Shown here piece after piece: positions 1 to 64,000 of a stretch of 64,000 nucleotides of DNA. A model generated the notes under the pieces. It was not told the origin of the DNA and ran no database searches. It saw nothing but the letters and a program-made list of their open reading frames with translations. How positions within the stretch are numbered: position 1 is the stretch's first letter; every line of letters starts with the position of its first letter. The DNA is from Dehalococcoidia bacterium. GTDB taxonomy: Bacteria; Chloroflexota; Dehalococcoidia; SZUA-161; SpSt-899. Made by a program: the position numbers and the translations under genes. The stretch spans positions 31,486 through 95,485 of the forward strand of contig JBLYPS010000003.1 of assembly GCA_048539495.1 (NCBI GenBank). The letters run 5' to 3'.

Positions 1-171
1 TACTACTCTGGACGGGCTTACGCGGAGCGGCCGGATTCCTTCCTGTGGCAGAGGAAGGTTCAGGGGGTGATGAATGGTCGATAGTCAAGTGTGATACCTA
101 GTGGGAGGTTCCTGATAAGGCAACTATTTCATTTACCAGAGTAGCCTGGTCCTTGGTCAAGGAGGTGATCC

Positions 172-855
172 ATGCCTGGTTTTGAAGGAGTCTACGAACT
201 AGCTGAGGCCAGCCGATATCTCCATGCCACAGCTCCGCAAAAGCCGCCCCATTACTCAACCTTCCGTCGGTGGGTCAGAAGCGGACTGACTGTTCCTGAG
301 GCTCCCCCTATCCCGGCAAAGGGGCTGTTCATCACATTTGAAGATCTGGTCTCACTTCGAATGGTAGTTGCTCTCAGGGTGGCCGGATTTAGCCTTCAGC
401 ACATCCGTCGGGTTCACCGATGGCTTAAAGACACTACAGGTTATCCGCGACCTTTTGCCCTAAGGGATTTGTGGATTAGCGAGACCGATATTTTCATTGA
501 GATGGAAAACCTGCTCTCTGTGACACGAGGGGGCCAATACGCCATGGAATTCATAAAAGAGTGGCTCTCCCGCTTGCGCCGTCCATTAGCTGGCTCTCTT
601 GACCTTGCCTTCAGGAGAGTCGATGGGAAAGAGGTGGCATGCAGTTGGATGCCCCATTCCCACGTTTCGCTAAATCCCCTAATACATTTCGGGGCACCAT
701 GCATTGAGGGAACGCGTATACCCACCACGGCGGTGTGGGCTATGTTTTTGGGGGGCGATAAACCCGAAGCCATTGCCAGAGATTATGGTCTGCCACTTAT
801 CAAGGTGCAGTCTAGCTTGGAATGGGAGAAGAAGATTGCAAACCTCGTTTCTTGA
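172..855 (+). CDS. DUF433-domain protein with an N-terminal extension (antitoxin-like)
   Basis: The C-terminal 'HFGAPCIEGTRIPTTAVWAMFLGGDKPEAIARDYGLPLIKVQSSLEW' matches the DUF433 pattern. It is followed by a DUF5615-like ORF, as in known DUF433/DUF5615 pairs. Confidence 0.5.
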   Translation: MPGFEGVYELAEASRYLHATAPQKPPHYSTFRRWVRSGLTVPEAPPIPAKGLFITFEDLVSLRMVVALRVAGFSLQHIRRVHRWLKDTTGYPRPFALRDLWISETDIFIEMENLLSVTRGGQYAMEFIKEWLSRLRRPLAGSLDLAFRRVDGKEVACSWMPHSHVSLNPLIHFGAPCIEGTRIPTTAVWAMFLGGDKPEAIARDYGLPLIKVQSSLEWEKKIANLVS

Positions 856-901
856 GAATCAAAAACCTCTCCTCCTGATAGATGAAAGCCTCGCAGATTA
901 T

Positions 902-1252
902 ATGCTTGCTCAAGTGCTCAGGCTTGTTGATTGCAATGCTGTGGCGGTTAGGGAGCAATTTGGGGAAGGAGCCCAAGACCCTATTCTCATTCGATGGCTC
1001 GGATTGCAGAGGGGAGTATGGATTACAAGCGATGAAAGAGCGAAATGGGAACACTCTCACGAGATCAAGGATGCCGGTATTCACATTCTGTGGGTTCGAC
1101 GCCCGAAAAACCTCCGTTTCGGCAAGAAAGCTCAACTCCTGCTTATTCTCTGGGTTATTGACCCTGTCTTGCAGGAGATAGTTAACGCCAGGGGACCAGC
1201 ACAATTTCGGGCCCGCTACAGTGGCGAAAGGCCAAGGTGGGAGCGACTCTAG
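902..1252 (+). CDS. DUF5615-like (PIN-like) protein, putative partner of DUF433
   Basis: The '(LLLIDESL)ADYMLAQVLRLVDCNAVAVREQFGEGAQDPILIRWL...VWITSDERAKW' segment resembles DUF5615. The true start may lie upstream of the ATG at 902, because the motif begins around 866 without a canonical start. Confidence 0.4.
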   Translation: MLAQVLRLVDCNAVAVREQFGEGAQDPILIRWLGLQRGVWITSDERAKWEHSHEIKDAGIHILWVRRPKNLRFGKKAQLLLILWVIDPVLQEIVNARGPAQFRARYSGERPRWERL

Positions 1253-1344
1253 AGAATAGAGAGGATAAATGCACTCTCACTTGGCCTGCGTCCTCCTTCG
1301 CAGGGCTTCCTTGCCCCCCTATTTTGCGGTATAATCAAAGAGCA

Positions 1345-3834
1345 ATGACCGAGAAATATAATCCTCCAGAAATCGAAAAGAAATGGCAATCAAGGTGGGA
1401 AAAGACCCGACTCTACGCCACAAGCGAAGATAGCGACCGCCCCAAGCTCTACGAGCTGACCATGTTCCCCTATACCTCTGGTGACCTCCACATCGGACAC
1501 TGGTACGCTATGGCCCCGGCAGATGTCCATGCCAGATTCATGCGGATGAAAGGCTATAACGTGCTGCACCCGATGGGCTTCGATGCCTTCGGCCTCCCCG
1601 CGGAGAATGCGGCCATCGATCGGGATATCCATCCGCATACCTGGACGATGAAAAACGTAGAGAACATGCGTCGCCAGTTTCACACTATGGGAGCGGTCTA
1701 CGATTGGGATCGGGAGGTGGTTACCTGCTCACCGGACTACTACCGCTGGACGCAGTGGCTGTTTCTCAAGTTACATGAAGCGGGTCTGACCTATCGGGCT
1801 AAAGCCCCGGCCAACTGGTGCTCCAGATGCCAGACGGTGCTTGCCAATGAGCAAGTCACCGCCGAAGGCCGATGTGAGCGCTGCGGCACGGCGGTGATCA
1901 GGAAGGACTTAGAGCAATGGTTCTTCCGCATCACCAGGTATGCCGATGAGCTTATGCAGCATGAGGGTCTCGATTGGCCGGAGCAGGTCAAGACGATGCA
2001 GCGCAACTGGGTCGGACGGAGTGAGGGGGCTGAGATTTCCTTCAGCATCGAGGAATACGGTCTCGATGAAAAAGAGATTCGGGTATTCACCACCCGACCC
2101 GACACCACCTACGGTGTTACCTTCATGGTCCTGGCCCCGGAGCATCCCCTGGTGGAAAAACTCACCTCGCCCGAATATAAGGACCGGGTCGATGACTATG
2201 TGAACCGGGCTCGCCGCCAGTCGGAGATCGAGAGGCTCTCCACGGAGCGGGAGAGAACCGGACTCTTCATTGGTGCTTACGCCACCAACAGGCTGAATGG
2301 AGAGAAGGTGCCCATCTGGATCGCCGACTATGCGCTCTTAAGCTATGGCACCGGGGCGGTCATGGGCGTGCCGGCTCATGACCAGCGAGATTTCGAGCTG
2401 GCTAAGGAGTTTGGCATTCCGATAAAAGTAGTCGTTGCGCCTGATAGATGGAGTGGTGAGGAACTGGAGGAGGCCTACGAAGAGCCGGGCACAATGGTCA
2501 ATTCCGGCCCCTTTGATGGTCAGCCCAGCGAAGAGGGCAAGGATGCGATTGTCGCTTTCATGGAGGAAAACGGCTATGGCAAGAAGGCTGTAAGTTACCG
2601 GCTGCGCGACTGGCTCATCTCTCGTCAGCGTTACTGGGGTGCGCCGATCCCGATGGTTCATTGTCCCCGGTGCGGCATCGTGCCGGTGCCGGAGAAGGAT
2701 CTGCCGGTGCTCCTCCCCGAGGATGCCGAGTTTAAACCCACCGGAGAATCACCGCTCAAGTATTGCGAGCCCTTCGTCAATACCACCTGCCCCCGTTGCG
2801 GCAAGCCGGCACAGCGCGAGACCGATACCATGGATACCTTCGTGTGTTCTAGTTGGTACTTCCTGCGCTACTGCAGCCCGCAGCATGATGATGGGCCCTT
2901 CGATCCCCAGAGGCTGAAATACTGGCTCCCCGTAGATCTATACACCGGAGGCGTGGAGCATGCCACCATGCATCTGCTCTATGCCCGCTTCTTCATCAAG
3001 GCGCTGCGCGATATGGGGATAGTTGACTTCGGAGAATCCTTCATCAAACTTTTCAATCAAGGGAAGATTATCCGAGGGAGACAGAAGATGAGTAAGTCCC
3101 GCGGCAACGTCGTCAACCCCGATGAATACGTGGCCGAATCGGGGGCCGATGCCATGCGCGCTTATCTGATGTTCATCGGACCCTGGGAGCAGGGGGGAGA
3201 GTGGAACGATAATGGTCTGATCGGCATCACGCGATGGCTCAATAGAATCTGGAATCTGGTACTGGCTGAAACCGAAATCGTGTCCGTGGGCCGTGGCCCG
3301 TGTCCGGACACGGGGGAGGGACACGGGGGACGGACACGGGGGACGGACAAGGAGCTACGGCGCGTGACCCATCAAACCATCAAGAAGGTAAATCAAGACC
3401 TGGAGAGATTCCACTTCAACACCATGCTGGCGGCGCTGATGGAGTTTACCAATTACCTCGCCAGGCTTAAGGAAATATGTGCGGTCAAAGATAGCCCGGC
3501 CTGGAAGGAAGCCATTGATGCCTTGCTTCTGTTGCTGGCGCCGGCTGTCCCTCACCTGGCGGAGGAGCTCTGGGAGCGGACCGGCCACCCCTACAGCATA
3601 CACCATCAGCCATTTCCTGTCTGGCAGGAGGAACTGGTAGCCGAAGAGGAGTTCACCCTGGTGATCCAGATAAACGGGAAAGTTCGCGATAAGGTGTCTG
3701 TCCCGGTTTCTATCTCCGAGGCTGAGGTCAGGGAATTAGTCCTGAGCCGGGAGCGAATTAAGGCTCAAGTAAGGCACCCGATTGTCAGGGTGATATATGT
3801 GACGGGACGTTTGGTGAACATTGTGGTGAAGTAA
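1345..3834 (+). CDS. leuS: Leucyl-tRNA synthetase
   Basis: HIGH-type 'TSGDLHIGH' and 'KMSKS' motifs and a class I LeuS architecture. The start is set at the ATG encoding MTEKYNPPEIEKKWQ. A TATAAT box sits at 1330-1335. Confidence 0.95.
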   Translation: MTEKYNPPEIEKKWQSRWEKTRLYATSEDSDRPKLYELTMFPYTSGDLHIGHWYAMAPADVHARFMRMKGYNVLHPMGFDAFGLPAENAAIDRDIHPHTWTMKNVENMRRQFHTMGAVYDWDREVVTCSPDYYRWTQWLFLKLHEAGLTYRAKAPANWCSRCQTVLANEQVTAEGRCERCGTAVIRKDLEQWFFRITRYADELMQHEGLDWPEQVKTMQRNWVGRSEGAEISFSIEEYGLDEKEIRVFTTRPDTTYGVTFMVLAPEHPLVEKLTSPEYKDRVDDYVNRARRQSEIERLSTERERTGLFIGAYATNRLNGEKVPIWIADYALLSYGTGAVMGVPAHDQRDFELAKEFGIPIKVVVAPDRWSGEELEEAYEEPGTMVNSGPFDGQPSEEGKDAIVAFMEENGYGKKAVSYRLRDWLISRQRYWGAPIPMVHCPRCGIVPVPEKDLPVLLPEDAEFKPTGESPLKYCEPFVNTTCPRCGKPAQRETDTMDTFVCSSWYFLRYCSPQHDDGPFDPQRLKYWLPVDLYTGGVEHATMHLLYARFFIKALRDMGIVDFGESFIKLFNQGKIIRGRQKMSKSRGNVVNPDEYVAESGADAMRAYLMFIGPWEQGGEWNDNGLIGITRWLNRIWNLVLAETEIVSVGRGPCPDTGEGHGGRTRGTDKELRRVTHQTIKKVNQDLERFHFNTMLAALMEFTNYLARLKEICAVKDSPAWKEAIDALLLLLAPAVPHLAEELWERTGHPYSIHHQPFPVWQEELVAEEEFTLVIQINGKVRDKVSVPVSISEAEVRELVLSRERIKAQVRHPIVRVIYVTGRLVNIVVK
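3279..3352. repeat. In-frame intragenic tandem-unit palindromic insertion in leuS
   Basis: The sequence 'gtgtccgtgggccgtggcccgtgtccggacacgggggagggacacgggggacggacacgggggacggacaagg' encodes VSVGRGPCPDTGEGHGGRTRGTDKE. It lies between conserved LeuS segments and has the G-rich-core-plus-repeated-unit architecture. Confidence 0.6.
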
Positions 3835-3837
3835 CTT

Positions 3838-4101
3838 GACATTGTCACATTTCAATGTCATTGCGAGGAGCGTAAGCGACGAAGCAATCTCCAATGAAGA
3901 GATTGCTTTGCTTCGCTCGCAATGACAGAAAGAAGGTGATTGGTTACACTTTATCGGATGTTCCATTTTTAAGGGCTTGCTAGATTCGGAAATAAATGCC
4001 TACACAGTGAATTTTATAAGGGTTGAAAAGGCAAATTCGTATCTGTTTTTAGTGATTTTCACGGATAACGGGTGGAACATCCGCTTTAATGTGACAATGT
4101 C
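3838..4101. mobile_element. MITE-like element with 14-bp terminal inverted repeats and a central ~30-bp hairpin
   Basis: The terminal inverted repeats are 'gacattgtcacatt' (3838-3851) and 'aatgtgacaatgtc' (4088-4101). The internal hairpin pairs 'gtcattgcgaggagcgtaagcgacgaagcaatctc' with 'gagattgctttgcttcgctcgcaatgac'. A related copy is at 58921-59040. Confidence 0.55.
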
Positions 4102-4120
4102 AGGGTAATAAGGAGGTTTG

Positions 4121-4372
4121 ATGCGTTCTGACCTGATTGGTAAGATTGAGAAGGCTCATCGCTACGCCGGGGAGCGAGATCGAATCACCATCCGGGATTT
4201 CAATGTGGATTTCCGAGGGGAGCATGGCACCTACATAACCGGTTATAACGGCGAGAAATGGCATTGTGCCTGTAACTTCTTCGCCAAATGGGAGACCTGC
4301 AGCCACGTCATGGCATTGCAGAAGATCCTCGGAATTATGCTCCCCGAGGAAGCTCGCTCCTCGTTTGAGTAG
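4121..4372 (+). CDS. Small SWIM-type zinc-finger protein (hypothetical)
   Basis: A CxC...CxH pattern 'WHCACNFFAKWETCSHV' is present. An AGGAGG ribosome-binding site sits 4 nt upstream of the ATG. Confidence 0.5.
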   Translation: MRSDLIGKIEKAHRYAGERDRITIRDFNVDFRGEHGTYITGYNGEKWHCACNFFAKWETCSHVMALQKILGIMLPEEARSSFE

Positions 4373-4417
4373 GGTCATAGGGATACAAACAGTACGTAGA
4401 GGGCGCTTGCATAGAAA

Positions 4418-4470
4418 GGCGGGGGACAAGCCCCCGCGCTGCGTAGCGCCGAGGTTTGTCCTCGGCAACC
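4418..4470. repeat. Double-hairpin REP-like element (family G) between convergent genes
   Basis: It contains the palindromes 'gggggacaagccccc' and 'gccgaggtttgtcctcggc'. An inverted copy is at 33235-33300. It may act as a bidirectional terminator. Confidence 0.5.
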
Positions 4471-4484
4471 TGAAAGGCGCTTAC

Positions 4485-5729
4485 TTAAAACCTCCGGAAA
4501 ACCAGACAGGCGTTCTGCCCCCCAAACCCAAAGCTATTGGAAAGTACTACCCTAACATCCCTCTTGCTAGCCACATTAGGCACGTAATCGAGGTCGCATT
4601 CCGGGTCAGGGGTTTCGTAGTTGATGGTTGGATGGACAATTCCCTCGTTGAGCGTCTTCACACAGGCAATGGCCTCCACTCCCCCGGCAGCCCCCAGGAG
4701 ATGCCCGATCATAGACTTGGTGGAACTGATGGATACTTTATAGGCATGGTCCCCAAAGAGTCTCTTTATTGCCCGAGTCTCGGAGACATCATTTAGAGGA
4801 GTTGATGTTCCGTGAGCATTGATGTAATCAATATCGCTGGGGGCCAGCCCGGCATCTTCAATCGCCGATCGCATGGCTCTCATGGCCCCATCGGAGTCGA
4901 TAGCCACCGCATGATAGGCATCGGAGGAGATGCCGAAACCTGCTAGCTCAGCCAGAATCGGAGCGCCGCGACTGGTGGCGTGTTCAAGGCTTTCTAAGAC
5001 AAGAACCCCTGCCCCCTCGGCAGGAACGAACCCATCCCGGTTGGCATCGAAGGGACAGCTGGCTTTAGTGGGTTCTTCGTTGCGGCTGGTCAGCGCCTTC
5101 ATCACGGCAAAACCGGCGATACCGATCGCCGTTATTCCCGCCTCGGTGCCTCCGGCGACCATCACCTCAGCGCTGCCCCGTCGAATTACCTCCGCGGCCT
5201 CGCCGATGGCCTGAGTAGCGGCAGCACACGCCGTTGACACCGTAGAGGTGTATCCCTTAAGTCCGAATGCAATGCTTACGTGACCGGCAGCCAGGTTGGT
5301 CAGAATTATAGGCATGAAGAAGGGGTTGAGCCGCATCCCGCCTCTGGTAGTCAATGTCCGGCAGCCATCTTCGATCTCAGGTAGCCCTCCGATACCGTTG
5401 CCCAGGTACACGCCCAGCCGTTCCGGGTCCTCCTTTAGCAGATTGAGCTCGGCATCCTCTACAGCCATCCCCACAGCGGCTATTGCAAACTGACTGAACC
5501 GACCCATGTGTCGTGCCTCTTTACGCTCCATGAAATTCACCGGGTCGAAGCCTTTCACCTCGCCAGCGACCTTGCAGGAGAGGTTAGAAGGGTCGAAATG
5601 GGTGATTCGCCCGATACCAGACCTTCCCTCTACCAGGCCCTGCCAGTATTGGTCAACGTTGAGTCCCAGAGGCGTTATTGCCCCGAGTCCGGTGACGACA
5701 ACGCGATTGCGATTCCTTGCATCCTTCAT
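4485..5729 (-). CDS. fabF: 3-oxoacyl-ACP synthase II
   Basis: The 414-aa product has a KAS II N-terminus 'RVVVTGLGAITPLG' and the C-terminal 'GHLLGAAG...NSFGFGGQNA' motifs. Confidence 0.9.
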   Translation of the reverse strand: MKDARNRNRVVVTGLGAITPLGLNVDQYWQGLVEGRSGIGRITHFDPSNLSCKVAGEVKGFDPVNFMERKEARHMGRFSQFAIAAVGMAVEDAELNLLKEDPERLGVYLGNGIGGLPEIEDGCRTLTTRGGMRLNPFFMPIILTNLAAGHVSIAFGLKGYTSTVSTACAAATQAIGEAAEVIRRGSAEVMVAGGTEAGITAIGIAGFAVMKALTSRNEEPTKASCPFDANRDGFVPAEGAGVLVLESLEHATSRGAPILAELAGFGISSDAYHAVAIDSDGAMRAMRSAIEDAGLAPSDIDYINAHGTSTPLNDVSETRAIKRLFGDHAYKVSISSTKSMIGHLLGAAGGVEAIACVKTLNEGIVHPTINYETPDPECDLDYVPNVASKRDVRVVLSNSFGFGGQNACLVFRRF

Positions 5730-5743
5730 TGAATCCCCCTTTT

Positions 5744-5822
5744 TAGGCTGAAGCCTGTTAGGCTATTAGTAGGCTATTAGGCTCCTTCAGCCTTCAGCCT
5801 AATAACCTTCAGCCTAATACTG
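5744..5822. repeat. Family B palindromic repeat (GGCTGAAGG...TTAGGCTATTAGGC...CCTTCAGCC)
   Basis: The sequence is 'aggctgaagcctgttaggctattagtaggctattaggctccttcagccttcagcctaataaccttcagcc'. It overlaps the folC stop codon. Confidence 0.5.
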
Positions 5823-7182
5823 TTGGCTGTATGCTAAACTTGGGATAGCGCTCACCGGATATACCTCGGGCCTTTTCGATGACTTCGGCAACGACGAAGA
5901 GCGATCCGGTGGCGCAGATAAGGTCTCGCTTCCCGGCCTGCGCCAGCGCCGCGGAGACCGCCTGGGCGACGTTTTCCACTGCTTGAGCTTCCACTCCCTG
6001 TCGCTCAAATTCCTGGGCCAGTGCCTTTGCGGCAACGGCGCGAGGGTGCTGGGCGGCGGTAGTTATTACCTTATCGAAGAACGGCGCCAACTCGGCTATT
6101 ATCGCCGAGCAATCCTTGTCGCCAGAAATCCCGATGATCAGAATCGCCCGATCAAAGCGGAAGTATCGCTGGAGCGCCTCTCTGAGCCTCCTGGCCGAGT
6201 CGTCATTATGGGCGCCGTCGGCGATCAGGAGAGGTTCACGCTGTAGAATTTCGATTCTCCCCGGCCAGCGAACATTGGCCAGCCCGGAGATAATGTGGTG
6301 TTTCTCGATATCAAGAGTTTCCAATGCAGCGACGGCGGTGGCCGCATTCTCGAGCTGGTGCTCACCAAGTAATGGGATGGTGAGGTCGTACTGACTTTTT
6401 CGCCCTCTTATATTCACTGTTTGGGACTCTAAACTGAAGTCTTTTCCCTGCCAGGTTATCTCCTCTCCCACCATGATGAGTTTGGCCTCTTTCTTGAGGC
6501 AAATCTCGCGGATTACATCTGCTGCTTCGTCAACCTGGGGAGAGCTGATCACCGTGACACCGGGCTTTATGATTCCGGCCTCTTCGGCTGCTATCTGCGG
6601 GATGGTATCGCCGAGAACAGCGGTGTGGTCCCGGCTTATCGAGGTGACAACACACACCTCTGTGCGTGCCACGTTGGTAGCATCGAGTCGCCCTCCAAGG
6701 CCCGCCTCCACCACCAGAAAGGCCGCCTCTTGCTTCTGGAAATAGTGGAAGGCCATGGCGGTAAGAATCTCAAAGGTGCTCAGTTCCTCTGACTGGCCTC
6801 TATTTGTTGCCTCGATCTCAGGCTTTATCTCAGAGAGAAGCTCGGCAAACTCGTGCTCCGCGATGAGCTGCCCATCGATTCTTATCCGCTCGCGCATAGT
6901 GTGCAGATGTGGGGAGGTGTAGAATCCGGTGCGGAACCCCGCAACGCTGAGAGTTGAAGCGATCATCGCCGCCGTGCTGCCCTTTCCCTTTGACCCGGCG
7001 ATATGGACCGTCCTTGTTCTTAGATGGGGGGAACCCAATCGCCGAAGCAGATCCTCCATGCGCCGCAGGTCGAACCGGGCAGCATACCCAAATCCAGGCC
7101 AGCGCTCATAATCGGTAAAGCTCAAGATATAATCGAGGGCTGCTTGATAATTCATTGGACTCTTAAACCACCATAAACTCAA
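5809..7182 (-). CDS. folC: Folylpolyglutamate synthase / dihydrofolate synthase
   Basis: Mur-ligase P-loop 'GSKGKGSTAAMIASTL' and a FolC-like domain order. The start could be M1 or M10. Confidence 0.85.
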   Translation of the reverse strand: MSLWWFKSPMNYQAALDYILSFTDYERWPGFGYAARFDLRRMEDLLRRLGSPHLRTRTVHIAGSKGKGSTAAMIASTLSVAGFRTGFYTSPHLHTMRERIRIDGQLIAEHEFAELLSEIKPEIEATNRGQSEELSTFEILTAMAFHYFQKQEAAFLVVEAGLGGRLDATNVARTEVCVVTSISRDHTAVLGDTIPQIAAEEAGIIKPGVTVISSPQVDEAADVIREICLKKEAKLIMVGEEITWQGKDFSLESQTVNIRGRKSQYDLTIPLLGEHQLENAATAVAALETLDIEKHHIISGLANVRWPGRIEILQREPLLIADGAHNDDSARRLREALQRYFRFDRAILIIGISGDKDCSAIIAELAPFFDKVITTAAQHPRAVAAKALAQEFERQGVEAQAVENVAQAVSAALAQAGKRDLICATGSLFVVAEVIEKARGISGERYPKFSIQPTVLG

Positions 7183-7235
7183 CTTTCTATCTACGGGAGA
7201 TCACTTTTAATTTCCCGTTAACTGCCGGGCGTCAA

Positions 7236-7802
7236 TTATGCTGTTTCCGCTTCGTTCGTTAACCGTTTCCATAATGATTCAATGTCTAATGTCTTTACCC
7301 AATGTTTCAAGTAATCTATATCTAATTGCCCATACTGCACTTCATAAACTCGTAGGGCATCGGTAAATTGCTTTTCACTTCCACCAGAAAGTTTTGCCCA
7401 TCTCAATTTGGCTAAAATTGTGTCCTCTGGGGTTGAAACTTGCATTTCTACGCCCATAAATTGTTCACTAATCTTGCGTGAAAAACGTACCTGGTCAAAA
7501 GGTTCGTCGGTTAATATCCAAAAATCAACTTTATCTCCGGCGGTTACATCAATTAGATTAAACATACTCTGCTTGTTGATTGCCTCAAAAATACTATCTT
7601 CATCTAAATAAAAAACGGGTGCTGGAAAAGCTTCGATCAATTTCTTTACTGCTGATATTTGAATAGCAATGACCATATCTATATCATGGGTAGACCGCGG
7701 TTCACCTTGTAAGCTTGAGACAATAGAACCGGTTATCATATATTGGATTCCAGCTTGATCGAGTGCTTGAATGACCTTTTTTAATAATTCCTGTTGTGAC
7801 AT
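7236..7802 (-). CDS. Nucleotidyltransferase-fold protein (MNT-like), low GC
   Basis: The minimal nucleotidyltransferase motif 'ITGSIVSSLQGEPRSTHDIDMVIAI' is present. The region is AT-rich relative to its flanks and overlaps the upstream HEPN-like ORF. Confidence 0.45.
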   Translation of the reverse strand: MSQQELLKKVIQALDQAGIQYMITGSIVSSLQGEPRSTHDIDMVIAIQISAVKKLIEAFPAPVFYLDEDSIFEAINKQSMFNLIDVTAGDKVDFWILTDEPFDQVRFSRKISEQFMGVEMQVSTPEDTILAKLRWAKLSGGSEKQFTDALRVYEVQYGQLDIDYLKHWVKTLDIESLWKRLTNEAETA

Positions 7803-8107
7803 TTATCCAGACGCTTCAAAAGTATTTTTTGGAATTCTTCATCTTGAAGATTCGGAAATCTCTCGTGTAATCCATGAATAAAAAGTTGCCTGGCAAATTC
7901 AGATAACTCAAATGCCTTAAGCAACCTTTTTTCAGGCGACATTTGACGAAGTACTTGAAGGTATATCTTATGATTGGGACGGTTTTTAATATTCATAAAT
8001 CCCTCACAATTCTCATTGAATGTGTTATATACGATTTTAAGATTCCTATTCTTCATTATATCATATTGCAGCCAGAGCAAGACCACTATTGCCATATGGG
8101 ATTCCAA
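7781..8107 (-). CDS. HEPN-like small protein (putative toxin partner of the nucleotidyltransferase)
   Basis: An Rx4H motif 'ARQLFIH' is present. The 108-aa product overlaps the nucleotidyltransferase gene by 22 nt, and the region is AT-rich. Confidence 0.4.
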   Translation of the reverse strand: MESHMAIVVLLWLQYDIMKNRNLKIVYNTFNENCEGFMNIKNRPNHKIYLQVLRQMSPEKRLLKAFELSEFARQLFIHGLHERFPNLQDEEFQKILLKRLDKCHNRNY

Positions 8108-8127
8108 TGGTTTATACTAAAGGCAAT

Positions 8128-9048
8128 ATGAAAAGTAAGGATTTACTCTCCGTAGCCGACCTCAGCGGCGGTGATCTCCAGCGCATCCTGGATAGTGCAC
8201 TGGCCATGAAGCGAAAGGGCACTGAGCCCTTATTGGCAGGTCAAACCCTGGCGATGATCTTCGAGAAACCGTCGCTACGCACAAGGGTTAGCTTTGATGT
8301 GGCGATGTATCAACTTGGCGGCCATGCCATCTACCTCGCCGGGGGGGAAGTCGGTTTGGGCACAAGGGAGCCCATGAAGGATATCGCTCAGGTGCTCAGC
8401 CGCTATGCCAACTTGATTCTGGCGCGGACCTTTGCCCACAGCACTGTCGAGTCCCTGGCACACTACTCCACCGTGCCGGTAATCAATGGCCTCTCCGATC
8501 GCGAGCATCCCTGTCAGGCCATCTCCGATCTCCTGACGATCTATGAGAAGAAAGGCGAACTTGAGGGCCTGATGGTGGCCTATATCGGGGATGGCAACAA
8601 TGTGGCGGCAAGCCTTCTCTTAGCCTGCGCTCTGGCCGGAAGCAATTTTAAATTCGCCTCTCCCAGGGGTTATGAGATTGAGAACGAGATCATGGGCGCT
8701 GCGAGGCAAATCGCTGCCACGAGCAAAGCTGAAGTGGTCGTTGCCAAAAGTCCGCAGGCTGCCGCTAGAGGGGCTGATGTGGTCTACACCGATGTCTGGA
8801 CCAGCATGGGGCAGGAGGCCGAGCGCGAGAAGCGCCGCCGGGATTTCGCCGCTTACCAGGTCACCGCCGAGCTTCTGGCTCAGGCGAAGCCCGACGCCAT
8901 CCTGATGCACCCCATGCCGGTGCATCACGGCGAGGAGTTGGCTGAGAGACTCATCGACTGCCCCCAGTCGGTGCTCATTGACCAGGCGGAGAATCGTCTG
9001 CATGCCCAGAAGGCGATTCTGGTGGAGATGGCGCGCAAGGGGGAATAA
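8128..9048 (+). CDS. argF: Ornithine carbamoyltransferase
   Basis: Motifs 'STRTRVSF', 'HPCQ' and the 'DVWTSMGQE' region match ornithine carbamoyltransferase. The start is at MKSKDLL. Confidence 0.9.
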   Translation: MKSKDLLSVADLSGGDLQRILDSALAMKRKGTEPLLAGQTLAMIFEKPSLRTRVSFDVAMYQLGGHAIYLAGGEVGLGTREPMKDIAQVLSRYANLILARTFAHSTVESLAHYSTVPVINGLSDREHPCQAISDLLTIYEKKGELEGLMVAYIGDGNNVAASLLLACALAGSNFKFASPRGYEIENEIMGAARQIAATSKAEVVVAKSPQAAARGADVVYTDVWTSMGQEAEREKRRRDFAAYQVTAELLAQAKPDAILMHPMPVHHGEELAERLIDCPQSVLIDQAENRLHAQKAILVEMARKGE

Positions 9049-9065
9049 GGCAAAGAGTGTAAGGG

Positions 9066-9398
9066 TTGCCCATAAAACCGGATATACTGCTAAATGATGG
9101 CGATACGATATCATTCGGGAATATAGAACTCCATGTCTTGCACACACCGGGACACACCCCCGGCAGCGTATGTTTCCTGACGGGGAATCACCTGATATCA
9201 GGGGACACCATCTTCCCCAGTGGGCCCGGGAGGACGGGCTCGCCCGATCAACTGCGGCAAATAATCGAATCCATCACCAGCAAGATATTAGTGCTCCCCG
9301 ATGACACCCGAGTTTATCCCGGACACGGCGATTCTACAATGGTGGAGAAGTCGGCTATGTTTGCCCAGTTGAATCTGGCTACCGATCCCCGAATGTAG
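9066..9398 (+). pseudogene. C-terminal fragment of an MBL-fold metallo-hydrolase (glyoxalase II-like)
   Basis: It retains 'HTPGHTPGS' and the distal 'GHGDST' motifs but lacks the N-terminal HxHxDH zinc-binding motif. It starts immediately after argF. Confidence 0.5.
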
Positions 9399-9657
9399 CC
9401 GGCGGGCCTTATGCCGTTGTTCTGACTTGAAAACAGCCTGGCTATCGTATCTGCCAGGATTTGGGGAGCGTTGCCGGCAACTACGTAGCCCGTCTCGCCG
9501 TGCCGTATCACCCTCTCTTTCTGGTGCAATTACGAAGTCCGCATAATCGCAGGTATCCGGGCTGCCGATAAAGGAAGCCCTGTTCCAGAGACATAACTCC
9601 CTCCATGCCGGGGCAAGACTGACAAAGGTCTCCCGGGTAAGGCTATAGCTCATGGGC

Positions 9658-11262
9658 TCAGAGATTGATGTTGGAGTATTTTCTCCAGACCTTCCAGGGG
9701 CAGGTTCCCGGTGTAACGAACTTATTCACCAGCAGGTCGAGAGCCCGATTGATATATTTCCGGGTATCGTGGGGCATGATTATATCGTCGATATACCCTC
9801 GCTCCGCCCCCACGTAGGGGTTTTCGTAAATCTCGCTATACTCTCGAACCCTTCTCGACTTCGTCTCTTCAGGGTTTTCGGCCTCTCTGATTTCCCGGGC
9901 GAAGATAACACTGGCCGCGGTGTCGGCCCCCACGATAGTGACACGCGCCGTGGGCCAGGCGAAGACGAAGTCAGCACCGATGCTCTTGTCCAACATCCCA
10001 TAGTGGGCCCCAGCGTAGGATTTCCTCAGGATGATGGAGACCAGCGGCACCGTGGCGTCCGACCAGGCAAAAAGCATCTTGGCACCGTGGCGCAAGATGC
10101 CGGCCCAATCTGACTGAGAGCCGATCACGAAACCGGGGCAATCCACCAGGGTCACCAGGGGAATATTAAAGAGGTCGCAGAACCGAATAAATCGCGCCCC
10201 TTTGTCCGAAGAATCGATATCCAGTATCCCGGCAGCCCATGTTGGCTGATTGGCCACTATGCCCACGGGGCGGCCGTTAAAGCGAGCAAACCCGGTAATC
10301 AGATTCTTGGCATAAAGTCCCAGCGTTTCCACGAAATGGCCGTCGTCTACCAGCACTTTGATCACCTTTTTCATATCGAAAGGTTTGAAGGGCTCTGCCG
10401 GGACAACGTCATCCAGCTCCGCCACAATGCGCTCGGGCGGGTCATCTGTCTTCGTCTGCGGGGGCCTCTCCCGATTACTTGCGGGGAAGAAATCCAGGAG
10501 CTCCCTGGCCTTATCTATGGCATCCTTGTCGTCTTCAGCCACGATGTGAGTCTGTCCGGACTTAACCGCGTGCGCCCGCCAGCCACTGAGCTCCGGAAGG
10601 CTGATATCTTCGCCTATTTGAGTCTTGACGAAGGCCGGCCCGGCGATGCCCATGAAGCCGGTCTCACGGGTCTGAATGAGGAAGTCCTGCATTATGGGGT
10701 GATATGCCTGCCCACCCAGGCAGGGTCCCAGCAGCAGAGCTATCTGAGGAATCACTCCTGAGGCCAGGTCCTGCATCCGGAATAGCCAGCCATAAGCCTC
10801 CAGAGTGTCCATCCCCTCCTGCAGTCTGGCCCCTCCAGAATCGTTAATGCCAATGACCGGCCATCCCCTTTCCATGGCGAACTGAATGGCGTAGGTCTCT
10901 TTTTTGCCATGGTATTCGCCGAATGACCCGGCCATGGCAGAGAAGTCTTCCGAGAAAGAGACCACCCAGCGACCGTTTACCTTGCCATAGGCAGTAATAA
11001 CCCCCTCGGCCGGAATCCAGGCCTTATCCATCCCGAAATGGACCGTTCTGTTTCTAATGTGCATTCCGATCTCGGTGTAATCCCCCTCGTCGAAGAGGTA
11101 TGCCAGCCTTTCCCGCGCATCGAGCTGCCCCGCCTGGCGACGTCTATCGAGTACCTTTGGGTCGCCCAGTTGCATTATCCGCCGACGTTTCTCTTCCAGC
11201 TCCTGGTATAAATCCTCCCTCGATTTGTATACCCCGCCGGGGTATTCATGCCATTCTGACAT
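9658..11262 (-). CDS. Acyl-CoA carboxylase carboxyltransferase subunit (propionyl-CoA carboxylase beta-like)
   Basis: The 534-aa product has a carboxyltransferase N/C-domain architecture, including 'SGGARLQEG' and 'GGAYSPALTDF-like' regions. Confidence 0.85.
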   Translation of the reverse strand: MSEWHEYPGGVYKSREDLYQELEEKRRRIMQLGDPKVLDRRRQAGQLDARERLAYLFDEGDYTEIGMHIRNRTVHFGMDKAWIPAEGVITAYGKVNGRWVVSFSEDFSAMAGSFGEYHGKKETYAIQFAMERGWPVIGINDSGGARLQEGMDTLEAYGWLFRMQDLASGVIPQIALLLGPCLGGQAYHPIMQDFLIQTRETGFMGIAGPAFVKTQIGEDISLPELSGWRAHAVKSGQTHIVAEDDKDAIDKARELLDFFPASNRERPPQTKTDDPPERIVAELDDVVPAEPFKPFDMKKVIKVLVDDGHFVETLGLYAKNLITGFARFNGRPVGIVANQPTWAAGILDIDSSDKGARFIRFCDLFNIPLVTLVDCPGFVIGSQSDWAGILRHGAKMLFAWSDATVPLVSIILRKSYAGAHYGMLDKSIGADFVFAWPTARVTIVGADTAASVIFAREIREAENPEETKSRRVREYSEIYENPYVGAERGYIDDIIMPHDTRKYINRALDLLVNKFVTPGTCPWKVWRKYSNINL

Positions 11263-11290
11263 CTTGGACTTCCTCCTTTAGTAACTATTC

Positions 11291-11340
11291 AGGGCTATTA
11301 GGCTGTAGGCTATTAGGCTAACAGCCTTCAGCCTAAAAGG
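11291..11340. repeat. Family B palindromic repeat
   Basis: The sequence is 'gggctattaggctgtaggctattaggctaacagccttcagcctaaaagg'. It overlaps the tyrS stop codon. Confidence 0.45.
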
Positions 11341-12602
11341 CTACTTACGGCGTTAACAATCCTCGCCCAGCGGCGCTTGCCTACCCGAATCACACTGCCA
11401 CTACGGAAGATCAACTCCCCTTCCCCTTCTCCGCTTGCAATAAGCATATCATCTCGCTGAACTACTTTCATGTCGCGGGATATTCGCATTCCATCGACCT
11501 CGACCGCCCCTTGAGAAATCAGCCGTTTTGCTTCGCTCTTGCTGCCGGCTAGCTTCAGCTCGCAAATCATCCCTGAAACGGTGGCCGACTCCGACAACCT
11601 TTCAAATGATATCACGTACTCAGGGATTTCATCGGGCTGCTCTTTCAGTTGGACTTGCTTTTCAAAACGAAGTTCCGCTTCCCCTGCCGCCTCTTGCCCG
11701 TGGAACTGGCACACGATCTCACTGGCCAGGCGCTTCTTGAGGGTCATTGGATTCACCAGGCCCGATGCCAGTTGCTGCCTGAATCCCGCTATCTCCTCAT
11801 CGGGAACGTCGGTTATCATCTCAAAATAGTCCATAATCAGATGGTCCGCGACTGACATCAGCTTGCCGAACATTTCGTTGGGGGGATCTTCGACGGTGAT
11901 GTAGTTCCCCAGGCTCTTGGACATCTTCATCCGGCCATCGGTACCCACCAGGAGCGGTGTCATAAAAACCTGCTGGGGACGCTGACCGACTGTCTGCTGG
12001 AGCTCCCGCCCCATGAGGAAGTTGAATTTCTGGTCGGCACCACCGAGCTCGACATCAGCTTCGATCATGACCGAATCATAAGCTTGGAGCAGGGGATACA
12101 GGAGCTCGGTGAGGGCAATGGGGCGTCCCGCTGCCTGCCTGCTGGAGAAGTCCTCCCGTGCCATGATTTGAGCGACGGTGAATTTGCTGGTGAGACGGAT
12201 GACATCAGCCAGGCCGAATTTCCCGAACCATTCGCTCTGCCACTTTACCTCTGTCCTATCGCGGTCAACCACCTTGAAGAACTGCTTCATGTAGGTCTCG
12301 GCATTGGCCCGCACCTCATCTGCGGTAAGCATGGGACGAGTCTGAGATTGACCGCTGGGATCGCCGATCTGAGCTGTCCAGTCACCGACTATGAGAATCA
12401 CCTTATGCCCCAGCTCTTGAAACTGACGCAGTTTTCGGAGTCCAACCACATGGCCGAGATGAATATCGGGACGGCTGGGGTCGAAGCCTTCCTTTAGTCG
12501 CAGCGGTTTGCCCGACTCCAGCATGCGACGGAGTTCCTCCTCGATGATGATCTCGGCGACACCGCGTCTCAACAGGCGATCAAGGTCTTTACTCATGGAC
12601 AT
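11328..12602 (-). CDS. tyrS: Tyrosyl-tRNA synthetase
   Basis: The 'HLGH' region, 'KMSKSLGN' motif and C-terminal S4 domain match TyrS. Confidence 0.9.
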   Translation of the reverse strand: MSMSKDLDRLLRRGVAEIIIEEELRRMLESGKPLRLKEGFDPSRPDIHLGHVVGLRKLRQFQELGHKVILIVGDWTAQIGDPSGQSQTRPMLTADEVRANAETYMKQFFKVVDRDRTEVKWQSEWFGKFGLADVIRLTSKFTVAQIMAREDFSSRQAAGRPIALTELLYPLLQAYDSVMIEADVELGGADQKFNFLMGRELQQTVGQRPQQVFMTPLLVGTDGRMKMSKSLGNYITVEDPPNEMFGKLMSVADHLIMDYFEMITDVPDEEIAGFRQQLASGLVNPMTLKKRLASEIVCQFHGQEAAGEAELRFEKQVQLKEQPDEIPEYVISFERLSESATVSGMICELKLAGSKSEAKRLISQGAVEVDGMRISRDMKVVQRDDMLIASGEGEGELIFRSGSVIRVGKRRWARIVNAVSSLLG

Positions 12603-12613
12603 ACCTTCCTATT

Positions 12614-13537
12614 CTATTCGATTGGCAATGCCCTTGCAATAGTGACATCGCTTTCCATCTGCGCTTTCAGCGCATCTGGTGTCTCAAACTTCATCTCGTC
12701 ACGCAATCTGCTGACGAATTCAATAGTGAGCTCACGCCCATATAGATCGCCATTGAAATCCAGGATGTATGTTTCTATGGTACGCTCTCCAGGATCGAAG
12801 GTGGGCCTAACTCCGATGCTGGTCACTGCTCGGTAGACGGCATTGTTGAGATGAGCTAGGGTGAAGTAGATGCTATCAGCCGGCCGGACGTGACTCTTGG
12901 GTACGCTCAGGTTAGCGGTGGGAAAGCCCAATAGTTTGCCACCGCGATGATTACCAGGCACCACGGTGCCACTCAACCGGAAGCGTCTGCCCAGCATCCT
13001 GGGTATATTCTCTACATCACCCTCAGCCAGGCCCTGGCGAATGGCAGTGCTGCTTACCACTTGCTCCCCAATCATCATCGGAGGAATTACATCTACGGCG
13101 AAGTCAAACTCCTGCCCCAGGGAGCGAAGTACGTCGGCATTTCCCTCCCGACGCTGGCCGAGGGCAAAATCCGGGCCGATTACCAGCCGGCGCATTCCCA
13201 GATATTCCTTGAGCAACCTCACAAACTCCCGGGCGGTAAGCTGAGCTAGCTCGTTGGTGAAGGAAAGAACGACAACGTGATCCACCCCGAGGTCCTGGAT
13301 CAATTCGATTCGCTCCTCCATGCTGGTCAGGTAAGGCAACTCGGCATGTGGAGCGAGCAGGGCTTTGGGATGCCAGTTGAAGGTAACCACCCCGCTGAGG
13401 AGTCCTGCCTCTCTTGATTTCTCTTTCAGCTTGCTCATGAGATGCTGATGACCGAGATGTACCCCATCAAATACCCCGATAGTCAGCACCGTCTCCCGTG
13501 CCGGCAGCGTTTTAGTCAGCTCGTCTCTTATACTCAT
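12614..13537 (-). CDS. ribF: Bifunctional riboflavin kinase / FAD synthetase
   Basis: The FAD-synthetase N-terminus 'LTIGVFDGVHLGHQHL' plus a riboflavin-kinase C-terminus are present. The start is set at MSIRDEL. Confidence 0.85.
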   Translation of the reverse strand: MSIRDELTKTLPARETVLTIGVFDGVHLGHQHLMSKLKEKSREAGLLSGVVTFNWHPKALLAPHAELPYLTSMEERIELIQDLGVDHVVVLSFTNELAQLTAREFVRLLKEYLGMRRLVIGPDFALGQRREGNADVLRSLGQEFDFAVDVIPPMMIGEQVVSSTAIRQGLAEGDVENIPRMLGRRFRLSGTVVPGNHRGGKLLGFPTANLSVPKSHVRPADSIYFTLAHLNNAVYRAVTSIGVRPTFDPGERTIETYILDFNGDLYGRELTIEFVSRLRDEMKFETPDALKAQMESDVTIARALPIE

Positions 13538-13539
13538 CT

Positions 13540-14625
13540 TCAATGGTCCAGCGCTTTCTCTATCTCCTCCCGCCATATCTCCACGCGCCGGGCGAAGGCT
13601 CGCACCAGGCCGAAGCAGCCGGTGAGCATCATGTCCCCATAGGGCACAGCGAAATACGGCTTGAGCTTTGAGCCCACCATTAGATTGCGCTGTGGACCAG
13701 TTACGGTAACGAAGGGCACCTCGCTGCTCTTTTCGATGATGAGGCAGCCATGCCCATCATCGTTATACACCTCTTCGTTGGTGAGCTCTCCTCTGACCAG
13801 CTTCAGGATCAGGTTATCCATCTTTTCCCTGTCGAGGAAGCGGGTGTGGTGCTCAAAGAACCCCATGATCACGTCCTGGTGACAGTGAAAGGCGAGGGTG
13901 TGGAAATTGCCCACATTGACCATCACCCGGTGTGAGTGTCGGGCGACCTCCCGGTCCTCCCCGGCGCCAATGGCAGCAGCCACGGGGGTATCCAGCAAGA
14001 GCAAGGGCAAATCGCGATCCAGTCTCTGGACCACTGCCTTCATTCGAGTAAGGTGAGGCGGAATCTCCTCAGCGAGGTAGGCGAAAGCAATCAGCCCTTT
14101 TCTCTTCTCTGCCACCTGGCGCAGGCAGTGAAACCGAAACCGTCGGTCGCTCATGCCGGGGGGAGCCACCCCGTGGTCCAGGACAGCGACCGCTATGGCA
14201 TCGAGTCTGGCTTCGACATTAAAGGCCTTGAGAGCCTTCTCCACCGCGGCGAGGTCAAGGTCCTTAGTCTCAATTCTCTCGACCTCTTTGCCTTCTGGAG
14301 CCTTATCCTCAGGCACGATGCTCACCCCCCATCTGGCTACCTCTTCGAGGTCGTCATCGAAGGTTGTCGCCGCCTCGGGGGTGGCATAGGCCTCAAGTCC
14401 AGCCTTGAGATGTTCGGCAAGAGCCCTCTTTGAGGGACCACCGCCGGCGTTCACGCCGCTGAAGAAGACAGCGCGTCTTGCTCTCGTTACCGCCCTGATC
14501 TTCTGAGCCAGGATGGAGGTTGGCGACGGCATTATCATCTTGACGCAATTCTCCATCGTCTGCGTGCTATCGAAGAGCAGGATGTCCTGAGTCAGTCCGC
14601 CGATGTCTAAAGCTAAGATTCGCAT
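13540..14625 (-). CDS. ASKHA-superfamily (DUF1786/hydantoinase-like) protein
   Basis: The N-terminus 'MRILALDIGGLTQD' is typical of acetate/sugar kinase-fold proteins. The exact family is uncertain. Confidence 0.4.
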   Translation of the reverse strand: MRILALDIGGLTQDILLFDSTQTMENCVKMIMPSPTSILAQKIRAVTRARRAVFFSGVNAGGGPSKRALAEHLKAGLEAYATPEAATTFDDDLEEVARWGVSIVPEDKAPEGKEVERIETKDLDLAAVEKALKAFNVEARLDAIAVAVLDHGVAPPGMSDRRFRFHCLRQVAEKRKGLIAFAYLAEEIPPHLTRMKAVVQRLDRDLPLLLLDTPVAAAIGAGEDREVARHSHRVMVNVGNFHTLAFHCHQDVIMGFFEHHTRFLDREKMDNLILKLVRGELTNEEVYNDDGHGCLIIEKSSEVPFVTVTGPQRNLMVGSKLKPYFAVPYGDMMLTGCFGLVRAFARRVEIWREEIEKALDH

Positions 14626-14640
14626 TTAAAGAAGACCGAA

Positions 14641-14700
14641 GGCTAAAGGCTGAAGGAGGCTAATAGGCACTTCAGCCTTCAGCCTAACAGCCTAACAAAT
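14641..14700. repeat. Family B palindromic repeat
   Basis: The sequence is 'ggctaaaggctgaaggaggctaataggcacttcagccttcagcctaacagcctaac'. It overlaps the serS stop codon. Confidence 0.45.
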
Positions 14701-15951
14701 TGCATCCACGCCCATGTATGTTCGCAGCACCTCGGGCACCGTTATGCTGCCATCACCCTGCTGATAGTTTTCCAGAACAGCGATGAGGATGCGAGGCAAG
14801 GCCAGCCCGGAGCCGTTCAGGGTGTGGGCAAACTGTGGTTTGGCGCCCACATCGGGGCGATAGCGTACATTGGCCCGTCGTGCCTGGAAATCGGTGCAGT
14901 TGGAGCAGGAGCTTACCTCCAGCCACTCGCCGCACCCAGGGGCCCAGACCTCAATGTCGTAGGATTTCGCGGAGGCAAAGCCGAGGTCAGCGGCGCACAA
15001 CTGCACTATCCGATACGCCAGCCCCAGTTTACCACACACCACTGCGGCATCTTCCACCATTTTCTCCAACTCCTCATCGGAGGTATCTGCTTCGACGAAC
15101 TTGTAGAGTTCAACCTTATCGAACTGATGACCTCGCTTGATCCCGCGGGTGTCTTTCCCGGCCGACATCTTCTCCCGGCGGAAGCAGGCGGTAAAGGCCA
15201 CGTGGTAGATCGGCAGGGTGCCCGGTGGCAGAATCTCACCGCGGTAGAGGTTGGTCAGGGGAACCTCGGCGGTGGGGACGAACCAGAAGTCATCCTGCTG
15301 ATCGTGGTAGAGGTTATCGGCAAACTTGGGCAGATTCCCTGATCCCACCATGCACTCCCGCTTGACCATAAAAGGGGGATATATCTCGGTGTACCCGTGT
15401 TCCTTGATATGCAGATCAAGCATGAAATCGATCAGCGCTCGTTGCAGTCGGGCTCCCAATCCTTTGAGCACATAGAAGCGAGAGCCGGAGAGCTTAACTC
15501 CTCTCTCAAAGTCAATGATTCCCAAAGCCTCACCCAGCTCCCAGTGGGGACGCGGCTTAAAATCGAACTGGCGGCGCTCGCCCCGGGAGCGCACCACTAC
15601 GTTGTCGGCTTCGCCTTCGCCAGGGGGGACGCTGGGATGGGGGATGTTGGGGATGCGCAGGAGGATGTCGGTAAGCTGCTCCGATAGCCTAGTCTCTTCC
15701 TGCTCCAGCGTTTTGATGCGTTCGCCCACCTGCCGCATATCGGCAATGAGGTCAGAGGGCTTCTCTTTCATTCGGCCCAGTTCTCTGCTCACTTCGTTGC
15801 GCCGCGCTCGGAGGGCCTCAATCTCCTGCAAGAGCTTGCGATGCTCCCCATCCAGACGAATAATCTCATCGAGAGGGGCATCATCATGGCGCCTGGCTAA
15901 CGCCTCTCGGAGGATGTCAGGGTTTTGGCGAATGAACTGTATGCTAAGCAT
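14692..15951 (-). CDS. serS: Seryl-tRNA synthetase
   Basis: An N-terminal coiled-coil and a class II catalytic core are present in a 419-aa product. Confidence 0.9.
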   Translation of the reverse strand: MLSIQFIRQNPDILREALARRHDDAPLDEIIRLDGEHRKLLQEIEALRARRNEVSRELGRMKEKPSDLIADMRQVGERIKTLEQEETRLSEQLTDILLRIPNIPHPSVPPGEGEADNVVVRSRGERRQFDFKPRPHWELGEALGIIDFERGVKLSGSRFYVLKGLGARLQRALIDFMLDLHIKEHGYTEIYPPFMVKRECMVGSGNLPKFADNLYHDQQDDFWFVPTAEVPLTNLYRGEILPPGTLPIYHVAFTACFRREKMSAGKDTRGIKRGHQFDKVELYKFVEADTSDEELEKMVEDAAVVCGKLGLAYRIVQLCAADLGFASAKSYDIEVWAPGCGEWLEVSSCSNCTDFQARRANVRYRPDVGAKPQFAHTLNGSGLALPRILIAVLENYQQGDGSITVPEVLRTYMGVDAIC

Positions 15952-15992
15952 GGGTGCGTTTACTCCTTTGTTCTCCTTTGGGACATACCCTG

Positions 15993-18560
15993 CTATATAG
16001 TAGAGATTAATTCTTTAACGCTTTTGAATCTGTACTTTTCAAACTCTTCCTGGTCAACTCTTATGAATGACCACTTATTCCCTGACAAGCCCGTAGCATC
16101 CTTGCACCATTTCTTCATCCTGTTGTCTTTATGCTCAACATCAACATCTTCTCTTCCTTTTGTTTCAATAATTATCTGTTCGCTGTTATCAGTTACTGCT
16201 ACAAAATCAGGGTAGTACAATCTAAGGTTACCCTTCGAGTCTCTATATTCTACAAAGAATCCTATTTTCGGAACGATTTTGCTGAAAGCCGTTACATCAT
16301 CAGCTCTATCCAAAAATTTGGCAAAATCTGCCTCAAAATCATTATCGCAAGGGACGTAGTTAAAGGGGCATCTGTTGGCTGGATAAACCAATTTTGACCA
16401 TACAAACGGTCTTGTATCCGAGACTTTTATGGTGTCCCTCTTTTCGGGTTCTCTTTCGATGAAGGTCATCTCTTTGAACGCATTCACAAATAACTTCATC
16501 AACTGTTCCTGAACATCTGGGGAACTCAATTTGTAAAGTACTTTTGGGTCTTCAAGGTCAATTTGCTGAGTAAACAATTTTTCCACAACATATTTTTTCA
16601 CCAGCGGATAAAAACTCGTAAAAGCACCACCTATCTTCAACCGCTTAAGTATCTGATCGGTATAATAGGCAATTACGCTTTTAGAATCCTGAGGCACAGG
16701 TAAATCCCATTTTCTTTTTATAACTTCCATACCTCTGAGCATATCCACAGCAACATATTCCATTTCTAAGACCTTATTCTCCAGAGGGATGTTCATAGGA
16801 GGCAAGTTATTAACATCCACCTCACTTAAATGAAATTCTCTTATGAAAATTCTTGGACTCAAGATAGGTATTTCAATGTCCCTATCCAATTTATTTTCAT
16901 CTACGAATATGGTGGTTAAATTAAGCGACTTTCCGGTGTCAAACTCAGCAAACTTTATCCCCTCCTGTTTTTCTAATTTTTCAAGAATATCTGTTAACCC
17001 TGGGGGGCCAATCACCTCAAGAACATTTACTGATTTGTCTATTGATGTATCTTCTCCTGGAAACATTTTCCTTAAACCCCGCCCAATGACCTGTTCCGGG
17101 AGCACCTCTCTTTTTGATCCATAGGACCTTAATCCCACAATGACGTTAACATTTCTCACGTCCCAACCCTCGTTTAGCATCATCGTACTGACTATTGCCT
17201 CTACACCATGAGGGAATAACTTTTCCAGCTCTTGATCCAGTGATATCTTCTCAGGGTCATCAATAAGCTTCGCCACCTTTCTCGCCTTGGGCAAGTCTGC
17301 TTTTTTAACCTCTCCGGTGCTATCTGTGTGTATCAGCAATACCTTACCCTTAAGGTCAGGAACAGCAGAAATATATTCAAATACCTCGTCTGCCTCCTCG
17401 TTCTCAGGGCATTGAAAGAACAGCACCGGCTTTTTTGATAATGGTTGTAGTGCCTTTTTGTATTCCCGCCATCTCCTTATCCCGGCATCAATCCATGCCC
17501 TATATCTCTCGACTACATTAGTTGATGCAATCTCTTCAGCATTCTTGACCATCCCCTTCAATGGTAACTTTACGATATTCATTTCAATTGCTTCCTTGAG
17601 CGAGAAGTCCACGATAATCCAGGGGAACAAAGCCCCGGCCTCGGTTTTAGGCGTAGCCGAGAAGTCCAGCTCCATATTTATGCCTTTACCGTGTTCAGAC
17701 ACCAGATTCTTGTTAAGATCAAGAAGTATCTTCTTCCATGCCTTTTCAAAACTGTAGATATGATGTGCTTCATCTTTCAAAATCATTATATTGGGACAGG
17801 AAGTTAAGACCTCCTTTATTCTGTTCTCCTGATAAATATCAGAAACATTATAAACCTCGGGCAATTCCATAACTTTATCTACATATTGTTCTACTTCTTC
17901 CTTTTTGCTCTGTCTTTGTTCCAACTGCTGGATATTGGTCACAAACAGCACACCCTCAGGAATAACATGAATCGGGTCTTCCTTAAGAATTACTTTGAGG
18001 TTAAATTCTTCCTGCCACTCTGGTGGAATAAGTGGCAATTCTCTGAATATTTTCCCATCCTCAAAATCTCTTGTAAGCCTGTCATAAATGATGTTTTTGT
18101 CACCCGCAATAACCAGAAATTTGGGGGTATAACCATCACTGTTTTCTTTTTTGTGATTGAAGTACTGCCATATAATGCTTATTGCCATGACGAAGGTTTT
18201 GCCGGAGCCTGTTGCCATTTTAAAGGCGTAAAGCGGATATTGATCATAAGAAGGGTCATACGCCTGTATAGCTCCTGCTCCGAAATCCCTTGCCATGTCT
18301 ATAAAGTTGCGTTTTTTCATCACTTCATAAACGTAAACCAATGTTTCAATCGCTTCCCTCTGGCAGAACCAGAACTCAAAAGGCTCACCATCTACAATAT
18401 GGTCTTCACTAAACCAGAATTGCAGCAGGCGGCGGGTGGTGTCGGTTGTCTTGGGATAGCCCTGTTCTCGCCAGGCGAAAACTGCCTTGCGAAGCTCATT
18501 GACTAAATAGGCTTCGCTTGTGCGTCTTTGTTGTGGATACAAAAGTTCGGCCGGTTTCAT
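15993..18560 (-). CDS. res: Type III restriction endonuclease Res subunit (SF2 helicase plus C-terminal PD-(D/E)xK nuclease)
   Basis: Motif I 'MATGSGKTFVMA', a DEAH box 'LKDEAHHIY', and a C-terminal 'YYPDFVAV...IIIETKG' nuclease motif. The gene lies in a low-GC region. Confidence 0.85.
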   Translation of the reverse strand: MKPAELLYPQQRRTSEAYLVNELRKAVFAWREQGYPKTTDTTRRLLQFWFSEDHIVDGEPFEFWFCQREAIETLVYVYEVMKKRNFIDMARDFGAGAIQAYDPSYDQYPLYAFKMATGSGKTFVMAISIIWQYFNHKKENSDGYTPKFLVIAGDKNIIYDRLTRDFEDGKIFRELPLIPPEWQEEFNLKVILKEDPIHVIPEGVLFVTNIQQLEQRQSKKEEVEQYVDKVMELPEVYNVSDIYQENRIKEVLTSCPNIMILKDEAHHIYSFEKAWKKILLDLNKNLVSEHGKGINMELDFSATPKTEAGALFPWIIVDFSLKEAIEMNIVKLPLKGMVKNAEEIASTNVVERYRAWIDAGIRRWREYKKALQPLSKKPVLFFQCPENEEADEVFEYISAVPDLKGKVLLIHTDSTGEVKKADLPKARKVAKLIDDPEKISLDQELEKLFPHGVEAIVSTMMLNEGWDVRNVNVIVGLRSYGSKREVLPEQVIGRGLRKMFPGEDTSIDKSVNVLEVIGPPGLTDILEKLEKQEGIKFAEFDTGKSLNLTTIFVDENKLDRDIEIPILSPRIFIREFHLSEVDVNNLPPMNIPLENKVLEMEYVAVDMLRGMEVIKRKWDLPVPQDSKSVIAYYTDQILKRLKIGGAFTSFYPLVKKYVVEKLFTQQIDLEDPKVLYKLSSPDVQEQLMKLFVNAFKEMTFIEREPEKRDTIKVSDTRPFVWSKLVYPANRCPFNYVPCDNDFEADFAKFLDRADDVTAFSKIVPKIGFFVEYRDSKGNLRLYYPDFVAVTDNSEQIIIETKGREDVDVEHKDNRMKKWCKDATGLSGNKWSFIRVDQEEFEKYRFKSVKELISTI

Positions 18561-18562
18561 AG

Positions 18563-18943
18563 CTATACCGCCGCTATTTGTTGTAGTTTTTCTAAAGTCC
18601 TTTTGGATAAATCAAGTGCAGTTTTTGCTCTCTGGGCATCAATACTCGCCTCACCTTCGTAATCAGCATCTTTTCTTTCCTTCCATAAGCGACGCAGGTT
18701 CTTGGCTATCTTCTTCTCCACATTACGTGATAATCCTTGGTATCTCTCCCTTACAAACTTGTGAGTGTCAACCCTTGGAATGGGTATGTTTTTAGCAATA
18801 AGATGATTCCTTGCAATACAAAATATGCCGTAATAAGAGCGACTCATTGCCGAACGCAGATAGGCTTCTCGCAAATCTACTTTTTCTTGGCAGGATATAA
18901 GTTCGTCAGCCAATTGGATATACAACTCCCAATTAAAACTCAT
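18563..18943 (-). CDS. Hypothetical protein in the restriction-modification operon
   Basis: The 126-aa ORF shows the usual operon coupling, with 3 nt between its stop and the res start. It is low GC. 'SRSYYGIFCIARNHL' is vaguely HEPN-like. Confidence 0.4.
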   Translation of the reverse strand: MSFNWELYIQLADELISCQEKVDLREAYLRSAMSRSYYGIFCIARNHLIAKNIPIPRVDTHKFVRERYQGLSRNVEKKIAKNLRRLWKERKDADYEGEASIDAQRAKTALDLSKRTLEKLQQIAAV

Positions 18944-19353
18944 CTTGGTCTCACCATTATTTCAAGTATATTACTAATATCGTCATCTACATAAAGCCAC
19001 CACTCCTCATCCAATCTATCTAAAAGATTCAGGGAGTCTTCAGGTGATAAGTTAGTTTTTATGATAATAAAAAGTCCTTCGAAATCTTCCTCGTGGTCGT
19101 GGTGAAGTTCTAACTCAAGAACAATATCATTACCAAACACACGTCTAATTTGCCAAAAGGCCTCTAACAAGACAGCCAATAATTCATGCTCTATAATGAA
19201 ACTTATAATTTCTGCTTCAGGATTGATAAAACTATATAATTGAAAGAGAGAGCTGACATTATCGGGCATAAAAAGTTCATTTTCTGTCAATGCTTCCGGG
19301 AAAGTCAAGGTTGTCATTTCTTTTCCTCTCCCTACCGCATTCTCACTACTCAT
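18940..19353 (-). CDS. Hypothetical acidic protein in the restriction-modification operon
   Basis: The 137-aa ORF has 4-nt overlaps with both neighbours and is low GC. Confidence 0.4.
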   Translation of the reverse strand: MSSENAVGRGKEMTTLTFPEALTENELFMPDNVSSLFQLYSFINPEAEIISFIIEHELLAVLLEAFWQIRRVFGNDIVLELELHHDHEEDFEGLFIIIKTNLSPEDSLNLLDRLDEEWWLYVDDDISNILEIMVRPR

Positions 19354-19356
19354 ACC

Positions 19357-20160
19357 TCACACCTCTATTTTTATTATCTTATTCGTATCGTTCCCAAATA
19401 CATCCACTACTTTAACCATTAGCTGATATTCCCCTGCCTCATCGTATGTGTGCATGGCTTCATAATCTACTTTCGGATTCTTTTTCACCCTGAAACTCTG
19501 CCACTGATTGTGGAAGGTGTCGCCTTTATAATCCCAATCAACCGCCCAGTAATCTATGAGTTCCCTTGAATCCTTTACCCTGCTGGCAATCTCTGCAAGC
19601 TCTGCGGTTGGTGCAAGTTGAAAGTCGGTGATTTTTAACGTTACTTCATTATCTTTAACTTTAGTTTCAATCTCCAGATAGGCAACCTCCGGGAATTTTA
19701 CATATTTCGAGAGTTCCTTTGCAACAACGTCATCCCTTATTTTCAGTAGTTGCAGGTCTAAACCTACTAAAGAGGATTTGATTTCATTCACGGATGGTAT
19801 CTGGATGAGTTTCAAATCAACGCTGTTCTTCTTTGCCAGGTCTTTCGCCAGTTCATTGACGTCATAACTCCACTCCCAGCCCAATATATCTGCTTTGTTG
19901 AAGTTATTTGCCCGGCACTCAATTACTACTTTTTCAACTTCGCCCATCGTCACAGGGGCATTCAACGGGCCAACATGAACCGCCCTGTTCCCCATCCTGC
20001 CATGCAGATATCTGAAGTCTCTTAATGGTTGCGCTTGATAGAGTTTAAGCATAAAGGCAAGGTATTCATCCTCTCTTTCCTGCCAGTAAACCGTTTCATA
20101 ATTGCCGATATTCCAGAGCTCAAAGGGTCTTGCGGGTTTATCATACTTTCTAGCGCTCAT
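19357..20160 (-). CDS. Hypothetical protein with an Ig-like C-terminus in the restriction-modification operon
   Basis: The 267-aa ORF has a 4-nt overlap with the upstream small ORF. Its C-terminus 'YQLMVKVVDVFGNDTNKIIKIEV' looks beta-sandwich-like. Confidence 0.45.
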   Translation of the reverse strand: MSARKYDKPARPFELWNIGNYETVYWQEREDEYLAFMLKLYQAQPLRDFRYLHGRMGNRAVHVGPLNAPVTMGEVEKVVIECRANNFNKADILGWEWSYDVNELAKDLAKKNSVDLKLIQIPSVNEIKSSLVGLDLQLLKIRDDVVAKELSKYVKFPEVAYLEIETKVKDNEVTLKITDFQLAPTAELAEIASRVKDSRELIDYWAVDWDYKGDTFHNQWQSFRVKKNPKVDYEAMHTYDEAGEYQLMVKVVDVFGNDTNKIIKIEV

Positions 20161-20372
20161 GGTTCATTTTTCCTACTATGTTCTTTATGTGATTGGCTCA
20201 AAAAATCTTCCATACCTATCCCAAATTTATTTTCAAAGCCCTTCTTTGCAATATCTTCATATTCACTGAAATTGGCAATAAACAAATCTAATAGGCTGGA
20301 AACACAATATTTACAACCACCGTCACACTCAAAAATTATCTCAATTACTTTTTGAGCTTCATCTTTTCTCAT
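20157..20372 (-). CDS. Small Cys-containing hypothetical protein
   Basis: The 71-aa ORF has the motif 'CDGGCKYC' and is translationally coupled to mod and the next ORF. Confidence 0.3.
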   Translation of the reverse strand: MRKDEAQKVIEIIFECDGGCKYCVSSLLDLFIANFSEYEDIAKKGFENKFGIGMEDFLSQSHKEHSRKNEP

Positions 20373-21483
20373 TTTCCGTCAAATCCTTTGAATTATGAAT
20401 GTCTAAAAGCCTTTTTCTGGTAACCTGAATGGCAAACTTGGATAAATCAGAGCCTATCCATTTTCTGCCTAATTTCTCTGCTGTTGCTAAGGTTGTGCCT
20501 GAGCCACAGAAGAAATCTGCAACGATGTCGCCGGGGTCCGTTGTAGCCATTAATAAAACTTGCAAAAGTCCCTCGGATTTTTGGGTCAGAAAGTTTAGAC
20601 ACTCAGCAGAAACATTTATGACAGGTTTTACATTAACTGTTAGTAGTTTGCTGTTATTCAAAACTAATGTGATTTTGTCCTGTAGCACATCTCGCAAAAG
20701 CACATCCGCATAATATCTTCCACTTGCATCCCTAAGAGAAGTAAAAAACGGTTTTTCGTAATAAACTCTTTCTTTTAGTTTATTAAATTTAGGGTTTGCA
20801 TTTTTAGAATAGAATAAAATAATATCATGCTTCTTAGGAAAATCGGCTTCTTTACTCGGGGCGCCCCCTGTTCTATAACACCATGATATCTCATTTCTAA
20901 AACCTAGCTTATTTTCTCCACCCGGTCCGAAAACTTCGTCCATCATCACCTTAACATAATGTCCCGCATGCCAGTCAAGGTGCACATAGATAGAACCATT
21001 TTCAGCCAATAATTCCCTCATCAAAACCAACCGCTCATACATATATTCGAGATAAGAAGCAATCCCACCGCTCCAGGTATCCTTATAAGCCCGCTCTTCT
21101 ATGATAGATGGCTCCTTTTCTATTGCTTCGTCTCCAATTTTTGTTCTTATCGTAAAATCTGAACCTGTGAAAAACGGCGGGTCAATGTAAATCAGATTTA
21201 TCTTCCCAACCCAGCCCTGTTTAATCAGAGAACTCATCACTAATTTGTTATCGCCCCAGATAAGAAGATTCTTCCAGTCCTTTGAATAATTGGCGGGATA
21301 CTCGTCTTCGGGGAAAAATGAAATCGTATATCCACCCTTAATTCTGGGCTTGTTTACTGTTTCAACAACCTGAAATGGGAGATTGGGTTTTTCTATCGGT
21401 TTCTTCTCCCCTTTTTCGTATCGGTCGTATTTTTCTGCCCAGAGCAGCTCTACGTACTTCTTGTTATCAGGCATCTTTATCAC
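20359..21483 (-). CDS. mod: Beta-class N6-adenine/N4-cytosine DNA methyltransferase (Type III Mod-like, compact)
   Basis: Motif IV 'IYIDPPFFTG' comes before motif I 'DFFCGSGTTLATAEKLGRKWIGSDL', which is the beta-class order. At 374 aa it is short for a Type III Mod. Confidence 0.8.
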   Translation of the reverse strand: MIKMPDNKKYVELLWAEKYDRYEKGEKKPIEKPNLPFQVVETVNKPRIKGGYTISFFPEDEYPANYSKDWKNLLIWGDNKLVMSSLIKQGWVGKINLIYIDPPFFTGSDFTIRTKIGDEAIEKEPSIIEERAYKDTWSGGIASYLEYMYERLVLMRELLAENGSIYVHLDWHAGHYVKVMMDEVFGPGGENKLGFRNEISWCYRTGGAPSKEADFPKKHDIILFYSKNANPKFNKLKERVYYEKPFFTSLRDASGRYYADVLLRDVLQDKITLVLNNSKLLTVNVKPVINVSAECLNFLTQKSEGLLQVLLMATTDPGDIVADFFCGSGTTLATAEKLGRKWIGSDLSKFAIQVTRKRLLDIHNSKDLTENEKR

Positions 21484-21611
21484 CCCTTAGCCTACCTGCA
21501 AAGATTATTGCACAATTCCTCCTGTTATTGCGAGCAAAGTGAAGCAAGATCATCAGGGGGATTCTCGCCCTGAAACCCCCTAAAGCGGTTGACGGTTCTG
21601 TTCGTTTGTGC

Positions 21612-21640
21612 TTGACATAGGGTTTCCCCTTCCTTATAAT
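21612..21640 (+). promoter_or_regulatory. Consensus sigma70 promoter (TTGACA-17-TATAAT)
   Basis: 'ttgaca' at 21612-21617 and 'tataat' at 21635-21640 are separated by a 17-nt spacer. The promoter sits upstream of the HNH gene start at 21667. Confidence 0.5.
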
Positions 21641-21666
21641 TACAGTAAATAGGTTGGGGGTGAAAG

Positions 21667-21906
21667 ATGGGACAATTTCCTGAGTCAGTTAAGGATGATG
21701 CTTTCAAACGAAGTCGTGGCCGATGCGAATGTTGGCGTAAAACTCATAAGTGGCATAAAGGTAGATGTAAAACTATTATTAAGCGTAATAAGAATATGCA
21801 TTACCATCATATTCGTTCCAAAGGCCCTGATACTCTTGCAAATTGTGAGGTCCTTTGTATTGAGTGTCATGAGAAAACTCGCTCCTATGGTCGCTCAGAA
21901 TTCTAA
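21667..21906 (+). CDS. HNH endonuclease-domain small protein
   Basis: The 'CECW...HKGRC...HYHHIRSKGPDTLANCEVLCIECH' pattern matches an HNH/zinc-finger nuclease motif. Confidence 0.6.
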   Translation: MGQFPESVKDDAFKRSRGRCECWRKTHKWHKGRCKTIIKRNKNMHYHHIRSKGPDTLANCEVLCIECHEKTRSYGRSEF

Positions 21907-21974
21907 AAACTAAACCCGTTTGACTGCTTTATGCCCTGGAGTCATAAAGGGGCTTCGCTTCCGTCAATCCTGGC

Positions 21975-23492
21975 TTAGCCGGGGACTGTCCTTAACTGTG
22001 GAAACAGGATCACCTCCCGAATGGACTGGTGTCCAGTGAGGAGCATCACCAGCCGGTCGACCCCCATCCCCAACCCGCCCGTCGGGGGCATGCCGTGTTC
22101 TAAGGCCAGAAGGAAGTCCTCATCGATCCTCTCTGCCTCTTCATCGCCGAAGAGAGCTCTCACTCTTTCCTGTTCCTCGAAGCGCTCTCGCTGTTCCAGA
22201 GGGTCGTTGAGCTCACTGAAGGCATTGGCGATTTCCATTCCTCCGGCGAAGGCTTCGAATCGCTCCACCAGGTGGTCGCATCCCGGCTTTCTCTTGGCCA
22301 GGGGCGATAGCTTCACCGGGTAATCCATGAGGAATGTCGGCTGGATCAGGTTGGGCTCGACCGTATGGGAAAGTAAGTAATCAACGAGCTTGCCCCAACT
22401 CATTCCTTCCTCGACGCGGAGGCCGGTTTTCCTTATCTCTGCCTCGAGCGAGCGTGCGTCGGGGAAAGCCTCGAAATCGACCCCGCTTCCTTCTTTGATC
22501 GCCTCGCGCAGGGTGAGGCGCTGCCAGGGTGGAGAGAGGTCCACTGTCAGCTCGCCAAAGCTGATTCTCATCGTCCCCAAAACCTCCTTGGCGATGAAGG
22601 AGACCATTTGCTCGACCATCTCCATCACATCGTGGTAATCGGCATAGGCCTGGTAGCTCTCCAGAGTAGTGAATTCGGGATTATGTTTGGTAGAGATGCC
22701 TTCGTTGCGGAATATCCGCCCGATCTCGTAGACCCTGTCGAAGCCCCCGATAATGAGCCGTTTCAGATGAAGTTCGGTGGCGATGCGCAGATAGAGGTCG
22801 CTATCGAGGGCATGATGATGGGTAGCAAAAGGCCTGGCTAAAGCCCCGGCGGCAAGCGACTGCAACACCGGCGTTTCCACTTCGATGAATCCGCGCTTCT
22901 CAAGGAAACGTCGCATGGCCGAAATCGCCTGACTGCGCACCTCAAATGTGCGCCTTACCTGCTCGTTAGAGAGGAGATCGAGATATCGTTGGCGGTAGCG
23001 CTTCTCGACATCGGCAAGCCCATGCCACTTCTCGGGCAGAGGCTGCAGTGACTTCGACAGCATCGTGAAGTCGGATACCTTAACGGTGATCTCCCCGGCC
23101 CGAGTCTCGAAGAGCTCTCCTTCAACACCGATGAAATCGCCGATGTCGAAGTCTTGAAGCAGGCTATACTTCTCTTCGCCTATGGCATCCCGCTGGAGAT
23201 AGGCCTGAACCTTGCCCGATCCATCCCTGATATCCAGAAAGATAGCCTTGCCCATGGAGCGCATGGCTGTAATACGACCGGCGAGCTTCAGAGTCTGGAG
23301 ACGCTTCGCTCTGGAGACGATTTGCTCTGGAATCCCACTCCCCTCGACTCTCGACTCTCGATAGAGAGTGATGGCTTCCTGCGTAGTATGGCTACATAAG
23401 TATCGGGCAGGGTATGGATTGACACCGCGACTGCGGATTCTCTGGAGCTTGTCCAAGCGGCTTTGGATTAACTCTGCTTTTCTTTGTGCCAT
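21975..23492 (-). CDS. lysS: Lysyl-tRNA synthetase (class II)
   Basis: An OB-fold N-domain 'GRITAMRSMGKAIFLDIRDGSGKVQ' and a class II core are present. The gene lies downstream of greA, as in many bacteria. Confidence 0.9.
   Translation of the reverse strand: MAQRKAELIQSRLDKLQRIRSRGVNPYPARYLCSHTTQEAITLYRESRVEGSGIPEQIVSRAKRLQTLKLAGRITAMRSMGKAIFLDIRDGSGKVQAYLQRDAIGEEKYSLLQDFDIGDFIGVEGELFETRAGEITVKVSDFTMLSKSLQPLPEKWHGLADVEKRYRQRYLDLLSNEQVRRTFEVRSQAISAMRRFLEKRGFIEVETPVLQSLAAGALARPFATHHHALDSDLYLRIATELHLKRLIIGGFDRVYEIGRIFRNEGISTKHNPEFTTLESYQAYADYHDVMEMVEQMVSFIAKEVLGTMRISFGELTVDLSPPWQRLTLREAIKEGSGVDFEAFPDARSLEAEIRKTGLRVEEGMSWGKLVDYLLSHTVEPNLIQPTFLMDYPVKLSPLAKRKPGCDHLVERFEAFAGGMEIANAFSELNDPLEQRERFEEQERVRALFGDEEAERIDEDFLLALEHGMPPTGGLGMGVDRLVMLLTGHQSIREVILFPQLRTVPG
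23288..23372. repeat. Tandem-unit repeat inside the lysS N-terminal region
   Basis: The sequence 'ctggagacgcttcgctctggagacgatttgctctggaatcccactcccctcgactctcgactctcgatagagagtg' contains repeated ctctggagacg and actctcg units around a 'cccactcccctcg' core. Confidence 0.4.
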
Positions 23493-23496
23493 GAGT

Positions 23497-23973
23497 TCAT
23501 TCCCAAGAAATGGCTGATATCTTCAGCCTTATGAGTCCCTTTGGAGCCTGTATCTCAACTTCCTCACCCACATGTTTGCCCAGCAGGGCCTTCCCCACAG
23601 GGGATTCGTTGGATATTTTCCCTTCAGTGGGATTGCTCTCCGTGCCTCCCACAATGACGTATGTTCTTTCCCCTCCATCGGAGTCCCGCACCTTGACTCT
23701 GGACCCGAACCTAACATACGCCGGACGCGACTTCTCCACCGGAATGACTTCGGCATGTTTGATCATCCTCTCCAGGGTCATGATGCGGCCCTCGACAAAT
23801 GCCTGCTCATTCTTCGCCTCATCGTATTCGGCGTTATCAACGGTATCGCTCAGTTCCTTTGCTCGCTGAAGCCTCTCCAGAACTTCGGGGCGATGCACTT
23901 CGCGCAGATGTTCCAATTCACTCTTGAGTTTCTCTAATCCCTCGGTTGTTAGCAAGACCTTCTCTTCAGCCAT
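23497..23973 (-). CDS. greA: Transcription elongation factor GreA
   Basis: An N-terminal coiled-coil and a C-terminal FKBP-like domain are present. The start is set at MAEEKVLLT. Confidence 0.85.
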   Translation of the reverse strand: MAEEKVLLTTEGLEKLKSELEHLREVHRPEVLERLQRAKELSDTVDNAEYDEAKNEQAFVEGRIMTLERMIKHAEVIPVEKSRPAYVRFGSRVKVRDSDGGERTYVIVGGTESNPTEGKISNESPVGKALLGKHVGEEVEIQAPKGLIRLKISAISWE

Positions 23974-24197
23974 AGTCCCTTCCTCCCCTAAAATAATCAA
24001 AAAACTGAGAGTCCCCGACTCTCAGTCAGACACTGTTTTTCTCTGAGCACTCAGCCCCGTGTACTGATCCGGGCTGAGCGCAATTCGAGTTCTACTTTGC
24101 AGCGAGGGAAATCCGAAGCTCGAGGCTTCCTTAATTCTATATTATACTACGGAACGGTTAACTGTTCAACGTTGAACCTCGAACTTTGAACCTTTCC

Positions 24198-27101
24198 TTA
24201 CTCCATTTCGCCCCAATTCTGGCCCAGTTTGGTCTCCACCTTAAGAGACACGCTAAGCTCCATTGCCGCTGACATGATCTCCTGTACTAGTCGTTTCATC
24301 AACTCGATCTCTGCCTGCGGCACCTCAAAAAGAAGCTCGTCATGCACCTGAAGGATCATCTTGCTCTTGAGACTCCTAATATCTATCTCGTTCTGGATGT
24401 TGATCATCGCCAGCTTTATGATGTCGGCAGCGGTGCCCTGGACCGGCATGTTTATGGCCATCCGCTCCGCCGCTTGCCGCACTTGATAATTGGAGGAATT
24501 AATCTCCGGGATATACCGCCTTCTTCCCATCACCGTTTGAACGTATCCTTTTTCAACCGCGTGCTGCTTGGTCAAGTTAACATAATCCCTGACGCCGCGG
24601 TATCTTTCGAAGTAGGCGTTAATAAAATCGGTCGCTTTCTGGCGGGAGAGCCCGGTGGCCTGTTCCAGGCCATAATCGCCCATACCGTAGATCACACCGA
24701 AATTCACCACCTTGGCTATTCGTCTCATCTCTGAGGTCACCTCGTATGTCTCCACGCCGAAGACCTGCGAGGCGGTGGCGGCATGGATATCCTCGTCGTG
24801 GGCGAAAGCGGCCAGGAGCCCGGGATCCTGCGATAGATGCGCCATAACGCGGAGCTCGATCTGGGAGTAATCCGCACTCAACAGCCAAGAGTCGAGAGTC
24901 GAGAGTCGAGAGTCGAGAGTCCCCCTCGCCCCCCGACTCCAGACTCCAGACTCCCGACTCCAGACTCCCTTTGGGGCGACGAAAGCCTGTCTGATCCGAT
25001 TTCCTATCTCAGTACGCACGGGGATATTCTGCAGATTGGGATCGCTCGATGATAAACGCCCGGTAGCGGTGACGGTCTGATTGAAATTGGTATGCACCCT
25101 TCCGGTCTCCGGATCGATGAGGGCTGGGAGGGCATCAACATAGGTTGATTTGAGCTTGGCGAGCTGGCGATACTCGATGATGTGCTCAATAGCGGGGTGC
25201 TCGCCCCGTAGCCCCTCCAGGACTGAGATATCCGTGGAGTAACCGCTCTTGGTCTTGCGCCCCGGGGTCAGCTTAAGCTCATCGAAAAGAATCCTCCCCA
25301 GTTGTTGGGTGGAGTTTATATTGAACTTATACCCCACCGACTCGTAAATCTCACCCTCGATCCTGGCCATCTCCATAAACATGACCTGCGACATATCCCG
25401 AAGCAAGCTAGTATCCAGAGCTATCCCATTCCTCTCCATCCGATATAAGACCGGAACCAGCGGCATCTCAACCTCGACGAAAAGATCCCACAACCCCTCT
25501 CTCTTCAGTTCTGCCTCCAGAAGTTGGCTTAGTCTACCCGTCATATCGGCATCGGCGCAGGCGTAATCGGCGGCTAGTGCAATGCTGACATCGGCCATAG
25601 AACCCTGTTTCGGTCCCGACCCGATGAGGGCGCTTATGGGGGTCATCTCAATGCCCAGTTTGCCGAAAGTGAGCTGCTTCAACCCTAGAGACTTCTCCCC
25701 CAGAAGATGCGCCGCGATCATGGTATCGAAGTTGATATGCTGCAATTCCAACCCGTGTTGCCAGAGAACGGTCATATCATACTTGGCATTGTGGGCTATC
25801 TTCGAAATAGCGGGGTCTATCATGATAGGCTTGAGTCTGGTAGTGATCTCGGATAGAGAGAGTTGACTAGTTGATAGTTGATAGTTGATAGTCGCTGGTC
25901 CCTCCCCACCCCAGACTGCCGACTGCTGACTGCTGACTGCCGACTGCCTGTGCCCGACGGGGATATACCAGGCCTTCGCCGGAGTCATCGAAAGAGAGAT
26001 GCCTACCAATGTCGTGTGTCTTGCCTCTTTGCCGGAGGTCTCCGTATCCACCACTAATGCCCCGGCTGTGGAGAGTTCCTCCACCAGTTCATTAAGGGCT
26101 TCGGAGGTAGCCACTATTTCATAAAAAGTCGAGAGTTCAGAAGGACGGGTATCTTGCCCGTCATCTCCAGTCAAGGGGAGGGGGACTCCAGACTCCAGAC
26201 TCCAAACTCCAGACTCGGATGTTGTCCCCGGCAGTTTGTCCAGGAGACTGAAGAACTCCAGCTCTCGAAACAGCGCGGTAACCGTGTCCCGCTTATAGCT
26301 GCTCACGCGGCAGGATGAGAGGTCGAGGCTTACCGGGACATCGGTGACGATGGTGGCTAACTTTTTGCTCTGTCGTGCCACTTCTTCATTGGACCGTAGG
26401 ATCTTTTGAATCCTGAGCGGGCTCACCTCGTCGATTCGTCGGTAGATTCCTTCCAGGCTGTCAAATTGCTGGATAAGCTTGACGGCGATCTTCTCTCCGA
26501 TACCGGCTACTCCAGGGATATTATCCGTCTGATCGCCTTTGAGGCCCTTCAGGTCGGCAAGCTGCTGTGGTCGGAGGCTGTATCGCTGCTGTACCGCTGC
26601 TTCATCGTAAAGTTGAGTGTCACTGAACGGGCGCCGGGGCCGGGGAAGAAGCACCTCGACACCGGGGGAGACAAGCTGCAGGGTATCGGTATCGCCGGTT
26701 ACGATGATAGAATAGATCCCCTGTGCGCTGGCCTGCTGGCTGAGAGCACCAAGAATATCGTCGGCCTCGTAGCCTTCCACCTCAAAGGCGAGGACGCCGA
26801 GGGCCTGGACCAGTTGGCGAACGACGGCGAATTGTGAGATGAGCTCGTCAGGCGCTTTGGGACGGTGCGCCTTATAATCCTGAAACTGAATATGCCTGAA
26901 GGTGGGAGCGGCGGTGTCGAAGGCGATTGCCCAGTGTGAGGGCTTAAACTCTTCGAGTGTCTTCAGGAGCATGCTTGCGAAGCCATAAACAGCCCCCGTT
27001 GGTTTTCCCTCCTTGGTCGAAAGTGCCGGCAGGGCATGGAAGGCGCGATGGATAAGGGCATGTCCGTCGAATAGGAGAAGCAGCGGTCTTTCTGTTGACA
27101 T
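24198..27101 (-). CDS. polA: DNA polymerase I
   Basis: A 5'-nuclease N-terminus, a 3'-5' exonuclease region and polymerase motifs ('DYSQIELR', 'QVHDEL') are present. At 967 aa it is enlarged by three in-frame repeat insertions. Confidence 0.9.
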   Translation of the reverse strand: MSTERPLLLLFDGHALIHRAFHALPALSTKEGKPTGAVYGFASMLLKTLEEFKPSHWAIAFDTAAPTFRHIQFQDYKAHRPKAPDELISQFAVVRQLVQALGVLAFEVEGYEADDILGALSQQASAQGIYSIIVTGDTDTLQLVSPGVEVLLPRPRRPFSDTQLYDEAAVQQRYSLRPQQLADLKGLKGDQTDNIPGVAGIGEKIAVKLIQQFDSLEGIYRRIDEVSPLRIQKILRSNEEVARQSKKLATIVTDVPVSLDLSSCRVSSYKRDTVTALFRELEFFSLLDKLPGTTSESGVWSLESGVPLPLTGDDGQDTRPSELSTFYEIVATSEALNELVEELSTAGALVVDTETSGKEARHTTLVGISLSMTPAKAWYIPVGHRQSAVSSQQSAVWGGEGPATINYQLSTSQLSLSEITTRLKPIMIDPAISKIAHNAKYDMTVLWQHGLELQHINFDTMIAAHLLGEKSLGLKQLTFGKLGIEMTPISALIGSGPKQGSMADVSIALAADYACADADMTGRLSQLLEAELKREGLWDLFVEVEMPLVPVLYRMERNGIALDTSLLRDMSQVMFMEMARIEGEIYESVGYKFNINSTQQLGRILFDELKLTPGRKTKSGYSTDISVLEGLRGEHPAIEHIIEYRQLAKLKSTYVDALPALIDPETGRVHTNFNQTVTATGRLSSSDPNLQNIPVRTEIGNRIRQAFVAPKGVWSRESGVWSRGARGTLDSRLSTLDSWLLSADYSQIELRVMAHLSQDPGLLAAFAHDEDIHAATASQVFGVETYEVTSEMRRIAKVVNFGVIYGMGDYGLEQATGLSRQKATDFINAYFERYRGVRDYVNLTKQHAVEKGYVQTVMGRRRYIPEINSSNYQVRQAAERMAINMPVQGTAADIIKLAMINIQNEIDIRSLKSKMILQVHDELLFEVPQAEIELMKRLVQEIMSAAMELSVSLKVETKLGQNWGEME
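24889..24970. repeat. In-frame heptamer-array palindromic insertion in polA (immediately before motif A)
   Basis: '(gagtcga)n' and 'ccccctcgcccccc' and '(gactcca)n' encode SRESGVWSRESGVWSRGARG just upstream of LLSADYSQIELR. Confidence 0.65.
25856..25950. repeat. In-frame tandem-heptamer insertion in the polA 3'-5' exonuclease region
   Basis: '(agttgat)n' and 'gctggtccctccccacccca' and '(gactgcc/gactgct)n' encode SAVSSQQSAVWGGEGPATINYQLSTSQLSL. Confidence 0.6.
26165..26217. repeat. In-frame repeat in the polA inter-domain linker
   Basis: 'ggggagggggactccagactccagactccaaactccagactc' encodes SGVWSLESGVPLPLTG. Confidence 0.55.
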
Positions 27102-27146
27102 AGATTATCCTTCCTGATTTTGAGTGTCCGTAACTATGAAATCTGC

Positions 27147-27410
27147 TCATCCGCCGGCGGTGGGGAGGAAAACGTGGAGGATGTCCCCCTCTTTCAGCCT
27201 GGTCTGCTTCAGGTTTCGAAGGTTGAGGCCATTAAGTAAAAAAAGGCAGGACTCCCTCATCTTTTCGTTGGCACCGAACTCCTGTCGAAATTGATGGCCG
27301 AATTTCTGCTCCAGGTGCTCAATCACTTCCATTACATCGGTCGCCTCTACATGCAAAGGGTCTGTAGACAGTCTGAGGCGCAGAAGTGCATAAAACCGGA
27401 CAGTAACCAA
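27147..27410 (-). CDS. MoaD/ThiS-family sulfur-carrier-like protein
   Basis: The C-terminus '...EGDILHVFLPTAGG' ends in Gly-Gly. The start is uncertain and may be a GTG near VTVRFYALLR. Confidence 0.45.
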   Translation of the reverse strand: MVTVRFYALLRLRLSTDPLHVEATDVMEVIEHLEQKFGHQFRQEFGANEKMRESCLFLLNGLNLRNLKQTRLKEGDILHVFLPTAGG

Positions 27411-27631
27411 TGCCACGCGTTCCTCTAACCACACACATTGATCCAGCAAGGTGGGGATAATCAAGTTGTATCATGATCAGGCCGAGATGTCAACACTTCG
27501 CTTCGGCTCGACGCGGTCGATTAGGGCAACTGGTCGGTTCAATTATCATTCGTGTTTGTAGCCCATCAGTGCGAGATTGACACGGGAGGGCACGCACTAT
27601 ATACTATATACAATGCGAGAAGAGGAAGTAG

Positions 27632-28222
27632 ATGATTCCTGAAGAGCGTGTTCCACCGGGCCAGCACCTCACTGATCATCTGCCGGTGCTGCACGAAGGT
27701 CCCGTTCCCAGCTTTGATCCAGCGACTTGGAGCCTGAGGCTCTTTGGGCTGGTGGAGGAAAAAGTCGTCTTTAGCTATGAACAAATCACGTCCTTGCCGC
27801 GGGTAAGGGTCGTGGCCGACATCCACTGTGTCACCACCTGGAGTAAATTAGACACGGTATGGGAGGGGGTATCGTTTCGCCAGTTGATGAACCACGTTCG
27901 CCTTTTGCCTCAGGCCAGGTACGTGCTGGTTCATTGTGAGCACGGATATACCACTAACCTGCCTCTGGAAGCGCTGATGGACGATGATGTGCTGCTGGCT
28001 TATCGCTACGACGAGGTGCCCCTGACCCCCGAACACGGCTATCCCTTGCGCCTGGTGGTGCCAAAACGATATTTCTGGAAGAGCGCCAAGTGGGTGCGAG
28101 GTTTGGAATTCATGTCTGGGGACCGGCCGGGTTTCTGGGAGCAACGCGGCTATCATAACGAGGGCGACCCCTGGAGGGAAGAGCGGTACAGCCGCTCATT
28201 GCCGACTGCGAGGCCAAAATGA
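27632..28222 (+). CDS. Molybdopterin-binding oxidoreductase domain protein (sulfite oxidase/YedY-like)
   Basis: The segments '[12 protein letters not shown]', '[10 protein letters not shown]' and '[26 protein letters not shown]' are typical of the SUOX-fold Mo domain. A promoter-like TTGACA...TATACT lies at 27578-27606. Confidence 0.6.
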
Positions 28223-28476
28223 AGCAATACGAGTACGCTATCACAGTCCATAAAGCGGGTGAAATACTTGCCAGGGTTCCAGACCTCCTGGCAGAGGAGA
28301 CACCGCCCCTGGTATATTGCGATTACCAGGGTAAGTGTTTCTTTGATGATGCTCCCAGTCCCTATATGACAGCCATCGTCGAAATACTCAACGCCCAGGG
28401 CGAACAAGGTTGGGTATTGGCTCAAATCGTGCTGCGCCAGCAGGACATGATCTGCTTCTGGCGGCGCAACCGATAA
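28219..28476 (+). CDS. DUF4177-like small protein
   Basis: The '[10 protein letters not shown]...[15 protein letters not shown]' pattern is present. Its start overlaps the stop of the upstream gene by 4 nt. Confidence 0.5.
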
Positions 28477-28549
28477 GGGGATTGGGAAGTGTGAAATCAT
28501 CCTGTTTGAGAGGGGAGAGCACATTTCTTTTGCGAACTGTGTATTGCCC

Positions 28550-28750
28550 TAACCCGGACGAGCCGGAACCAACAAGGCATATTGTCGTTTAAATTCGAAA
28601 TTCGAAGCACGAAATACTAAACAAATCCCAAAGTTCAAATGTTCAAAACTGCCCCATATTTGGAATTTTCCTATTTGGATTTGTTTAGTGCTTAGAAATT
28701 AGGATTTAGGATTTTTCCATTTTGCGCAAGACTTTAGACTTAAGGGACTA
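28550..28750 (+). repeat. ~200-bp direct repeat, copy 1 (island boundary or noncoding element)
   Basis: It is about 93% identical to 44690-44889 in the same orientation. It contains the internal inverted repeat 'cgaagcacgaaatactaaacaaatcc' / 'ggatttgtttagtgcttag'. Confidence 0.7.
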
Positions 28751-28765
28751 TTATATCGGGGAGGT

Positions 28766-29068
28766 GTGGGTGGCGCACCCATAGACTATGAAATGGCTTC
28801 CCCGGTGCACGGACATCTCCGGGAAAAGGGTGTTGAATTGCACCTCGGTGATGGTATAGAAGCGATACACCATGACCGGAAATATTCGACGGTTGACTTA
28901 AGTAGCGGTGAGAGAATTGAAACAGATATGATTGTGCTCGGTATTGGGGTGCGTCCTGAAAAGGAAATGGCCGAAGATGCCGGGTTGGAATTGGGCGAAC
29001 GCGGTGTTCATTTATCCTATTGGAACCGCGATGGCTTTGGCACACGTGCTACGCCGCGCAATGGATAA
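28766..29068 (+). pseudogene. Internal fragment of an FAD/NAD(P)-dependent pyridine nucleotide-disulfide oxidoreductase
   Basis: 'GERIETDMIVLGIGVRPEKEMAEDAGLELGERG' is the typical second NAD-binding segment. There is no N-terminal FAD fold and no proper start. Confidence 0.45.
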
Positions 29069-29641
29069 TATCCATGTCTATGAGATGGAGAACCTGCCCG
29101 CAACAAGCGCATAACACGCCGTTGACGGCTGATGCCCAAACCCGCCGCTTGCCATCTAAGTCCGCAGGTGTTATACTCGTTGTGTAAACACAATTTTTGT
29201 GTCATAACGCCAGTATTGCCCAAGCAAAACTGTATATGGAACTGAATATTGCGCTCTTCACCACTCAAACACTTCTCACCCAATTCTGCCAATTCCGTTC
29301 CATAGGTATTGCATGCCTCGCCCCCCCTCGGGGTCGCCAGCACCTGGCAATCCTTTCGTTGAGAAGGCAGCCACCCGCTCTCAGGAAAAATCGACCTGCG
29401 CGAGATTTAAAAGAGTTGGGGGTGATCGACCGCTCAACCCTCAGTGGCAAAAAATGCCGTTATAGGGGGGCAGGGTGAGTTTGGGGCATCTAATCCAACG
29501 GACTGCGCACTGCCAGCCTTCCGCGATTGAGCAAGTCTTGGTCGCCAAGTAGCAGGTCAGCAAGCCATGTCTTCCTAGCCCCGCGTGGGCGACTGAGTCG
29601 CAACCCGTTGGGCCAGTAACACTATCGGCAAAGAATAGCTA

Positions 29642-30130
29642 ATGAAAACGACGAATTACTTCACAACCAGCGTCACGGTGCGTCGTCCTTATCTCAAGAT
29701 GAAATGGATCGAATATGTGCTCAATAGTCCTATCTGCACAGAGGTGCAAGCTAATGGACGTATTCGTCATTGGGCACTGATAGTAGAAACTGGTAAGTAC
29801 CTGCGAGTGGTTACAGAACCAGACGGAAAAACAATACATAATGCTTTTTTGATCGCCGTTTTAAGCCCTAAAAGAGGAGGAGGTAGGAAAAAGATGGTTT
29901 TTCAATACCACCCGGATACTGATATGCTTTACCTAAAACTTGTCGAGGGGGTAAGTACGGAGTCTGAAGAAGTTACGCCTGGCATTGTGCTTGACTTCGA
30001 CGAACACAATCGGGTTATCGGCATTGAGATTGAGGACGCCAGCAACTTTGTTGATTTATCTCGTTTAGAAGTCTTAGCCTTGCCTGTCGCTAACCTGATA
30101 CTCAGTGAGCGAGTGTCTGCAAAGGTGTAG
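29642..30130 (+). CDS. DUF4258-DUF2283 fusion protein (normally a two-gene toxin-antitoxin-like pair)
   Basis: The C-terminal half 'MVFQYHPDTDMLYLKLVEG...GIVLDFDEHNRVIGIEIEDAS' resembles DUF2283. The N-terminal half resembles DUF4258. No stop codon separates them. Confidence 0.45.
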   Translation: MKTTNYFTTSVTVRRPYLKMKWIEYVLNSPICTEVQANGRIRHWALIVETGKYLRVVTEPDGKTIHNAFLIAVLSPKRGGGRKKMVFQYHPDTDMLYLKLVEGVSTESEEVTPGIVLDFDEHNRVIGIEIEDASNFVDLSRLEVLALPVANLILSERVSAKV

Positions 30131-30382
30131 TATAGTCAGTATTATCAACAGCGGTGGCCTAACAAGCGATTGCAGCCGACCGCCCTCGGCCCGGGTAGGC
30201 GTGGCGTGTCTTGCCATCAATCCTTCTGGTTATTAGAGCGAGTCTTGCCAGAGTCGGCGGCGGCTGAACCGCGTGCCGTTAGGCTTTCTTCTACAGACAG
30301 GGATATGTCTGAAATAGTTCAGGTATATTCCCCAAAACGGCGGGATATGCGAACTTGGCTCCGATAGGAACGAGAGAAGTTA

Positions 30383-30469
30383 ATGAGTCAAAAAGCTTTC
30401 TTAGCAAGGCTCGTAGCAAAGTTGGAGCATTCTGGGATTCCCTATATGATTTCAGGGTCATTAGGCTGA
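30383..30469 (+). pseudogene. N-terminal remnant of a nucleotidyltransferase, paralogous to the 7236-7802 gene
   Basis: It encodes 'MSQKAFLARLVAKLEHSGIPYMISGSLG*', which parallels 'MSQQELLKKVIQALDQAGIQYMITGSIVSS' in the 7236-7802 gene. Confidence 0.4.
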
Positions 30470-30628
30470 GAAATTACAGCTTCCTGAATAAAGTGGAAGA
30501 ATCGTGACGGCAGATAACCCATGGTTCACGGCTCCGCTTCGCACCGCCCAACTCAGCTTTGCTGAGTTCGTGAACCCCGAAACCGTTAGACGACGTGCAC
30601 GGTTCCGCACTAAACAAAAAGGAGGGAT

Positions 30629-30949
30629 TTGTCAATGTCGTTAGTTAAAACCGGATACGAGCACGTCACCATTGATGAAGTTGGCGTGCCAATTATTACA
30701 GGCACTACGATGAAGGTGGTCGAACTTGTGATTGAGAGAACAGCATACGGCTGGAGTCCGGAAGAACTCCACTTCCAACACCCATATTTGACCTTGGGGC
30801 AAATCCATTCAGCCCTGGCATACTATTGGGACCATGTGGAGGAACTAGGGCAGGACATTGAACGTCGCCTGCACCACGTCGAACAGGTATGCCAAAAAGT
30901 CGGGCCCTCGCCGTTGGTGGCCCGACTGAAAGCCAAAGGATTGCTATAA
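30629..30949 (+). CDS. DUF433 protein (antitoxin-like)
   Basis: The 'VPIITGTTMKVVELVIERTAYGWSPEEL...LTLGQIHSALAYY' segment resembles DUF433. Its stop overlaps the partner gene's start as TAATG. Confidence 0.6.
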   Translation: MSMSLVKTGYEHVTIDEVGVPIITGTTMKVVELVIERTAYGWSPEELHFQHPYLTLGQIHSALAYYWDHVEELGQDIERRLHHVEQVCQKVGPSPLVARLKAKGLL

Positions 30950-31296
30950 TGGCGATTGCCTTTTATATGGACACCCATATTCCCAGGGTCATTACGATTG
31001 GGTTGCGCCTCCGTGGAGTTGAGGTCATCACAGCGCAAGAGGACAATGCAACCGATCTGTCTGATCCTGGGCTACTTGATCGGGCCACGGGTCTGCGACG
31101 GGTGCTGTTTACCTTTGACGACGACTTGTTGGCTGAGGCCACACGACGCCAATTAGAGGGTATTCCTTTTGCAGGTGTGATTTATGCTCATCCCTTACGC
31201 GTGTCAATTGGAACTTGTGTCAACGATCTAGAACTTATTGCTAGAGTGGGAGAACCTGAAGATCTAGCGAATCGAACGGAGTTCTTGCCGTTTTGA
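30949..31296 (+). CDS. DUF5615 protein (PIN-like toxin-like partner)
   Basis: The 'MAIAFYMDTHIPRVITIGLRLRGVEVITAQE' segment resembles DUF5615. It has a 1-nt overlap with the DUF433 gene. Confidence 0.55.
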   Translation: MAIAFYMDTHIPRVITIGLRLRGVEVITAQEDNATDLSDPGLLDRATGLRRVLFTFDDDLLAEATRRQLEGIPFAGVIYAHPLRVSIGTCVNDLELIARVGEPEDLANRTEFLPF

Positions 31297-31343
31297 GAAC
31301 CCCGTGACGTTTTCGATTGACCAGGCACGTCACCTAACATAGC

Positions 31344-32012
31344 ATGAAAAGGTCGCTAATGTACTTTAAAGCCGTAGTCTTCGATCTCGACGGAACGCTT
31401 CTTGACACGCTGGAAGATATTGCCCACTCCGCAAATACTGTGCTGGCAAGACGCGGCTTCCCCACACACAGCCTGGACGACTACCGTTATTTCGTGGGCG
31501 AAGGGGTGACTACGCTTATTACCCGCGTGCTGCCCGACGAGAAACGGAACGATGACACCATAGCGGAGTGCGTAAGGGCATTTCGGGAAGAGTATGGTCG
31601 TAACTGGAATGTGAAGACGACGCCATATGACGGTGTGCCGCAGATGCTCGATGAGCTGGCGTCGCGCCATCTAAAACTGGCAGTGCTCTCCAACAAGCCG
31701 GATGATTTCACCAAAAAATGTGTCACGGAACTCCTGCCAGACTGGACATTCGAGATAGTTTTGGGCCTCCACAGTGGAATTCCGCCCAAGCCGGACCCAA
31801 CAGGTGCCTCTCAGGTAGCTGAGTACTTGAGTGTCCCGCCGTCACGCATCCTCTACGTGGGGGATTCCGGCATAGATATGAAGACAGCCATCGCTGCCGG
31901 CATGTTCCCGCTAGGGGTACTCTGGGGATTCAGGTCACAAGAGGAGCTCCAGGATAACGGGGCGCAGGCACTGATCTCACGACCACAGGAGATTTTGGCT
32001 GTCTTGTATTAG
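31344..32012 (+). CDS. HAD-superfamily phosphatase (phosphoglycolate phosphatase-like)
   Basis: Motif I 'VVFDLDGTLLDT', 'LSNKP' and 'VGDSGIDMKTA' are present. The 5' 138 bp of this gene are duplicated at 34962-35100. Confidence 0.7.
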   Translation: MKRSLMYFKAVVFDLDGTLLDTLEDIAHSANTVLARRGFPTHSLDDYRYFVGEGVTTLITRVLPDEKRNDDTIAECVRAFREEYGRNWNVKTTPYDGVPQMLDELASRHLKLAVLSNKPDDFTKKCVTELLPDWTFEIVLGLHSGIPPKPDPTGASQVAEYLSVPPSRILYVGDSGIDMKTAIAAGMFPLGVLWGFRSQEELQDNGAQALISRPQEILAVLY

Positions 32013-33061
32013 CTATCAGCTTTCAGAAGGGGAGGGGGACCCCTGACTCTTGACTCTTGACTAAAAGACAGCAGGTCGCACTTGTTGCCCACCACCAGCA
32101 CCGCTCTGCTATCCAGGAGCTCGATGACCTCGAAATCGGCGGCATTAAGCGGTTCGCTGATATCAGTCACCAGCAGGACAAGCGCCGCCTGCTCAATGGC
32201 CTTACGGCTCCGCTCCACGCCCAGGGTCTCGATCACATCTTCGCTGTGAGTGATCCCCGCGGTGTCGATCAGAACGAAAGTCACTCCTTCTAAGTTCACT
32301 ACCTCTTCCAGAGTATCGCGGGTGGTGCCGGGGATGGGGATCACGATGGCCCGATTCTCCCGTAACAACCGATTCAACAAGCTCGACTTCCCCACATTCG
32401 GCCGTCCCACGATGGCCGTCCGCACGCCCTGACGATAGACGATACCGACATCGGCGCCGGCGATGAGTTCATCCAGCTCGAAGTGTGCTTTCTTGATTGG
32501 CTCCAGGGCATCCTGTTCCTCGACCTCGTCCTCGGGGAAATCAATTCTCGCAGTGAGGTAGGCCAGCACGGATAGTAAGTCGTTCCGTATCAACCTAATT
32601 TGCCCGGAGAGCCTTCCCCCCAATCCCTGCACCGCCAGGCGGAGGCTGGCCTGCGTCCTGGCCTGCACGATGTCCAGGACCGACTCCGCCTGCGAGAGGT
32701 CAATCCTGCCGTTCAGGAATGCCCTCAGCGTGAATTCGCCCGGCTCAGCCAGCCGGGCTCCGAGCTTAAGTGTAAGTCCCAGTATATGCTGCAGAGGCAC
32801 AATGCCACCGTGACAGTTGATCTCTACGATGTCCTCCCGGGTATAGGTGTGGGGAGCAGCCATATAGGCCACCAGCACCTCATCAACCACCTCGCAGGTT
32901 CCGGGATCGATTATGTGCCCGTAGCTCAGTCGGCGGTCCGAGAGCCTCTTATCAAAAAGTTTTGTCGCAATCGAGCAGGCGTCCTGCCCGCTGAGACGGA
33001 CGATCCTGATCCCGCCCTCGCCAATGGGGGTAGAGATAGCTGCGATGGTATCTTGATACAT
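32009..33061 (-). pseudogene. mnmE: tRNA modification GTPase MnmE, 3'-truncated
   Basis: The N-domain 'IAAISTPIGEGGIRIVRLSG', 'GEFTLRAFLNGRIDLSQAE', and G-domain motifs G1 to G4 ('GRPNVGKSS', 'DTAG', 'NKCDL') are present. The ORF ends in a repeat-derived tail 'SQESRVRGPPPLLKADS'. It lacks the C-terminal helical domain and the CxGK motif. The 3' end abuts the convergent HAD gene. Confidence 0.55.
32013..32065. repeat. G-rich core plus heptamer array at the mnmE truncation point
   Basis: The sequence is 'ttcagaaggggagggggacccctgactcttgactcttgactaaaag'. Confidence 0.5.
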
Positions 33062-33234
33062 AGCTATCTTACGAGTTTCGAGTTTTGGGTTTAGAGATCT
33101 CCCCCTCTCCCCGCCTCAACACTCAATATTCTATGCTCAACACTTACAGTATAGCTTTTCTAGCGATGGCAAACAAGAAGACGCTATTTGAGTTTCAAAA
33201 ATCGTCTTTTTGGGATAGAATATAAATAAGCGTT

Positions 33235-33300
33235 TGCCGAGGATAAACCTCGGCACTACGTTTTGCTGCGTAGCGCGGGGGCTTGTCCCCCGCCGGTGCC
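33235..33300. repeat. Double-hairpin REP-like element (family G), inverted copy
   Basis: It contains 'gccgaggataaacctcggc' and 'gcgggggcttgtcccccgc', matching the copy at 4418-4470. Confidence 0.5.
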
Positions 33301-33327
33301 CTTGCAGAGGGAATCGAGGTACTGACT

Positions 33328-33891
33328 TTGGATAGGAGATGTATCCTTATACTAGGGGGAGCGCGCAGCGGGAAGAGCCGCTTTGCCGAGAATCTGGCGG
33401 GCACTATCAGCGGCAAGGTTCTCTTCATTGCCACTGCCGAGGCCCTCGATGAGGAAATGAAGACACGGATCGCGGAACACCAGCGCCAGCGTCCAAGCTC
33501 CTGGCAGACTCTGGAGGCACCCACCGATGTGACCAAGGGAATTGCCGCGCGGATCGGCGATGCTGAGATCGTGCTCATCGATTGTCTCACTTTGCTGGTC
33601 TCGAATCTCATGCTGGGCGAAGAACGAGGGCTCTCGGAATCGGGCGGGCTCGACACCAAGGATGCCGAGAATCGCGTCGTGGCGGAAATAGAAACACTGG
33701 CTGAATTCATCCAAAAGACAAGTGCAACCTTCATCATCGTCTCCAACGAGGTCGGACTCGGCCTCGTGTCGGAGAACAGGCTGGGGCGGGTGTATTGTGA
33801 CCTTCTGGGAAGAGCCAACCAACTGATCGCCCGATATGCCAATGAAGTCTATTTCATGGTCGCCGGCATTCCAATGAAGGTGAAAGGATAA
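33328..33891 (+). CDS. cobU: Adenosylcobinamide kinase / adenosylcobinamide-phosphate guanylyltransferase
   Basis: A P-loop '[16 protein letters not shown]' is present. The start is probably the TTG at 33328, because the upstream part of the predicted ORF is occupied by the family G repeat. Confidence 0.7.
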
Positions 33892-33893
33892 CC

Positions 33894-34808
33894 ATGACCG
33901 CCAAAACGCTGATGATCCAGGGTACCGGCTCCTCGGTCGGCAAGAGCATCATTGTTACCGCCCTGTGTCGTATCATGCATCAGGATGGTTTCAACGCAGC
34001 ACCATTCAAGTCGCAAAACATGTCGCTGAACTCCTTTGTGACCCGAGACGGCCTGGAGATGGCACGAGCCCAGGCGGTGCAGGCTGAAGCCGCGGGCATT
34101 GAGCCGTGCGTGGATATGAATCCGGTGCTGCTCAAGCCCGAGGCCGATGCCCGGTCACAGGTGGTGGTTATGGGGAAGCCATGGATGACCATCAGCGCCC
34201 GTGACTACTACCGGCACACGCCCGATCTTTTTCCCATAATCGAAGGGTCCCTGGATCGACTGCGTTCCCGGTACGACATCGTAATAATCGAAGGTGCCGG
34301 GAGCCCGGCGGAGATAAACCTCCGCCGCTTCGAGATGGTGAATATGAGCATCGCCAGGCTGGCTCAGTCACCGGTTCTGCTCGTGGGAGACATTGATAAA
34401 GGCGGGGTTTTCGCCTCCCTCGTAGGAACCATCGTCCTCCTCCAGGACGAGGAAAGGGAGAGAATCAAGGGTTTCATCATCAATAAATTCCGTGGTGATG
34501 TCTCCATTCTCCAACCGGGGCTCGATTACCTGGAGGACCACACCGGCATTGCGGTTCTCGGCGTGGTGCCCTACTATCACAACATCATGATCGATGAAGA
34601 GGACTCCATACATCAACCCTACCTCCACGGGCTCTTCGACAACGAACGCTTTCGACGTGGCTTGCTGCACAATATAAAGCCTGACTGCCCGCTCGAAATG
34701 AAAAGCGAGATGCCTTTCAGAGAGGAGCAATATGATAAACTCGCCATGATCGTGCGGCAGAGTCTTGATATGGAGCGTATCTACACTTTACTATCTCACT
34801 CTCTCTAG
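33894..34808 (+). pseudogene. cobQ: Cobyric acid synthase CobQ/CbiP, N-terminal ATPase half only
   Basis: The CobQ N-domain '[11 protein letters not shown]' and the '[16 protein letters not shown]' junction are present. The ORF stops before the glutamine amidotransferase domain. It is followed by a duplicated fragment of the HAD gene. Confidence 0.5.
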
Positions 34809-34961
34809 CCTGTGATGTAGCAGCGTCATTGCCTTTGATTCAAGCAAACCTAACACTAGGGGTGCTAGTAAGCCGCGGCATGGGACGAGAGATAATTTGT
34901 CCAATCCTTTTCGCTACTGGGTTAATCTATATGCCAAGAAGTTGTGCTTGGCATTACCAGG

Positions 34962-35100
34962 GATCGCTAATGTACTTTAAAGTCGTAGTCTTCGATCTCG
35001 ACGGAACGCTTCTTGACACGCTGGAAGATATTGCCAACTCCGTAAATACTGTCCTGGCAAGACGCGGCTTCCCCACACACAGCCTGGACGACTACCGCTC
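34962..35100 (+). repeat. Segmental duplicate of the 5' end of the HAD phosphatase gene
   Basis: It is about 95% identical to 31352-31490 and encodes 'MYFKVVVFDLDGTLLDTLEDIANSVNTVLARRGFPTHSLDDYR'. It is then interrupted by the family F repeat. Confidence 0.7.
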
Positions 35101-35103
35101 CAA

Positions 35104-35157
35104 AGGGTAGGGGCAAATTTATTCGCCCTGTCGGGGGAGGCTTTAGCCTCCCCTACC
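35104..35157. repeat. Nested-hairpin REP-like element (family F)
   Basis: 'gggtagggg' and 'gggcaaatttattcgccc' and 'gggaggctttagcctccc' and 'ctaccc' form the nested structure. An inverted copy is at 36604-36658. Confidence 0.55.
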
Positions 35158-35794
35158 TGTTTTCGCTGACTGCTGACCGCTGCAGATGGCAGGTGTCATT
35201 CAGCACGATGAACGCCGCTCCATAGGGTGAGGTCTCCATGATGGTGACCGAGGCGCTGCCGAGGCGCACCTGCCACCAGTGCTCCAGGCCAATTCCCAGC
35301 AGCAGGCAGATAAGCACTTGCAGCGAGCCCCCGTGAGCCACCACTAACACCGTTTCCTCGGGTTCATATCCCTTCAGCTCCTCGGCGAACTGGGCCACCC
35401 TGGCGCCAAGTTGAGCTATGCTCTCACCGTTAGGGAGACGAATTTCCGGACTTCTGGTTCGCCAGGCTTGAAGATCGCCGGCGATCCGGGGGTAGTTCTC
35501 CTTGATCTCGTCGAAGGTCATTCCTTCAGCCTGGCCGAAGTCCATCTCCCTCAATAACGCTGTTTGACGGATCTCCGCCATGCCGTGCATCGAGGCGATG
35601 CTCCGAGCAGTTTCACACGCCCGGGAGAGGTCGCTGGAGTAGATAACATCTATCCTCTCACCGGCAAGTCGATCCCTCACCCTTGCCGCCTGTTCGATCC
35701 CATTGTCGTTCAAGTGGATATCGCTGTGGCCCTGATACCGAAACGACTTGTTCCACTCCGTCTCGCCGTGCCTTACAAGTATAAGCCTAGCCAA
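35153..35794 (-). CDS. cobC: Alpha-ribazole phosphatase (histidine phosphatase family)
   Basis: The 'LVRHGETEWN' RHG motif is present. The gene is adjacent to cobS and cobT. Confidence 0.75.
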   Translation of the reverse strand: MARLILVRHGETEWNKSFRYQGHSDIHLNDNGIEQAARVRDRLAGERIDVIYSSDLSRACETARSIASMHGMAEIRQTALLREMDFGQAEGMTFDEIKENYPRIAGDLQAWRTRSPEIRLPNGESIAQLGARVAQFAEELKGYEPEETVLVVAHGGSLQVLICLLLGIGLEHWWQVRLGSASVTIMETSPYGAAFIVLNDTCHLQRSAVSENR

Positions 35795-36567
35795 CTTGTT
35801 CCTCCTAGTTTACCGATTATGATGATCAGAATCAGCGTCGCTACCTCGGAAAGCTCGATTATAGCACCATAGGTATCGCCCGTAAGTCCGCCGAGGCGTG
35901 AGCTGAGAGTTCTCGCCAGCAGAAAGCTGGTAACCCAAACCACAACCACCATCGCTACCCCGGCGTAACTCAGAAAAGCCGCTGCTGCAGCTACGGCGAT
36001 CACCGTTGCCATGCCCATCTTCAGCCAGCTCGCCTGCTTCTTGAACACCTGGCCCAGTCCCTCCTTCTTAGCGGAGGGGAAGGCAGTGATAGCGTAGGTA
36101 GCACTCCATCTACTCAGGGTAGGCATCAGCAGGAGCGCTGCCGCTCTCAACCCCACCGGCATGGTTATCAGCGAGATAACTTTAAGCAGGATGAGGCAGC
36201 ATGCCCCCACCACCCCGAACCCCCCCACCCGGCTATCGGCCATCACCCTGAGCCTTTCGGCCGCGGAGCTCCTCAAGGCAAACCCATCGCAGGTGTCCAT
36301 CAATCCATCGAGATGGAGCGCACCAGTGAAGAGAATAAGCGAAACGACCAGTAAGGCGCTCACGAGCAGCGGAGGCAGGAAGAGTCCCAGTAGCTGGTCG
36401 AGCCCCAACAGGATCGCCCCCAATATAAGCCCCACCAGCGAGAAGTAGCTTATCGAGCGGCCAATCCCGCTCTCACTGAAGCCTCGGCCTCCTGGGGCAG
36501 GGAATACGGTGAGAAACTGCCAGGCAGTCCAGAAACCCAAATCGTCTCCTCTCCGTTCAAGGTTCAA
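35773..36567 (-). CDS. cobS: Adenosylcobinamide-GDP ribazoletransferase (cobalamin synthase)
   Basis: The 264-aa polytopic membrane protein has a CobS-like profile 'LLVSLILFTGALHLDGLMDTCDG'. Confidence 0.8.
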   Translation of the reverse strand: MNLERRGDDLGFWTAWQFLTVFPAPGGRGFSESGIGRSISYFSLVGLILGAILLGLDQLLGLFLPPLLVSALLVVSLILFTGALHLDGLMDTCDGFALRSSAAERLRVMADSRVGGFGVVGACCLILLKVISLITMPVGLRAAALLLMPTLSRWSATYAITAFPSAKKEGLGQVFKKQASWLKMGMATVIAVAAAAAFLSYAGVAMVVVVWVTSFLLARTLSSRLGGLTGDTYGAIIELSEVATLILIIIIGKLGGTSWLGLYL

Positions 36568-36603
36568 GGTTCAAAGTTGCGGCTTGTTCCGAGCGCGGGC
36601 TCT

Positions 36604-36658
36604 AGGGTAGGGGCGAATAAATTCGCCCTGTGGCGGGAGGCTAAAGCCTCCCCTACCC
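36604..36658. repeat. Nested-hairpin REP-like element (family F), inverted copy
   Basis: The sequence is 'gggtaggggcgaataaattcgccctgtggcgggaggctaaagcctcccctaccc'. It lies between cobT and cobS. Confidence 0.55.
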
Positions 36659-37720
36659 AACCTCTTCCGATTCGGAGACCCCGGCCTCCTCAAAGGTGGC
36701 CATCTCGTCCAGGACCTTCGTTGCAGCCTCAGCAATGCTTATTGCTAAGGCTGCCCCAGTGCCTTCCCCAAGGCGCATCCTGAGGTTGAGCAGCGCGGTG
36801 AGCCCCAGGTGCTCCAGTGCCACCCGGTGCCCGGCTTCCACCGATAGATGGGCGGCGATGAAATATTCTCTGGCAGTCGGCGAGAGCCCCGCAGCGATGA
36901 GCGCCGCTGCCCCGGAGATGAAACCATCAATGACCACCGGGATGCGGTTTGCTGCTGCTCCCAGCATAACGCCGGCGAGCCCGCCGATTTCAAATCCCCC
37001 TACCCTGGCCAGCACATCGAGGGGATCATCAGGATTGGGTTGGTTCACCTGGAGCGCTTTTTCAATTACCGCCACTTTGTGGGTCAGTTGCTCATCCCGC
37101 AGACCGGTACCGCGGCCGGTGACCTCGACCACCGGCTTGCCGGTCATCACGGCACAGACGGCACTTGATGCGGTGGTGTTGCCAATCCCCATATCGCCGG
37201 TGCCCACTATATCCAATCCTTTGGCGATCTCCGACTCAAGCACCTCGATCCCCGCCTCAATGGCATCCAGCGCCTGCTGCCGGCTCATAGCCGGTTCGCG
37301 GGCGATGTTTTTGGTGCCGAAATCAATCATCTTACAGAGAAGCCCGGAATGGGGTTCGCATCCACCGATAACGCCCATATCCACCACCACAACCCTTGCC
37401 CCCACATGGCGGGCGAGGACATTGATACCCGCCCCTCCTCCCAGAAAGTTGAGCACCATCTGCCCGGTTACCTCCTGGGGATAGAGGCTTATCCCCTCGG
37501 CTGCCACGCCGTGATCAGCAGCCATAGTGATGATGGCCTTGTGCCGAATCTTCGGCCGGGGATTCCCCGTTATCCCGGCGATAAGGATGGCAAGGTCTTC
37601 AAGCTGTCCCAGGCTGCCCTGAGGCTTGGTGAGTGTATCCTGGCGCCTTCTGGCGGTCTCCATTGCCTCCAAATTCAGAGGCTTTATTGCCCCAAGTGTT
37701 TCGGTTAGGGATTTGGTCAT
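36653..37720 (-). CDS. cobT: Nicotinate-nucleotide--dimethylbenzimidazole phosphoribosyltransferase
   Basis: 'GDMGIGNTT', 'GGGAGINV' and the overall CobT fold are present in a 355-aa product. Confidence 0.85.
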   Translation of the reverse strand: MTKSLTETLGAIKPLNLEAMETARRRQDTLTKPQGSLGQLEDLAILIAGITGNPRPKIRHKAIITMAADHGVAAEGISLYPQEVTGQMVLNFLGGGAGINVLARHVGARVVVVDMGVIGGCEPHSGLLCKMIDFGTKNIAREPAMSRQQALDAIEAGIEVLESEIAKGLDIVGTGDMGIGNTTASSAVCAVMTGKPVVEVTGRGTGLRDEQLTHKVAVIEKALQVNQPNPDDPLDVLARVGGFEIGGLAGVMLGAAANRIPVVIDGFISGAAALIAAGLSPTAREYFIAAHLSVEAGHRVALEHLGLTALLNLRMRLGEGTGAALAISIAEAATKVLDEMATFEEAGVSESEEVG

Positions 37721-37882
37721 CGCATTATCCTCCTAATATATACAGTCTTACCGCAACTGCGCAAGTCCTGCCTATCTGAAACCAGAGTAAATTTCTCCGG
37801 CCGAGCGTATCCTTTAAGACAAGTCCTGTTCTCAAAGACGCTCAAATCGGATCTCGTCCAAAAGGTACCGCCAGTTCCTAAA

Positions 37883-37971
<89 letters not shown>

Positions 37972-38022
37972 CATGTATCCTGCTCGGCAATTGTATCCAG
38001 GGATATACTCAGCCGCTCGAAA

Positions 38023-38108
38023 GCGGAGGGGGTGGGATTCGAACCCACGGTCACCAGAGATGACACCGCTTTTCGAGAGCGGCACCTTAAGCCACTCGGT
38101 CACCCCTC
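38023..38108 (-). tRNA. tRNA-Ser (anticodon CGA)
   Basis: The reverse complement reads GGAGGGGTGACCGAGTGGCTTAAGGTGCCGCTCTCGAAAAGCGGTGTCATCTCTGGTGACCGTGGGTTCGAATCCCACCCCCTCCG. It has a CCGCT/AGCGG anticodon stem with the loop CTCGAAA, a long variable arm, and no encoded CCA. Confidence 0.85.
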
Positions 38109-38813
38109 CGGGCCTGTTCTTGAAGCTAAATTAGCGATTGTAAGCACTTACCCCATTAGACATAACAAGGTTTTGCTGATAATTTGCTAATAATGATTTT
38201 GAACGGCTTCTTTTTCACACCTGCCATTAAGCAGTTTATCAAAACTCTGGGCTGCCTCCTCTTGAAGTCCAGGAGCAACGTGGGAGTAGGTGTCGAAGGT
38301 TATCTGAATAACTGGCATAGCCTAACCGATCCTGGACTATCTTGGGGTGTACTCCCTACTTCAGCATTAGTGAGACGCGGGTGCGGATTTCGCTCAAAGC
38401 CACCCGGTTCGCCAAACCGGCCACCTTCTCGGTCGAAACCGGCCACCTGCCCTAGAAGTAGCCGGGGGTCGGAGCGACACTAGGCTTATTTCAGTTTAGC
38501 TCAAGTTGGTGTCAATTGCAAATCCCTCCTTTCGCTCGTTTTTCTGATTTGCCACCGGGGTGGGGGGGGTGAGGGAAAAGCGTCAGATTGACATTGCGAT
38601 GGCTGCGTAGCTCATTATGAGGATTCTAGGGCTTTCTTGTTGCCCAGCTCTACTCCAGCTCCTCTCCGAGTCCTCTTCGACTAATTGGGCTCCATCTAGA
38701 AGTGGCCGATTTGCTCCGTGAAGGTGGCCGATTAACTCCGAAAAACGCACGCTGCACGCACACTCGGACGAACCGGAACCAGATTTTCATTCTCCACATT
38801 AGCTTTAGTAGAA

Positions 38814-40097
38814 TCAAGGGCTTCTTCTCGGGTCATTTCCACTTCCGCCAGTACTAGCTGGTTTCAACAACGAGGTCAATATAATAGTTATGACACTGAT
38901 TGTTGCACAGATTAAGAAAGCTAGTTGATAGCTACCAGTCATATCAAATATACTACCAGCCACGACCGGACCAATAGCTCCCCCAATTGCAAAGCCAAAC
39001 GCAAGAATCCCCATGATTGCACCGAGTGAACTTAGTCCAAATAACTCAGCGGTTACTGGTGACTCTAGCGCTGCTATACCACCATAGGCAAACCCAAAGA
39101 TAAGGGCAAACAGATACAACATCCACACCTCTCTGGCTGCTAACAGCCACAATAAAGCAACTGATATCAGAATAAAGTTAATAATAAGAGCTGACTTATT
39201 ACCAATTCGATCACCACCGCTACCCATTGTAATCCTCCCGGCTATACTTAGCCCACCAATAATAGGTAGAATATTGGCAGCACCGGTGGCTGAAATTCCA
39301 AGCTCAGTGGCGTGGGGGACAATATGCACCATGATAATATTTAAGAATATACCGAAACAGAACATCATAGCAAAAAACATCCAGAATTGGCTCATATGAA
39401 CTGCTTCCTTAAGAGAAAACCCCCTAGCCTGTAAACCTAAACCTTTCTCCTCTAACCCATTCTCACCATATGGCAACCGCGCCATCTGACCGGGGTCACG
39501 CTTTAAAAACTGCGCTACCGGTACAAGCAATACTAAAGTTATGATACCTACAATAATATAAGAGGTTCTCCAGCCATAGCTAGCGATGAGCCAACTAGTT
39601 ATCGGGGGTATAGTCATTATGCCTACACCTATGCCAGCTACAACAATACCGGTCATTATTCCCCTTCTCTTGGCAAACCACCTAGCTACTGTAGATACCA
39701 GCGGGACGAATCCGCCACTCATCCCAATACCCATCATCACCCCATAGAACAGATATAGCTGCCAAATAGCACCAATCTGAGACATCAATAGATGGCCCAA
39801 TCCTAAAATGAAGCCACAAGCTGTCACAACAATCTTCGGACCAAACCTATCACTTAATCTCCCGGTGATAATGCTCAGAAAACCGAATAAGAGCAAACAC
39901 AATGAGAAGGCACCTGATGTGATTGCTCTAGTCCAGCCAAACTCTGCTGACAACGGCTTAAAAAAGATACCAAAGCTATAAAATGTGCCGAACATTACCA
40001 CCAAGATAAGGAAGGTAACCCCAACCACAATATAACCATAGAACAACTTAGGTTTTCTATGTCCAGCTAAGTGAAAATCACCTGTCTCCTTAATCAA
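38814..40097 (-). CDS. MFS transporter (oxalate/formate antiporter-like)
   Basis: The product has 12 predicted transmembrane segments and the 'GRLSDRFGPK' loop motif. Confidence 0.8.
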   Translation of the reverse strand: MIKETGDFHLAGHRKPKLFYGYIVVGVTFLILVVMFGTFYSFGIFFKPLSAEFGWTRAITSGAFSLCLLLFGFLSIITGRLSDRFGPKIVVTACGFILGLGHLLMSQIGAIWQLYLFYGVMMGIGMSGGFVPLVSTVARWFAKRRGIMTGIVVAGIGVGIMTIPPITSWLIASYGWRTSYIIVGIITLVLLVPVAQFLKRDPGQMARLPYGENGLEEKGLGLQARGFSLKEAVHMSQFWMFFAMMFCFGIFLNIIMVHIVPHATELGISATGAANILPIIGGLSIAGRITMGSGGDRIGNKSALIINFILISVALLWLLAAREVWMLYLFALIFGFAYGGIAALESPVTAELFGLSSLGAIMGILAFGFAIGGAIGPVVAGSIFDMTGSYQLAFLICATISVITIILTSLLKPASTGGSGNDPRRSP

Positions 40098-40253
40098 AAT
40101 AACAAAACCCCCTTCAAACTACCCATACATAGCGCGGCCTCCTGCCGCAACCAAAATATTCGCGGTGGGCATAGTTTTTTCAGAGTAATATGCGCTAAAT
40201 CTGACCTAGCCGACTTGTCTCACAGCAACAAAGACTCCCGCTTCGACTTGTCA

Positions 40254-41093
40254 TCAAGATTTAGTCTCTTCCAAAGACATGCAGGGAGCTACAAGCTTGT
40301 TAAGCATACCTTGTAACTCGTCGAGCACCTCCTCAAGAGGCAGCAATGATTCAACTTGCTGCTTCAAATCCTTTTCCCAGTAGCTCTTCAGTACCCCTGG
40401 GTCTCCCGGAAGAAAATCGCTCATAGATCGGAGGCAAAGGCCCTTATGTGCAAGCTTCTCGGCCAGCACTGCCCCCAGAAGCTCGAAGTTAAGCTGGGAA
40501 GAGTGCTCCCTTAATACTCTCCATACGTCGTAATAATCTCTGGATTTACCGCGTTCAAGCAAGCTTCGCATCTTCTCAGCAAGCAACTCTTCCAGTGGGT
40601 AGACCAGTACCTCTCGTTGCTGATCAGTAAAGGGGTCAGTTAACACTCTCCGATATTCAGGCTCAAGGCATAATGGTTCGTCAAAGCTCAAGTCCATATA
40701 AATCATACCCGGGTAGGACAAGGGGCCCAGGAACTGACTTCGGATGCGAGCATAACCATCTGTCTTATGAAGCATCTTAGTCGTAAGCTGTATCTGGGAC
40801 TCCTGTTCTACCTGGCGATACCATCCGTCAAGAGATTGCCTTAGCTCTTCTTTAGCCATGTCATGTCTCACCGTAAAGTCCAGGTCTTCCGAGTAACGCC
40901 AGTGCGAGAAATAGACTTTACGTAGGGCAGTACCTCCCTTGAATACCATCACCTCATTCAGCACTGGCACCTGTGATAGAGTTTTAAGCACCTCTGTAAG
41001 CACGTAGTCTTTTTCCAATATGCCTAAAGCTACTTTTTCGTGTTGGGCCATCCTCTGCAATTCGGCCTTGGATAACACTACTGCTCCTTCCAC
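40254..41093 (-). CDS. abiEii: AbiEii-family nucleotidyltransferase toxin (type IV toxin-antitoxin)
   Basis: The 'VFKGGTALRKVYFSHWRYSEDLDF' nucleotidyltransferase motif (DUF1814) is present. Confidence 0.75.
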   Translation of the reverse strand: MEGAVVLSKAELQRMAQHEKVALGILEKDYVLTEVLKTLSQVPVLNEVMVFKGGTALRKVYFSHWRYSEDLDFTVRHDMAKEELRQSLDGWYRQVEQESQIQLTTKMLHKTDGYARIRSQFLGPLSYPGMIYMDLSFDEPLCLEPEYRRVLTDPFTDQQREVLVYPLEELLAEKMRSLLERGKSRDYYDVWRVLREHSSQLNFELLGAVLAEKLAHKGLCLRSMSDFLPGDPGVLKSYWEKDLKQQVESLLPLEEVLDELQGMLNKLVAPCMSLEETKS

Positions 41094-41899
41094 TGTAAGA
41101 GTTCATTCTCCGAAACATTTACGATGATTTTCCATCGGTCAAGATATCTACCCTCGGTATTTGCCAGGGTATCAAGCGGGGCATATCCACTACTCATGCC
41201 ATCACGGAGAATGACAATAGCCTCATCTCTATCGGGGCTTAGCGTCTCCAGAAGGTAGCCTAACCGCTGGCTTACAGCTCTGTTTCCGCTCTTCCGTGCA
41301 TACTCAGCCAATTTCACAAAATCAAGCTCGTCGCGCCCATACCACAGTGCCTTAGCTACTTCTGCTACGCCGCCACAGTACCGTAATCGGTCAAGGCAAT
41401 CTACTATTGTTTTTTCAGGTTCGGAGATGTTAACCCCATGTTTATCCAAAATCACTTCGGTTTCTCCAAAGAATTTATGCTCAGACATATACACAAAGCG
41501 GTATGTTACTCCGGAAATCTCCAGAGCTGGCTTTGACTTGCGACGAGTTGAAGCTATGAAGACAGTCCGACTAACTTGTTCCGTATAGCCATAGTAATTG
41601 AGGGCACTGCGGAATCCAATATAGTAGGGGTTGATAAGATAGGAGGCAATTATGAATTCATGTTCAGTCCACTCACCTTCGCGTCCGGCTTCAAAGGGTA
41701 ATATGAGATATTTACCCCGCTCCATGCGTTGAAGCCAGCGTCGCTTAACCAGTCTGGATAACAGTCCGTGCAGTCCACTATTGCTAGTACCGTAGATTTT
41801 AGCAGCATCATCGAAGGTGAAAAGGCGCTTACCTTGACGGGTCAGCTCTGTCAAGAGATTGCTCCCTGTATCGCCAAGAGTTCTTATGTTTTGTGCCAT
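41078..41899 (-). CDS. abiEi: AbiEi-family antitoxin/transcriptional regulator
   Basis: The N-terminal wHTH region '...RLVKRRWLQRMERGKYLI' is typical of AbiEi. It overlaps abiEii by 16 nt. The start is probably MAQNIRTLG. Confidence 0.65.
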   Translation of the reverse strand: MAQNIRTLGDTGSNLLTELTRQGKRLFTFDDAAKIYGTSNSGLHGLLSRLVKRRWLQRMERGKYLILPFEAGREGEWTEHEFIIASYLINPYYIGFRSALNYYGYTEQVSRTVFIASTRRKSKPALEISGVTYRFVYMSEHKFFGETEVILDKHGVNISEPEKTIVDCLDRLRYCGGVAEVAKALWYGRDELDFVKLAEYARKSGNRAVSQRLGYLLETLSPDRDEAIVILRDGMSSGYAPLDTLANTEGRYLDRWKIIVNVSENELLQWKEQ

Positions 41900-42164
41900 A
41901 ATAGTTACCTCCGCCGTCATTATTATAGCACAAAACATCAACCATCATGGATGCTAAATGGGAGAAAGCTTAAACTAGCCCCTTGTCAGGGTGAACAATC
42001 CGTCATTTTGTTACCCCACCGAGTGCATTTGCTGCCTTGCAAGCCAAACGCTTTGATGCTAGAATCATTTTTGATAGTGACAGTTGCGTTAGATAGTTAG
42101 ACTAGAGGCCATTTTAAAAGTTCTACCTATTATAACCCCAACTCCAGAGGGAAGGAAGTTAAGC

Positions 42165-44621
42165 CTATTTCTTTTCCTCTCCCGGGGCATAGAATTGTTT
42201 TAACTTTGCCGCCATTTCCTTTAATTTTTGGTCCACTTTATAGTTGACCGTCCCTTCGGGATAGGTGCCGTCTTCCCCTCTCTTAGCGGCCTCAACCCCG
42301 GTAAGGATTTCGATGCCCTCATCAATGGTATTAACAGCATAGATGTGGAACTTCCCTTGCCGCACAGCTTCAACCACTTCCTGGCGCAGCATCAGGTTGC
42401 TAAGATTATGGTGCGGCATTAGTATCCCTTGGTCTGCGGTAAGCCCATTAGCCTGACAAACCTTGAAGAAACCCTCGACTTTCTCGTTTATGCCACCTAC
42501 CGGCTGGAGTTCTCCCTTCTGATTCACCGAGCCAGTAACGGCGATATTCTGTTTTATCCCCAAGCCCGATAGGCTAGAGAGCAAGGCATAGAGCTCGGCT
42601 GAAGAGGCGCTATCCCCCTCCACACCTTCATAGGACTGCTCAAAACATAGACTAGCCGACAAAGAGAGGGGATTATCCTGGGCATACTTCCAGCCCATAT
42701 AGCCACTAAGGATGAGAACGCCTTTATCATGGATTCGACCACTGAGCTGGGACTCCCTCTCAATATTAATAACGCCTCCCCGCCCCAAGAAGGTTTTGCA
42801 GGTGATGCGGGATGGCTTGCCAAAGGTGATGTCCCCCAGATTGTAGGTGCTGAGTCCATTCACTTGCCCCACTACCTCCCCTTGGGTATCTATCATGATA
42901 GTGCCCCGATTAATCAACTCCCTGATTCGCTCATCAGGCAGGTTATGGCGGAAGTGCCTTTCCTCAATGGCTCTTTCTACATGCTGTGCCGATACCACTG
43001 AAGCCCCGTCCTGGCAAGCCCAGTATTCTGCCTCCTCCACCAGCTCCTTAACCTGGGCAAACCTGGAGGATAGCTTTTCCTGGTTAGCCACCATTCGTGC
43101 CGCAAACTCGGCTACCCTGGCGACCCCAGTAGTATCGAAATGGTGTAGCTCACCTTCCTCACAACAGCCAGCAATGAAGGCTGCAAAAGCCATCAGGTTA
43201 TCCTGGCTCCTTTCCACCTGAAAGTCAAAGTCAGCCTTTACCCTAAAGGTCTCCCAGAAGTCTTCATCACGGATTGATAATAGTTGATAAAGCAGGCTAT
43301 CACCAATAAGGATTACCTTGACAGAGATAGGTATTGGTTGTGGCCTTAACCCCTGTGGTGCTATGTGGCCAAACTGTTCTAAAAGGTCTTCAATACGAGC
43401 TTCCTTAGTCTTAATCGCTCGCTTTAAGGCTTGCCAAACGCCAGGGTTGCTCAATACCTCATTGGTGCTGAGCAGGAGATAGCCCCCGTTAGCTAAGTGA
43501 AGAGCCCCCGGTTTCAACATGGTGTGGTCGCTGAGATATCCCCCCAGCAGGAAGCGCCGCTCAATCTTGCCCAACAGATTGGAGTAGGTAGGATTGGACT
43601 CGATGATTATCGGTGGTCCTTCAGTGGTGCTATTGTCAACAAAGACATTAACCTGGAAGGGGAGGAAAGGATCCCGCCAGTGCGTCGCATAGCTAATGGG
43701 GACACCCATGGCTGGGGGTGCTGGCTCCTCGCTTTCCTTGAAAATGCTTAAATTGCTCAGGGTATAGTTCTTAAGGTCGGCCAGATACTGGATAACCTTT
43801 GGCAGGTCTTTATATTCCCGCAGAAGGTAGTCCAGGAAGCGGGAAACAGTAAAATCAGCTATAGCTTTGTCGGTACTCTGTAATTTTTCCCCAGTTTGCT
43901 TCTCTATCTCATGCACCCGTTCTAGAACTGCTTTCAGCTTTTTTAGCAGGTCAGAGCGTTTTGCCTCCAATTCTTTCTGTTCTGTCTCCGCTAAAGCCAA
44001 GTAATCCGCCTGAGATAGGGGTTTCCCATCAGCCAAAGGATATAGCATTACTCCTGTGGTTGCCATCTCAAAGAGGAAACCTTGGCGTTGGGCTTCCTCA
44101 TTTATTTCTTGGAGAAGCTTCTGCTGGGCAGCGCGGCTTTCCTCTACGGTCCTTTTCCTTTGGGCTTTGTATTCTTCGCTGGAGAAGGCTTTAGCTAGCT
44201 CTTCTTTAAGCCCCAGTAAGAGGTTACTTATTTGGTCTTTGAACACTTTACCCATTCCGTGAGGCAGGTTCAGGACTTGCGGGTGGTCGGGGTCGGCATA
44301 GTTGTAGAGATAACACCAATCTTCGGGGTGATACTGTAGCTCTGTCTTTCTCTTCTCCGCCAGCTTTTTAATATAACTCTTCACCACTGAAGTCTTGCCG
44401 GTTCCGGTTAGCCCGGCGACGTAGATGTTATAGCCATCACGGTTCATGGACAGTCCAAACTCAATTGCCCGTATAGCTCGGTCTTGCCCGATAAACTCCC
44501 CCAACGGCGCCAAATCTTTAGTGGTGTTGAAGTCAAAAATAGACGGGTCGCAGTGCCAGTATAATCTATCTGCCGGAACTTCATATTTGGTGATGTCCAT
44601 AGTTCCTCCCTTCAGGGTCAT
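42165..44621 (-). CDS. Lon-like AAA+ ATP-dependent protease (LonB/BrxL-like family)
   Basis: A Walker A 'VAGLTGTGKTS', a central coiled-coil, and a C-terminal Lon S16 domain are present. The S16 domain contains a catalytic Ser in 'EGDSASSAELYALLSSL' and a Lys in 'GGINEKVEG'. Confidence 0.7.
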   Translation of the reverse strand: MTLKGGTMDITKYEVPADRLYWHCDPSIFDFNTTKDLAPLGEFIGQDRAIRAIEFGLSMNRDGYNIYVAGLTGTGKTSVVKSYIKKLAEKRKTELQYHPEDWCYLYNYADPDHPQVLNLPHGMGKVFKDQISNLLLGLKEELAKAFSSEEYKAQRKRTVEESRAAQQKLLQEINEEAQRQGFLFEMATTGVMLYPLADGKPLSQADYLALAETEQKELEAKRSDLLKKLKAVLERVHEIEKQTGEKLQSTDKAIADFTVSRFLDYLLREYKDLPKVIQYLADLKNYTLSNLSIFKESEEPAPPAMGVPISYATHWRDPFLPFQVNVFVDNSTTEGPPIIIESNPTYSNLLGKIERRFLLGGYLSDHTMLKPGALHLANGGYLLLSTNEVLSNPGVWQALKRAIKTKEARIEDLLEQFGHIAPQGLRPQPIPISVKVILIGDSLLYQLLSIRDEDFWETFRVKADFDFQVERSQDNLMAFAAFIAGCCEEGELHHFDTTGVARVAEFAARMVANQEKLSSRFAQVKELVEEAEYWACQDGASVVSAQHVERAIEERHFRHNLPDERIRELINRGTIMIDTQGEVVGQVNGLSTYNLGDITFGKPSRITCKTFLGRGGVINIERESQLSGRIHDKGVLILSGYMGWKYAQDNPLSLSASLCFEQSYEGVEGDSASSAELYALLSSLSGLGIKQNIAVTGSVNQKGELQPVGGINEKVEGFFKVCQANGLTADQGILMPHHNLSNLMLRQEVVEAVRQGKFHIYAVNTIDEGIEILTGVEAAKRGEDGTYPEGTVNYKVDQKLKEMAAKLKQFYAPGEEKK

Positions 44622-44689
44622 CCTATCTTTATTTATATACTAATTCGTTATATGGTTCAAGCTAAACATCTGTGAGGCTTTATTTACGC

Positions 44690-44889
44690 CAACCCAGACA
44701 AGCCGGAACCAACAAGGCATATTGTCGTTTAAATTCGAAATCCGAAGCACGAAATACTAAACAAATCCCAAATCCCAATGTTCAAATGTTCAAAACTGCC
44801 TCATATTTGGAATTTTGCTATTTGGATTTGTTTAGTGCTTAGAAATTAGGATTTAGGATTTTCCATTTTACGCAAGACTTTAGATTTAA
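44690..44889 (+). repeat. ~200-bp direct repeat, copy 2
   Basis: It matches 28550-28750. It lies between the mutL 3' end and the Lon-like gene's 5' end, and it may carry that gene's promoter. Confidence 0.7.
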
Positions 44890-44921
44890 GGGACTAACCT
44901 GTCTTGTTCTATTCCCGAACT

Positions 44922-46619
44922 TCAACGCCTCCCAAATTCCCGGTCTAACTGGGAAGCACTCAGATGAATCATGGTTGGCCTACCGTGCGGACAGGTGCGG
45001 GGGGACTGCGTCTGTTCTAGTTGATGCACCAGCTCCTCCATCTCCTGAAGGCTTAGAGACTGCCCTGTTGGAATCGCACCGTGGCAGGCTAAGGAAACAG
45101 CAATGCTTTCCTGCCACTCGCCTTTTTGCAGCCCTCCCAGCGAATCGAGTATCTCCGCAAGCACCCTGGTTATATCCTGCTTCCTGAGCACAGCAGGCAC
45201 CGAACGCAGTAGATATGTTCGTTCCCCAAATTGCTCCAGATAGAAGCCGCTTCCATAGAGAACCTCCTGCTGGGATTCCAGAAGTTCCTGCTGCTGCGCC
45301 GTGAGATCGATCGCCATTGGCTCGAGCAATCCTTGAACCTCTATCGCTCGACTTAGCTGTTGCTCTCGCGCCCTCTCAAAAATGACCCTCTCATGTGCTG
45401 CATGCTGCTCGATGAGGTACATGCCGTCAGGACCCTCGGCAACGATGTAGGCGTTCTGGAGCTGACCTACAACCCGCAGAATCGGCAATTGCGAGCGGGG
45501 CTCCGGGCCCTCACGCTCCTCGGTGACCAGAGAGGTCGACTTGTCGCCAGGTGGCGTGGCGAAGAGTGGTGATGTGAAAGCACTTGGTGGAAGGGGTGAT
45601 ATCCTCATGCTGGGCAGCGGCGCAGAACCAACCAGGGCATTTCTGACCGCCTTCTGCACCGCAACGAAGACATGGCGCTCATGGAGAAACTTAATCTCAT
45701 TCTTGGTGGGATGTACATTGACGTCTATCTCCTGCGGAGGTAAGGAGATGTTGATCACCACTATCGGGTGTCTGCCGGTCATCAACATCCCTTGATAGGC
45801 TTCTTGAACAGCATAAGTCAACATCCGACTCTGCACACAGCGGCGATTGACGAAGAAGCTGAGGTAGTTACGATTAGAGCGGAAGAGGGAAGAGGGGCTG
45901 ACAAAGCCATGAATGCAAAGGACTGCCCCCTCGACACCCTCATTTGCCCCCAGTTCCAACATCGCTTGCGCTGTCTCCAGACCATAAACCTCGACAAGTA
46001 CGTCTCTCAGGCTGCCGTTGCCTGGCGAACGAAAACTGGTTCGACCATTGATGATGAGATTGAATTTCACTTCCGGGAAAGCCAAGCTGAACTGGGTCAC
46101 CAGATGGCTGATATGGCCATTCTCGGTAGAGGGTGATTTCAGAAACTTGAGGCGAGCCGGGACATTGCGGAACAGGTCTCGAATGGTGACAGTGGTTCCC
46201 CGGGGACACCCTTGCTTACCCTTGCTGGTGATAGCTCCATTCTTCAGCTTGATAGCCGTACCGACGACATCATCCCGATATCGGGTGACCATCGACACCT
46301 CGGCGACGGCGGCAATCGAGGGCAGAGCCTCCCCACGGAAGCCGAGGGTCGAGACGGCCTCAAGGTCAATCTCCGAGGTGATCTTTCCGGTGGCGTGCCT
46401 CTCGAAGGCAAGCTCCACTTCATCAGCAGGAATGCCCACCCCATTATCGGTTACGCGGATGATATCTATCCCACCCCCGCTGGCCTCCACGGTGATCTGG
46501 GTGGCCCCGGCATCCAGTGAGTTTTCCACTAGTTCCTTCACCACTGAGGCCGGCCTTTCGACTATCTCACCGGCAGCAATCTTGGAGATGACATCGGGGC
46601 AGAGAACTTTGATCGACAT
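44922..46619 (-). CDS. mutL: DNA mismatch repair protein MutL
   Basis: A GHKL ATPase N-terminus 'IAAGEIVERPASVVKELVENSLDAG' and a C-terminal dimerization domain are present. Confidence 0.9.
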   Translation of the reverse strand: MSIKVLCPDVISKIAAGEIVERPASVVKELVENSLDAGATQITVEASGGGIDIIRVTDNGVGIPADEVELAFERHATGKITSEIDLEAVSTLGFRGEALPSIAAVAEVSMVTRYRDDVVGTAIKLKNGAITSKGKQGCPRGTTVTIRDLFRNVPARLKFLKSPSTENGHISHLVTQFSLAFPEVKFNLIINGRTSFRSPGNGSLRDVLVEVYGLETAQAMLELGANEGVEGAVLCIHGFVSPSSLFRSNRNYLSFFVNRRCVQSRMLTYAVQEAYQGMLMTGRHPIVVINISLPPQEIDVNVHPTKNEIKFLHERHVFVAVQKAVRNALVGSAPLPSMRISPLPPSAFTSPLFATPPGDKSTSLVTEEREGPEPRSQLPILRVVGQLQNAYIVAEGPDGMYLIEQHAAHERVIFERAREQQLSRAIEVQGLLEPMAIDLTAQQQELLESQQEVLYGSGFYLEQFGERTYLLRSVPAVLRKQDITRVLAEILDSLGGLQKGEWQESIAVSLACHGAIPTGQSLSLQEMEELVHQLEQTQSPRTCPHGRPTMIHLSASQLDREFGRR

Positions 46620-46853
46620 TGTCCCACCTCGAAGACTATTGTACCAGATTGCCCTGCCGCTCTACAAAGCAGGCTGGACAAATCCAACGTTTTCTGCTAA
46701 TATCATTGAGGGTAACTACTAAGACTCAAAGTTCCAAGGTTCACGGTTCAAGGTTAGAGAGCGATGAAGATTGAAATATGGAGAGCGCAAAGCAGACAAT
46801 CGTGAACCCGACAGCCTAAAATAGTTATTGGGTAAGAACAATGACCACGACAC

Positions 46854-46882
46854 TTGACAATGCCGGCTAGAAATGCTTTAAT
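46854..46882 (+). promoter_or_regulatory. Putative sigma70 promoter of the str operon (TTGACA-17-TTTAAT)
   Basis: 'ttgaca' at 46854-46859 and 'tttaat' at 46877-46882 sit about 45 nt upstream of the rpsL ATG. Confidence 0.45.
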
Positions 46883-46926
46883 AGAAAGTTGTTGCCCATT
46901 AGTGGTGCGAGAAGGAGGAAAAGGCT

Positions 46927-47349
46927 TTGCCGACCGTAAGTCAGTTGGTGCGTAAGGGGCGCCGGGAAATAAAAAAGAAGTCAAAGGTACCAGCTTTGCG
47001 GGTTTCCTATAGCTCCCTGAAGGGCAGGGTGACGCGGGGTAAGGGATCCCCACAAAAGCGCGGGGTGTGCGTTCAGGTTAAAACGGTAACGCCCAAGAAG
47101 CCCAATTCGGCACTGCGCAAGGTAGCGCGGGTTCGACTGACCAATGGTATAGAGGTGACGGCCTACATCCCCGGTGAAGGACATAACCTGCAGGAACACT
47201 CGGTAGTGCTGATTCGCGGGGGACGGGTGAAGGACTTACCCGGTGTCCGCTACCATATTGTTCGTGGCACCCTGGATACCGAAGGCGTGGTTGATCGGAA
47301 GAGTAGCCGGAGCAAGTACGGGGCAAAAAAACCTAAGGCTCGAAGCTAG
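46927..47349 (+). CDS. rpsL: 30S ribosomal protein S12
   Basis: '[11 protein letters not shown]...[11 protein letters not shown]' matches S12. Confidence 0.95.
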
Positions 47350-47413
47350 GTCCAACGGTTCAAGGTTCAACGGTTCAACAGTTACAAGTCCCAACCGTGA
47401 ACCATGAACCGTC
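47350..47413. repeat. Family D palindromic repeat (GGTTCAA-type units vs GAACCGT)
   Basis: The sequence is 'ggtccaacggttcaaggttcaacggttcaacagttacaagtcccaaccgtgaaccatgaaccgtc'. It lies between rpsL and rpsG. Confidence 0.55.
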
Positions 47414-47462
47414 TTTATGATAGAAGCGGTTGAAATTAAGTTTTCGGATAGGGTACAGAAAA

Positions 47463-47933
47463 ATGCCAAGACGAGGTAAAGTAGTCAAGAGAATAGCACC
47501 GCCGGATGTGAGATATCACAGCGAGAAGATAACCCGGCTTGTCAATCGGATCATGATCGATGGCAAGAAGAGCAAGGCCGAGCGGATTGTCTACACGGCA
47601 CTGGACATAATAAAGGAGCGAGTCGAGAGGGATCCTCTGGAGGTCTTCGAGGAGGCGATCAAGAATACCACACCGCTCCTGGCAGTTAAGCCGCGCCGCA
47701 TCGGGGGAGCCACCTATCAGGTTCCGGTTGAGGTACCTCCGGAGCGAGGTCTGTTTCTCGCGATGCGCTGGCTGGTGACCACCGCCAGGGCACATAAAGG
47801 CAAGCCAATGGCAGAGAGGCTGGCAGCGGAGATAATGGATGCCTCTCGCAGTGAGGGCATCACTGTTAAGAAGCGTATAGATACCCACAAGATGGCGGAG
47901 GCGAACCGGGCTTTTGCTCACTATCGATGGTAA
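47463..47933 (+). CDS. rpsG: 30S ribosomal protein S7
   Basis: '[10 protein letters not shown]...' matches S7. The start is at the internal ATG of the predicted ORF. Confidence 0.95.
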
Positions 47934-48011
47934 CGAGTATTGAGTATCGAGGAGGGGAGAGGGGGGAGGTGGGTGGCCTCAGAACTCAGAACTCGAAACA
48001 CTGAGGAAGGA

Positions 48012-50093
48012 ATGATGTCACGCACAATCCCCCTGGAACGCATTCGTGATATCGGGATCATCGCTCATATCGATGCGGGGAAGACCACCATAACTGAGAT
48101 GATCCTTCATCACAGCGGGCGAACCTACAAGATCGGCCGGGTGGATGATGGGACCGCAGAGATGGATTGGATGGATCAGGAACGAGAGCGAGGGATTACC
48201 ATTACTGCTGCGGCAACCAGTTGCGACTGGCAAGACCATCGGATCAACATTATCGACACCCCCGGCCATGTGGACTTCACCGCCGAGGTGGAGCGAAGCC
48301 TCCGTGTCCTCGACGGTGGGGTGATGATCTTCGATGGCGTAGCCGGCGTTGAATCTCAATCGGAGATGGTGTGGCGTCAGGCAAACAAGTACAGGGTTCC
48401 AAGAATTTGCTTCGTGAATAAGATGGACCGAATGGGTGCCGACCTCTGGCGCACCGTTGACATGATGAAAAAGCGGTTGAATGCTAACGTTGGGCTTACT
48501 CAATTACCACTTGGGGAAGAATCTTCATTAACCGGGGTCATCGATATCATTGAGGAAAAGGCTTATAAGTTCTCGGGGGAATTGAATTCGGAGCTAACAG
48601 AGATCCCCATTCCCGATGAATACCGGGATAACGCAGCCCGGTATCGGCGGGCACTGATCGAGAATCTGGCTGAGGCCGACGATGAGATCATGCTTGCCTA
48701 TGTCGCCGATGAGAAGATCGACGTTGCGGCTATCAAAGCGGGCCTGCGCCGGGCCACCATCTCTGCCAGGATTGTTCCGGTCCTGTGCGGCAGTGCCCTG
48801 AGGAACATCGGCATTCAGCCAGTCCTCAACGCCATTGTAGATTATTTGCCTTCCCCCCTGGATATGCCCCCAATTCGGGGGTCAGGGGTCATAGAAGAGT
48901 TGCGTTACCCCGATGATGACGCCCCATTCTCTGCTTTAGCCTTCAAGATAGTCACCGACCCGTTCATCGGCCGCCTGGTATATCTCAGGGTATATTCCGG
49001 GAGGATCAAGTCCGGGGCGGTAGTTTATAACGCTGTTACGGGAAAAAAGGAACGGATCGGGCGTCTGTACCAGATGCACGCCAACAATCGGGTGGAAATC
49101 CCAGAAATTGACAGCGGCAGCATCGCGGCCGCTGTCGGGTTGAGGAATACCTCCACCGGTGATACGATTTGCGACGCCGAACATCCGATCATTTTGGAAT
49201 CAATTACCTTCCCTGAGCCGGTAATCTCGGTTGCCATCGAGCCCATGTCCAGAGGTGATCAGGACCGGATAGTGGATGCCCTTACAAAGCTCGCTGAAGA
49301 AGACCCGACATTCAAGGTGCAGTATAATCAGGAAACCGGACAAACACTCATCTCCGGCATGGGAGAACTTCAGTTAGAGGTTATCGTAGTTCGCTTATTG
49401 CGCGAGTTCAGGGTGAAAGCAAAGGTAAGCAGACCCCGTGTGGCTTACAAGGAAACCATAACTATCCCTGCCAGGGCTGAGGGTCGCTTCGTTCGCCAGA
49501 CCGGCGGGAGGGGTCAATACGGGCACGTGTGGCTCGAGATCGAGCCAATGGAGCCCGGCACGGGATTCGAATTTGTGAATCGCATCCAGGGCGGGGTTGT
49601 ACCCCGCGAATATATCCCGGCGGTGCAGACTGGGATCAAGCAAACCTTCGCCGAAGGGGTTATCGCCGGCTATCCGGTGGTTGACGTCCGGGCGACCATT
49701 GTGGACGGCAGCTATCATGAGGTGGACTCCTCCGAGCCAGCCTTCAAGATGGCCGGTGCCATAGCAGCGAGGGAATGTGTGCGGAAGGCCGCACCGGTCA
49801 TCCTTGAGCCCATCATGAAACTAGAGGTAGTCACACCCCAGGAATTCCTCGGCGATGTGATCGGCGGCCTCAATGCGAGGAGGGGAAACATCGATGGGAT
49901 TGAGCCACGTGAGGCGCTCACCGTAATCCAGTGTTTTCTTCCATTGGCGGAGAGCTTTGGTTATGCCACTGACTTGAGGTCGATAAGTCAGGGCCGGGCG
50001 AGTTTTTTCATGGGGTTTGATCGCTACCAGGCGGTTTCTAAGGAACTGGCTGATAGCATTATCGGAAAATACCGGTCTGGAAATAGCGGATAA
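48012..50093 (+). CDS. fusA: Elongation factor G
   Basis: 'IRDIGIIAHIDAGKTT' and 'DTPGHVDF' motifs are present. The 694-aa product starts at MMSRTIPL. Confidence 0.95.
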   Translation: MMSRTIPLERIRDIGIIAHIDAGKTTITEMILHHSGRTYKIGRVDDGTAEMDWMDQERERGITITAAATSCDWQDHRINIIDTPGHVDFTAEVERSLRVLDGGVMIFDGVAGVESQSEMVWRQANKYRVPRICFVNKMDRMGADLWRTVDMMKKRLNANVGLTQLPLGEESSLTGVIDIIEEKAYKFSGELNSELTEIPIPDEYRDNAARYRRALIENLAEADDEIMLAYVADEKIDVAAIKAGLRRATISARIVPVLCGSALRNIGIQPVLNAIVDYLPSPLDMPPIRGSGVIEELRYPDDDAPFSALAFKIVTDPFIGRLVYLRVYSGRIKSGAVVYNAVTGKKERIGRLYQMHANNRVEIPEIDSGSIAAAVGLRNTSTGDTICDAEHPIILESITFPEPVISVAIEPMSRGDQDRIVDALTKLAEEDPTFKVQYNQETGQTLISGMGELQLEVIVVRLLREFRVKAKVSRPRVAYKETITIPARAEGRFVRQTGGRGQYGHVWLEIEPMEPGTGFEFVNRIQGGVVPREYIPAVQTGIKQTFAEGVIAGYPVVDVRATIVDGSYHEVDSSEPAFKMAGAIAARECVRKAAPVILEPIMKLEVVTPQEFLGDVIGGLNARRGNIDGIEPREALTVIQCFLPLAESFGYATDLRSISQGRASFFMGFDRYQAVSKELADSIIGKYRSGNSG

Positions 50094-50128
50094 GGTCGCC
50101 CCCACGCGGGGACGTGGATTGAAAAAAG

Positions 50129-50437
50129 ATGCCAAAACAAAAAATCAGGATCAAACTAAGGTCTTACGATTATCGGGCACTGGATCAATCGGCGGCTCAT
50201 ATAGTTGAGGCGGCGGAAAGCACCGGGGCTGCGGTGGTGGGGCCTGTGCCTCTACCCACCCATATCAAGAAGTTCTGCGTTATCCGCTCGCCGGTGATTG
50301 ATAAGGACTCTCGGGAGGAGTTCGAGATCCGCACTCATAAGCGATTGATAGATATACTCGATCCGACATCGAAGACGGTCGATTCCCTCACCCGCCTCAA
50401 TCTGCCCGCCGGCGTGAGCATCGAGATAAAGGTCTAA
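50129..50437 (+). CDS. rpsJ: 30S ribosomal protein S10
   Basis: '[18 protein letters not shown]' matches S10. It follows fusA directly, with no tuf in between. Confidence 0.95.
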
Positions 50438-50512
50438 TGGGTAGTGGGTAATGGGTAATGGGGGCTACGGGGTACCCCTATAACCTATGACCTATCACCT
50501 ATTACCCAGGAT
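50438..50512. repeat. Family C palindromic repeat ((GGGTAAT)n - GGGGTACCCC - (CTATNACC)n)
   Basis: The sequence is 'tgggtagtgggtaatgggtaatgggggctacggggtacccctataacctatgacctatcacctattaccc'. The rpsJ TAA stop lies in the adjacent 'ctaatggg'. Confidence 0.6.
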
Positions 50513-50516
50513 TAAT

Positions 50517-51146
50517 ATGTTCTCTGGAATTTTAGGTAAAAAGATAGGCATGACCCAAATCTTTGCCGAGGACGGCACCGTGGTGCCGGTTACGGCCATC
50601 GAAGCGGGTCCCTGTATGGTGACGCAGGTCAAGAGCATGGATACCGACGGATATAATGCCGTCCAGCTTGGATTTGGAGAGTCCAGGCGATTGAACAGAC
50701 CTGAGATGGGACATCTCAAAAAGTTGGGGGCATTCCGGCACCTGCGTGAATTCAGATTCGAGGATATCTCCGCAATCGCGCCTGGACAGAAGGTAAATGC
50801 CGATATATTCCAGTCCGGCGACATCGTTGATGTAATCGGCACTTCGAAGGGAAGGGGATTTGCCGGGGTAGTAAAACGACATCATTTCAGCGGCGGGCCG
50901 AAAACGCACGGACAGTCCGATCGACACCGTGCCCCTGGATCCGTCGGGAGTGGTACCGATCCCGGTAAGGTATGGAAAGGACAGCGCATGGCCGGACATA
51001 TGGGCAATGCCTGGGTCACAGTCAGAAACCTTAAGGTGATAATGGCCGACCCCGACCGAAATCTGCTTCTCGTTCGAGGGGCAGTGCCCGGGGCCAGAAA
51101 TGGTTTGTTGATTATCAAGAAATCAACGAGAGGCAGATCAACATGA
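50517..51146 (+). CDS. rplC: 50S ribosomal protein L3
   Basis: 'MFSGILGKKIGMTQIF' matches L3. Confidence 0.95.
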   Translation: MFSGILGKKIGMTQIFAEDGTVVPVTAIEAGPCMVTQVKSMDTDGYNAVQLGFGESRRLNRPEMGHLKKLGAFRHLREFRFEDISAIAPGQKVNADIFQSGDIVDVIGTSKGRGFAGVVKRHHFSGGPKTHGQSDRHRAPGSVGSGTDPGKVWKGQRMAGHMGNAWVTVRNLKVIMADPDRNLLLVRGAVPGARNGLLIIKKSTRGRST

Positions 51147-51188
51147 CCAAAGCGGCCAATTATCTTGTCTTAGGCGTGGGGTGACATA

Positions 51189-51851
51189 ATGCAAGTTTCA
51201 GTGTATAATACTCAAGGGGCAGTAGTAGGACAGCTTGATCTAGATGAGAGGGTCTTTGCCGTGCCCATGAATGAGGCCATCGTTCACCAGGCACTGGTGA
51301 GACAGCAAGCTAACGCACGCGTGGGCACTGCCAGCACTAAGACGCGCAGCAACGTGTCCGGAAGTGGTCGCAAGCTGTATCGCCAGAAGCATACTGGCCG
51401 GGCGCGAGCGGGGGACTTAAGGTCGCCACTGCGTCGTCATGGAGGCATAACATTTGGACCCCACCCCCGGAGTTACCGGCAACAAATGCCCAAGAAGATG
51501 CGTCGCCTGGCGATAAGGTGCCTGCTCTCAGCAAAGGTATCGGACGGGGAACTGAAGGTGATAGATAAACTGGAGATGAGCGAACCCAAAACCAGGGACA
51601 TGATCAGCATGTTGCAAACATTAGGGATTGACCGCTCGGCGCTCATCGCTTTATCCTCACCGAATGCCAGCGTGGTCAGGTCGGCGAGCAATGTCAAGGG
51701 AGCCAAGATAATTCAAGCTCGACTACTAAACGTGCTTGACCTGCTAACGTATGGCGGTCTAATAATCACCGCCGATGCCGTGCGTGTGGTGGAAGGACTT
51801 TGGGGAGGTGAATCGAGATGCATATCTACGAAGTGCTCCGCCGACCGGTGA
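51189..51851 (+). CDS. rplD: 50S ribosomal protein L4
   Basis: The L4 pattern is present. The 3' end overlaps the rplW start by 34 nt. Confidence 0.9.
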
Positions 51852-52096
51852 TCACCGAGAAGAACACCGACCTGATGACCCGGAACAAGTACGTTTTTGA
51901 GGTTATGAAAAGTGCTAATAAGGATCAGGTCAAAGCCGCAGTGGAGAAAGCCTTCAAGGTCACGGTTGTCTCGGTAAACACGGTCATGGTTCACAGCAAG
52001 CCCAGGGGCTACGGGAGGCTTAAAGGACACCGTCCATCCTGGAAGAAGGCCATTGTCACCCTTATGGAGGGAGATAAGATCGAGATATTTGGGTAA
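51818..52096 (+). CDS. rplW: 50S ribosomal protein L23
   Basis: '[14 protein letters not shown]' matches L23. The terminal Gly and TAA stop are encoded by the first GGGTAA unit of the downstream repeat. Confidence 0.95.
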   Translation: MHIYEVLRRPVITEKNTDLMTRNKYVFEVMKSANKDQVKAAVEKAFKVTVVSVNTVMVHSKPRGYGRLKGHRPSWKKAIVTLMEGDKIEIFG

Positions 52097-52172
52097 TGGG
52101 CAATGGGTAATGGGGTGTTACGCGGTACCCCTATAACCTATGACCTATAACCTATAACCTCGGATAAACATG
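52090..52172. repeat. Family C palindromic repeat
   Basis: The sequence is 'gggtaatgggcaatgggtaatggggtgttacgcggtacccctataacctatgacctataacctataacctcgg'. Confidence 0.6.
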
Positions 52173-52997
52173 GGAGTCAAGATATATAAGCCAACATCGC
52201 CAGGCAGAAGGGACATGACTGGCCAAAGCTTCAGTGAGCTGACTAGAAAGAAGCCAGAGAAATCGCTCGTGGTGCCCATGCGCAAGAAAGGCGGCCGCAA
52301 TAACCAGGGGCGGATAACGGTACGGCACCGCGGTGGGGGTGCGAAGAGAAACTACCGCATTATTGATTTCAAGCGAGATAAATTTGACATTCCCGGCAAA
52401 GTGGCTGCCATAGAGTATGATCCCAACCGCTCGGCGCACATCGCCCTTATCCACTATGTTGATGGCGAAAAGCGATATATCCTCGCTCCACTGAAGCTCA
52501 AGGTCGGAGCGGAGATTATGTCAGGCAGAAATGCGGAGATCATGGTGGGAAATGCCTTGCCGCTCCGACTCATTCCCGCAGGCACCCCGATCCATAATAT
52601 TGAACTTCAACCGGGCCGGGGGGGACAACTGGTGCGAAGCGCGGGAACATCAGCACAGCTCATGGCAAAGGAGAATGACTATGCCCTGGTACGACTCCCT
52701 TCGAAGGAGATTCATCGTATTCGAGTGGAGTGCATGGCAACCGTTGGGCAAGTGGGAAGCGTTGACCATGATAGCATCAGCCTGGGCAAAGCGGGCAGGA
52801 AGCGACTCATGGGTTGGCGCCCGACCGTGCGGGGTTCGGCCATGTCACCACGTGACCACCCCCATGGTGGTGGTGAGGGAAGAGTAGGGGTAGGTCTCCC
52901 TGGCCCCAAGACCCCCTGGGGTAAGCCCGCCCGCGGTGTCAAGACCAGAAAGAACAAACGTAGCGACAATATGATCGTTAAGAAGTCGAGAGTCTAG
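52170..52997 (+). CDS. rplB: 50S ribosomal protein L2
   Basis: '[16 protein letters not shown]' and 'HGGGEG' motifs match L2. Confidence 0.95.
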
Positions 52998-53031
52998 ACT
53001 CCAGATCAGAGCTAATACGGAGGAAGTTAAC

Positions 53032-53325
53032 TTGGGAAGATCCACGAAAAAAGGCCCATTCGTCGATGTCAAGTTGATGAAGAAGGTGAATGCCCTCAGA
53101 GAGAGCGGGCAGAAAGCGGTGATCAAGACCTGGGCTCGGAGTTCAATGGTCATACCCCAAATGGTTGGGATTACTATGGCCGTTCATGACGGCAGGAGAC
53201 ACGTTCCTATTTTTATCACCGAAAATATGGTAGGGCACAAACTCGGAGAATTCGTCCCCACACGGACTTATCGCGGACACAGCTCCAAGGCAGAGCGAAT
53301 GTCTCGTGGGGGCAAGGGAAAATAG
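53032..53325 (+). CDS. rpsS: 30S ribosomal protein S19
   Basis: 'STKKGPFVD' and '[24 protein letters not shown]' match S19. The gene uses a TTG start. Confidence 0.9.
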
Positions 53326-53370
53326 AGCAAGGGATAAGGGATAGGGGATAACCCCTAACCCATAGCTATG
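53326..53370. repeat. Family C' repeat ((GGGATAA/GGGATAG)n ... CCCCTAACCC)
   Basis: The sequence is 'gcaagggataagggataggggataacccctaacccatagctatgg'. The rplV ATG lies inside its last unit. Confidence 0.5.
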
Positions 53371-53700
53371 GAAGTAAGAGCAACAGCAAAGGGAGTGCGG
53401 GTTTCGCCACAGAAAGCGCGGCGTATTGTCAATTCGGTGCGGGGAAAGATGCCCGATGAGGCTCTGGCTATTCTGAGATTCATGCCTAGCCCGACGGCTC
53501 GCATCGTGGCGCGGGTGGTGAAATCGGCCGCTGCCAATGCAGAGAACAACTTCAAGATGTTGCCGTCAGAGATTAGAATCGTAAGAGCGTTTGTCGACGA
53601 AGGGTTGAGGATGAAGAGAATCCGTTTTAAGGCCCGCGGAAGGGTAAACCCGATTCTCAAACGCCTCAGCCATATTACCATCGTGGTTGAGGAGAGATAG
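53368..53700 (+). CDS. rplV: 50S ribosomal protein L22
   Basis: 'VRVSPQKARRIVNSVRGK' matches L22. Confidence 0.95.
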   Translation: MEVRATAKGVRVSPQKARRIVNSVRGKMPDEALAILRFMPSPTARIVARVVKSAAANAENNFKMLPSEIRIVRAFVDEGLRMKRIRFKARGRVNPILKRLSHITIVVEER

Positions 53701-54381
53701 ATGGGGCAGAAGGTTCATCCTGTGGGATTCCGACTCGGTTCCTATAAGACCTGGCTATCCAGGTGGCACGACGAAGGGAACTATGCTGACCTATTGCACC
53801 AGGATCTGACCATTCGCAGTACTATTGAATCTCAATATCAAAGGGCCGGCATCTCCCGAGTGGAGATCGAGCGCGGCACCGGTGAAATCACCGTCATCAT
53901 CAATACCTCCAGGCCAGGGATAGTCATCGGACGTGGTGGGCAGAGGGTTGACGAGATGAGAGGGCTCTTGCAAAAACTGACTATGAAGAAGATTCATCTG
54001 AATATTCAAGAGATTCGAGAGCCAGACCTCGATGCTTACCTGGTAGCCAGAAATATCGCCGACCAACTTGAGAGAAGAATCTCTTATCGCCGGGCGGTAA
54101 AGCGGGCTATCTCCCAAACTATGGAGGCTGGGGCCAGGGGAATAAAAGTCAGGATCGGCGGGAGGCTTGGGGGGCATGAGATCGCTCGACGCGTAACGGA
54201 GCACCAGGGCAGCGTTCCGCTTCACACCCTGTGCGCCAACATTGACTACGGTCTTGCAGAGGCGCTCACTAATACGGGCAAGATTGGGGTGAAGGTCTGG
54301 ATTTATAAAGGCAATTTTATCCCCGAGTCCCGCCGCGTAGCCGAGGTAGGAGTATTGGAACCCGCCCAAGAAGGCAGTTAG
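53701..54381 (+). CDS. rpsC: 30S ribosomal protein S3
   Basis: 'GQKVHPVGFRLG' and KH/S3-C domains are present. Confidence 0.95.
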   Translation: MGQKVHPVGFRLGSYKTWLSRWHDEGNYADLLHQDLTIRSTIESQYQRAGISRVEIERGTGEITVIINTSRPGIVIGRGGQRVDEMRGLLQKLTMKKIHLNIQEIREPDLDAYLVARNIADQLERRISYRRAVKRAISQTMEAGARGIKVRIGGRLGGHEIARRVTEHQGSVPLHTLCANIDYGLAEALTNTGKIGVKVWIYKGNFIPESRRVAEVGVLEPAQEGS

Positions 54382-54416
54382 ACTGAAGGCTGAAGACTGT
54401 TAGATTACTTCAGCCC
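54381..54416. repeat. Family B palindromic repeat
   Basis: The sequence is 'gactgaaggctgaagactgttagattacttcagccc'. The rpsC stop is embedded. Confidence 0.45.
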
Positions 54417-54426
54417 ATCTAGAAAA

Positions 54427-54903
54427 ATGTTGCAGCCAAAGAGAGTAAAATTTCGTAAGAGCCAGCGTGGCCGTCGCAGGGGCAAGGCATACTCGGGCAA
54501 CATGGTGGACTTCGGCGAGTTCGGATTGCAGGCTCTCGAGCCAGCCTGGATCACCAGTCGCCAGATCGAGGCCGCCAGGCGGGCCATCGTGCACCATATC
54601 AAGCGCGGAGGTCAGGTTTGGATTCGTATCTTCCCGGACAAACCGGTCAGCGCCCGGCCGCCAGAGACTAGAATGGGCAAGGGTAAGGGGCCGGTGGATC
54701 ACTGGGTGGCAGTGGTGAAACCGGGCAGAGTGCTATTTGAGATCGCCGGCATTCGCGAGGACACGGCACGAGAGGCGCTGCGCCTAGCCTCACATAAACT
54801 TCCTATTTCTACCCGGATGATTACAAAAGAACAAAGGATAGCCACAGAGGTCACAGAGAAAATGAATCAAAAGAATCTCTCTGTGTGCTCTGTGGCTGAA
54901 TAA
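54427..54903 (+). CDS. rplP: 50S ribosomal protein L16 with a repeat-encoded C-terminal tail
   Basis: '[16 protein letters not shown]' matches L16. The last ~20 residues '[21 protein letters not shown]' are encoded by the family E hairpin. Confidence 0.9.
54836..54903. repeat. Family E hairpin (GGATAGCCACAGAG ... CTCTGTGTGCTCTGTGGCTGAATAA)
   Basis: The sequence is 'ggatagccacagaggtcacagagaaaatgaatcaaaagaatctctctgtgtgctctgtggctgaataa'. A copy is at 62943-63017. Each sits immediately upstream of a small r-protein gene start. Confidence 0.6.
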
Positions 54904-54907
54904 AAGA

Positions 54908-55105
54908 GTGCGAATAAGCGAGATTCGGAAACTGAGTTACCAAGAGTTGACGCGAGAGCTTGAGAGCTCCCACCGGGAGCTTTTTAATCTGCGATTCAGG
55001 GCAGCTACCAGGCAATTGACAAACTATCGTGAGATCAATAAGGTGAAGAAGGATATCGCCAGACTCAAGACGGTGATCCGGGAAACGGAGCTATCGGGGA
55101 GTTAG
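54908..55105 (+). CDS. rpmC: 50S ribosomal protein L29
   Basis: '[25 protein letters not shown]' matches L29. The gene uses a GTG start. Confidence 0.9.
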
Positions 55106-55110
55106 ATGTT

Positions 55111-55368
55111 ATGGGGAACAGACGAACCCTTGTGGGCAACGTGGTGAGCAATAAGATGGATAAGACCGTCGTGGTGATGGTTACCAGACGCCATCAACAC
55201 CCCCACTATAAGAAGTACATTGAGGAGAGCAAGAAATTCAAGGCCCATGACGAGACTAACGCCTGCAATGTCGGTGATAGGGTAAAAATCATCGAAACGC
55301 GACCCCTATCCCGGGAAAAGCGTTGGAGAGTGGCCGAGGTCCTGGCTAAAAAGGCTGAAGGAGGCTAA
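55111..55368 (+). CDS. rpsQ: 30S ribosomal protein S17
   Basis: '[16 protein letters not shown]' matches S17. The C-terminal 'AEGG' and the stop are encoded by the family B repeat. Confidence 0.95.
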
Positions 55369-55391
55369 TAGCCTAACAGTCTTCAGCCTAT
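55352..55391. repeat. Family B palindromic repeat
   Basis: The sequence is 'aggctgaaggaggctaatagcctaacagtcttcagcct'. Confidence 0.5.
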
Positions 55392-55412
55392 CCGCCTACG
55401 AAATGAGGAATC

Positions 55413-55781
55413 ATGATTCAGATATACACCAGACTTAAAGTTGCGGACAACACCGGCGCGCGGGAAATCATGTGTTTCAACATCCCCGGAGGTACGAAGA
55501 GAAGATATGCGACGGTGGGGGATTTGATCGTGGCCTCAGTTAAGGAGACCGTACCCGGTTCTGCAGTCAAGAAAGGGGAGGTAGTGCGAGCGGTGGTGGT
55601 CCGCGTGGTGAAGACATATGGCCGTCGCGATGGCTCGCATATCCGGTTCGACGAGAATGCCGCGGTTATCTTAGACGAAAGAGGAAATCCCAAAGGTAGC
55701 CGCATATTTGGTCCCGTAGCGCGAGAGCTTCGGGAGAAGAATTTCATGAAGATTGTCTCGCTGGCCCCCGAGGTACTGTGA
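55413..55781 (+). CDS. rplN: 50S ribosomal protein L14
   Basis: '[17 protein letters not shown]' matches L14. Confidence 0.95.
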
Positions 55782-55806
55782 CGGGCAAGATGCCCGTCCT
55801 ACGAAG

Positions 55807-56121
55807 ATGAGAAAAATACGAAAGAATGACGAGGTGGTGGTAATCTTGGGAAGGGATCGGGGAAAGAAAGGGAAGGTTCTGATCTCTACCCCGGACGCCG
55901 ATCGTCTGATAGTCGAAGGGGTCAACATGATCAAGCGCCATACGAAACCCGGGCGTACCATGAGACAAGCCGGAATCATCGAGCGAGAAGCGACGCTGCA
56001 CATCTCCGATGTGAAGTTGATCTGCAAGAAGTGTAACCAGCCTAGCCGGGTTGGGTTTCGTCTCCTGGAAGACAGGAGCAAGGTCAGATTTTGCAAGAAA
56101 TGCCATGAGGTGATCGATTAA
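55807..56121 (+). CDS. rplX: 50S ribosomal protein L24
   Basis: '[24 protein letters not shown]' matches the KOW motif of L24. The start is at the internal ATG. Confidence 0.9.
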
Positions 56122-56669
56122 TGGCTCAGATGCCACGACTTAGGCAGAGGTACCTCCAGGAAATAGCCCCTCAGATGATGAAGGAGCAGGGATACCGAAG
56201 CATAATGAGAGTGCCACGTCTGGAGAAGATCGTGCTCAACATAGGTCTGGGCGAAGCTATCCAGAACCCTAAAGCTCTGGAAGCAGCCTCTAACGACCTG
56301 GCGACAATCTCGGGACAACGCCCGGTGACTACCCGCGCCAGGAAGTCGATAGCTGGCTTCAAGCTGCGCCAGGGCATGGCTATCGGACTGTCCGTGACCC
56401 TAAGGAATAGGAGGATGTACGATTTCCTGGATCGGTTGGTTAATGCAGTCCTCCCTCGTATAAGGGACTTTCATGGCGTCTCCCAAGATTCCTTCGACGG
56501 CCGAGGTAACTACTCTTTAGGAATAAAGGAGCAGATTATCTTCCCCGAGATAAACTATGCTAAAATAGATAAGATTCGAGGTTTACAGGTTTCTATCGTG
56601 ACTACGGCACGCACCGATGAGGAAGGGAGGCGTCTTCTGGAGCTCATGGGCATGCCCTTTGCTAGATAA
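56121..56669 (+). CDS. rplE: 50S ribosomal protein L5
   Basis: '[15 protein letters not shown]' matches L5. Confidence 0.95.
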
Positions 56670-56743
56670 ACAAGTACTCTGGGTCGTCTCTGACCCAGAG
56701 TACCATCTTCGAGGTCAGGAACGACCTCGAATACGGAGATAAT

Positions 56744-56929
56744 GTGGCGAAGACTTCTCAAATAGTAAAATCACAGAAAACCCCCAAATATGCGGTGAGG
56801 CATAGGAATCGCTGCCGCCTCTGTGGCCGACCCCGGGCCTACCTGCGCTATTTTGAGCTCTGCCGCATTTGCTTCCGAAAGCTGGCCAACGAGGGACTCC
56901 TCCCCGGGGTGAGGAAGTCCAGTTGGTAA
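56744..56929 (+). CDS. rpsN: 30S ribosomal protein S14 type Z (zinc-binding)
   Basis: The 61-aa product has 'CRLCGR...CRICFR' motifs. Confidence 0.95.
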
Positions 56930-56944
56930 TCCAGGAGAGCAACC

Positions 56945-57346
56945 ATGAGTACAACTGATGTTATAGCCGATATGTTAACCAGAGTAAGGAACGCCAATAT
57001 GGTTGGCGCTGATTTCACCCTGGTTCCTTCCTCTAAGATCAAGATCGCCATCGCCGAGGTGATCAAGGATCAGGGATTCATCAAAAATTACGAGATATTG
57101 ATGAGCAATACACCACAGCGGGTCATAAAGATACACCTTAAGTATACTGCGGAAAAGAAGCCGATACTGAAAGGCCTTAAGCGTGTAAGTAAACCCGGTA
57201 TGAGGGTGTATGCAGGAAAAGGGGAAATCCCGCGAGTATATGGCGGATTAGGGATCGCCATTCTCTCTACTCCCCAGGGGATAATGGTGGGAAAAGAGGC
57301 ATGGAGGAAAGGCATTGGCGGGGAGATTCTATGCTATGTATGGTAA
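56945..57346 (+). CDS. rpsH: 30S ribosomal protein S8
   Basis: 'TDVIADMLTRVRNA' matches S8. Confidence 0.95.
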   Translation: MSTTDVIADMLTRVRNANMVGADFTLVPSSKIKIAIAEVIKDQGFIKNYEILMSNTPQRVIKIHLKYTAEKKPILKGLKRVSKPGMRVYAGKGEIPRVYGGLGIAILSTPQGIMVGKEAWRKGIGGEILCYVW

Positions 57347-57352
57347 GAGACG

Positions 57353-57898
57353 ATGTCGAGAGTAGGTAGAAAGCCGATACCAGTACCTGAAGGGGTTGAG
57401 GTGAACTTTAAGAGAGGCGAGATTTTCGCCAGAGGACCCCGGGGAACGCTCAGCCGTTCCATACCCCCCGATATGTTGATTGAACTTAGTAATGGGGTTC
57501 TCACAGTATCAAGGCCTACAGACAATAAGATCCACCGCTCCCTTCACGGCCTCACCAGGACGCTTATCGCCAACATGGTTCAAGGGGTAAGCGAGGGATT
57601 TCAAAAGGGTCTGGAGGTCATGGGAGTGGGATACCGAGTCCAGATTTCGGGAGAGAAACTGATCTTCCAACTGGGTTATTCCCGTCCTGTCGAGATCTCG
57701 GCTCCAGCAGGTATATCATTTAGTGTCGAAGGAACCAATAAAGTGATAGTCTCAGGGATCGATAAGGAGCTGGTGGGTAAGGCATCAGCGCAGATTAGAG
57801 CGCTGAGATCACCCGACCATTACAAAGGTAAGGGCATACGTTATTCCGGCGAGCGAGTGCGTCTCAAGGCAGGCAAATCAGGGAAGGCGAGAGAATAG
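57353..57898 (+). CDS. rplF: 50S ribosomal protein L6
   Basis: 'MSRVGRKPIPVPEGVEV' matches L6. Confidence 0.95.
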   Translation: MSRVGRKPIPVPEGVEVNFKRGEIFARGPRGTLSRSIPPDMLIELSNGVLTVSRPTDNKIHRSLHGLTRTLIANMVQGVSEGFQKGLEVMGVGYRVQISGEKLIFQLGYSRPVEISAPAGISFSVEGTNKVIVSGIDKELVGKASAQIRALRSPDHYKGKGIRYSGERVRLKAGKSGKARE

Positions 57899-57976
57899 GC
57901 ATTCAGCCATCAGTCAGTAGGTCGATTTTCCAAAGCGACGTTTTTGTCGAGATATGAACCTCGACCCAACAATATT

Positions 57977-58345
57977 ATGACAAGTGCGATAGACACCAGA
58001 GCTAACCGAAGGAAGCGGCATCTGCGGACTCGAAGGAAGGTCCGGGGTACGGCTATCAGGCCTCGTCTTTGCGTTTTCCGCAGCCTGAAGTATGTCTATG
58101 CCCAGCTTCTGGATGATACATCGGGGCAGACACTGACGTCAGCTTCCTCGATTGATCCCGAGTTGAGGGCACATACTCAATCTAAGACCAAGACCGAGGA
58201 TGCTAGACTCGTGGGCGCATTATTGGGCCGGCGAGCCCAGGATAAGGGAATTGAGCAGGTTGCCTTCGACCGTGGGGGATACAAGTATCACGGCCGGGTT
58301 AAAGTACTGGCAGAGGCAGTTAGAGAAACGGGACTAAAATTCTAG
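57977..58345 (+). CDS. rplR: 50S ribosomal protein L18
   Basis: '[26 protein letters not shown]' matches L18. A TTG at 57944 is an alternative start. Confidence 0.9.
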
Positions 58346-58395
58346 GGATAAGGGATAGGGGATAACCCATAACACTTAACCCCTAGCGGATTGAA
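58346..58395. repeat. Family C' repeat (GGGATAA units)
   Basis: The sequence is 'gggataagggataggggataacccataacacttaacccctagcgg'. The rplR TAG stop lies in the leading 'ctaggg'. Confidence 0.5.
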
Positions 58396-58401
58396 ACAAA
58401 G

Positions 58402-58938
58402 ATGAATGAAAGAATTGATCCAGAGGGACTAAGCCTGACTGAGACGTTGGTTCATGTCAGACGAGTGGCCAAGACGGTGGGCGGAGGGCGAAAACTTTCC
58501 TTCAGTGCCCTGGTAGTGGTTGGCGATAATCAGGGTCATGTAGGCTCCGGCCTTGGCAAGGGCAAAGAAATTCCGGTGGCCATCGGAAAGGGGACAGCCG
58601 CAGCCAAGAAGAACCTTATTCGGGTGCCGATGAATGGGAGCACTATTACTCACGAGATAACTGCCAAGTTTGGCGCTGCTAAGGTCTTGCTCAAACCAGC
58701 AGCCCCTGGAACCGGAGTGATTGCCGGCAAGGCAGTCCGATCCGTGATTGAGTCCGCCGGGATAAAGGATATCCTGAGTAAATCGCTGGGCAGCACTAAT
58801 CCTATCAATGTAGTTCAGGCGACTATACGCGCGCTGAGCGAGCTAAAGGATCCGAAACGAGAGTCAAGAGTCCAGACTCCAGAGTCGAGAGTCAAGGAGG
58901 GAGGGGAACTCCAGAATCCACTTGACATTGTCAGATGA
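58402..58938 (+). CDS. rpsE: 30S ribosomal protein S5 with a repeat-derived C-terminal extension
   Basis: An S5 dsRBD and C-terminal domain are present. The tail '[28 protein letters not shown]' is encoded by a heptamer array (58858-58900) and the end of the MITE-like element. Confidence 0.9.
58858..58900. repeat. Heptamer array with G-rich core inside the rpsE 3' end
   Basis: The sequence is 'gagtcaagagtccagactccagagtcgagagtcaaggagggagggg'. Confidence 0.55.
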
Positions 58939-59040
58939 GGTGGTAACGATGAATTTCTTTCTGTCATTGCGAGCGAAGCGAAGCAATCTCGGTGGCAGGG
59001 AGGAGATTGCTTCGTCGCCTTCGGCTCCTCGCAATGACAT
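58921..59040. mobile_element. Partial copy of the MITE-like element (family A hairpin plus one terminal inverted repeat)
   Basis: 'cttgacattgtcag' matches the left terminal repeat of the 3838-4101 element. The hairpin pairs 'gtcattgcgagcgaagcgaagcaatctc' with 'gattgcttcgtcgccttcggctcctcgcaatgac'. It supplies the rpsE stop codon. Confidence 0.55.
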
Positions 59041-59060
59041 GGGAATGGGGCAAGAGAAGA

Positions 59061-59264
59061 ATGGAGATATCTAAACTGCGCATTACCTGGAAGAGGAGCG
59101 CTATCGGTTATCCCAGCAATCAAAGGAGGGTGGTCAAGGCCCTAGGATTTCGCTTGTTGAACGACGTAGTTGAGCATAATGATTCGGCACAAATTCGCGG
59201 CATGATCAGGAAGATCCGGCATCTGGTCGAGGTGGAAGAAATCGGACGGGAAGGTGAGGCTTGA
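59061..59264 (+). CDS. rpmD: 50S ribosomal protein L30
   Basis: 'LRITWKRSAIGYPSNQRRVVKALGFRLLND' matches L30. The start is at the ATG at 59061, immediately after the hairpin. Confidence 0.9.
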   Translation: MEISKLRITWKRSAIGYPSNQRRVVKALGFRLLNDVVEHNDSAQIRGMIRKIRHLVEVEEIGREGEA

Positions 59265-59707
59265 AACAGAACGAGTTGCGTCCCGCGGCAGGGTCCAAAC
59301 ATAAACGGAAGAGGGTGGGCCGTGGCCCCGGCAGCGGCCACGGCACCTATTCCTGCCGTGGCATCAAGGGACAGAAGTCTCGATCTGGGGGCGGGGTTCG
59401 CCCACTCTTTGAAGGGGGACAGAATCCCCTGGCTAAGCGATTGCCCTACAAGAGAGGTTTTACCAATATCTTCCGTACGGAATATGCCATCGTTAATGTA
59501 GAGCGATTAAATGTCTTTCCTGAGGGTGCGGAGGTAACCCCACAGGAGCTGGTATCCGCCGGGATCCTCAAAGGGCTCAGTGACCCAATCAAGATTCTGG
59601 GGCAGGGTGAGCTCACTCACCAGTTAGTGGTCAAGGCCAACAAGTTCTCACAGGCGGCTAAGAATAAGATAGAGGGTGCTGGGGGAAGAGTGGAGGTGAT
59701 CACCTGA
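59261..59707 (+). CDS. rplO: 50S ribosomal protein L15
   Basis: 'KRVGRGPGSGHGTYSCRGIKGQKSRSGGG' matches L15. Confidence 0.95.
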   Translation: MKQNELRPAAGSKHKRKRVGRGPGSGHGTYSCRGIKGQKSRSGGGVRPLFEGGQNPLAKRLPYKRGFTNIFRTEYAIVNVERLNVFPEGAEVTPQELVSAGILKGLSDPIKILGQGELTHQLVVKANKFSQAAKNKIEGAGGRVEVIT

Positions 59708-59733
59708 TGCAACGTTCAGGAGGAGGGGGCGGG

Positions 59734-61056
59734 ATGCCCAAATTACTGCAGGCCGTGATGGACTCCCTCCGTCACCCCGAATTGAGGCGGAAGCTACTTT
59801 TCACCTTCGGCATTCTGGTGATTTTTCGCTTTATGGCCCATATTCCGCTGCCGGGGGTGGATGCAGTGGCACTCCGTAAGCTTTTCGATGCGGGGGATAT
59901 GCCACTCTTAGGTATGCTCGACCTCTTCACAGGGGGGGCATTACGGAACTTCAGCATAGTCGCCGTGGGGATTTTCCCCTACATAACTGCCTCGATCATA
60001 ATGCAGCTTCTGGTGCCGGTGATTCCCCAACTTCAGGCGCTGTCTAAAGAAGGAGAGGGCGGGAAAAACAAACTGAAGCAGTATACTCTCTGGCTGACTG
60101 TCCCCCTGGCTATGCTTTCGGGGTATGGGCAATTGGTCCTCTTCAGTCGGCCCCTGGTGGCGGGGATAGAGCCTGCCATCAGAGACGTCGGCTTCCAACT
60201 CCCCACGATATCAATGGTGCTTTCTCTCACGGCGGGCACGATGCTGCTCGTATGGCTCGGGGAACGCATCACCGAGAGCGGCATCGGTAATGGCATCTCG
60301 ATAATCATTTTCGGCGGGATCGTGGCCGGGATGCCCGAGCAAATGATGCTCACACACGAGGTTGCTCGGATCGGCGGCCTGCTGAGCCTGATTATATTGA
60401 TGGTTGTCATTGCCCTGTTGATAGTGTTTGTGACTGAGGCCAGCCGGCGCGTTCCGGTTCAGTATTCACGAAGCACCTTCCGTGGCGGAAGGGTTTATCG
60501 TCAGAGCGGGGGGACGCACATTCCCCTTAAGGTAAACTCCACCGGCATGATCCCCATCATCTTTGCTTTCGCCATAATAATGTTTCCCCCAACGATAGCC
60601 AGCTACTTTGCTAATCCCGTGGGGCAAGATCCCAACCTTGCTAATTGGATTCAAGATGCCTTCAACCCCGCAGGAGACTATTGGTGGGCTTACTATGGAT
60701 TTCTTTTCCTCCTTGTCGTTGGCTTTACCTTCTTCTACACGATAGTTACCTTCGAGCAGCAGAATATCCCCGAGACTTTACAGAAACAAGGGGGTTTTAT
60801 TCCGGGTATTCGCCCCGGGAGGTCAACGGCAGAGTACGTTAATGGAGTTCTTATGCGAATAACCTGGGGCGGGGCGATATTTCTGGGGTTCATAGCGATC
60901 TCGCCGGTGGTTGCCCAGTGGGCTGCCGGTGTCGACGTCCCCGTTATGATTATCGGGGGGGTGGGATTGCTCATTGCGGTCGGGGTGATTCTCGATACCA
61001 TGAGGCAAATGGAGGCGCAGCTCCTGATGCGTCATTACGAAGGATTCATTAAGTGA
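59734..61056 (+). CDS. secY: Preprotein translocase subunit SecY
   Basis: A 10-transmembrane SecY profile is present. The start is probably MPKLLQAV, preceded by an AGGAGG site. The ORF in the track extends to 59707. Confidence 0.9.
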   Translation: MPKLLQAVMDSLRHPELRRKLLFTFGILVIFRFMAHIPLPGVDAVALRKLFDAGDMPLLGMLDLFTGGALRNFSIVAVGIFPYITASIIMQLLVPVIPQLQALSKEGEGGKNKLKQYTLWLTVPLAMLSGYGQLVLFSRPLVAGIEPAIRDVGFQLPTISMVLSLTAGTMLLVWLGERITESGIGNGISIIIFGGIVAGMPEQMMLTHEVARIGGLLSLIILMVVIALLIVFVTEASRRVPVQYSRSTFRGGRVYRQSGGTHIPLKVNSTGMIPIIFAFAIIMFPPTIASYFANPVGQDPNLANWIQDAFNPAGDYWWAYYGFLFLLVVGFTFFYTIVTFEQQNIPETLQKQGGFIPGIRPGRSTAEYVNGVLMRITWGGAIFLGFIAISPVVAQWAAGVDVPVMIIGGVGLLIAVGVILDTMRQMEAQLLMRHYEGFIK

Positions 61057-61127
61057 ACGGGTTCAAGGCTCAGAGTTCAAGGTTCAAGGTTGAACCGTGA
61101 ACCGTGAACCGTAAACCGTGAACCGCA
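61054..61127. repeat. Family D palindromic repeat ((GGTTCAA)n / (TGAACCG)n)
   Basis: The sequence is 'tgaacgggttcaaggctcagagttcaaggttcaaggttgaaccgtgaaccgtgaaccgtaaaccgtgaaccg'. The secY TGA stop is its first unit. Confidence 0.6.
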
Positions 61128-61151
61128 ATAATTATTATGGAGGCTGAATAA

Positions 61152-61802
61152 ATGAACATCATTCTTCTTGGTGCCCCCGGGGCAGGCAAGGGAACTCAAG
61201 CAGAGATAATCTCTAAAGGCTTGGGGCTGGCTCATATCGCATCCGGTGATCTTTTTCGACAGGCACAGAACAGTGGAACGGAGCTGGGGAATATCGCCAG
61301 GTCTTATATGGAGAGAGGCCTCCTGGTTCCCGATGAGGTGACGGTTAAAATGGTTCTGGAACGTATCGCCGCACCCGATTGTGGCCAAGGTTTCATTCTG
61401 GATGGCTTCCCTAGAACCCTGCAGCAGGCTGAGGCGCTGGAGGCAGCCTTGAGAGCGGAGAATAAGGGCATAGACAGAGTGCTTTACGTCAAGGTGTCGA
61501 GGGAGGAGCTGGTCCGGCGACTCTCCGGACGCTGGATTTGCCGCGATTGCCAGGCGCCGTATCATGCAATCGCTAAGCCCCCGAAAGTGGCGGGCAAGTG
61601 CGACCACTGCGGAGGAGAGCTTTACCAGCGTCCTGACGACGCCGAGGAGACCGTACAAAAACGCATAGAGGTCTATCTCTCTCAGACCGCTCCCCTGATC
61701 GGCTATTATGCTGAGAAGGGGAAGCTCCTGGAGGTAGAGGGTGCTCAGAGTGTGGAGAGGGTGAGCCAGGAGGTACTCGCTGCCCTCAGTATGCAGCGTT
61801 AG
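61152..61802 (+). CDS. adk: Adenylate kinase (with a Cys4 LID zinc motif)
   Basis: 'ILLGAPGAGKGTQA' and 'CRDCQAPYH...CDHCGG' motifs are present. Confidence 0.95.
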   Translation: MNIILLGAPGAGKGTQAEIISKGLGLAHIASGDLFRQAQNSGTELGNIARSYMERGLLVPDEVTVKMVLERIAAPDCGQGFILDGFPRTLQQAEALEAALRAENKGIDRVLYVKVSREELVRRLSGRWICRDCQAPYHAIAKPPKVAGKCDHCGGELYQRPDDAEETVQKRIEVYLSQTAPLIGYYAEKGKLLEVEGAQSVERVSQEVLAALSMQR

Positions 61803-61889
61803 GAATTTAGGCTTTAGCCTTTCACTGAGCCGAGTGAAACCCTGAAGGGTTAATTCCAGAGCATAAAGCTGAAGTAGCCCCGACTAACA

Positions 61890-62636
61890 ATGGGTATCAT
61901 AATTAAGTCGCCAAACGAAATAAATATAATGCGCCAGGCAGGACGGATCGTAGCAACTATTCTCGCTGCCTTGAAAAGCGAGGTGAGGTCGGGCATAAGC
62001 ACCGGGATGCTGGATGCTATTGCCACACGGATGTTTCAAGAGTACGGGGCACGGGCGTCGTTCAATGGGTACCGAGGTTTTCCGGCCTCTATCTGCACAT
62101 CAGTGAACGAAGAGGTGGTTCATGGCCGGCCGGGGGGGAGAGTCCTTCAAGAAGGCGATCTGATTGCCATCGATGTGGGAGCGATATATAATGGTTTTCA
62201 GGGAGATGCGGCGATAACCGTGGGAGTGGGCCAGATAAGCCCCGAGGCGGAAAGTCTCATTGATACCACTCGCCGGTCTCTGGAAGCGGGTATCGCGGCA
62301 GCCCGCGAAGGGGCTCGTCTGAGCGACATTTCAGCGGCGATCCAGTTATGTGCCGAGTCCAATGGTTTCTCGCCGGTAAGACAATATGTGGGGCACGGGA
62401 TCGGTCGACAGATGCACGAAAAACCGGAGATTCCCAATTTCGGGCCGCCAGGCAAAGGGCCGATATTGAAACGAGGCATGACTCTGGCCCTGGAACCAAT
62501 GATCAACGCCGGCGGCTGGGCCACCAAGGTGCTCCCCGATCGCTGGACGGTGGTCACGGCCGATGGCAGCCTTTCGGCACATTTCGAGCATACCATCGCT
62601 ATCACCAATGGTGCAGCGGAGATACTGACTGTGTGA
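61890..62636 (+). CDS. map: Methionine aminopeptidase type I
   Basis: 'CTSVNEEVVHG' and 'DIGAIYNGFQGD' match metal-binding motifs of the enzyme. Confidence 0.9.
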   Translation: MGIIIKSPNEINIMRQAGRIVATILAALKSEVRSGISTGMLDAIATRMFQEYGARASFNGYRGFPASICTSVNEEVVHGRPGGRVLQEGDLIAIDVGAIYNGFQGDAAITVGVGQISPEAESLIDTTRRSLEAGIAAAREGARLSDISAAIQLCAESNGFSPVRQYVGHGIGRQMHEKPEIPNFGPPGKGPILKRGMTLALEPMINAGGWATKVLPDRWTVVTADGSLSAHFEHTIAITNGAAEILTV

Positions 62637-62716
62637 TGGGTGATGGGTAATAGGTAATGGGTGATGGGGGTTACGGGGTGCCCCTATAACCTATAACCTA
62701 TGACCTATAACAAGGA
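62634..62716. repeat. Family C palindromic repeat
   Basis: The sequence is 'tgatgggtgatgggtaataggtaatgggtgatgggggttacggggtgcccctataacctataacctatgacctataacaagg'. The map TGA stop is its first unit. Confidence 0.6.
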
Positions 62717-62719
62717 TTT

Positions 62720-62938
62720 ATGGCGAAAAAGGAAGCTATTGAGGTTGAGGGCACGGTGGTCGAACCCTTGCCCAATGGCATGTTCCGCGTGGAGTTGCCC
62801 AACGGGCACCTGGTATTAGCCCATGCATCGGGGAAAATGAGGCGCTATTTCATCAAGGTCGTGCGGGGGGATCGGGTTTTGGTGGAACTCTCGCCTTACG
62901 ATCTCTCACGAGGACGCATTACCTACCGTTTTAAGTAA
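62720..62938 (+). CDS. infA: Translation initiation factor IF-1
   Basis: '[21 protein letters not shown]' matches the S1-like IF-1 fold. Confidence 0.95.
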
Positions 62939-62942
62939 CAGA

Positions 62943-63017
62943 GGATAGCCACAGAGATCACGAATCAGAAGTAGGCAATCTTTAAGGAGTCGCTCTGTGT
63001 GCTCTGTGGCTGAATAA
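62943..63017. repeat. Family E hairpin, second copy (upstream of rpmJ)
   Basis: The sequence is 'ggatagccacagagatcacgaatcagaagtaggcaatctttaaggagtcgctctgtgtgctctgtggctgaataa'. Confidence 0.6.
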
Positions 63018-63022
63018 ATGAA

Positions 63023-63136
63023 ATGAAAGTCCGAGCTTCGGTTAAGCCCCGCTGTAACAAATGCAAGATTGTGAAACGTAAGGGCGTGGTGCGGGTTATT
63101 TGCTCTAATCCCAGGCATAAGCAGAGCCAAGGATGA
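63023..63136 (+). CDS. rpmJ: 50S ribosomal protein L36
   Basis: It encodes [37 protein letters not shown] (37 aa). It is not in the ORF track because it is under 60 aa. Confidence 0.9.
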
Positions 63137-63235
63137 TAGGTGATAGGTGATAGGTGATGGGTGATGGGTGATGGGGGTTACGCCGTACCCCTATTACCTA
63201 TTACCTATGACTTCTGGGGTAATGGGTAAAAGGAG
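63134..63235. repeat. Family C palindromic repeat ((GGTGATA)n/(GGTGATG)n ... GGGGTTACGCCGTACCCC ... (CTATTACC)n)
   Basis: The sequence is 'tgataggtgataggtgataggtgatgggtgatgggtgatgggggttacgccgtacccctattacctattacctatgac'. The rpmJ TGA stop is its first unit. Confidence 0.6.
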
Positions 63236-63240
63236 TAGAA

Positions 63241-63630
63241 ATGGCACGTATTGCAGGCGTTGACATTCCAGCGAACAAACAAGTCGAGATATCCCTTCGC
63301 TATATCTATGGAATTGGGCCTACGTTGAGCAAGAGGATACTAACCCAGACCGGCATTAATGCCAGCACCAGGGTTAGAGACCTTAGCGACGAGGAACTCA
63401 ATCGCCTCCGTGAAGTCATCAATAAACAATACAAGGTCGAGGGTGACTTAAGGAAAGAAGTCACCTTCAATATCAAGCGCTTCATTGAAATGGGGAGTTA
63501 CCGGGGGTTAAGACACCGGAGAGGACTTCCCGTTCGTGGTCAGAGGACCAAGACCAATGCTCGAACCAAGCGCGGGCCGGCCAAGACCGTGGCTGGCAGA
63601 GGTCGGCGACGGGGCATGACGAAGAAATAA
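63241..63630 (+). CDS. rpsM: 30S ribosomal protein S13
   Basis: '[18 protein letters not shown]' matches S13. Confidence 0.95.
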
Positions 63631-63700
63631 GGAGGTGATTGGTGATTAGTGATTGGTGATTGGGGTTACGAGGCTCTAATTACCAATCACTAATTACCTT
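63631..63700. repeat. Family C-like palindromic repeat ((GGTGATT)n ... (TAATTACC)n)
   Basis: The sequence is 'aggaggtgattggtgattagtgattggtgattggggttacgaggctctaattaccaatcactaattacc'. Confidence 0.55.
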
Positions 63701-63706
63701 GTAACG

Positions 63707-64000
63707 ATGGCAGTAAAAAAGAAGAGCGCAGGGATCAGAAAACGTGAGCGCAAGGGGGTAGTGAAAGGTCGCGCTTACATACAGTCAACCTTCAACAATA
63801 CCATGATCACCCTGACTGATGAGAGCGGAAATGTAATCACCTGGGGCAGCTCGGGCACCGTTGGATTTAAGGGATCACGCAAAGGAACCGCCTTCGCCGC
63901 GCAAAGAGCTGCCACCGAGGTGGCACGGCGAGGGATAGAGCACGGTTTACGCCAGATTGACGTGTACTTAAAGGGTCCCGGTAGCGGGCGTGAGGCTGCT
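63707..64000 (+). CDS. rpsK: 30S ribosomal protein S11 (partial, continues beyond the window)
   Basis: '[28 protein letters not shown]' matches S11. Confidence 0.9.

Follow-up and report, generated by a model that had tools for sequence, protein, structure and literature searches.

Tandem-heptamer repeat elements lie in frame in polA and other housekeeping genes of a Dehalococcoidia lineage

Introduction

In-frame fusions of repeat elements to bacterial genes are established for MITEs and for the Rickettsia RPEs (PMC10969869, PMC5896051). As described in PMC10969869, RPEs are short, palindrome-forming families of one lineage that have no recognisable transposase and are frequently inserted in frame in unrelated housekeeping genes, where they encode a fold-compatible peptide, and in these respects the elements reported here resemble them. 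RPEs differ in their length of about 100-150 bp, in a unique consensus for each family and a conserved encoded peptide, in having neither tandem heptamers nor a G-rich core, and in their hosts, which are obligate intracellular Alphaproteobacteria (Rickettsia/Rickettsiales).

Mazel reportedly described the heptanucleotide repeats of cyanobacteria (STRR) in 1990 and Elhai, in 2008, small dispersed repeats (SDR) located inside them; they are said to form dispersed arrays of several units per genome, to have hairpin potential and to lie occasionally in genes. To our knowledge, no mobility enzyme is known for them. The STRR units of heterocystous cyanobacteria are CCCCAGT, TTGGTCA and CAACAGT. Dispersed multi-unit heptamer arrays are common to STRR/SDR and to the elements reported here, as are very small elements nested inside the arrays, hairpin potential and an occasional location in genes. 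The phylum and the unit sequences differ, and an arm-core-arm design and multiple in-frame copies per enzyme are not known from STRR/SDR.

TAACTGA heptamer repeats occur in marine Beggiatoaceae, cyanobacteria and Bacteroidetes, with a patchy spread across phyla (PMC4679880). As in the present case, they cluster directly ahead of start codons, a smaller share lying within ORFs, and the ORF copies lie only in the stop-free orientation and encode a peptide with a 7-aa period, LSVISYQ there and GVWSRES or INYQLST here; unlike the present elements, they are direct only (one indirect in 170), have no core or hairpin and a single dominant unit, and their ORF copies sit mostly at protein termini (PMC4679880). 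Multicopy heptanucleotide arrays are also found, as here, in Geobacter metallireducens (GGACCGG, four copies) and, within the same phylum, in Chloroflexus aurantiacus, whose (GATAGRA)n unit resembles the GATAGTT arm of one element described below, element B (PMC6749651). Those are single direct arrays, described with neither paired inverted arms nor a core, and their reading frame and place in proteins are not known to have been analysed. MITEs and REP/BIME/REPIN families share with our elements a short, non-autonomous inverted-repeat form, a mostly intercistronic position as hairpins and occasional in-frame fusion to ORFs (PMC5896051, PMC10969869, PMC3116915). However, these families are not made of tandem heptamers; MITEs are bounded by defined terminal inverted repeats and target-site duplications, neither of which stands out clearly in the elements reported here, and they have a parent IS element, whereas no transposase domain was detected in about 40 ORFs scanned in the 64-kb stretch of DNA analysed here (hereafter, the window). 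REPINs depend on a RAYT transposase, and none was detected among the same ORFs.

The elements of the window are 50-95 nt long and have 2.5-5 heptamers on each side of a 10-17-nt core; the number of units varies between alleles, with 21-nt length steps, and the host belongs to the Dehalococcoidia. These properties set them apart from RPEs as described, in agreement with the original prediction of a distinct repeat family.

Results

The polA gene (24198-27101, minus strand) is a single intact ORF for a DNA polymerase I of 967 aa, in which the 5' nuclease, 3'-5' exonuclease and polymerase domains are present and which matches Taq, Klenow and Bst polymerases with E values of 1e-176 to 1e-125. The nearest PolA proteins all belong to MAGs that are named as Dehalococcoidia or Chloroflexota. 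All catalytic motifs are preserved (DTET at 352-355, HNAKYD at 437-442, YACADAD at 513-519, motif A at 740-751, motif B at 793-806 and QVHDE at 918-922), and their residues were invariant when 60 orthologues were compared. Protein and DNA alignments with orthologues revealed three stretches of additional sequence, one of 16 aa (295-310), one of 23 aa (within 385-413) and one of 24 aa (within 711-739), amounting to +48, +69 and +72 nt, each divisible by 3. Every segment consists of tandem heptamers around a G-rich core, and the period-7 arrays flanking the cores were recovered with Tandem Repeats Finder, bearing out both the three in-frame insertions and the array-core organisation that had been predicted. 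Inteins, introns and programmed frameshifts were rejected for these segments, which span 16-24 aa, lack splicing motifs and keep a stop-free frame.

Element C (24885-24971, minus strand), delimited by the arrays and by alignment with orthologues, is made of an AGAGTCG array of 4.9 copies (24888-24921), the core CCCCTCGCCCCCC (24922-24934) and a GACTCCA array of 4.9 copies (24935-24968), which in coding sense reads (GGAGTCT/G)x5, GGGGGGCGAGGGGG, (ACTCTCG)x5. It encodes KGVWSRESGVWSRGARGTLDSRLSTLDSW (aa 711-739), which corrects the inexact peptide first written for this site, and compared with orthologues it swaps out about five codons instead of being a pure addition, for a net gain of 72 nt or 24 aa. 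Its last residue is W739 and motif A, LLSADYSQIELR (740-751), begins immediately after it, exactly where an insertion had been predicted. Element C was found at the related loci L001 and L004 and is missing from L002 and L003; the window and L001 copies are identical at 71 of 72 nt, and the polA DNA is about 93% identical. Alone among the polA inserts, it folds into a strong DNA hairpin whichever strand is taken (z -4.5 and -4.0), and on the sense strand the RNA folds into a hairpin of -53.1 kcal/mol within the polA mRNA. The empty C site contains no G-rich or heptamer seed.

Element B (25863-25949, minus strand; Tandem Repeats Finder and orthologue alignments) lies in the 3'-5' exonuclease domain, in the interval between Exo I and Exo II. 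It comprises an AGTTGAT array of 4.4 copies (25861-25892), the core GGTCCCTCCCCACCCCA (25897-25913) and a GACTGCC array of 5.0 copies (25914-25948), in coding sense (GCAGTCR)x5, TGGGGTGGGGAGGGACC, (ACTATCA)x4, and encodes RQSAVSSQQSAVWGGEGPATINYQLSTSQ (aa 385-413), with a net gain of 69 nt or 23 aa. The L001 copy is shorter by exactly 21 nt, equal to three heptamers of one arm, and L002 and L003 lack the element. Between the window and P0002, the B peptide has diverged fast. At the DNA level element B forms no palindrome (z -0.8 and 0.0); it pairs solely as plus-strand RNA, antisense to polA, by means of G.U pairs (z -3.1 vs -0.4). Since AGTTGAT carries a stop on the plus strand, the element is readable only in the observed orientation. 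The empty B site has GGGACC and GGGGT, which are similar to parts of the core.

Element A (26124-26219, minus strand) occupies the 5' nuclease-exonuclease linker. On the plus strand it has a GACTCCA array of 4.7 copies (26184-26216), the core GGGGAGGGGG (26175-26184) and a decayed arm (26124-26141), together with an unrelated small perfect hairpin (26144-26162), and its fold is weak (z about -1.2 to -1.7). It encodes SESGVWSLESGVPLPL and further residues, with a net gain of 48 nt relative to L001 and L002, and is missing from both. The same linker in P0004-P0006 holds related remnants (RESGVWNLES, DSRLQT), and comparison with close orthologues suggests that element A took the place of a linker sequence and was not cleanly inserted. 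The term palindromic, as predicted for all three inserts, holds fully only for element C; B has no DNA palindrome and A retains one decayed arm. Lineage specificity was confirmed in the alignments: B and C are missing from P0003-P0006 (about 85% aa identity) and from all more distant orthologues, and A is missing from P0002 (92% identical), which holds another element where the window has none.

In an AlphaFold2 model of PolA (mean pLDDT 84.5), the only internal stretches with pLDDT below 50 are residues 293-322, 388-410 and 713-734, which are exactly the linker around element A and the inserts B and C, and the remainder is well folded; the stretch in element C falls between strands E707-708 and E738-745. 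All three inserts are placed in loops, as had been anticipated, and the model is consistent with disordered surface loops that would leave the enzyme functional. Frame preservation suggests that the inserts are translated, and they are probably neutral for PolA.

The phenomenon is genome-wide and not specific to polA. The window contains about 25 elements, mostly hairpins at some 20 intergenic sites, and the copies in ORFs have the common design (NNNAGTC)n, a GGGGnGGGG core and (GACTNNN)n. One copy is in frame in the N-terminal region of the lysyl-tRNA synthetase gene lysS (23290-23366, minus strand); in coding sense it reads (GAGTCGA)x2.7, GGGGAGTGGG, ATTCCAGA, encodes a segment containing RESRVEGSGIPE, adds 33 nt relative to lysS of L002, is also found in L001 and L004, and lies upstream of the point at which the Pfam domains of LysS begin. 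Another, in rpsE (58855-58925, plus strand), has the form (GAGTCNA)n, GGAGGGAGGGGA, ACTCCAGAATCCA and makes up the C-terminal tail of ribosomal protein S5, in which the Pfam S5_C domain stops at residue 152 of 178. In-frame copies at fold-compatible sites, as in RPEs, were found in polA (three, all with pLDDT below 50), in lysS (+33 nt) and in the rpsE tail. The original prediction stressed insertion into an essential gene. In model bacteria, as established for E. coli, polA is not a strict requirement, and the lysS and rpsE cases illustrate this point better than polA does. A copy in mnmE (32029-32062, plus strand; GGGGAGGGGG, ACCCCTG, ACTCTTG x2) lies at the premature 3' end of a truncated ORF of 350 aa, which matches the 211-position MnmE_helical profile at positions 1-97 only. 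Significant folding has been lost from the lysS, rpsE and polA element A copies (z about 0 to -1.7).

Intergenic copies are located exactly between cistrons, often overlap stop codons and form significant hairpins. In the TAATGGG family, a hairpin (TAATGGG)n, GGYTACGSGGTACC, (CCTATAA)n at 50430-50510 (plus strand) is accompanied by further copies between ribosomal-protein genes at 52085-52165, 62630-62715, 63130-63215 and 63630-63690. In all five copies in the ribosomal-protein operons the sense RNA folds 9-21 kcal/mol better than the antisense, which implies G.U pairing in RNA. A hairpin of another family, (GGTTCAA)n(TGAACCG)n (61055-61130, plus strand; DNA z -4.5), lies between secY and adk, and related arrays were located at 24150-24200, directly 3' of polA, and at 47345-47415. 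Outside the TAATGGG family the strand preference of RNA folding relative to transcription is mixed; a folding bias consistent with transcription was rejected as a general rule, given that only TAATGGG fits it (5/5). Stop codons are found on both strands of the TAATGGG-family units and on at least one strand of 22 of the 25 intergenic arrays, and units of the GAGTC type contain none on either strand.

A count of exact period-7 tracts with 2.5 or more copies gave 15 in the window and 0 in each of 30 dinucleotide shuffles, showing the dispersed over-representation of 7-nt tandem units typical of STRR; the same count revealed no enrichment of periods 4-6 and 8-15. None of the STRR units CCCCAGT, TTGGTCA and CAACAGT, or rotations of them, was among the Tandem Repeats Finder consensus units of the window. 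L001 and L004 have six tracts each, L002 and L003 (about 85% aa identity) have none in 29 kb, and more distant polA loci have nine in 537 kb, the latter coming from a metagenome scan whose best match is 66% identical and in which none is of the window lineage. Alleles can be compared at several sites. A further 69-nt element, (CAGTCGG)n-GGGGGGCGGGGGG-(CTATCGA)n, is present in L001 at a position that is empty in the window, and the tyrS/accD junction offers a clean filled versus empty intergenic site with a 73-nt insertion. All six ORF indels (72, 69, 69, 48, 33 and 21 nt) are multiples of 3, for which the chance is about (1/3)^6 = 0.0014 if the frame were not constrained. No clear target-site duplication was seen at polA B, polA C, the extra L001 site or tyrS/accD, where the flanks are 7-15% diverged, and no target motif could be defined from the comparisons of filled and empty sites. 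The arm arrays are partly complementary, with no distinct terminal sequence beyond them.

The core-arm junction GGGG(G)ACTC is conserved in the polA A, B and C, lysS, rpsE and mnmE copies and also in copies of L001, L003 and a Dehalococcoidia single-cell genome; shared architecture and junction argue for common descent and dispersal over independent local slippage. With at most one mismatch, the core GGGGAGGGGG has 18 matches against 9.4 expected, a mild enrichment mostly within elements. Identical (GGAGTCT)n arrays were detected in many unrelated phyla and in 70 viral contigs, suggesting that arrays of GGAGTCT may also arise independently, and solitary in-frame heptamer arrays are present in unrelated polA genes. 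A protein search with (GVWSLES)x6 gave 35 matches, all of them hypothetical ORFs of 40-74 aa over arrays, in a search where short arrays of the size found in PolA are unable to reach significance. An Rfam 15 scan of the whole window yielded only two tRNA-Ser genes and no family matching the elements; no transposase, RAYT or reverse transcriptase was present among the approximately 40 ORFs scanned in the window, and as literal strings the array units were absent from the microbial literature searched.

Discussion

The core of the original prediction, lineage-specific in-frame repeat insertions, is supported. We propose, with a probability of roughly 0.6, that the polA segments are copies of a recently expanded, lineage-specific family of non-coding, non-autonomous hairpin repeats of about 50-95 nt. 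This proposal draws on the presence/absence polymorphism, frame preservation, loop location, genome-wide family and shared architecture documented above. The family, with a GGGGnGGGG core between partly complementary (NNNAGTC)n and (GACTNNN)n arms, would have expanded recently in one narrow Dehalococcoidia lineage, together with sister families built on other heptamers, and pre-formed elements would have been inserted rather than grown in place. Most copies would settle intergenically and form hairpins in transcripts. Copies in ORFs would persist only if the unit is stop-free in the three frames of the coding strand, if the added length is a multiple of 3 and if the site is a linker, loop or beta-turn, and would then be translated as disordered surface loops of a functional enzyme. 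After insertion, array length would shift by replication slippage, the frame-keeping change in ORFs being three units (21 nt) per arm, and template switching within a strand, between the inverted arrays, may homogenise or flip the arms. Less easily reconciled with this proposal are the absence of a transposase, RAYT or reverse transcriptase from the approximately 40 ORFs scanned, the lack of a definable target-site duplication or target motif, the replaced linker at A and the exchanged codons at C, and the (GGAGTCT)n arrays of unrelated phyla and viruses.

The arrays might instead have grown in place, without movement, by slippage from a local seed, the second arm then being copied from the first through template switching in a hairpin (quasi-palindrome correction). 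In many prokaryotes no other long simple-sequence repeat is as abundant as the heptamer, for which polymerase slippage is a proposed cause (Mrazek 2007, as cited in PMC4679880), and the 21-nt difference in one B arm between the window and L001 demonstrates that slippage occurs. The recurrence of (GGAGTCT)n in unrelated phyla and viruses, the solitary arrays in unrelated polA genes and the core-like GGGACC and GGGGT of the empty B site fit in-place growth as well. However, the empty C site is seedless, the core and core-arm junction are common to distant loci, and the gain of about 25 elements in the window lineage, with none in sister lineages that have the same genes, resembles a family burst. 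Single-unit steps of 7 nt would moreover break the frame, which makes stepwise growth to 5+5 units within an ORF very unlikely. We consider growth in place unlikely overall.

Still less probable, in our judgement, is that the hairpins are functional, serving like REP/BIME as mRNA stabilisers, attenuators, terminators, processing sites or protein-binding arrays, and that the polA copies are kept for regulation or as useful loops. The precise intercistronic placement with significant folds, often over stop codons, the sense-favoured folding of all five TAATGGG copies and the stable mRNA hairpin of element C, with its near-identity to the L001 copy in a more diverged polA, are consistent with function, and TAACTGA arrays that precede start codons have been suggested to act in translation (PMC4679880). 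These observations are set against the lost folding of the lysS, rpsE and polA element A copies, a B element that folds only antisense to polA and whose peptide diverges fast, the absence of the inserts from close relatives with the same gene order, the mixed strand preference across families and the lack of an Rfam match. A chimeric or mis-assembled polA, whose true form would be without the segments, is extremely improbable. MAG assemblies can collapse or misjoin short repeats and the source organism is uncultured, but one sequencing read is longer than an element, all ORF copies are in frame and stop-free, and the same elements recur at the same sites and in the same frame in three independent assemblies, with flanking DNA that differs by 0.7% and about 7%. 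The presence of element C in frame in the window, GCA_018725325 and GCA_018725445 in particular indicates that it is not an assembly artefact.

The 7-nt period stays constant while the unit sequences differ among subfamilies, pointing to a process-level cause of the periodicity, which a simple model of copies of a master element leaves unexplained. A bolder reading, which we regard as rather unlikely, is that these very small elements form a class of mobile DNA that has not been described before, with a G-rich core and self-extending, partly complementary heptamer arrays, which would spread without a dedicated transposase through hairpin/template-switch intermediates or ectopic repair and be compatible with coding by being stop-free in all frames. 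If so, this Dehalococcoidia lineage would be a free-living counterpart of the Rickettsia RPE phenomenon, and its filled and empty alleles a natural system for studying the 7-nt period.

Heptamer arrays are already known from cyanobacteria, Beggiatoaceae, Geobacter and Chloroflexus, and in-frame repeats from Rickettsia RPEs and MITEs; the predicted rarity of such insertions holds for their architecture and density, and not for heptamer arrays per se, which have been described in other phyla (PMC4679880, PMC2700814, PMC6749651). What is new is the occurrence of selfish DNA inside housekeeping proteins in an uncultured free-living phylum, with a tandem-heptamer element design. A family-A DNA polymerase appears to tolerate a disordered insert of 24 residues that lies six positions ahead of the catalytic Asp in motif A, along with further inserts in the proofreading domain and the interdomain linker. 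This tolerance can help in engineering polymerases and in making sense of unusual indels in proteins from MAGs. The related alleles, with their filled and empty sites, 21-nt step and flipped cores and arms, provide a handle on movement without an evident transposase and also inform why bacterial repeat arrays prefer a 7-nt period.

A DNA methyltransferase near the elements is a Type III Mod, whose best solved relative is EcoP15I Mod. One idea is that the GAGTC/GANTC units are linked to this neighbouring Mod; other families are without GANTC.

The elements can also mislead gene callers, giving rise to spurious short ORFs, shifted starts (fusA, cobS) and the truncated mnmE.

The polA gene of the window carries three in-frame heptamer-repeat elements

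The polA gene forms one intact ORF of 967 aa (24198-27101, minus strand), and the repeat region lies entirely within it. Its product matched Taq Pol I (E 4e-176) and the Klenow and Bst fragments (E 1e-142 to 1e-125), and the Pfam 5' nuclease, 3'-5' exonuclease, and family-A polymerase families were all found; these matches identify it as a full-length DNA polymerase I. Five period-7 arrays were listed by Tandem Repeats Finder, namely AGAGTCG x4.9 (24888-24921), GACTCCA x4.9 (24935-24968), AGTTGAT x4.4 (25861-25892), GACTGCC x5.0 (25914-25948), and GACTCCA x4.7 (26184-26216), grouped around the cores CCCCTCGCCCCCC, GGTCCCTCCCCACCCCA, and GGGGAGGGGG. In the whole window, 15 exact tandem tracts of period 7 with at least 2.5 copies each were counted, against 0 in 30 dinucleotide-preserving shuffles, and the same count showed no enrichment of the other periods from 4 to 15. 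The period-7 excess is not due to chance.

The window protein was aligned with 13 and then with 59 orthologues, the closest all from Dehalococcoidia or Chloroflexota MAGs, and the DNA was aligned with four fetched loci of relatives (L001-L004). These alignments bore out the original prediction of three in-frame, lineage-specific insertions, adding 48, 69, and 72 nt (elements A, B, and C), and every indel in polA was a multiple of three. Element A (aa 295-310, in the linker joining the 5' nuclease to the exonuclease) is common only to the window and the 99% identical P0001/L004; P0002/L001 (92%) and P0003/L002 (85%) have a shorter, unrelated linker at this site, and the orthologues P0004-P0006 carry remnants of its repeat in the same place (RESGVWNLES, DSRLQT). 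Element B (within aa 385-413) lies between Exo I and Exo II; the window and L004 share it, and L001 has a copy exactly 21 nt shorter, corresponding to three heptamers of one arm. Element C (within aa 711-739), which had been placed immediately before motif A, indeed ends one residue before LLSADYSQIELR; the window, L004, and L001 all carry it, and their copies agree at 71 of 72 nt. Neither B nor C was found in L002, L003, or any other, more distant orthologue aligned. A fourth element of 69 nt, (CAGTCGG)n-GGGGGGCGGGGGG-(CTATCGA)n, is present in L001, 45 nt upstream of B, at a beta-hairpin turn where the window has no insertion.

The preserved frame suggests that the inserts are translated, giving peptide stretches that include GVWSRESGVWSR and TINYQLSTSQ. 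An AlphaFold2 model of the window PolA, built on a 60-sequence alignment, had a mean pLDDT of 84.5, and apart from the first three residues, values below 50 occurred only at 293-322, 388-410, and 713-734, the three inserts. In this model, A lies in the interdomain linker, B between a strand (376-381) and a helix (416-427), and C in the turn from a short strand (707-708) to the motif A strand (738-745). Since the catalytic and metal-binding residues of all three activities are present and invariant across the alignment, the low-confidence inserts are most readily interpreted as disordered loops at the surface of a functional enzyme.

The description of the insertions as palindromic stood for C, which has strong hairpin potential on both strands (DNA z -4.5 and -4.0; RNA -43.9 and -53.1 kcal/mol). 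It is conditional for B, which did not fold as DNA (z -0.8 and 0.0); its arms pair through G.U, so that only the plus-strand RNA, which is antisense to polA, folded (z -3.1 vs -0.4). For A it is historical, as one arm has decayed and folding is weak (z -1.2 to -1.7); an unrelated, perfect 7-bp hairpin lies within A at 26144-26162.

The polA elements belong to a family dispersed across the window

About 25 heptamer-based elements were identified in the window. The polA family has further in-frame copies in lysS, where the copy adds 33 nt compared with L002 and encodes RESRVEGSGIPE, in the tail at the C-terminus of ribosomal protein S5, and at the premature end of a truncated mnmE. The original interpretation was essentially right, except that the insertions are not peculiar to polA; they represent one conspicuous portion of a repeat burst that spans the genome. 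One design, (NNNAGTC)n, a G-rich GGGGnGGGG core, and (GACTNNN)n, unites the copies in these four genes with an extra copy in L001, a linker copy in L003, and one from a Dehalococcoidia single-cell genome; the core-arm junction is conserved, and the core lies in either orientation relative to the arms.

The mnmE/trmE gene (32009-33061, minus) is an ORF of only 350 aa that ends shortly after the G4 motif (NKCDL), its terminal residues, SQESRVRGPPPLLKADS before the stop, being encoded by the element at 32029-32062. The C-terminal half of the helical domain is missing (Pfam MnmE_helical positions 1-97 of 211 matched), and the early end could reflect truncation, or the breakpoint of a rearrangement, at the heptamer element. 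The gene after it is a convergent HAD hydrolase.

Other families, with units including TAATGGG/CCTATAA, GGTTCAA/TGAACCG, and GGCTATTAG/CCTTCAGCC, occur strictly in intergenic DNA, exactly between cistrons, where they form significant hairpins. Five hairpins of the type (TAATGGG/GTGATGG)n-GGYTACGSGGTACC-(CCTATAA)n (50430-50510, 52085-52165, 62630-62715, 63130-63215, and 63630-63690) stand directly between ribosomal-protein genes, and in all five the RNA of the sense strand folds better than that of the antisense strand, by 9-21 kcal/mol, which suggests transcribed intercistronic structures using G.U pairs. The partition of families between ORFs and spacers reflects a stop-codon filter: GAGTC-type units contain no stop in any frame on either strand, B is free of stops only in its observed orientation, and 22 of the 25 intergenic arrays have a stop on at least one strand. 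A clean filled and empty pair was found at the tyrS/accD junction (window 11270-11340; L002 9316-9336), where a 73-nt insertion holding a hairpin alters the tyrS C-terminus and parts genes that overlap in L002.

Mechanical ORF calls for fusA (47940-50093, plus) and cobS (35773-36567, minus) start inside upstream heptamer elements, with the Pfam domains beginning about 25-30 residues further on in fusA and about 15 in cobS, so that the true starts probably lie downstream. Heptamer elements can mislead start-codon prediction.

Distribution of heptamer arrays

No heptamer tracts were found in 29 kb of the L002 and L003 gene neighbourhoods (about 85% amino-acid identity), whose intergenic spacers measure about 11 nt at places occupied in the window by hairpins of 60-75 nt, and eighty more distant polA loci held 9 tracts in 537 kb; the expansion is thus recent and restricted to a narrow lineage.

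The 20-mer (GGAGTCT)x2.9 was matched in more than 115 genome contigs; among the matches listed are members of the Acidobacteriota (Pyrinomonadaceae, Blastocatellia, Chloracidobacterium), of the Planctomycetota, and of the cyanobacteria, as well as a Dehalococcoidia single-cell genome. Loci with such arrays or hairpins include L012, L013, L015, L020, L024, L049, L064, and L083, together with other genome contigs. In the Acidobacteriota, the array often forms perfect (GGAGTCT)n-loop-(AGACTCC)n hairpins, which are abundant there (Pyrinomonadaceae, Chloracidobacterium), and the array also occurs in 70 viral contigs (L200-L269). The unit contains GAGTC, which is a GANTC (HinfI/CcrM-type) site and a PleI/N.BstNBI site. 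Unrelated metagenomic polA genes, 38-55% identical to that of the window, carry solitary in-frame arrays in the linker and exonuclease domain: (CAGCTAT)n in L138 (1006-1024), (AACTCAG)n and (AATTTCC)n in L182 (1122-1153 and 1679-1711), and (AGGGTTC)n in L184 (2921-2948), two of the four lying in the same interdomain linker as A. Bacteria thus show array-stem hairpins and translated heptamer arrays repeatedly; unusual in the window lineage are the element density, the design of a core with two arms, and the three or four copies per enzyme.

Origin of the elements and relation to known repeats

We consider it most probable, at roughly 60%, that a non-autonomous hairpin repeat family expanded in a burst across the genome, after which selection would have retained within ORFs only the copies that were stop-free, in frame, and sited in loops. 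The elements would have entered ORFs pre-formed rather than grown unit by unit. That they grew in place through slippage with template switching is unlikely, because building 5+5 units by 7-nt steps in an ORF would pass through frameshifted intermediates, the empty C site holds no seed, and cores and junctions are common to separate loci; the 21-nt difference in B points to slippage after insertion. Cores and arms are flipped between A and C, and also between P0005 and P0006, suggesting template switching or recombination between inverted arrays.

The intercistronic copies could plausibly act as functional RNA or DNA hairpins, above all those of the TAATGGG family with its better sense-strand folding; that such a role extends to the polA copies appears quite improbable. 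That the polA segments are an artefact is scarcely credible, since the elements recur, in an unbroken frame, in three independent assemblies. The 7-nt period is shared by unit sequences that are unrelated to one another. No transposase was found in the window, and no target-site duplication was definable in the filled and empty comparisons. A class of very small mobile DNA that needs no transposase and is compatible with coding sequence is a tentative, somewhat doubtful possibility.

Heptanucleotide arrays in cyanobacteria are known as STRR, and Elhai et al. 2008 reportedly described very small elements nested in those of Nostoc. The window elements resemble such STRR/SDR-type arrays in build and Rickettsia palindromic elements (RPEs) in behaving as tolerated in-frame selfish insertions, but size, internal structure, and host set them outside the RPE definition, and they cannot be shown to belong to the MITEs or REPINs. 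In-frame fusion of small repeats to ORFs is established (PMC10969869; PMC5896051), with RPEs the extreme case, and a 2024 review held that similar processes may occur elsewhere (PMC10969869). Heptanucleotide arrays, the commonest long simple-sequence repeats of prokaryotes by the account of Mrazek 2007 relayed in PMC4679880, have been described in Xanthomonas and Nostoc (PMC4692102), within genes in Geobacter (PMC2700814), in Chloroflexus (PMC6749651), and in Beggiatoaceae, whose TAACTGA arrays are translated in ORF copies as LSVISYQ (PMC4679880).

Other features of the window

A MITE-like repeat of about 110-135 nt, ending in short heptamer arrays (AAATTCG, TTAGGAT), has two copies in the window (28585-28720 and 44755-44865) and a third in L004 (4550-4749); near the first copy, at about 29015, the window ceases to be syntenic with L004 (99% identical). 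Between lysS and serS, an island of about 6 kb (15993-21483, minus), absent from the syntenic L002, encodes a HEPN-family protein and a Type III restriction-modification system with a Mod methyltransferase split into two ORFs (20359-21483 and 19357-20160) and a Res subunit (15993-18560). In leuS (1237-3834), an in-frame 13-nt tandem repeat, CGGACACGGGGGA x3.5 (3305-3349, plus), differs in period from the heptamer family and encodes a stretch rich in Gly, Arg, and Thr, PDTGEGHGGRTRGTD, immediately ahead of the anticodon-binding domain in the leucyl-tRNA synthetase. An AbiEii/AbiEi toxin-antitoxin pair adjoins a LonB/LonC-like AAA protease (40254-41941 and 42165-44621, both minus), and after this region mutL is intact (44922-46619), so that mismatch repair seems to be in place even though the repeats are unstable.

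Follow-up and report, generated by a model that had tools for sequence, protein, structure and literature searches.

Two near-identical direct repeats of about 200 bp bracket 16 kb of a Dehalococcoidia contig. The original prediction suggested that they could be the attL/attR-like boundary of an integrated or degraded island or, alternatively, a repeated noncoding RNA or promoter module, so that the question is what these repeats are and whether the DNA between them forms a unit. The repeats were confirmed in the window (i.e. the whole stretch of 64,000 nucleotides analysed), in direct orientation on the same strand and with limits near those first proposed (Table 1), their starts being 16,140 nt apart. 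Their alignment shows 7 substitutions (6 transitions) and 8 gap columns, the latter made up of a 7-nt TCCCAAT heptamer plus 1 nt, and the longest stretch without a difference is 41 nt. No other copy is present in the window, where the 20-nt left-end motif, with 0.00 chance occurrences expected, was found twice. The unit is AT-rich (GC 0.35-0.37), and its conserved parts are about 20 nt on the left (ACCCGGACAAGCCGGAA..) and about 36 nt on the right (..TTCCATTTTGCGCAAGAC..AAGGGACTA). As ACCCGGAC on the left and the reverse-complemented right end, TAGTCCCT, have CCC alone in common, the two termini do not form an inverted repeat; the sole inverted repeat is the predicted internal one, which is present but imperfect (arms 73% and 70% complementary in copies 1 and 2, respectively). 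Copy 2 occupies the mutL-Lon spacer, 25 nt beyond the mutL stop and, as had been noticed, just upstream of the Lon-like gene (70 nt ahead of the LonC-like start codon), and is antisense to both genes.

Table 1. Features of the repeat unit in the window, of the interval between its two copies and of its copies at other loci
Feature	Position (strand)	Remarks
Pyr_redox_2 N-terminal remnant	28494-28551 (+)	Encodes IILFERGEHISFANCVLP; 96.6% identical to L063 4311-4368
CCTA target immediately 5' of copy 1	28548-28551 (+)	Already present in the L063 empty site
Copy 1	28552-28750 (+)	199 nt
Copy 1, left end	28552-28573 (+)	ACCCGGACGAGCCGGAACCAAC
Copy 1, linker	28574-28590 (+)	
Copy 1, AT-rich imperfect palindrome	28591-28714 (+)	Arms 28591-28631 / 28674-28714
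Copy 1, right end	28715-28750 (+)	TTCCATTTTGCGCAAGACTTTAGACTTAAGGGACTA
Downstream remnant of the disrupted Pyr_redox_2 pseudogene	28751-29068 (+)	
Interval between the copies	28751-44691	Patchwork, not one element
Toxin-antitoxin and remnant zone	28751-31343	GC 0.50
HAD, mnmE', cobU, cobQ', cobC/S/T, tRNA-Ser x2	31344-38110	GC 0.57
HAD hydrolase	31344-32012	Absent from the original prediction
cobU	33283-33891	Absent from the original prediction
MFS, AbiEii/AbiEi, LonC-like	38111-44691	GC 0.47
Solitary left-end-like motif	38762-38781 (+)	ACTCGGACGAACCGGAACC; 3 mismatches in 17
Copy 2	44692-44896 (+)	205 nt
Copy 2, left end	44692-44713 (+)	
Copy 2, linker	44714-44730	
Copy 2, palindrome	44731-44861 (+)	One additional TCCCAAT heptamer compared with copy 1; arms 44731-44787 / 44805-44861
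Copy 2, right end	44862-44896 (+)	
Unit in L010		Full unit; new context, sister species
Unit in L011		Pirin-like gene, then unit, then 187-aa gene
Unit in L023 (= L029)		Between dnaG-like and sigma-factor-like genes (functions inferred from sequence)
Unit in L041		Truncated copy
Unit in L046		Between two heterodisulfide-reductase-like genes
Units in L054 and L056		Full units, new contexts
63-nt unit in L054	4997-5059	Left end fused to right end, without palindrome
229-nt variant in L061	13426-13654	Diverged, with same ends and CCTA flank but different palindrome; MutL of the host, a relative, 85% identical

The origin of copy 1 could be read from a related contig (L063) that belongs to a different population and is about 87% identical to the window at the DNA level across polA-ThiS-OxMo-DUF4177. 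In this contig, DUF4177 is followed by an intact pyridine-nucleotide-disulphide oxidoreductase (Pyr_redox_2) gene, which represents the empty site (...GCCCTA|TTATATCGG): L063 reads GGATTGCCCTA|TTATATCGGGGAGGTG, and the window GTATTGCCCTA plus 199 nt plus TTATATCGGGGAGGTG. Copy 1 is thus a precise 199-nt insertion inside the oxidoreductase gene, which has since decayed to a pseudogene bordering a zone that differs between strains. Next to the insertion, the filled site has moreover lost DNA (176 nt upstream, and 407 nt starting 16 nt downstream), so that 28751-28766 continues the L063 sequence exactly and, after the 407-nt internal deletion, homology is back from 28777. No further empty site was found at the other loci retrieved. 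CCTA preceded 8 of the 11 left ends, the other flanks being CTTA, GCCA (44688-44691, before copy 2) and ACTA, with which another unit ends. On the right, point changes aside, the unit always terminated in GGGACTA. These data show that the unit inserts immediately after CCTA and leaves (C)TA on both sides: TA (usually CTA) flanks it left and right, against a single CCCTA|T in the empty site. A TA target duplication and a terminus ending in TA are indistinguishable here; however, because the right-hand CTA is constant and the left-hand flank varies (CCA, TTA), the CTA may belong to the element.

The original prediction had held that many dispersed copies would make the repeat a generic one rather than an island boundary, and genome and metagenome scans did disclose such copies of the full unit, 93-99% identical, with identical first and last bases and in new gene contexts. 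Units with the same sharp ends (ACCCGGACAAGCCGGAA...AAGGGACTA) were found in at least seven further unrelated contexts, i.e. at least nine in all, the extra ones coming from draft metagenome-derived assemblies and not from the window's own genome; two of these loci (L011 and L023) are tied weakly to the window's lineage by shared lineage-specific short repeats. The contigs of four draft assemblies end inside the unit, as expected of a multicopy repeat; such units break draft assemblies. Unit lengths were 199-207 nt, besides the 63-nt mini form and the 229-nt variant, and in two cases (L010 and the L054 mini unit) another left end came directly after the unit, which would be expected if the right-end ...ACTA re-creates the target. 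Orientation relative to the neighbouring genes was mixed, with L023 and L056 being antisense like copy 2. A search of plasmid and phage collections for the unit yielded no match, and the 45 left-end and 4 right-end motif matches in viral contigs were all due to chance, lying inside coding sequence (DPDKPE codons, for example) with no profile support.

We believe that the two repeats are, with high probability, separate insertions of a non-coding, non-autonomous mobile element of about 200 bp with copies dispersed over the chromosome of this Dehalococcoidia lineage, its mobility being inferred from one pair of empty and filled sites and from the pattern of dispersal. In the window we found no autonomous partner sharing these ends, and its 47 ORFs contained no integrase, recombinase or transposase domain; the enzyme that moves the unit would have its gene in another part of the genome. 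A site-specific or single-strand mechanism, possibly of the IS200/IS605 type or of the IS110 type with a short shared core, is suggested by the missing terminal inverted repeats, by a target preference on one side only and by the constancy of the right terminus; classical DDE cut-and-paste transposition with random target duplication would be less likely. The asymmetric ends and the replaceable palindrome provide a handle for finding that enzyme. In the literature on small repeats in Dehalococcoidia we found general reviews only and no described small repeats, and a small insertion element of uncultured members of this group is now defined with its exact ends, target and empty site. Such units can inactivate genes, as with the oxidoreductase, and supply short homologies for rearrangement.

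Among known small elements, the unit resembles MITEs, as defined in a review (PMC10969869), and their kin (Correia elements, ERIC/RU-1, RUP and Rickettsia palindromic elements) in being shorter than 500 bp, AT-rich and without ORF, dispersed in multiple mostly intergenic copies in either orientation, potentially folded into a long imperfect hairpin, and documented by an empty and a filled site. It departs from them in that its termini match only in CCC/GGG, its flanking (C)TA varies on the left but never on the right, unlike a random target duplication, and its palindrome is internal and replaceable, with no parent IS found in the window. Palindrome-associated transposable elements (PATEs) are non-autonomous IS200/IS605 derivatives moved by Y1 HUH transposases. 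The unit shares with them the absence of terminal inverted repeats, left and right ends that differ from each other, insertion 3' of a short conserved target (CCTA), a right terminus (ACTA) resembling that target, and no clear duplication; in contrast, its left end offers no more than a 4-bp CCGG hairpin (CCGG-N5-CCGG), and no subterminal hairpin is predicted for its right end, which lacks structure (DNA fold -0.1 kcal/mol, z +1.03). No TnpA or TnpB gene was found within the 64 kb. REPs are short, GC-rich sequences with a conserved 5' tetranucleotide, present in hundreds of copies and confined to species with a RAYT gene. As in REPINs (REP doublets), the hairpin, of about 120 nt, consists of two inverted arms and single arms exist in a wider family, but the unit is about 200 nt long, has an AT-rich heptamer-phased palindrome between unrelated ends, occurs twice in 64 kb and has arms related to those of organisms with a 35%-identical MutL.

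This palindrome is built of 7-nt phased units (AAATTCG AAATCCG AAGCACG AAATACT ...). Heptanucleotide direct repeats (STRR) occur in cyanobacteria. Similarly, TAACTGA heptamer repeats of Beggiatoaceae are intergenic, lie upstream of start codons and show a patchy cross-phylum distribution (PMC4679880). Both are likewise made of 7-nt units; however, they are simple direct arrays of one heptamer, whereas in the present case diverged heptamers make up a pair of inverted arms enclosed within the ends of an insertion unit. Its arms (AAATYCGAAATYCGAAGCACGAAATACTAAACAAAT..) recur almost unchanged in contigs with a GC of 0.35-0.64, including one (L038) whose MutL is only 35% identical to that of the window, and the palindrome is best read as a putative member of a heptamer-phased family recurring in distantly related organisms. 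Covariation of the arms across this wide family gave no signal (mean own-arm score 21.1, against 19.9 for the arms of other elements), and a literature search for the arm sequence retrieved no paper. A period of 7 was found in 38 of the 60 tandem-repeat rows of the window. As a separate observation, heptamer-phased palindromes are common in the window's genome and are also found in-frame inside polA, and the element offers a way to ask why. It is conceivable, though we think it rather unlikely, that the unit represents an undescribed class of small elements with two different ends, inserted after CCTA by a site-specific or single-strand recombinase and carrying interchangeable heptamer-phased AT-rich palindromes; if so, a palindrome module would be spreading across phyla.

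We also considered that the unit could be mainly a cis-regulatory or small-RNA module (a transcript-stabilising or attenuating hairpin, or a 5'-UTR cassette) kept alike by selection, with mobility secondary or absent. The copies of the sister species (L010) are 94-97% identical to those of the window, compared with 88-92% for ribosomal-protein and mutL coding DNA, and this difference would also fit selection on function. Moreover, several copies stand just upstream of co-oriented genes, the right end in L046 provides AAGGGA 9 nt before an ATG, and members of the wider palindrome family lie close upstream of ORFs whose N-termini suggest GroEL-, DnaJ-, MutL- and CarB-like proteins. Nevertheless, the unit is found in both orientations relative to neighbouring genes and once within coding sequence, the arms of the family do not covary, and the 63-nt version is entirely without hairpin. 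Scans around both copies detected neither sigma-70-like promoters nor intrinsic terminators. With regard to structure, the z-scores for both strands of both copies ranged from -0.12 to -2.07, the plus strand folding somewhat better than shuffled sequences (-2.07 in copy 2, -1.39 in copy 1) and the minus strand no better, values that are too weak to argue for a structured RNA. At the gathering threshold, Rfam matched only two tRNAs in the whole window and nothing in related hairpins at 15 loci; at E<=10, copy 1 gave chance microRNA-like matches (best sub-threshold match, E=0.074). Of the two original alternatives, the repeated non-coding module came nearer to what was found, although an insertion element fits the evidence better than a promoter or RNA gene does, and we regard a primarily regulatory role as improbable.

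The island fared worse. The direct orientation of the copies, the toxin-antitoxin modules, AbiE and gene remnants between them, a strain difference (L007) beginning 265 nt to the right of copy 1 and the lower GC (0.47) of the MFS-AbiE-Lon part would all suit a 16-kb island that entered by site-specific recombination and has the repeats as its attL/attR-type borders. Against this, the identical-ended unit stands at no fewer than seven other loci, Pfam scans of the block ORFs revealed no integrase or recombinase, and the interval holds cobU/T/S/C and two tRNA-Ser genes. Its GC (0.517) is that of the window (0.520), so that the GC check proposed originally disclosed nothing distinct from the host. 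Comparison with the empty site shows copy 1 as a clean insertion in a gene and reveals no island junction, and the strain breakpoint is not at the repeat, the sequences of strain QLUK and the window parting at 29015, within the downstream Pyr_redox_2 remnant. The contiguous mutL-DUF4177 junction expected where an island is absent was found in none of the relatives examined, L063 having its intact oxidoreductase gene after DUF4177. On the mutL side, relatives with an 82-85% identical MutL were uninformative, gene order being unconserved on both sides: the mutL neighbours in L061 and L062 were unrelated to those in the window. In the sister-species MAG QLUN (L060), the contig ends at mutL. Integration of the block as an island is accordingly very improbable; the bracketing of 16 kb by two directly oriented copies is incidental, and annotation of the interval as a single mobile unit is unwarranted, which removes a false island call. 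Both attL/attR sites and integron attC/VCR sites are direct repeats of 100-200 bp with internal imperfect palindromes and adjoining toxin-antitoxin cassettes, features that the repeats share. The attC/VCR reading was rejected because there are no R'/R'' boxes (GTTRRRY/RYYYAAC) and no integrase, orientation is mixed, and the copies are scattered beside housekeeping genes, with one inside a gene. Least probable of all, to the point of being negligible, are leftovers of a segmental duplication or a recombination joint from the assembly of a mosaic block, for which other rearrangement scars in the block (the duplicated HAD 5' end) could speak, since the similarity ends at exactly the bases that bound the unit at every other locus, and outside it the flanks have nothing in common beyond the CCTA-like target.

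As to its content, the block is indeed a mosaic in which core genes (cobUTSC and two tRNA-Ser) are mixed with toxin-antitoxin modules and gene remnants. Pfam recovered the Pyr_redox_2 fragment, DUF2283, the DUF433/DUF5615 pair, the 3'-truncated mnmE and the truncated cobQ, and cobC/cobS/cobT, both tRNA-Ser genes, the MFS transporter, AbiEi/AbiEii and the LonC-like protease were found as listed. However, the region taken for a nucleotidyltransferase remnant (29197-29478) had no Pfam match at E<=0.01, and in the proposed DUF4258-DUF2283 fusion only the DUF2283 half scored, the DUF4258 half being without match at the same threshold. The 5' end of the HAD gene is duplicated over 134 nt (31353-31486 and 34964-35097, 97% identical), bracketing the truncated mnmE and cobQ. 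Recombination between the two repeats, also anticipated originally, is possible in principle given their short identical runs, and a deletion would remove cobUTSC and the two tRNA-Ser genes, but no assembly showed a deletion junction. An inversion parting OxMo from Lon, which are linked in L066/L067, is left as speculation because the copies are direct and not inverted. Finally, the solitary left-end-like motif within the interval, which has no CCTA before it and no right end close by, could be what is left of a third copy or could match by chance.

Two same-strand repeats of about 200 bp, each with an internal inverted repeat, had been predicted here, and repeat finding, pairwise alignment and BLAST all recovered them near the coordinates first reported; their limits, given in the table, were refined with the help of additional copies and of an empty site. 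Copies 1 and 2 differ by seven substitutions (six of them transitions), the 7-nt heptamer TCCCAAT and a 1-nt indel; no identical run between them exceeds 41 nt. The inverted repeat is imperfect in both, with 41-nt arms of 73% complementarity in copy 1 and 57-nt arms of 70% complementarity in copy 2. BLAST and a profile search disclosed no third copy in the 64-kb window. The gene order was established by Pfam scans and the tRNAs were located with ARAGORN.

Positions and gene context of the two copies and of other features in the window (strand in brackets; the block is the 16-kb interval between the copies)
Feature	Position	Description
polA(-), ThiS-like(-)		left flank
OxMo	27632-28222	molybdopterin oxidoreductase, left flank
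DUF4177-like	28219-28476	left flank, followed by copy 1
Copy 1	28552-28750	199 nt
Pyr_redox_2 fragment, DUF2283 protein, DUF433/DUF5615 pair, HAD hydrolase		right of copy 1
3'-truncated mnmE(-), cobU, truncated cobQ, 134-nt duplicate of HAD 5' end		next in block
cobC/cobS/cobT(-), tRNA-Ser(GGA) and tRNA-Ser(CGA)(-)		next in block
MFS transporter(-), AbiEii/AbiEi(-), LonC-like protease(-)		block end, followed by copy 2
Copy 2	44692-44896	205 nt
mutL(-), then rpsL, rpsG, fusA(+)		right flank
Direct duplication of HAD hydrolase 5' end	31353-31486, 34964-35097	134 nt, 97% identical
Double-hairpin repeat (GGGCAAATTTATTCGCCC + GGGGAGGCTTTAGCCTCCCC)	35104-35157, 36604-36657	54 nt; after cobC, and between cobS and cobT
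GATTGCTTCGCTCGCAATGAC-type module	3899-3958, 58931-58990	60 nt, inverted copies
polA(-) heptamer-repeat palindromes	24878-24968, 25861-25948, 26155-26216	e.g. (AGAGTCG)x4.9 ... (GACTCCA)x4.9
GGGTAAT/ATTACCC-type heptamer palindromes	50427-50506, 52080-52160, 62633-62711, 63126-63211	spacers of the ribosomal-protein region
Paired period-7 arrays (examples)	61060-61125, 50435-50506, 62633-62711	complementary heptamers forming a palindrome
Stretch in mutL-rpsL spacer	46726-46813	88 nt with (TCAAGGT)x4 array
Low-GC block	16000-21500	GC 0.37-0.43, between serS and lysS

The nature of copy 1 was disclosed by L063, a related contig reached through homologues of the OxMo protein and about 87% identical to the window DNA across polA-ThiS-OxMo-DUF4177. 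L063 continues after DUF4177 with an intact Pyr_redox_2 gene of sequence ...TGTGGATTGCCCTA|TTATATCGGGGAGGTG... (codons L P | Y Y), whereas at this site the window reads ...TGTGTATTGCCCTA, the 199-nt unit ACCCGG...AAGGGACTA, and then TTATATCGGGGAGGTG. The junctions of this one precise pair of filled and empty sites show that the unit is a discrete insertion into coding sequence. The window copy of the gene is dead several times over: besides the insertion, a 176-nt deletion took its promoter and first 79 nt, a 407-nt deletion starts 16 nt downstream of the insertion, and at 29015 (position 5689 of L007, from strain QLUK) the window, 99.3% identical to QLUK before that point, diverges from it completely. 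Past this position, Fer4/FAD-binding, NMO and Zn-ribbon genes replace the toxin-antitoxin modules in QLUK. The strain-variable zone begins 265 nt right of copy 1 and not at the unit itself; together, the decayed gene and the strain divergence place copy 1 in a decaying, strain-variable zone.

The unit is also found in other contexts. Draft assemblies QLUK-QLUN, BBPE and BBPF, from this uncultured Chloroflexota/Dehalococcoidia lineage, match the window at 99-100% identity, and four contigs (L004, L006, L008 and L009) stop within the repeat, as is typical where a sequence is multicopy. Scanning of GTDB-representative genomes with a motif from the left part yielded a single contig (L010, from the sister-species MAG BS517), whose unit shares 96% identity with copy 2 and adjoins genes missing from the window. 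A metagenome scan with the motif of the left palindrome arm yielded 49 loci, among which the unit is complete in L011, L023 (the same as L029), L046, L054 and L056, and truncated in L041. Copies are 93-99% identical and dispersed with fixed ends, the similarity beginning at ACCC(G/A)(G/A)AC and ending at (G/T)GACTA in every one. Their orientation relative to adjacent genes is mixed and the neighbours differ at each locus (judged by their translations, pirin-like, dnaG-like/sigma-factor-like, heterodisulfide-reductase-like, NuoF-like and thioredoxin-domain ORFs). Such dispersal is what the original prediction had itself named as refuting an island border. Further short repeats typical of the window are shared by L011 and L023, which ties both loosely to the same lineage. 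A stretch adjoining the unit in L023 is 85% identical to the 88-nt one in the mutL-rpsL spacer. In L046, only 6 nt separate the right end of the unit (3953-3967, AAGGGACTA) from the ATG of the heterodisulfide-reductase-like gene that comes after it, so that the only Shine-Dalgarno-like motif of this gene falls within the inserted unit.

The ends of the unit are asymmetric. The left one matches ACCCGRACAAGCCGGAA and the right one GCGCAAGAY..AGGKACTA, the two termini are not inverted copies of each other and, folded as single-stranded DNA, the right one shows no structure and the left one no more than a 4-bp CCGG hairpin. Target preference is one-sided: CCTA precedes eight of 11 left junctions, the other three come after CTTA, GCCA (copy 2) and the terminal ACTA of a neighbouring unit, and the right flanks show no conservation. 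Two units directly precede another (partial) left end, as expected if the ...ACTA terminus can act as a target. Since every copy ends in CTA, (C)TA stands on both sides of the inserted unit and once in the empty site, a pattern that fits either a 2-3-nt duplication or a conservative insertion beside a core shared by the element. The interior is replaceable and the family modular: a 63-nt form (L054:4997-5059) joins left end to right end with the palindrome absent, and L061:13426-13654, from a relative with an 85% identical MutL, shows the ends and CCTA flank of the unit around another AT-rich palindrome. Pfam detected no integrase, recombinase or transposase domains in the block ORFs or in other scanned parts of the window, and the unit would be moved by a trans-acting enzyme encoded elsewhere. 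DDE transposition fits its features less well than would insertion by a site-specific or single-strand route (IS200/IS605-like or IS110-like), although each hallmark of these two families is displayed in part at best. As a form of the small non-autonomous insertion repeats known from bacteria, the unit is of some interest for its asymmetric ends, defined target and modular palindrome.

The palindrome arms (AAATYCGAAATYCGAAGCACGAAATACTAAACAAATYC ... GTTTCGGATTTCGATATTCGRATTT; arm motif CGAAGCACGAAATACTAAACAAAT) recur, with sharp limits (AAAT.../...ATTT) and in some cases as single arms, in about 35 further metagenome contigs whose GC spans 0.35 to 0.64. In one carrier, L038, MutL shares only 35% identity with that of the window, so that the organism is distantly related. 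Many arm copies are found a short way upstream of ORFs with N-termini that, by sequence, resemble GroEL, DnaJ, MutL or CarB. Sister-species copies of the unit are 94-97% alike vs 88-92% for conserved coding DNA, which could reflect recent spread or selection, so that a functional role for the hairpin is kept as a quite improbable rival. Arms match their own partner no better than those of other elements, which argues against a structure kept by compensatory change. The palindrome matched no Rfam family, and no paper on its sequence was found in the literature. It is heptamer-phased and built like the paired heptamer arrays of the window, where 38 of 60 Tandem Repeats Finder rows have period 7 and nearby arrays often pair. 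Those in polA are in frame, leaving an ORF of 967 aa intact and encoding stretches like GVWSRESGVWS; two of them, in the part covered by L063, are far shorter or absent there (84 vs 15 nt and 97 vs 49 nt). One GGGTAAT/ATTACCC-type copy also occurs in L060, the sister-species MAG QLUN. The double-hairpin repeat is also found in L007 and L023, and the GATTGCTTCGCTCGCAATGAC-type module adjoins the AT-rich palindrome arm in the unrelated metagenome contigs L016, L057 and L059.

The 16-kb block is rejected as an island bordered by the two copies, given its window-like GC (0.517 vs 0.520, in three parts of 0.50, 0.57 and 0.47), its core genes (cobalamin lower-ligand and two tRNA-Ser genes), its own scars (HAD duplication, truncated mnmE, truncated cobQ) and the lack of a joined DUF4177-mutL in all contigs compared. 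In relatives whose MutL is 82-85% identical, mutL is flanked on either side by unrelated genes, and the sister species keeps mutL-rpsL-rpsG-fusA on a contig that ends at mutL. The predicted gene inventory mostly stood, but had overlooked HAD and cobU, and neither its nucleotidyltransferase remnant nor the DUF4258 half of its DUF4258-DUF2283 fusion was supported by Pfam at E<=0.01. The HAD 5'-end duplication, flanking a 3.5-kb segment with 3'-truncated mnmE, cobU and truncated cobQ, is a rearrangement scar unconnected with the 200-bp unit. The OxMo and LonC-like genes, 14 kb apart on opposite strands in the window, share a strand in a relative (L066 10001-15490, and L067; OxMo 81% identical), where HSP20, M50 protease and trypsin-like genes lie in the 2.5 kb that separates them. 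Finally, the low-GC block, which has small ORFs and genes for a ResIII/endonuclease protein and an N6/N4 DNA methylase, and whose matching contig L006 is annotated with a faint HEPN hit, is probably a restriction-modification or defence island.

Follow-up and report, generated by a model that had tools for sequence, protein, structure and literature searches.

In characterised MnmE proteins tRNA modification depends on the second half of the helical domain, on the swivel helix and on the cysteine of the FC(V/I/L)GK motif (PMC12397908). Rickettsia palindromic elements (RPEs) are frequently found as in-frame insertions in metabolic genes (PMC10969869). The stretch of Dehalococcoidia DNA analysed here (64,000 nucleotides, referred to as the window) contains between 31.3 and 35.2 kb damaged copies of mnmE, of the cobyric acid synthase gene cobQ and of a HAD-family phosphatase gene, denoted mnmE', cobQ' and HAD'.

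The mnmE' product resembles MnmE (TrmE/ThdF) in its folate-binding/dimerisation N-terminal domain, its first helical segment and motifs G1-G4, but G5, helices 6-8 of the helical domain and the FC(V/I/L)GK motif are missing. CobQ' shares the ATP-dependent synthetase (CbiA/AAA_26) domain and the C-terminal tail with CobQ/CbiP, and its gene follows cobU in an operon as in the relatives, but the deletion has removed all of GATase_3 together with its GICGGFQMLG nucleophile segment. The element at the mnmE' break is similar to RPEs and other intragenic MITE-like repeats in being palindromic and inserted in frame. Unlike RPEs, which have a conserved element of about 150 bp, it has arms made of a variable number of tandem heptamers around a G/C-rich core; its host belongs to an apparently free-living lineage, and any mobility is putative.

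The locus probably consists of gene remnants: duplication (or acquisition) would have produced spare copies, which then decayed, a reading in which we have good confidence. It differs from other duplication remnants in the variety of damage to three genes within 4 kb, of which one is broken within an element, another has lost a domain by a precise in-frame deletion and the third has an internal deletion, and in that all of them are still ORFs passing annotation cut-offs. No tRNA-modification or cobalamin function appears to have been lost, because an intact HAD gene is present in the window, an intact cobQ elsewhere in the same genome, and an intact mnmE in near-identical sibling genomes.

Anatomy of the damaged genes

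The features of the region are the following (coordinates are those of the window).

31359 to 32012, plus strand: HAD-family phosphatase gene, intact, 217 aa (a longer ORF starts at 31344)
32009 to 33061, minus strand: mnmE', truncated paralogue, 350 aa, identified by Pfam, NCBIfam and homologue comparison
32013 to 32065, no strand: half of a palindromic element at the junction, with the G-rich core AAGGGGAGGGGGAC and (GACTCTT)n
32564 to 33007, minus strand: polymorphic tracts in mnmE', with 17 of the 39 sites variable among four strains
33328 to 33891, plus strand: cobU (adenosylcobinamide kinase/guanylyltransferase), intact, 187 aa (mechanical ORF start at 33283)
33894 to 34808, plus strand: cobQ' (cobyric acid synthase, GATase_3 deleted), ORF of 304 aa, identified by Pfam, NCBIfam and alignment
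34212 to 34298, plus strand: conversion tract in cobQ', 19 sites differing among strains within 87 bp
34955 to 35097, plus strand: HAD', relic of a second HAD copy, from 15 nt before the ATG at 34970 to codon 43
35104 to 35157, no strand: double-hairpin element ("family F" of a preliminary description) between HAD' and the 3' end of cobC
35153 to 35794, minus strand: cobC, intact, Pfam His_Phos_1 full length
35773 to 36567, minus strand: cobS, intact, Pfam CobS full length
36653 to 37720, minus strand: cobT, intact, Pfam DBI_PRT full length
37884 to 38109, minus strand: two tRNA-Ser genes (GGA and CGA anticodons) flanking the cluster

The short mnmE, the HAD duplicate, the cobQ lesion and the breakpoints lie at or close to the places given in the preliminary description. 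The same arrangement was found, colinear and gap-free, in QLUM01000117 (99.56% identity), BBPF01000142 (99.88%) and QLUL01000006 (99.85% over 16.7 kb). These four independently produced assemblies differ by 9-28 substitutions and cross all junctions without gaps; a fifth record, L096, is 100% identical over the HAD/mnmE' junction. The anomalies are thus real, and the assembly error that the preliminary description allowed for is excluded.

The mnmE' ORF ends 20 codons past the G4 motif, inside the half element, which provides these final codons and the stop, as described previously. The C-terminus of the protein reads '...GNKCDLLSFSQESRVRGPPPLLKADS*', and the tail beyond NKCDL is the translation of the repeat. 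In Pfam, TrmE_N and MMR_HSR1 are matched over their full length, but MnmE_helical at positions 1-97 of 211 only. The protein thus retains its N-terminal domain, G1-G4 and the first helical half, without the second helical half, G5 and the terminal motif; the match to NCBIfam TIGR00450 (342 bits) is limited to positions 2-332 of 446. MnmE of this lineage does not naturally end after the G domain: the 119 closest full-length relatives have 444-483 aa, mostly 445, and the one further homologue (P0094, 406 aa) is encoded on a 1.5-kb contig. Over 1025 nt from the start of L006, a full-length copy, the nucleotide identity of mnmE' is 96.2%. No trace of the missing 3' part was detected by tblastn within the window.

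In cobQ' the amidotransferase domain is gone, as reported (Pfam: CbiA/AAA_26 present, GATase_3 absent), but the gene is not truncated at its C-terminal end. Exactly 597 bp (199 codons) are missing from its interior, which leaves the reading frame intact; the two sides meet at about 34615-34618, and the last 62 codons are kept through the native stop. The junction has about 2 nt of microhomology and no repeat. Breakpoints coincide with repeats at the mnmE break inside the element and at the HAD piece, but not in cobQ', and the proposed repeat-mediated rearrangement is plausible for the mnmE break. The upstream cobU is intact (Pfam CobU 1-168 of 168; NCBIfam NF004469 score 201 against a cut-off of 161) and shares 86.7% identity with the genome's second cobU. 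Since there is no protein accession between CobU (MFW0858911) and CobC (MFW0858912), cobQ' is presumably annotated as a pseudogene in that genome.

The HAD gene is convergent with mnmE' and overlaps its stop by 4 nt. Its product covers positions 1-174 of the 178 of Pfam HAD_2, and since the NCBIfam phosphoglycolate-phosphatase models score below their cut-offs, it is classified from its sequence as a generic HAD-IA protein. A single identical protein was found per MAG, MFW0858909.1 among them. The duplicated segment (31353-31486 and 34964-35097) extends from 6 nt before the ATG (31359 and 34970) to codon 43; the duplication noted before is present, with a size and identity of 134 nt and 97% (4 mismatches, blastn E about 3e-60) rather than 138 bp and about 95%. 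The rest of HAD' is deleted, leaving an ORF of 46 aa (34970-35110). HAD' was not accepted as a pasted 5' duplication, as the sequences on both of its sides, ACCAG.G.TCGCTAATG (5') and TCCAAAG.GTAGGGGC.AATTTATTCGCC (3'), match those around a full-length HAD gene in L097, from a related population. HAD' is best read as a second HAD gene copy whose body was lost by internal deletion.

Downstream, cobC-cobS-cobT (35153-37720) is convergent with cobU-cobQ' and present in one version per MAG. The double hairpin directly after HAD' has a second copy at 36604-36657 (87% identical); the two copies fold at -28.8 (35104-35157) and -34.1 kcal/mol (z -2.6 and -3.2). On the plus strand the element resembles a terminator, with a terminator-like match at 35133-35154.

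Ancestral layout and intact paralogues

That the locus is rearranged was borne out by two relatives (84-88% nucleotide identity), in which cobQ (500 aa, with GATase_3) and cobU are divergent from mnmE (445 aa). Three loci of this type were distinguished. Locus A, in the window, has a working cobU beside cobT-cobS-cobC, an mnmE lacking the last 115 or so codons and a cobQ lacking its amidotransferase domain. Locus B, beside surE, has a complete mnmE and a cobU reduced to a 77-nt relic at the exact position expected for the ancestral gene. Locus C has a complete cobU-cobQ. The three resemble duplication remnants with complementary decay: cobU is intact in A, mnmE in B and cobU-cobQ in C.

The mnmE of locus B (P0130, 471 aa, ending with FCIGK) is on QLUM01000075, and MAG GCA_018725405.1 contains both this contig and QLUM01000117 with the truncated locus. 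Full-length and truncated mnmE are paired in three MAGs (MBT9160210 and MBT9159897, MBT9149172 and MBT9149431, MBT9161592 and MBT9162650). Likewise, a full-length cobQ (P0160, 503 aa, with GATase_3) is present with cobU on a separate contig, QLUM01000168, in the same MAG as the truncated locus. It is also found as MFW0859471.1 in the genome series that includes the window genes MFW0858907-15 and is most likely the genome containing the window. In reading these co-occurrences it should be kept in mind that MAGs can be contaminated and that the BBPD-G records are bulk metagenome assemblies, in which co-occurrence proves nothing. The full mnmE copy, whose C-terminal part retains FCIGK and has a dN/dS of 0.25 against L004, is evidently under constraint.

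The paired copies could also come from two closely related populations binned together, each genome having one version only. Identities of 96% (mnmE) and 87% (cobU-cobQ) are possible between sister species, the relevant contigs are short in most assemblies, and the BBPD-G records come from bulk metagenomes. However, the flanks of loci B and C are unrelated to locus A, so that the two are no alleles of it; three MAGs show the pairing, as does the MFW genome for cobQ; and panC, surE, moaA, moaC, ham1, cobT, cobC, HAD and MFS, clustered at 90%, are each present in one version per MAG. Together with the donor-identical tracts and shared polymorphisms described below, which need physical co-residence or very frequent exchange, this makes a mixture of populations unlikely.

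Genuine loss of MnmE and/or CobQ, one of the options raised in the preliminary description, would make the locus a record of reductive evolution in two functions, tRNA wobble modification and corrinoid amidation. Indispensable parts are absent from both mnmE' and cobQ', the missing pieces are absent from the window, and in the MFW series, where the surE locus is on a 56-kb contig, no protein accession was found for a full-length mnmE or for its DUF2442 or DUF4160 neighbours. The last finding is explained by the assemblies often breaking beside the full mnmE copy at a 1-kb repeat (L088-L090). With an mnmE carrying all motifs in the same MAG as the truncated copy, and with MFW0859471.1 for cobQ, such a loss is quite improbable for either gene. 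From the sibling MAGs and the conversion tracts we infer an intact mnmE in the window's own genome as well.

Gene conversion and the fate of the damaged copies

Among the four strains 39 sites are variable over 16.7 kb, and 36 of them are within mnmE' and cobQ'. The mnmE' alleles match the full-length copies of different strains (H92/R92, L157/S157, T55/I55 and sites 210-264). At sites 210-264 mnmE' of the window is of the full-copy type, which is absent from the closest sibling strains; this implies a recent full-copy donor in the window's own lineage and speaks against loss of the gene. In the cobQ' tract the L001 alleles are identical to the full-length cobQ of locus C (L093, from the same MAG as L001) at 19 of 19 sites, whereas those of L007 are identical over 34212-34259 only. 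Clustered tracts matching intact paralogues indicate gene conversion between the damaged and the intact genes; mnmE' and cobQ' resemble in this respect paralogues homogenised by conversion, with donor-identical tracts concentrated in the duplicated genes.

Conversion also bears on the idea that the shortened proteins are kept for a role, in which CobQ' might be an ammonia- or partner-dependent synthetase and MnmE' a regulatory or dimer-poisoning GTPase or a sequence reservoir. Both genes are uninterrupted ORFs scoring above NCBIfam equivalog cut-offs, the cobQ deletion is in frame and domain-precise, and cobQ', starting 2 nt after the intact cobU, is translationally coupled to it. The dN/dS of the retained cobQ' parts is 0.13-0.14 against both the paralogue and the relatives, but this mostly reflects pre-deletion history (dS 0.5, compared with less than 0.5% among the strains sharing the deletion), and conversion from intact copies mimics constraint. 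Moreover, the GATase catalytic Cys and the MnmE FCIGK motif are gone, no other CobQ of about 300 aa with this architecture was found among the 120 best homologues, and substitutions specific to mnmE', including G19R and T241I, are at positions invariant among the other copies compared. These substitutions and the branch counts (7 non-synonymous and 5 synonymous for mnmE', 4 and 10 for the full copy) hint at relaxed selection on mnmE', although the counts do not differ significantly (Fisher p = 0.23). A retained role is considered very improbable. False truncations by chimeric joins can practically be dismissed: the junctions at repeats and the 134-nt duplicate are typical misassembly sites, but the colinear assemblies and L096 agree across them.

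The anatomy, the ancestral layout, the paralogues and the conversion tracts are established by the data, whereas the sequence of events, recombination as the cause of the break at the element and the lack of function of the shortened proteins are inferred. Under the preferred reading of duplication and decay, an ancestral segment with cobQ and cobU divergent from mnmE, and the HAD gene, would have been duplicated (or acquired), loci A, B and C being three descendants. A heptamer-armed palindromic element would have been inserted in frame after G4 of mnmE before the break. The break inside the element, most likely by recombination between the heptamer arrays of two elements, would have fused the 5' kilobase of mnmE with sequence downstream of a HAD gene. 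The cobQ lesion would be a simple deletion at a site of microhomology, and the HAD piece what an internal deletion left of a second copy of that gene. The damaged copies would be dispensable for function and still converting with the intact paralogues, which would keep parts of them healthy-looking and generate nearly all strain-level variation in the region.

The heptamer-armed element

The full mnmE copy reads ...NKCDL, a 26-aa in-frame element, then LPWPIV...FCIGK, the element being at the same codon as the mnmE' break. On the mnmE side the first 22 nt of the half element are identical to this in-frame element; past them the core is inverted in mnmE' and the HAD stop follows. Since the break is inside the element and the intact paralogue has an element at the same in-frame site, recombination within heptamer arrays is a reasonable mechanism. 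The predicted fold of the half element is not more stable than that of shuffled sequence (z 0.3 and -0.9), as expected of a broken palindrome. Its core and arm are similar to 26173-26202 (D12).

Besides the intact mnmE, other housekeeping genes carry the palindromic repeat in frame, with the recurring translated frame SQESR...DSRLQTP. Heptamer palindromes in frame within essential genes are, as a side observation, of more interest than the damaged copies.

The damaged genes around cobU

The damaged copies of mnmE, cobQ and the HAD phosphatase gene (mnmE', cobQ' and the HAD relic; together locus A) are arranged in the window as follows.

31359-32012, + strand: HAD phosphatase gene, intact
32009-33061, - strand: mnmE', 350 aa
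33328-33891, + strand: cobU
33894-34808, + strand: cobQ', 304 aa
34964-35097, + strand: copy of the HAD 5' end, 134 nt
35104-35157: double hairpin
up to 37720, - strand: cobC, cobS, cobT
beyond cobC-cobS-cobT: two tRNA-Ser genes

Judging only from full-length family matches, cobU, cobC, cobS and cobT would form a working set that jointly assembles the nucleotide loop. When 28-40 kb was searched against Rfam, no cobalamin riboswitch was found upstream of cobU at the gathering threshold, the two tRNA-Ser genes being the only matches.

An assembly error, considered in the preliminary description, was dismissed: the exact proteins recur on contigs of other assemblies, QLUM01000117 (99.56% identical, gap-free), BBPF01000142 (99.88%) and QLUL01000006 (99.85% over 16.7 kb) were all colinear with the window, and a fifth record was 100% identical through the HAD/mnmE' junction. 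Comparison with relatives revealed the ancestral arrangement. In two of them (84-88% nucleotide identity) cobU, followed by a cobQ of 500 aa with the GATase_3 domain, is divergent from mnmE (445 aa), which is followed by a response regulator gene. The window has kept this divergent pair, and the outer ends of both sides are damaged.

The truncation of mnmE after the G4 motif was confirmed. The 350-aa product contains the complete N-terminal 5,10-CH2-THF-binding/dimerisation domain (Pfam TrmE_N 1-117 of 117, E 8e-42) and the GTPase core detected by Pfam; MnmE_helical is matched at positions 1-97 of 211 only, and the TIGR00450 match is confined to 2-332 of 446. The polypeptide ends 20 codons past NKCD and does not have a complete G domain inside a complete two-half helical domain. 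In MnmE the helical domain comprises residues 120-215 and 377-454, the FC(V/I/L)GK motif is carried on the C-terminal swivel helix, the motif cysteine is crucial to the reaction, and the C-terminal K454 is within interaction distance of the MnmG-bound FAD (PMC12397908). The swivel helix, the motif cysteine and the C-terminal lysine are all absent from mnmE'. The motif with its catalytic Cys, missing from the 350-aa product, is present in a full-length MnmE (P0130, see below) and in the relatives' proteins P0004 and P0005. Searching the 64-kb window with tblastn gave no match to the missing 3' part of mnmE or to the GATase domain of cobQ. The suggestion that MnmE proteins of this lineage naturally end after the G domain could be discarded, because the closest homologues are almost all 445 aa long.

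In the unconverted 3' part, 7 non-synonymous and 5 synonymous changes fall on the branch of the truncated copy, and 4 and 10 on that of the full copy. These counts would fit relaxed constraint, as a trend short of significance (p = 0.23). Among the changes found in mnmE' alone are G19R and, adjoining PGTTRD, T241I, two positions at which the other copies compared do not vary.

The cobQ gene had been described as lacking its amidotransferase half. The domain is indeed gone: cobQ' contains the synthetase domain (CbiA/DTBS-like; Pfam CbiA and AAA_26), GATase_3 gave no Pfam match, and when the gene is aligned with those of the relatives L004 and L005 a 199-codon gap spans the entire domain, including the glutaminase nucleophile segment GICGGFQMLG. 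However, the 3' end has survived: exactly 597 bp are deleted in frame inside the gene, and the native stop and the last 62 codons are still in place. At the junction there is ~2 nt of microhomology but no repeat. Across residues 1-241 cobQ' is 90% identical to its paralogue. The low dN/dS of the retained parts (~0.13-0.14) does not imply present function, because with dS ~0.5 it mostly reflects history before the deletion. In the MFW series (accessions of the genome most likely containing the window) those of CobU and CobC follow each other with none for cobQ', which is therefore presumably annotated there as a pseudogene.

The reported duplication of the HAD 5' end was also found, as 134 nt that match the beginning of the intact gene at 97% identity. 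Of the HAD gene, the piece at 34970-35110 has only the 43 leading codons with motif I (DLDGT); the full set of four HAD motifs and the cap domain are not present in it, and the remainder, which the intact copy and the complete HAD gene of L097, a related population (93% identical), still possess, has been lost by deletion. In L097 this complete gene shares the 5' flank of the relic, ACCAGAGGTCGCTAATG, and directly precedes the same hairpin context, TCCAAAGAGTAGGGGCGAATTTATTCGCC. Since both flanks match, the relic is a second copy that has lost codons 44 to the end, and not a separately pasted 5' fragment. Campbell-type integration, as a source of the duplicate, was rejected on the same grounds. 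Near 76 of 80 metagenomic HAD loci no window neighbour (cob genes, mnmE, DUF433, DUF5615) was detected. The linkage of HAD and cob genes is thus specific to this lineage and not general in more distant relatives.

Intact paralogues and gene conversion

An intact paralogue was found for each damaged gene. That of HAD lies inside the window. That of mnmE (locus B, contig L006; also QLUM01000075) encodes the 471-aa MnmE P0130, which is 95% identical to mnmE', ends with ...SRFCIGK and is located beside ham1-moaA-moaC-panC-surE; the same MAG, GCA_018725405.1, holds the truncated locus. Accessions of truncated and full MnmE proteins were paired in three MAGs. In the surE-mnmE interval of locus B a 77-nt relic of cobU occupies the ancestral cobU position. 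The intact cobQ (locus C) was detected by a search with the relatives' CobQ: a 503-aa protein with GATase_3 is encoded behind a second cobU on QLUM01000168 of the same MAG. This CobQ is also MFW0859471.1, on a 62-kb contig; the window genes are MFW0858907-MFW0858915, on a 101-kb contig. The check for intact copies therefore succeeded for cobQ in the MFW series as well, whereas mnmE was found in the MAG of the truncated copy and no full-length MnmE was seen among the MFW protein accessions. A loss of the MnmE-dependent modification or of CobQ, the notable implication, finds no support, and the locus does not show that wobble-uridine modification or corrinoid amidation has disappeared.

Several assemblies break exactly at the full-length mnmE, and the BBPD-G records represent assembled bulk metagenomes. 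Conserved motifs dominated a scan of the genome collection with the 471-aa MnmE; the matches listed were at most 70% identical, none being from this species. A 142-aa C-terminal MnmE query returned short proteins only (≤80% identity), and not the parent protein itself.

The damaged and intact copies might come from two co-binned populations. Single-copy genes flanking loci A and B were present in one version per MAG, which argues against such a mixture, and the pattern of variation supports the presence of both copies in the same genome. Over 16.7 kb in four strains there were 39 variable sites, 36 of which fell into clustered tracts of mnmE' (17) and cobQ' (19 in 87 bp). At 19 of 19 sites of the cobQ' tract the alleles of the sibling strains L001 and L007 were those of the intact locus C gene, with tract lengths differing by strain. 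At mnmE codons 55, 92 and 157 and at nucleotide sites 210-264, variants common to the truncated and full copies occurred in varying combinations. The window and L006 mnmE genes are identical at sites 265-580 and differ by ~8% at sites 581-952. Such clustered, donor-identical tracts bear the signature of gene conversion between paralogues. Locus A is one more case of a phenomenon already known, gene remnants that duplication and decay have left and gene conversion has homogenised.

At locus C (L092:4448-5335 and L093, outside the window) the cobU-cobQ pair is flanked by a gene for an NYN-domain protein and by the DDE transposase MFW0859473.1. The pair is closer to that of the relatives (92%) than to the window copy (87%). 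The two cobU-cobQ copies may go back either to an old duplication or to transfer.

The mnmE break and heptamer-armed palindromic elements

Full-length mnmE has a 26-aa insert, SFSQESRGASRESRGGEGDSRLPDSRLQTPLRS, after NKCDL. A palindromic element with tandem 7-nt arms around a G/C-rich core, (GAGTCNA)n - GGGGAGGGGG - (GACTCCA)n, encodes this insert. In one comparison the L003 and L006 copies of mnmE contained the element, and the genes of L004 and L005 did not. The damaged gene shares the initial 22 nt of the element, continues into an oppositely oriented core, and 14 nt further on reaches the convergent HAD gene at its stop codon. Because this start is common to mnmE' and the full copy, the element is older than the duplication, and the break falls within a heptamer array. 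Recombination between the arrays of two elements would be the simplest mechanism. The half-element left at the mnmE' end folds no better than shuffled sequence. Of the proposed repeat-mediated rearrangement, then, the rearrangement itself and one breakpoint clearly at a repeat (mnmE) were upheld; the cobQ junction, without a repeat, does not conform.

Such elements are located in frame in unrelated genes, both in the window and in L006:

24198-27101, - strand: DNA polymerase I, three element sites (arrays 24888-24968, 25861-25948, 26184-26216)
21975-23492, - strand: lysyl-tRNA synthetase (array 23294-23361)
L006, 580-672, 1591-1672, 3749-3815, 6660-6742: elements in Ham1, MoaA, PanC and the intact mnmE

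One site in DNA polymerase I is directly ahead of the DYSQIELR motif. The recurring translated frame is SQESR..ESRGG..DSRLQTP. The elements resemble Rickettsia palindromic elements in forming a many-copy palindromic family whose members are translated as in-frame parts of unrelated housekeeping genes; here, in contrast, the host appears to be a free-living Dehalococcoidia lineage. In the literature we found no paper on heptamer palindromes in Dehalococcoidia or on the assemblies. It is conceivable, if somewhat short of probable, that in-frame elements colonise essential genes throughout the lineage and act as recombination breakpoints, the mnmE break being one consequence, and that the truncated copies persist as active conversion partners rather than inert debris. 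These in-frame palindromes in essential genes are a more interesting result than the gene remnants.

In the whole window ~38 of 60 tandem-repeat rows reported by TRF had period 7. The heptamers belong to several unrelated families (GACTCCA, GGGTAAT/CCTATAA, CCTTCAG, GGTTCAA, GGTGATT), and the arrays are usually inverted pairs around a G/C-rich core, mostly intergenic. At the 3' end of cobC (35153-35185) an array (CGCTGAC x2.7) encodes the stop and the last ~8 codons. Since its terminus is array-encoded and members of the CobC cluster have 205 or 213 aa, cobC seems to have been extended by an element.

Annotation of the remnants and possible fast turnover of the region

Both remnants exceed the NCBIfam equivalog cut-offs (342 against 252.6 and 417 against 273), which explains why public records list them under functional names, MnmE and cobyric acid synthase. 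Tables of gene presence in the lineage can therefore mislead both ways: a dead copy may be scored as functional, or a loss may be read from the single contig examined. The locus offers a worked example of complementary decay after duplication, of gene conversion accounting for nearly all strain-level variation across a 17-kb region, and of a short intragenic repeat turned into a rearrangement breakpoint.

Small toxin-antitoxin-like genes (DUF2283, DUF433, DUF5615/PIN-like, AbiEi/AbiEii) are dense at 29642-31296 and at L007:169-1814, and in L097 a different gene pair replaces the cassette upstream of HAD. This suggests a region of fast turnover beside two tRNA-Ser genes. The mnmE'-cobU spacer contains two strong hairpins (33235-33294), one of which, at 33265-33294, is the reverse complement of 4418-4447. 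The G+C content is 0.40 at 16000-22000 and 0.47 at 38000-46000, as against ~0.54 elsewhere in the window; the two markedly low-G+C blocks are possible acquired islands. Two copies of a ~200-nt repeat are located at 28544-28750 and 44684-44896.
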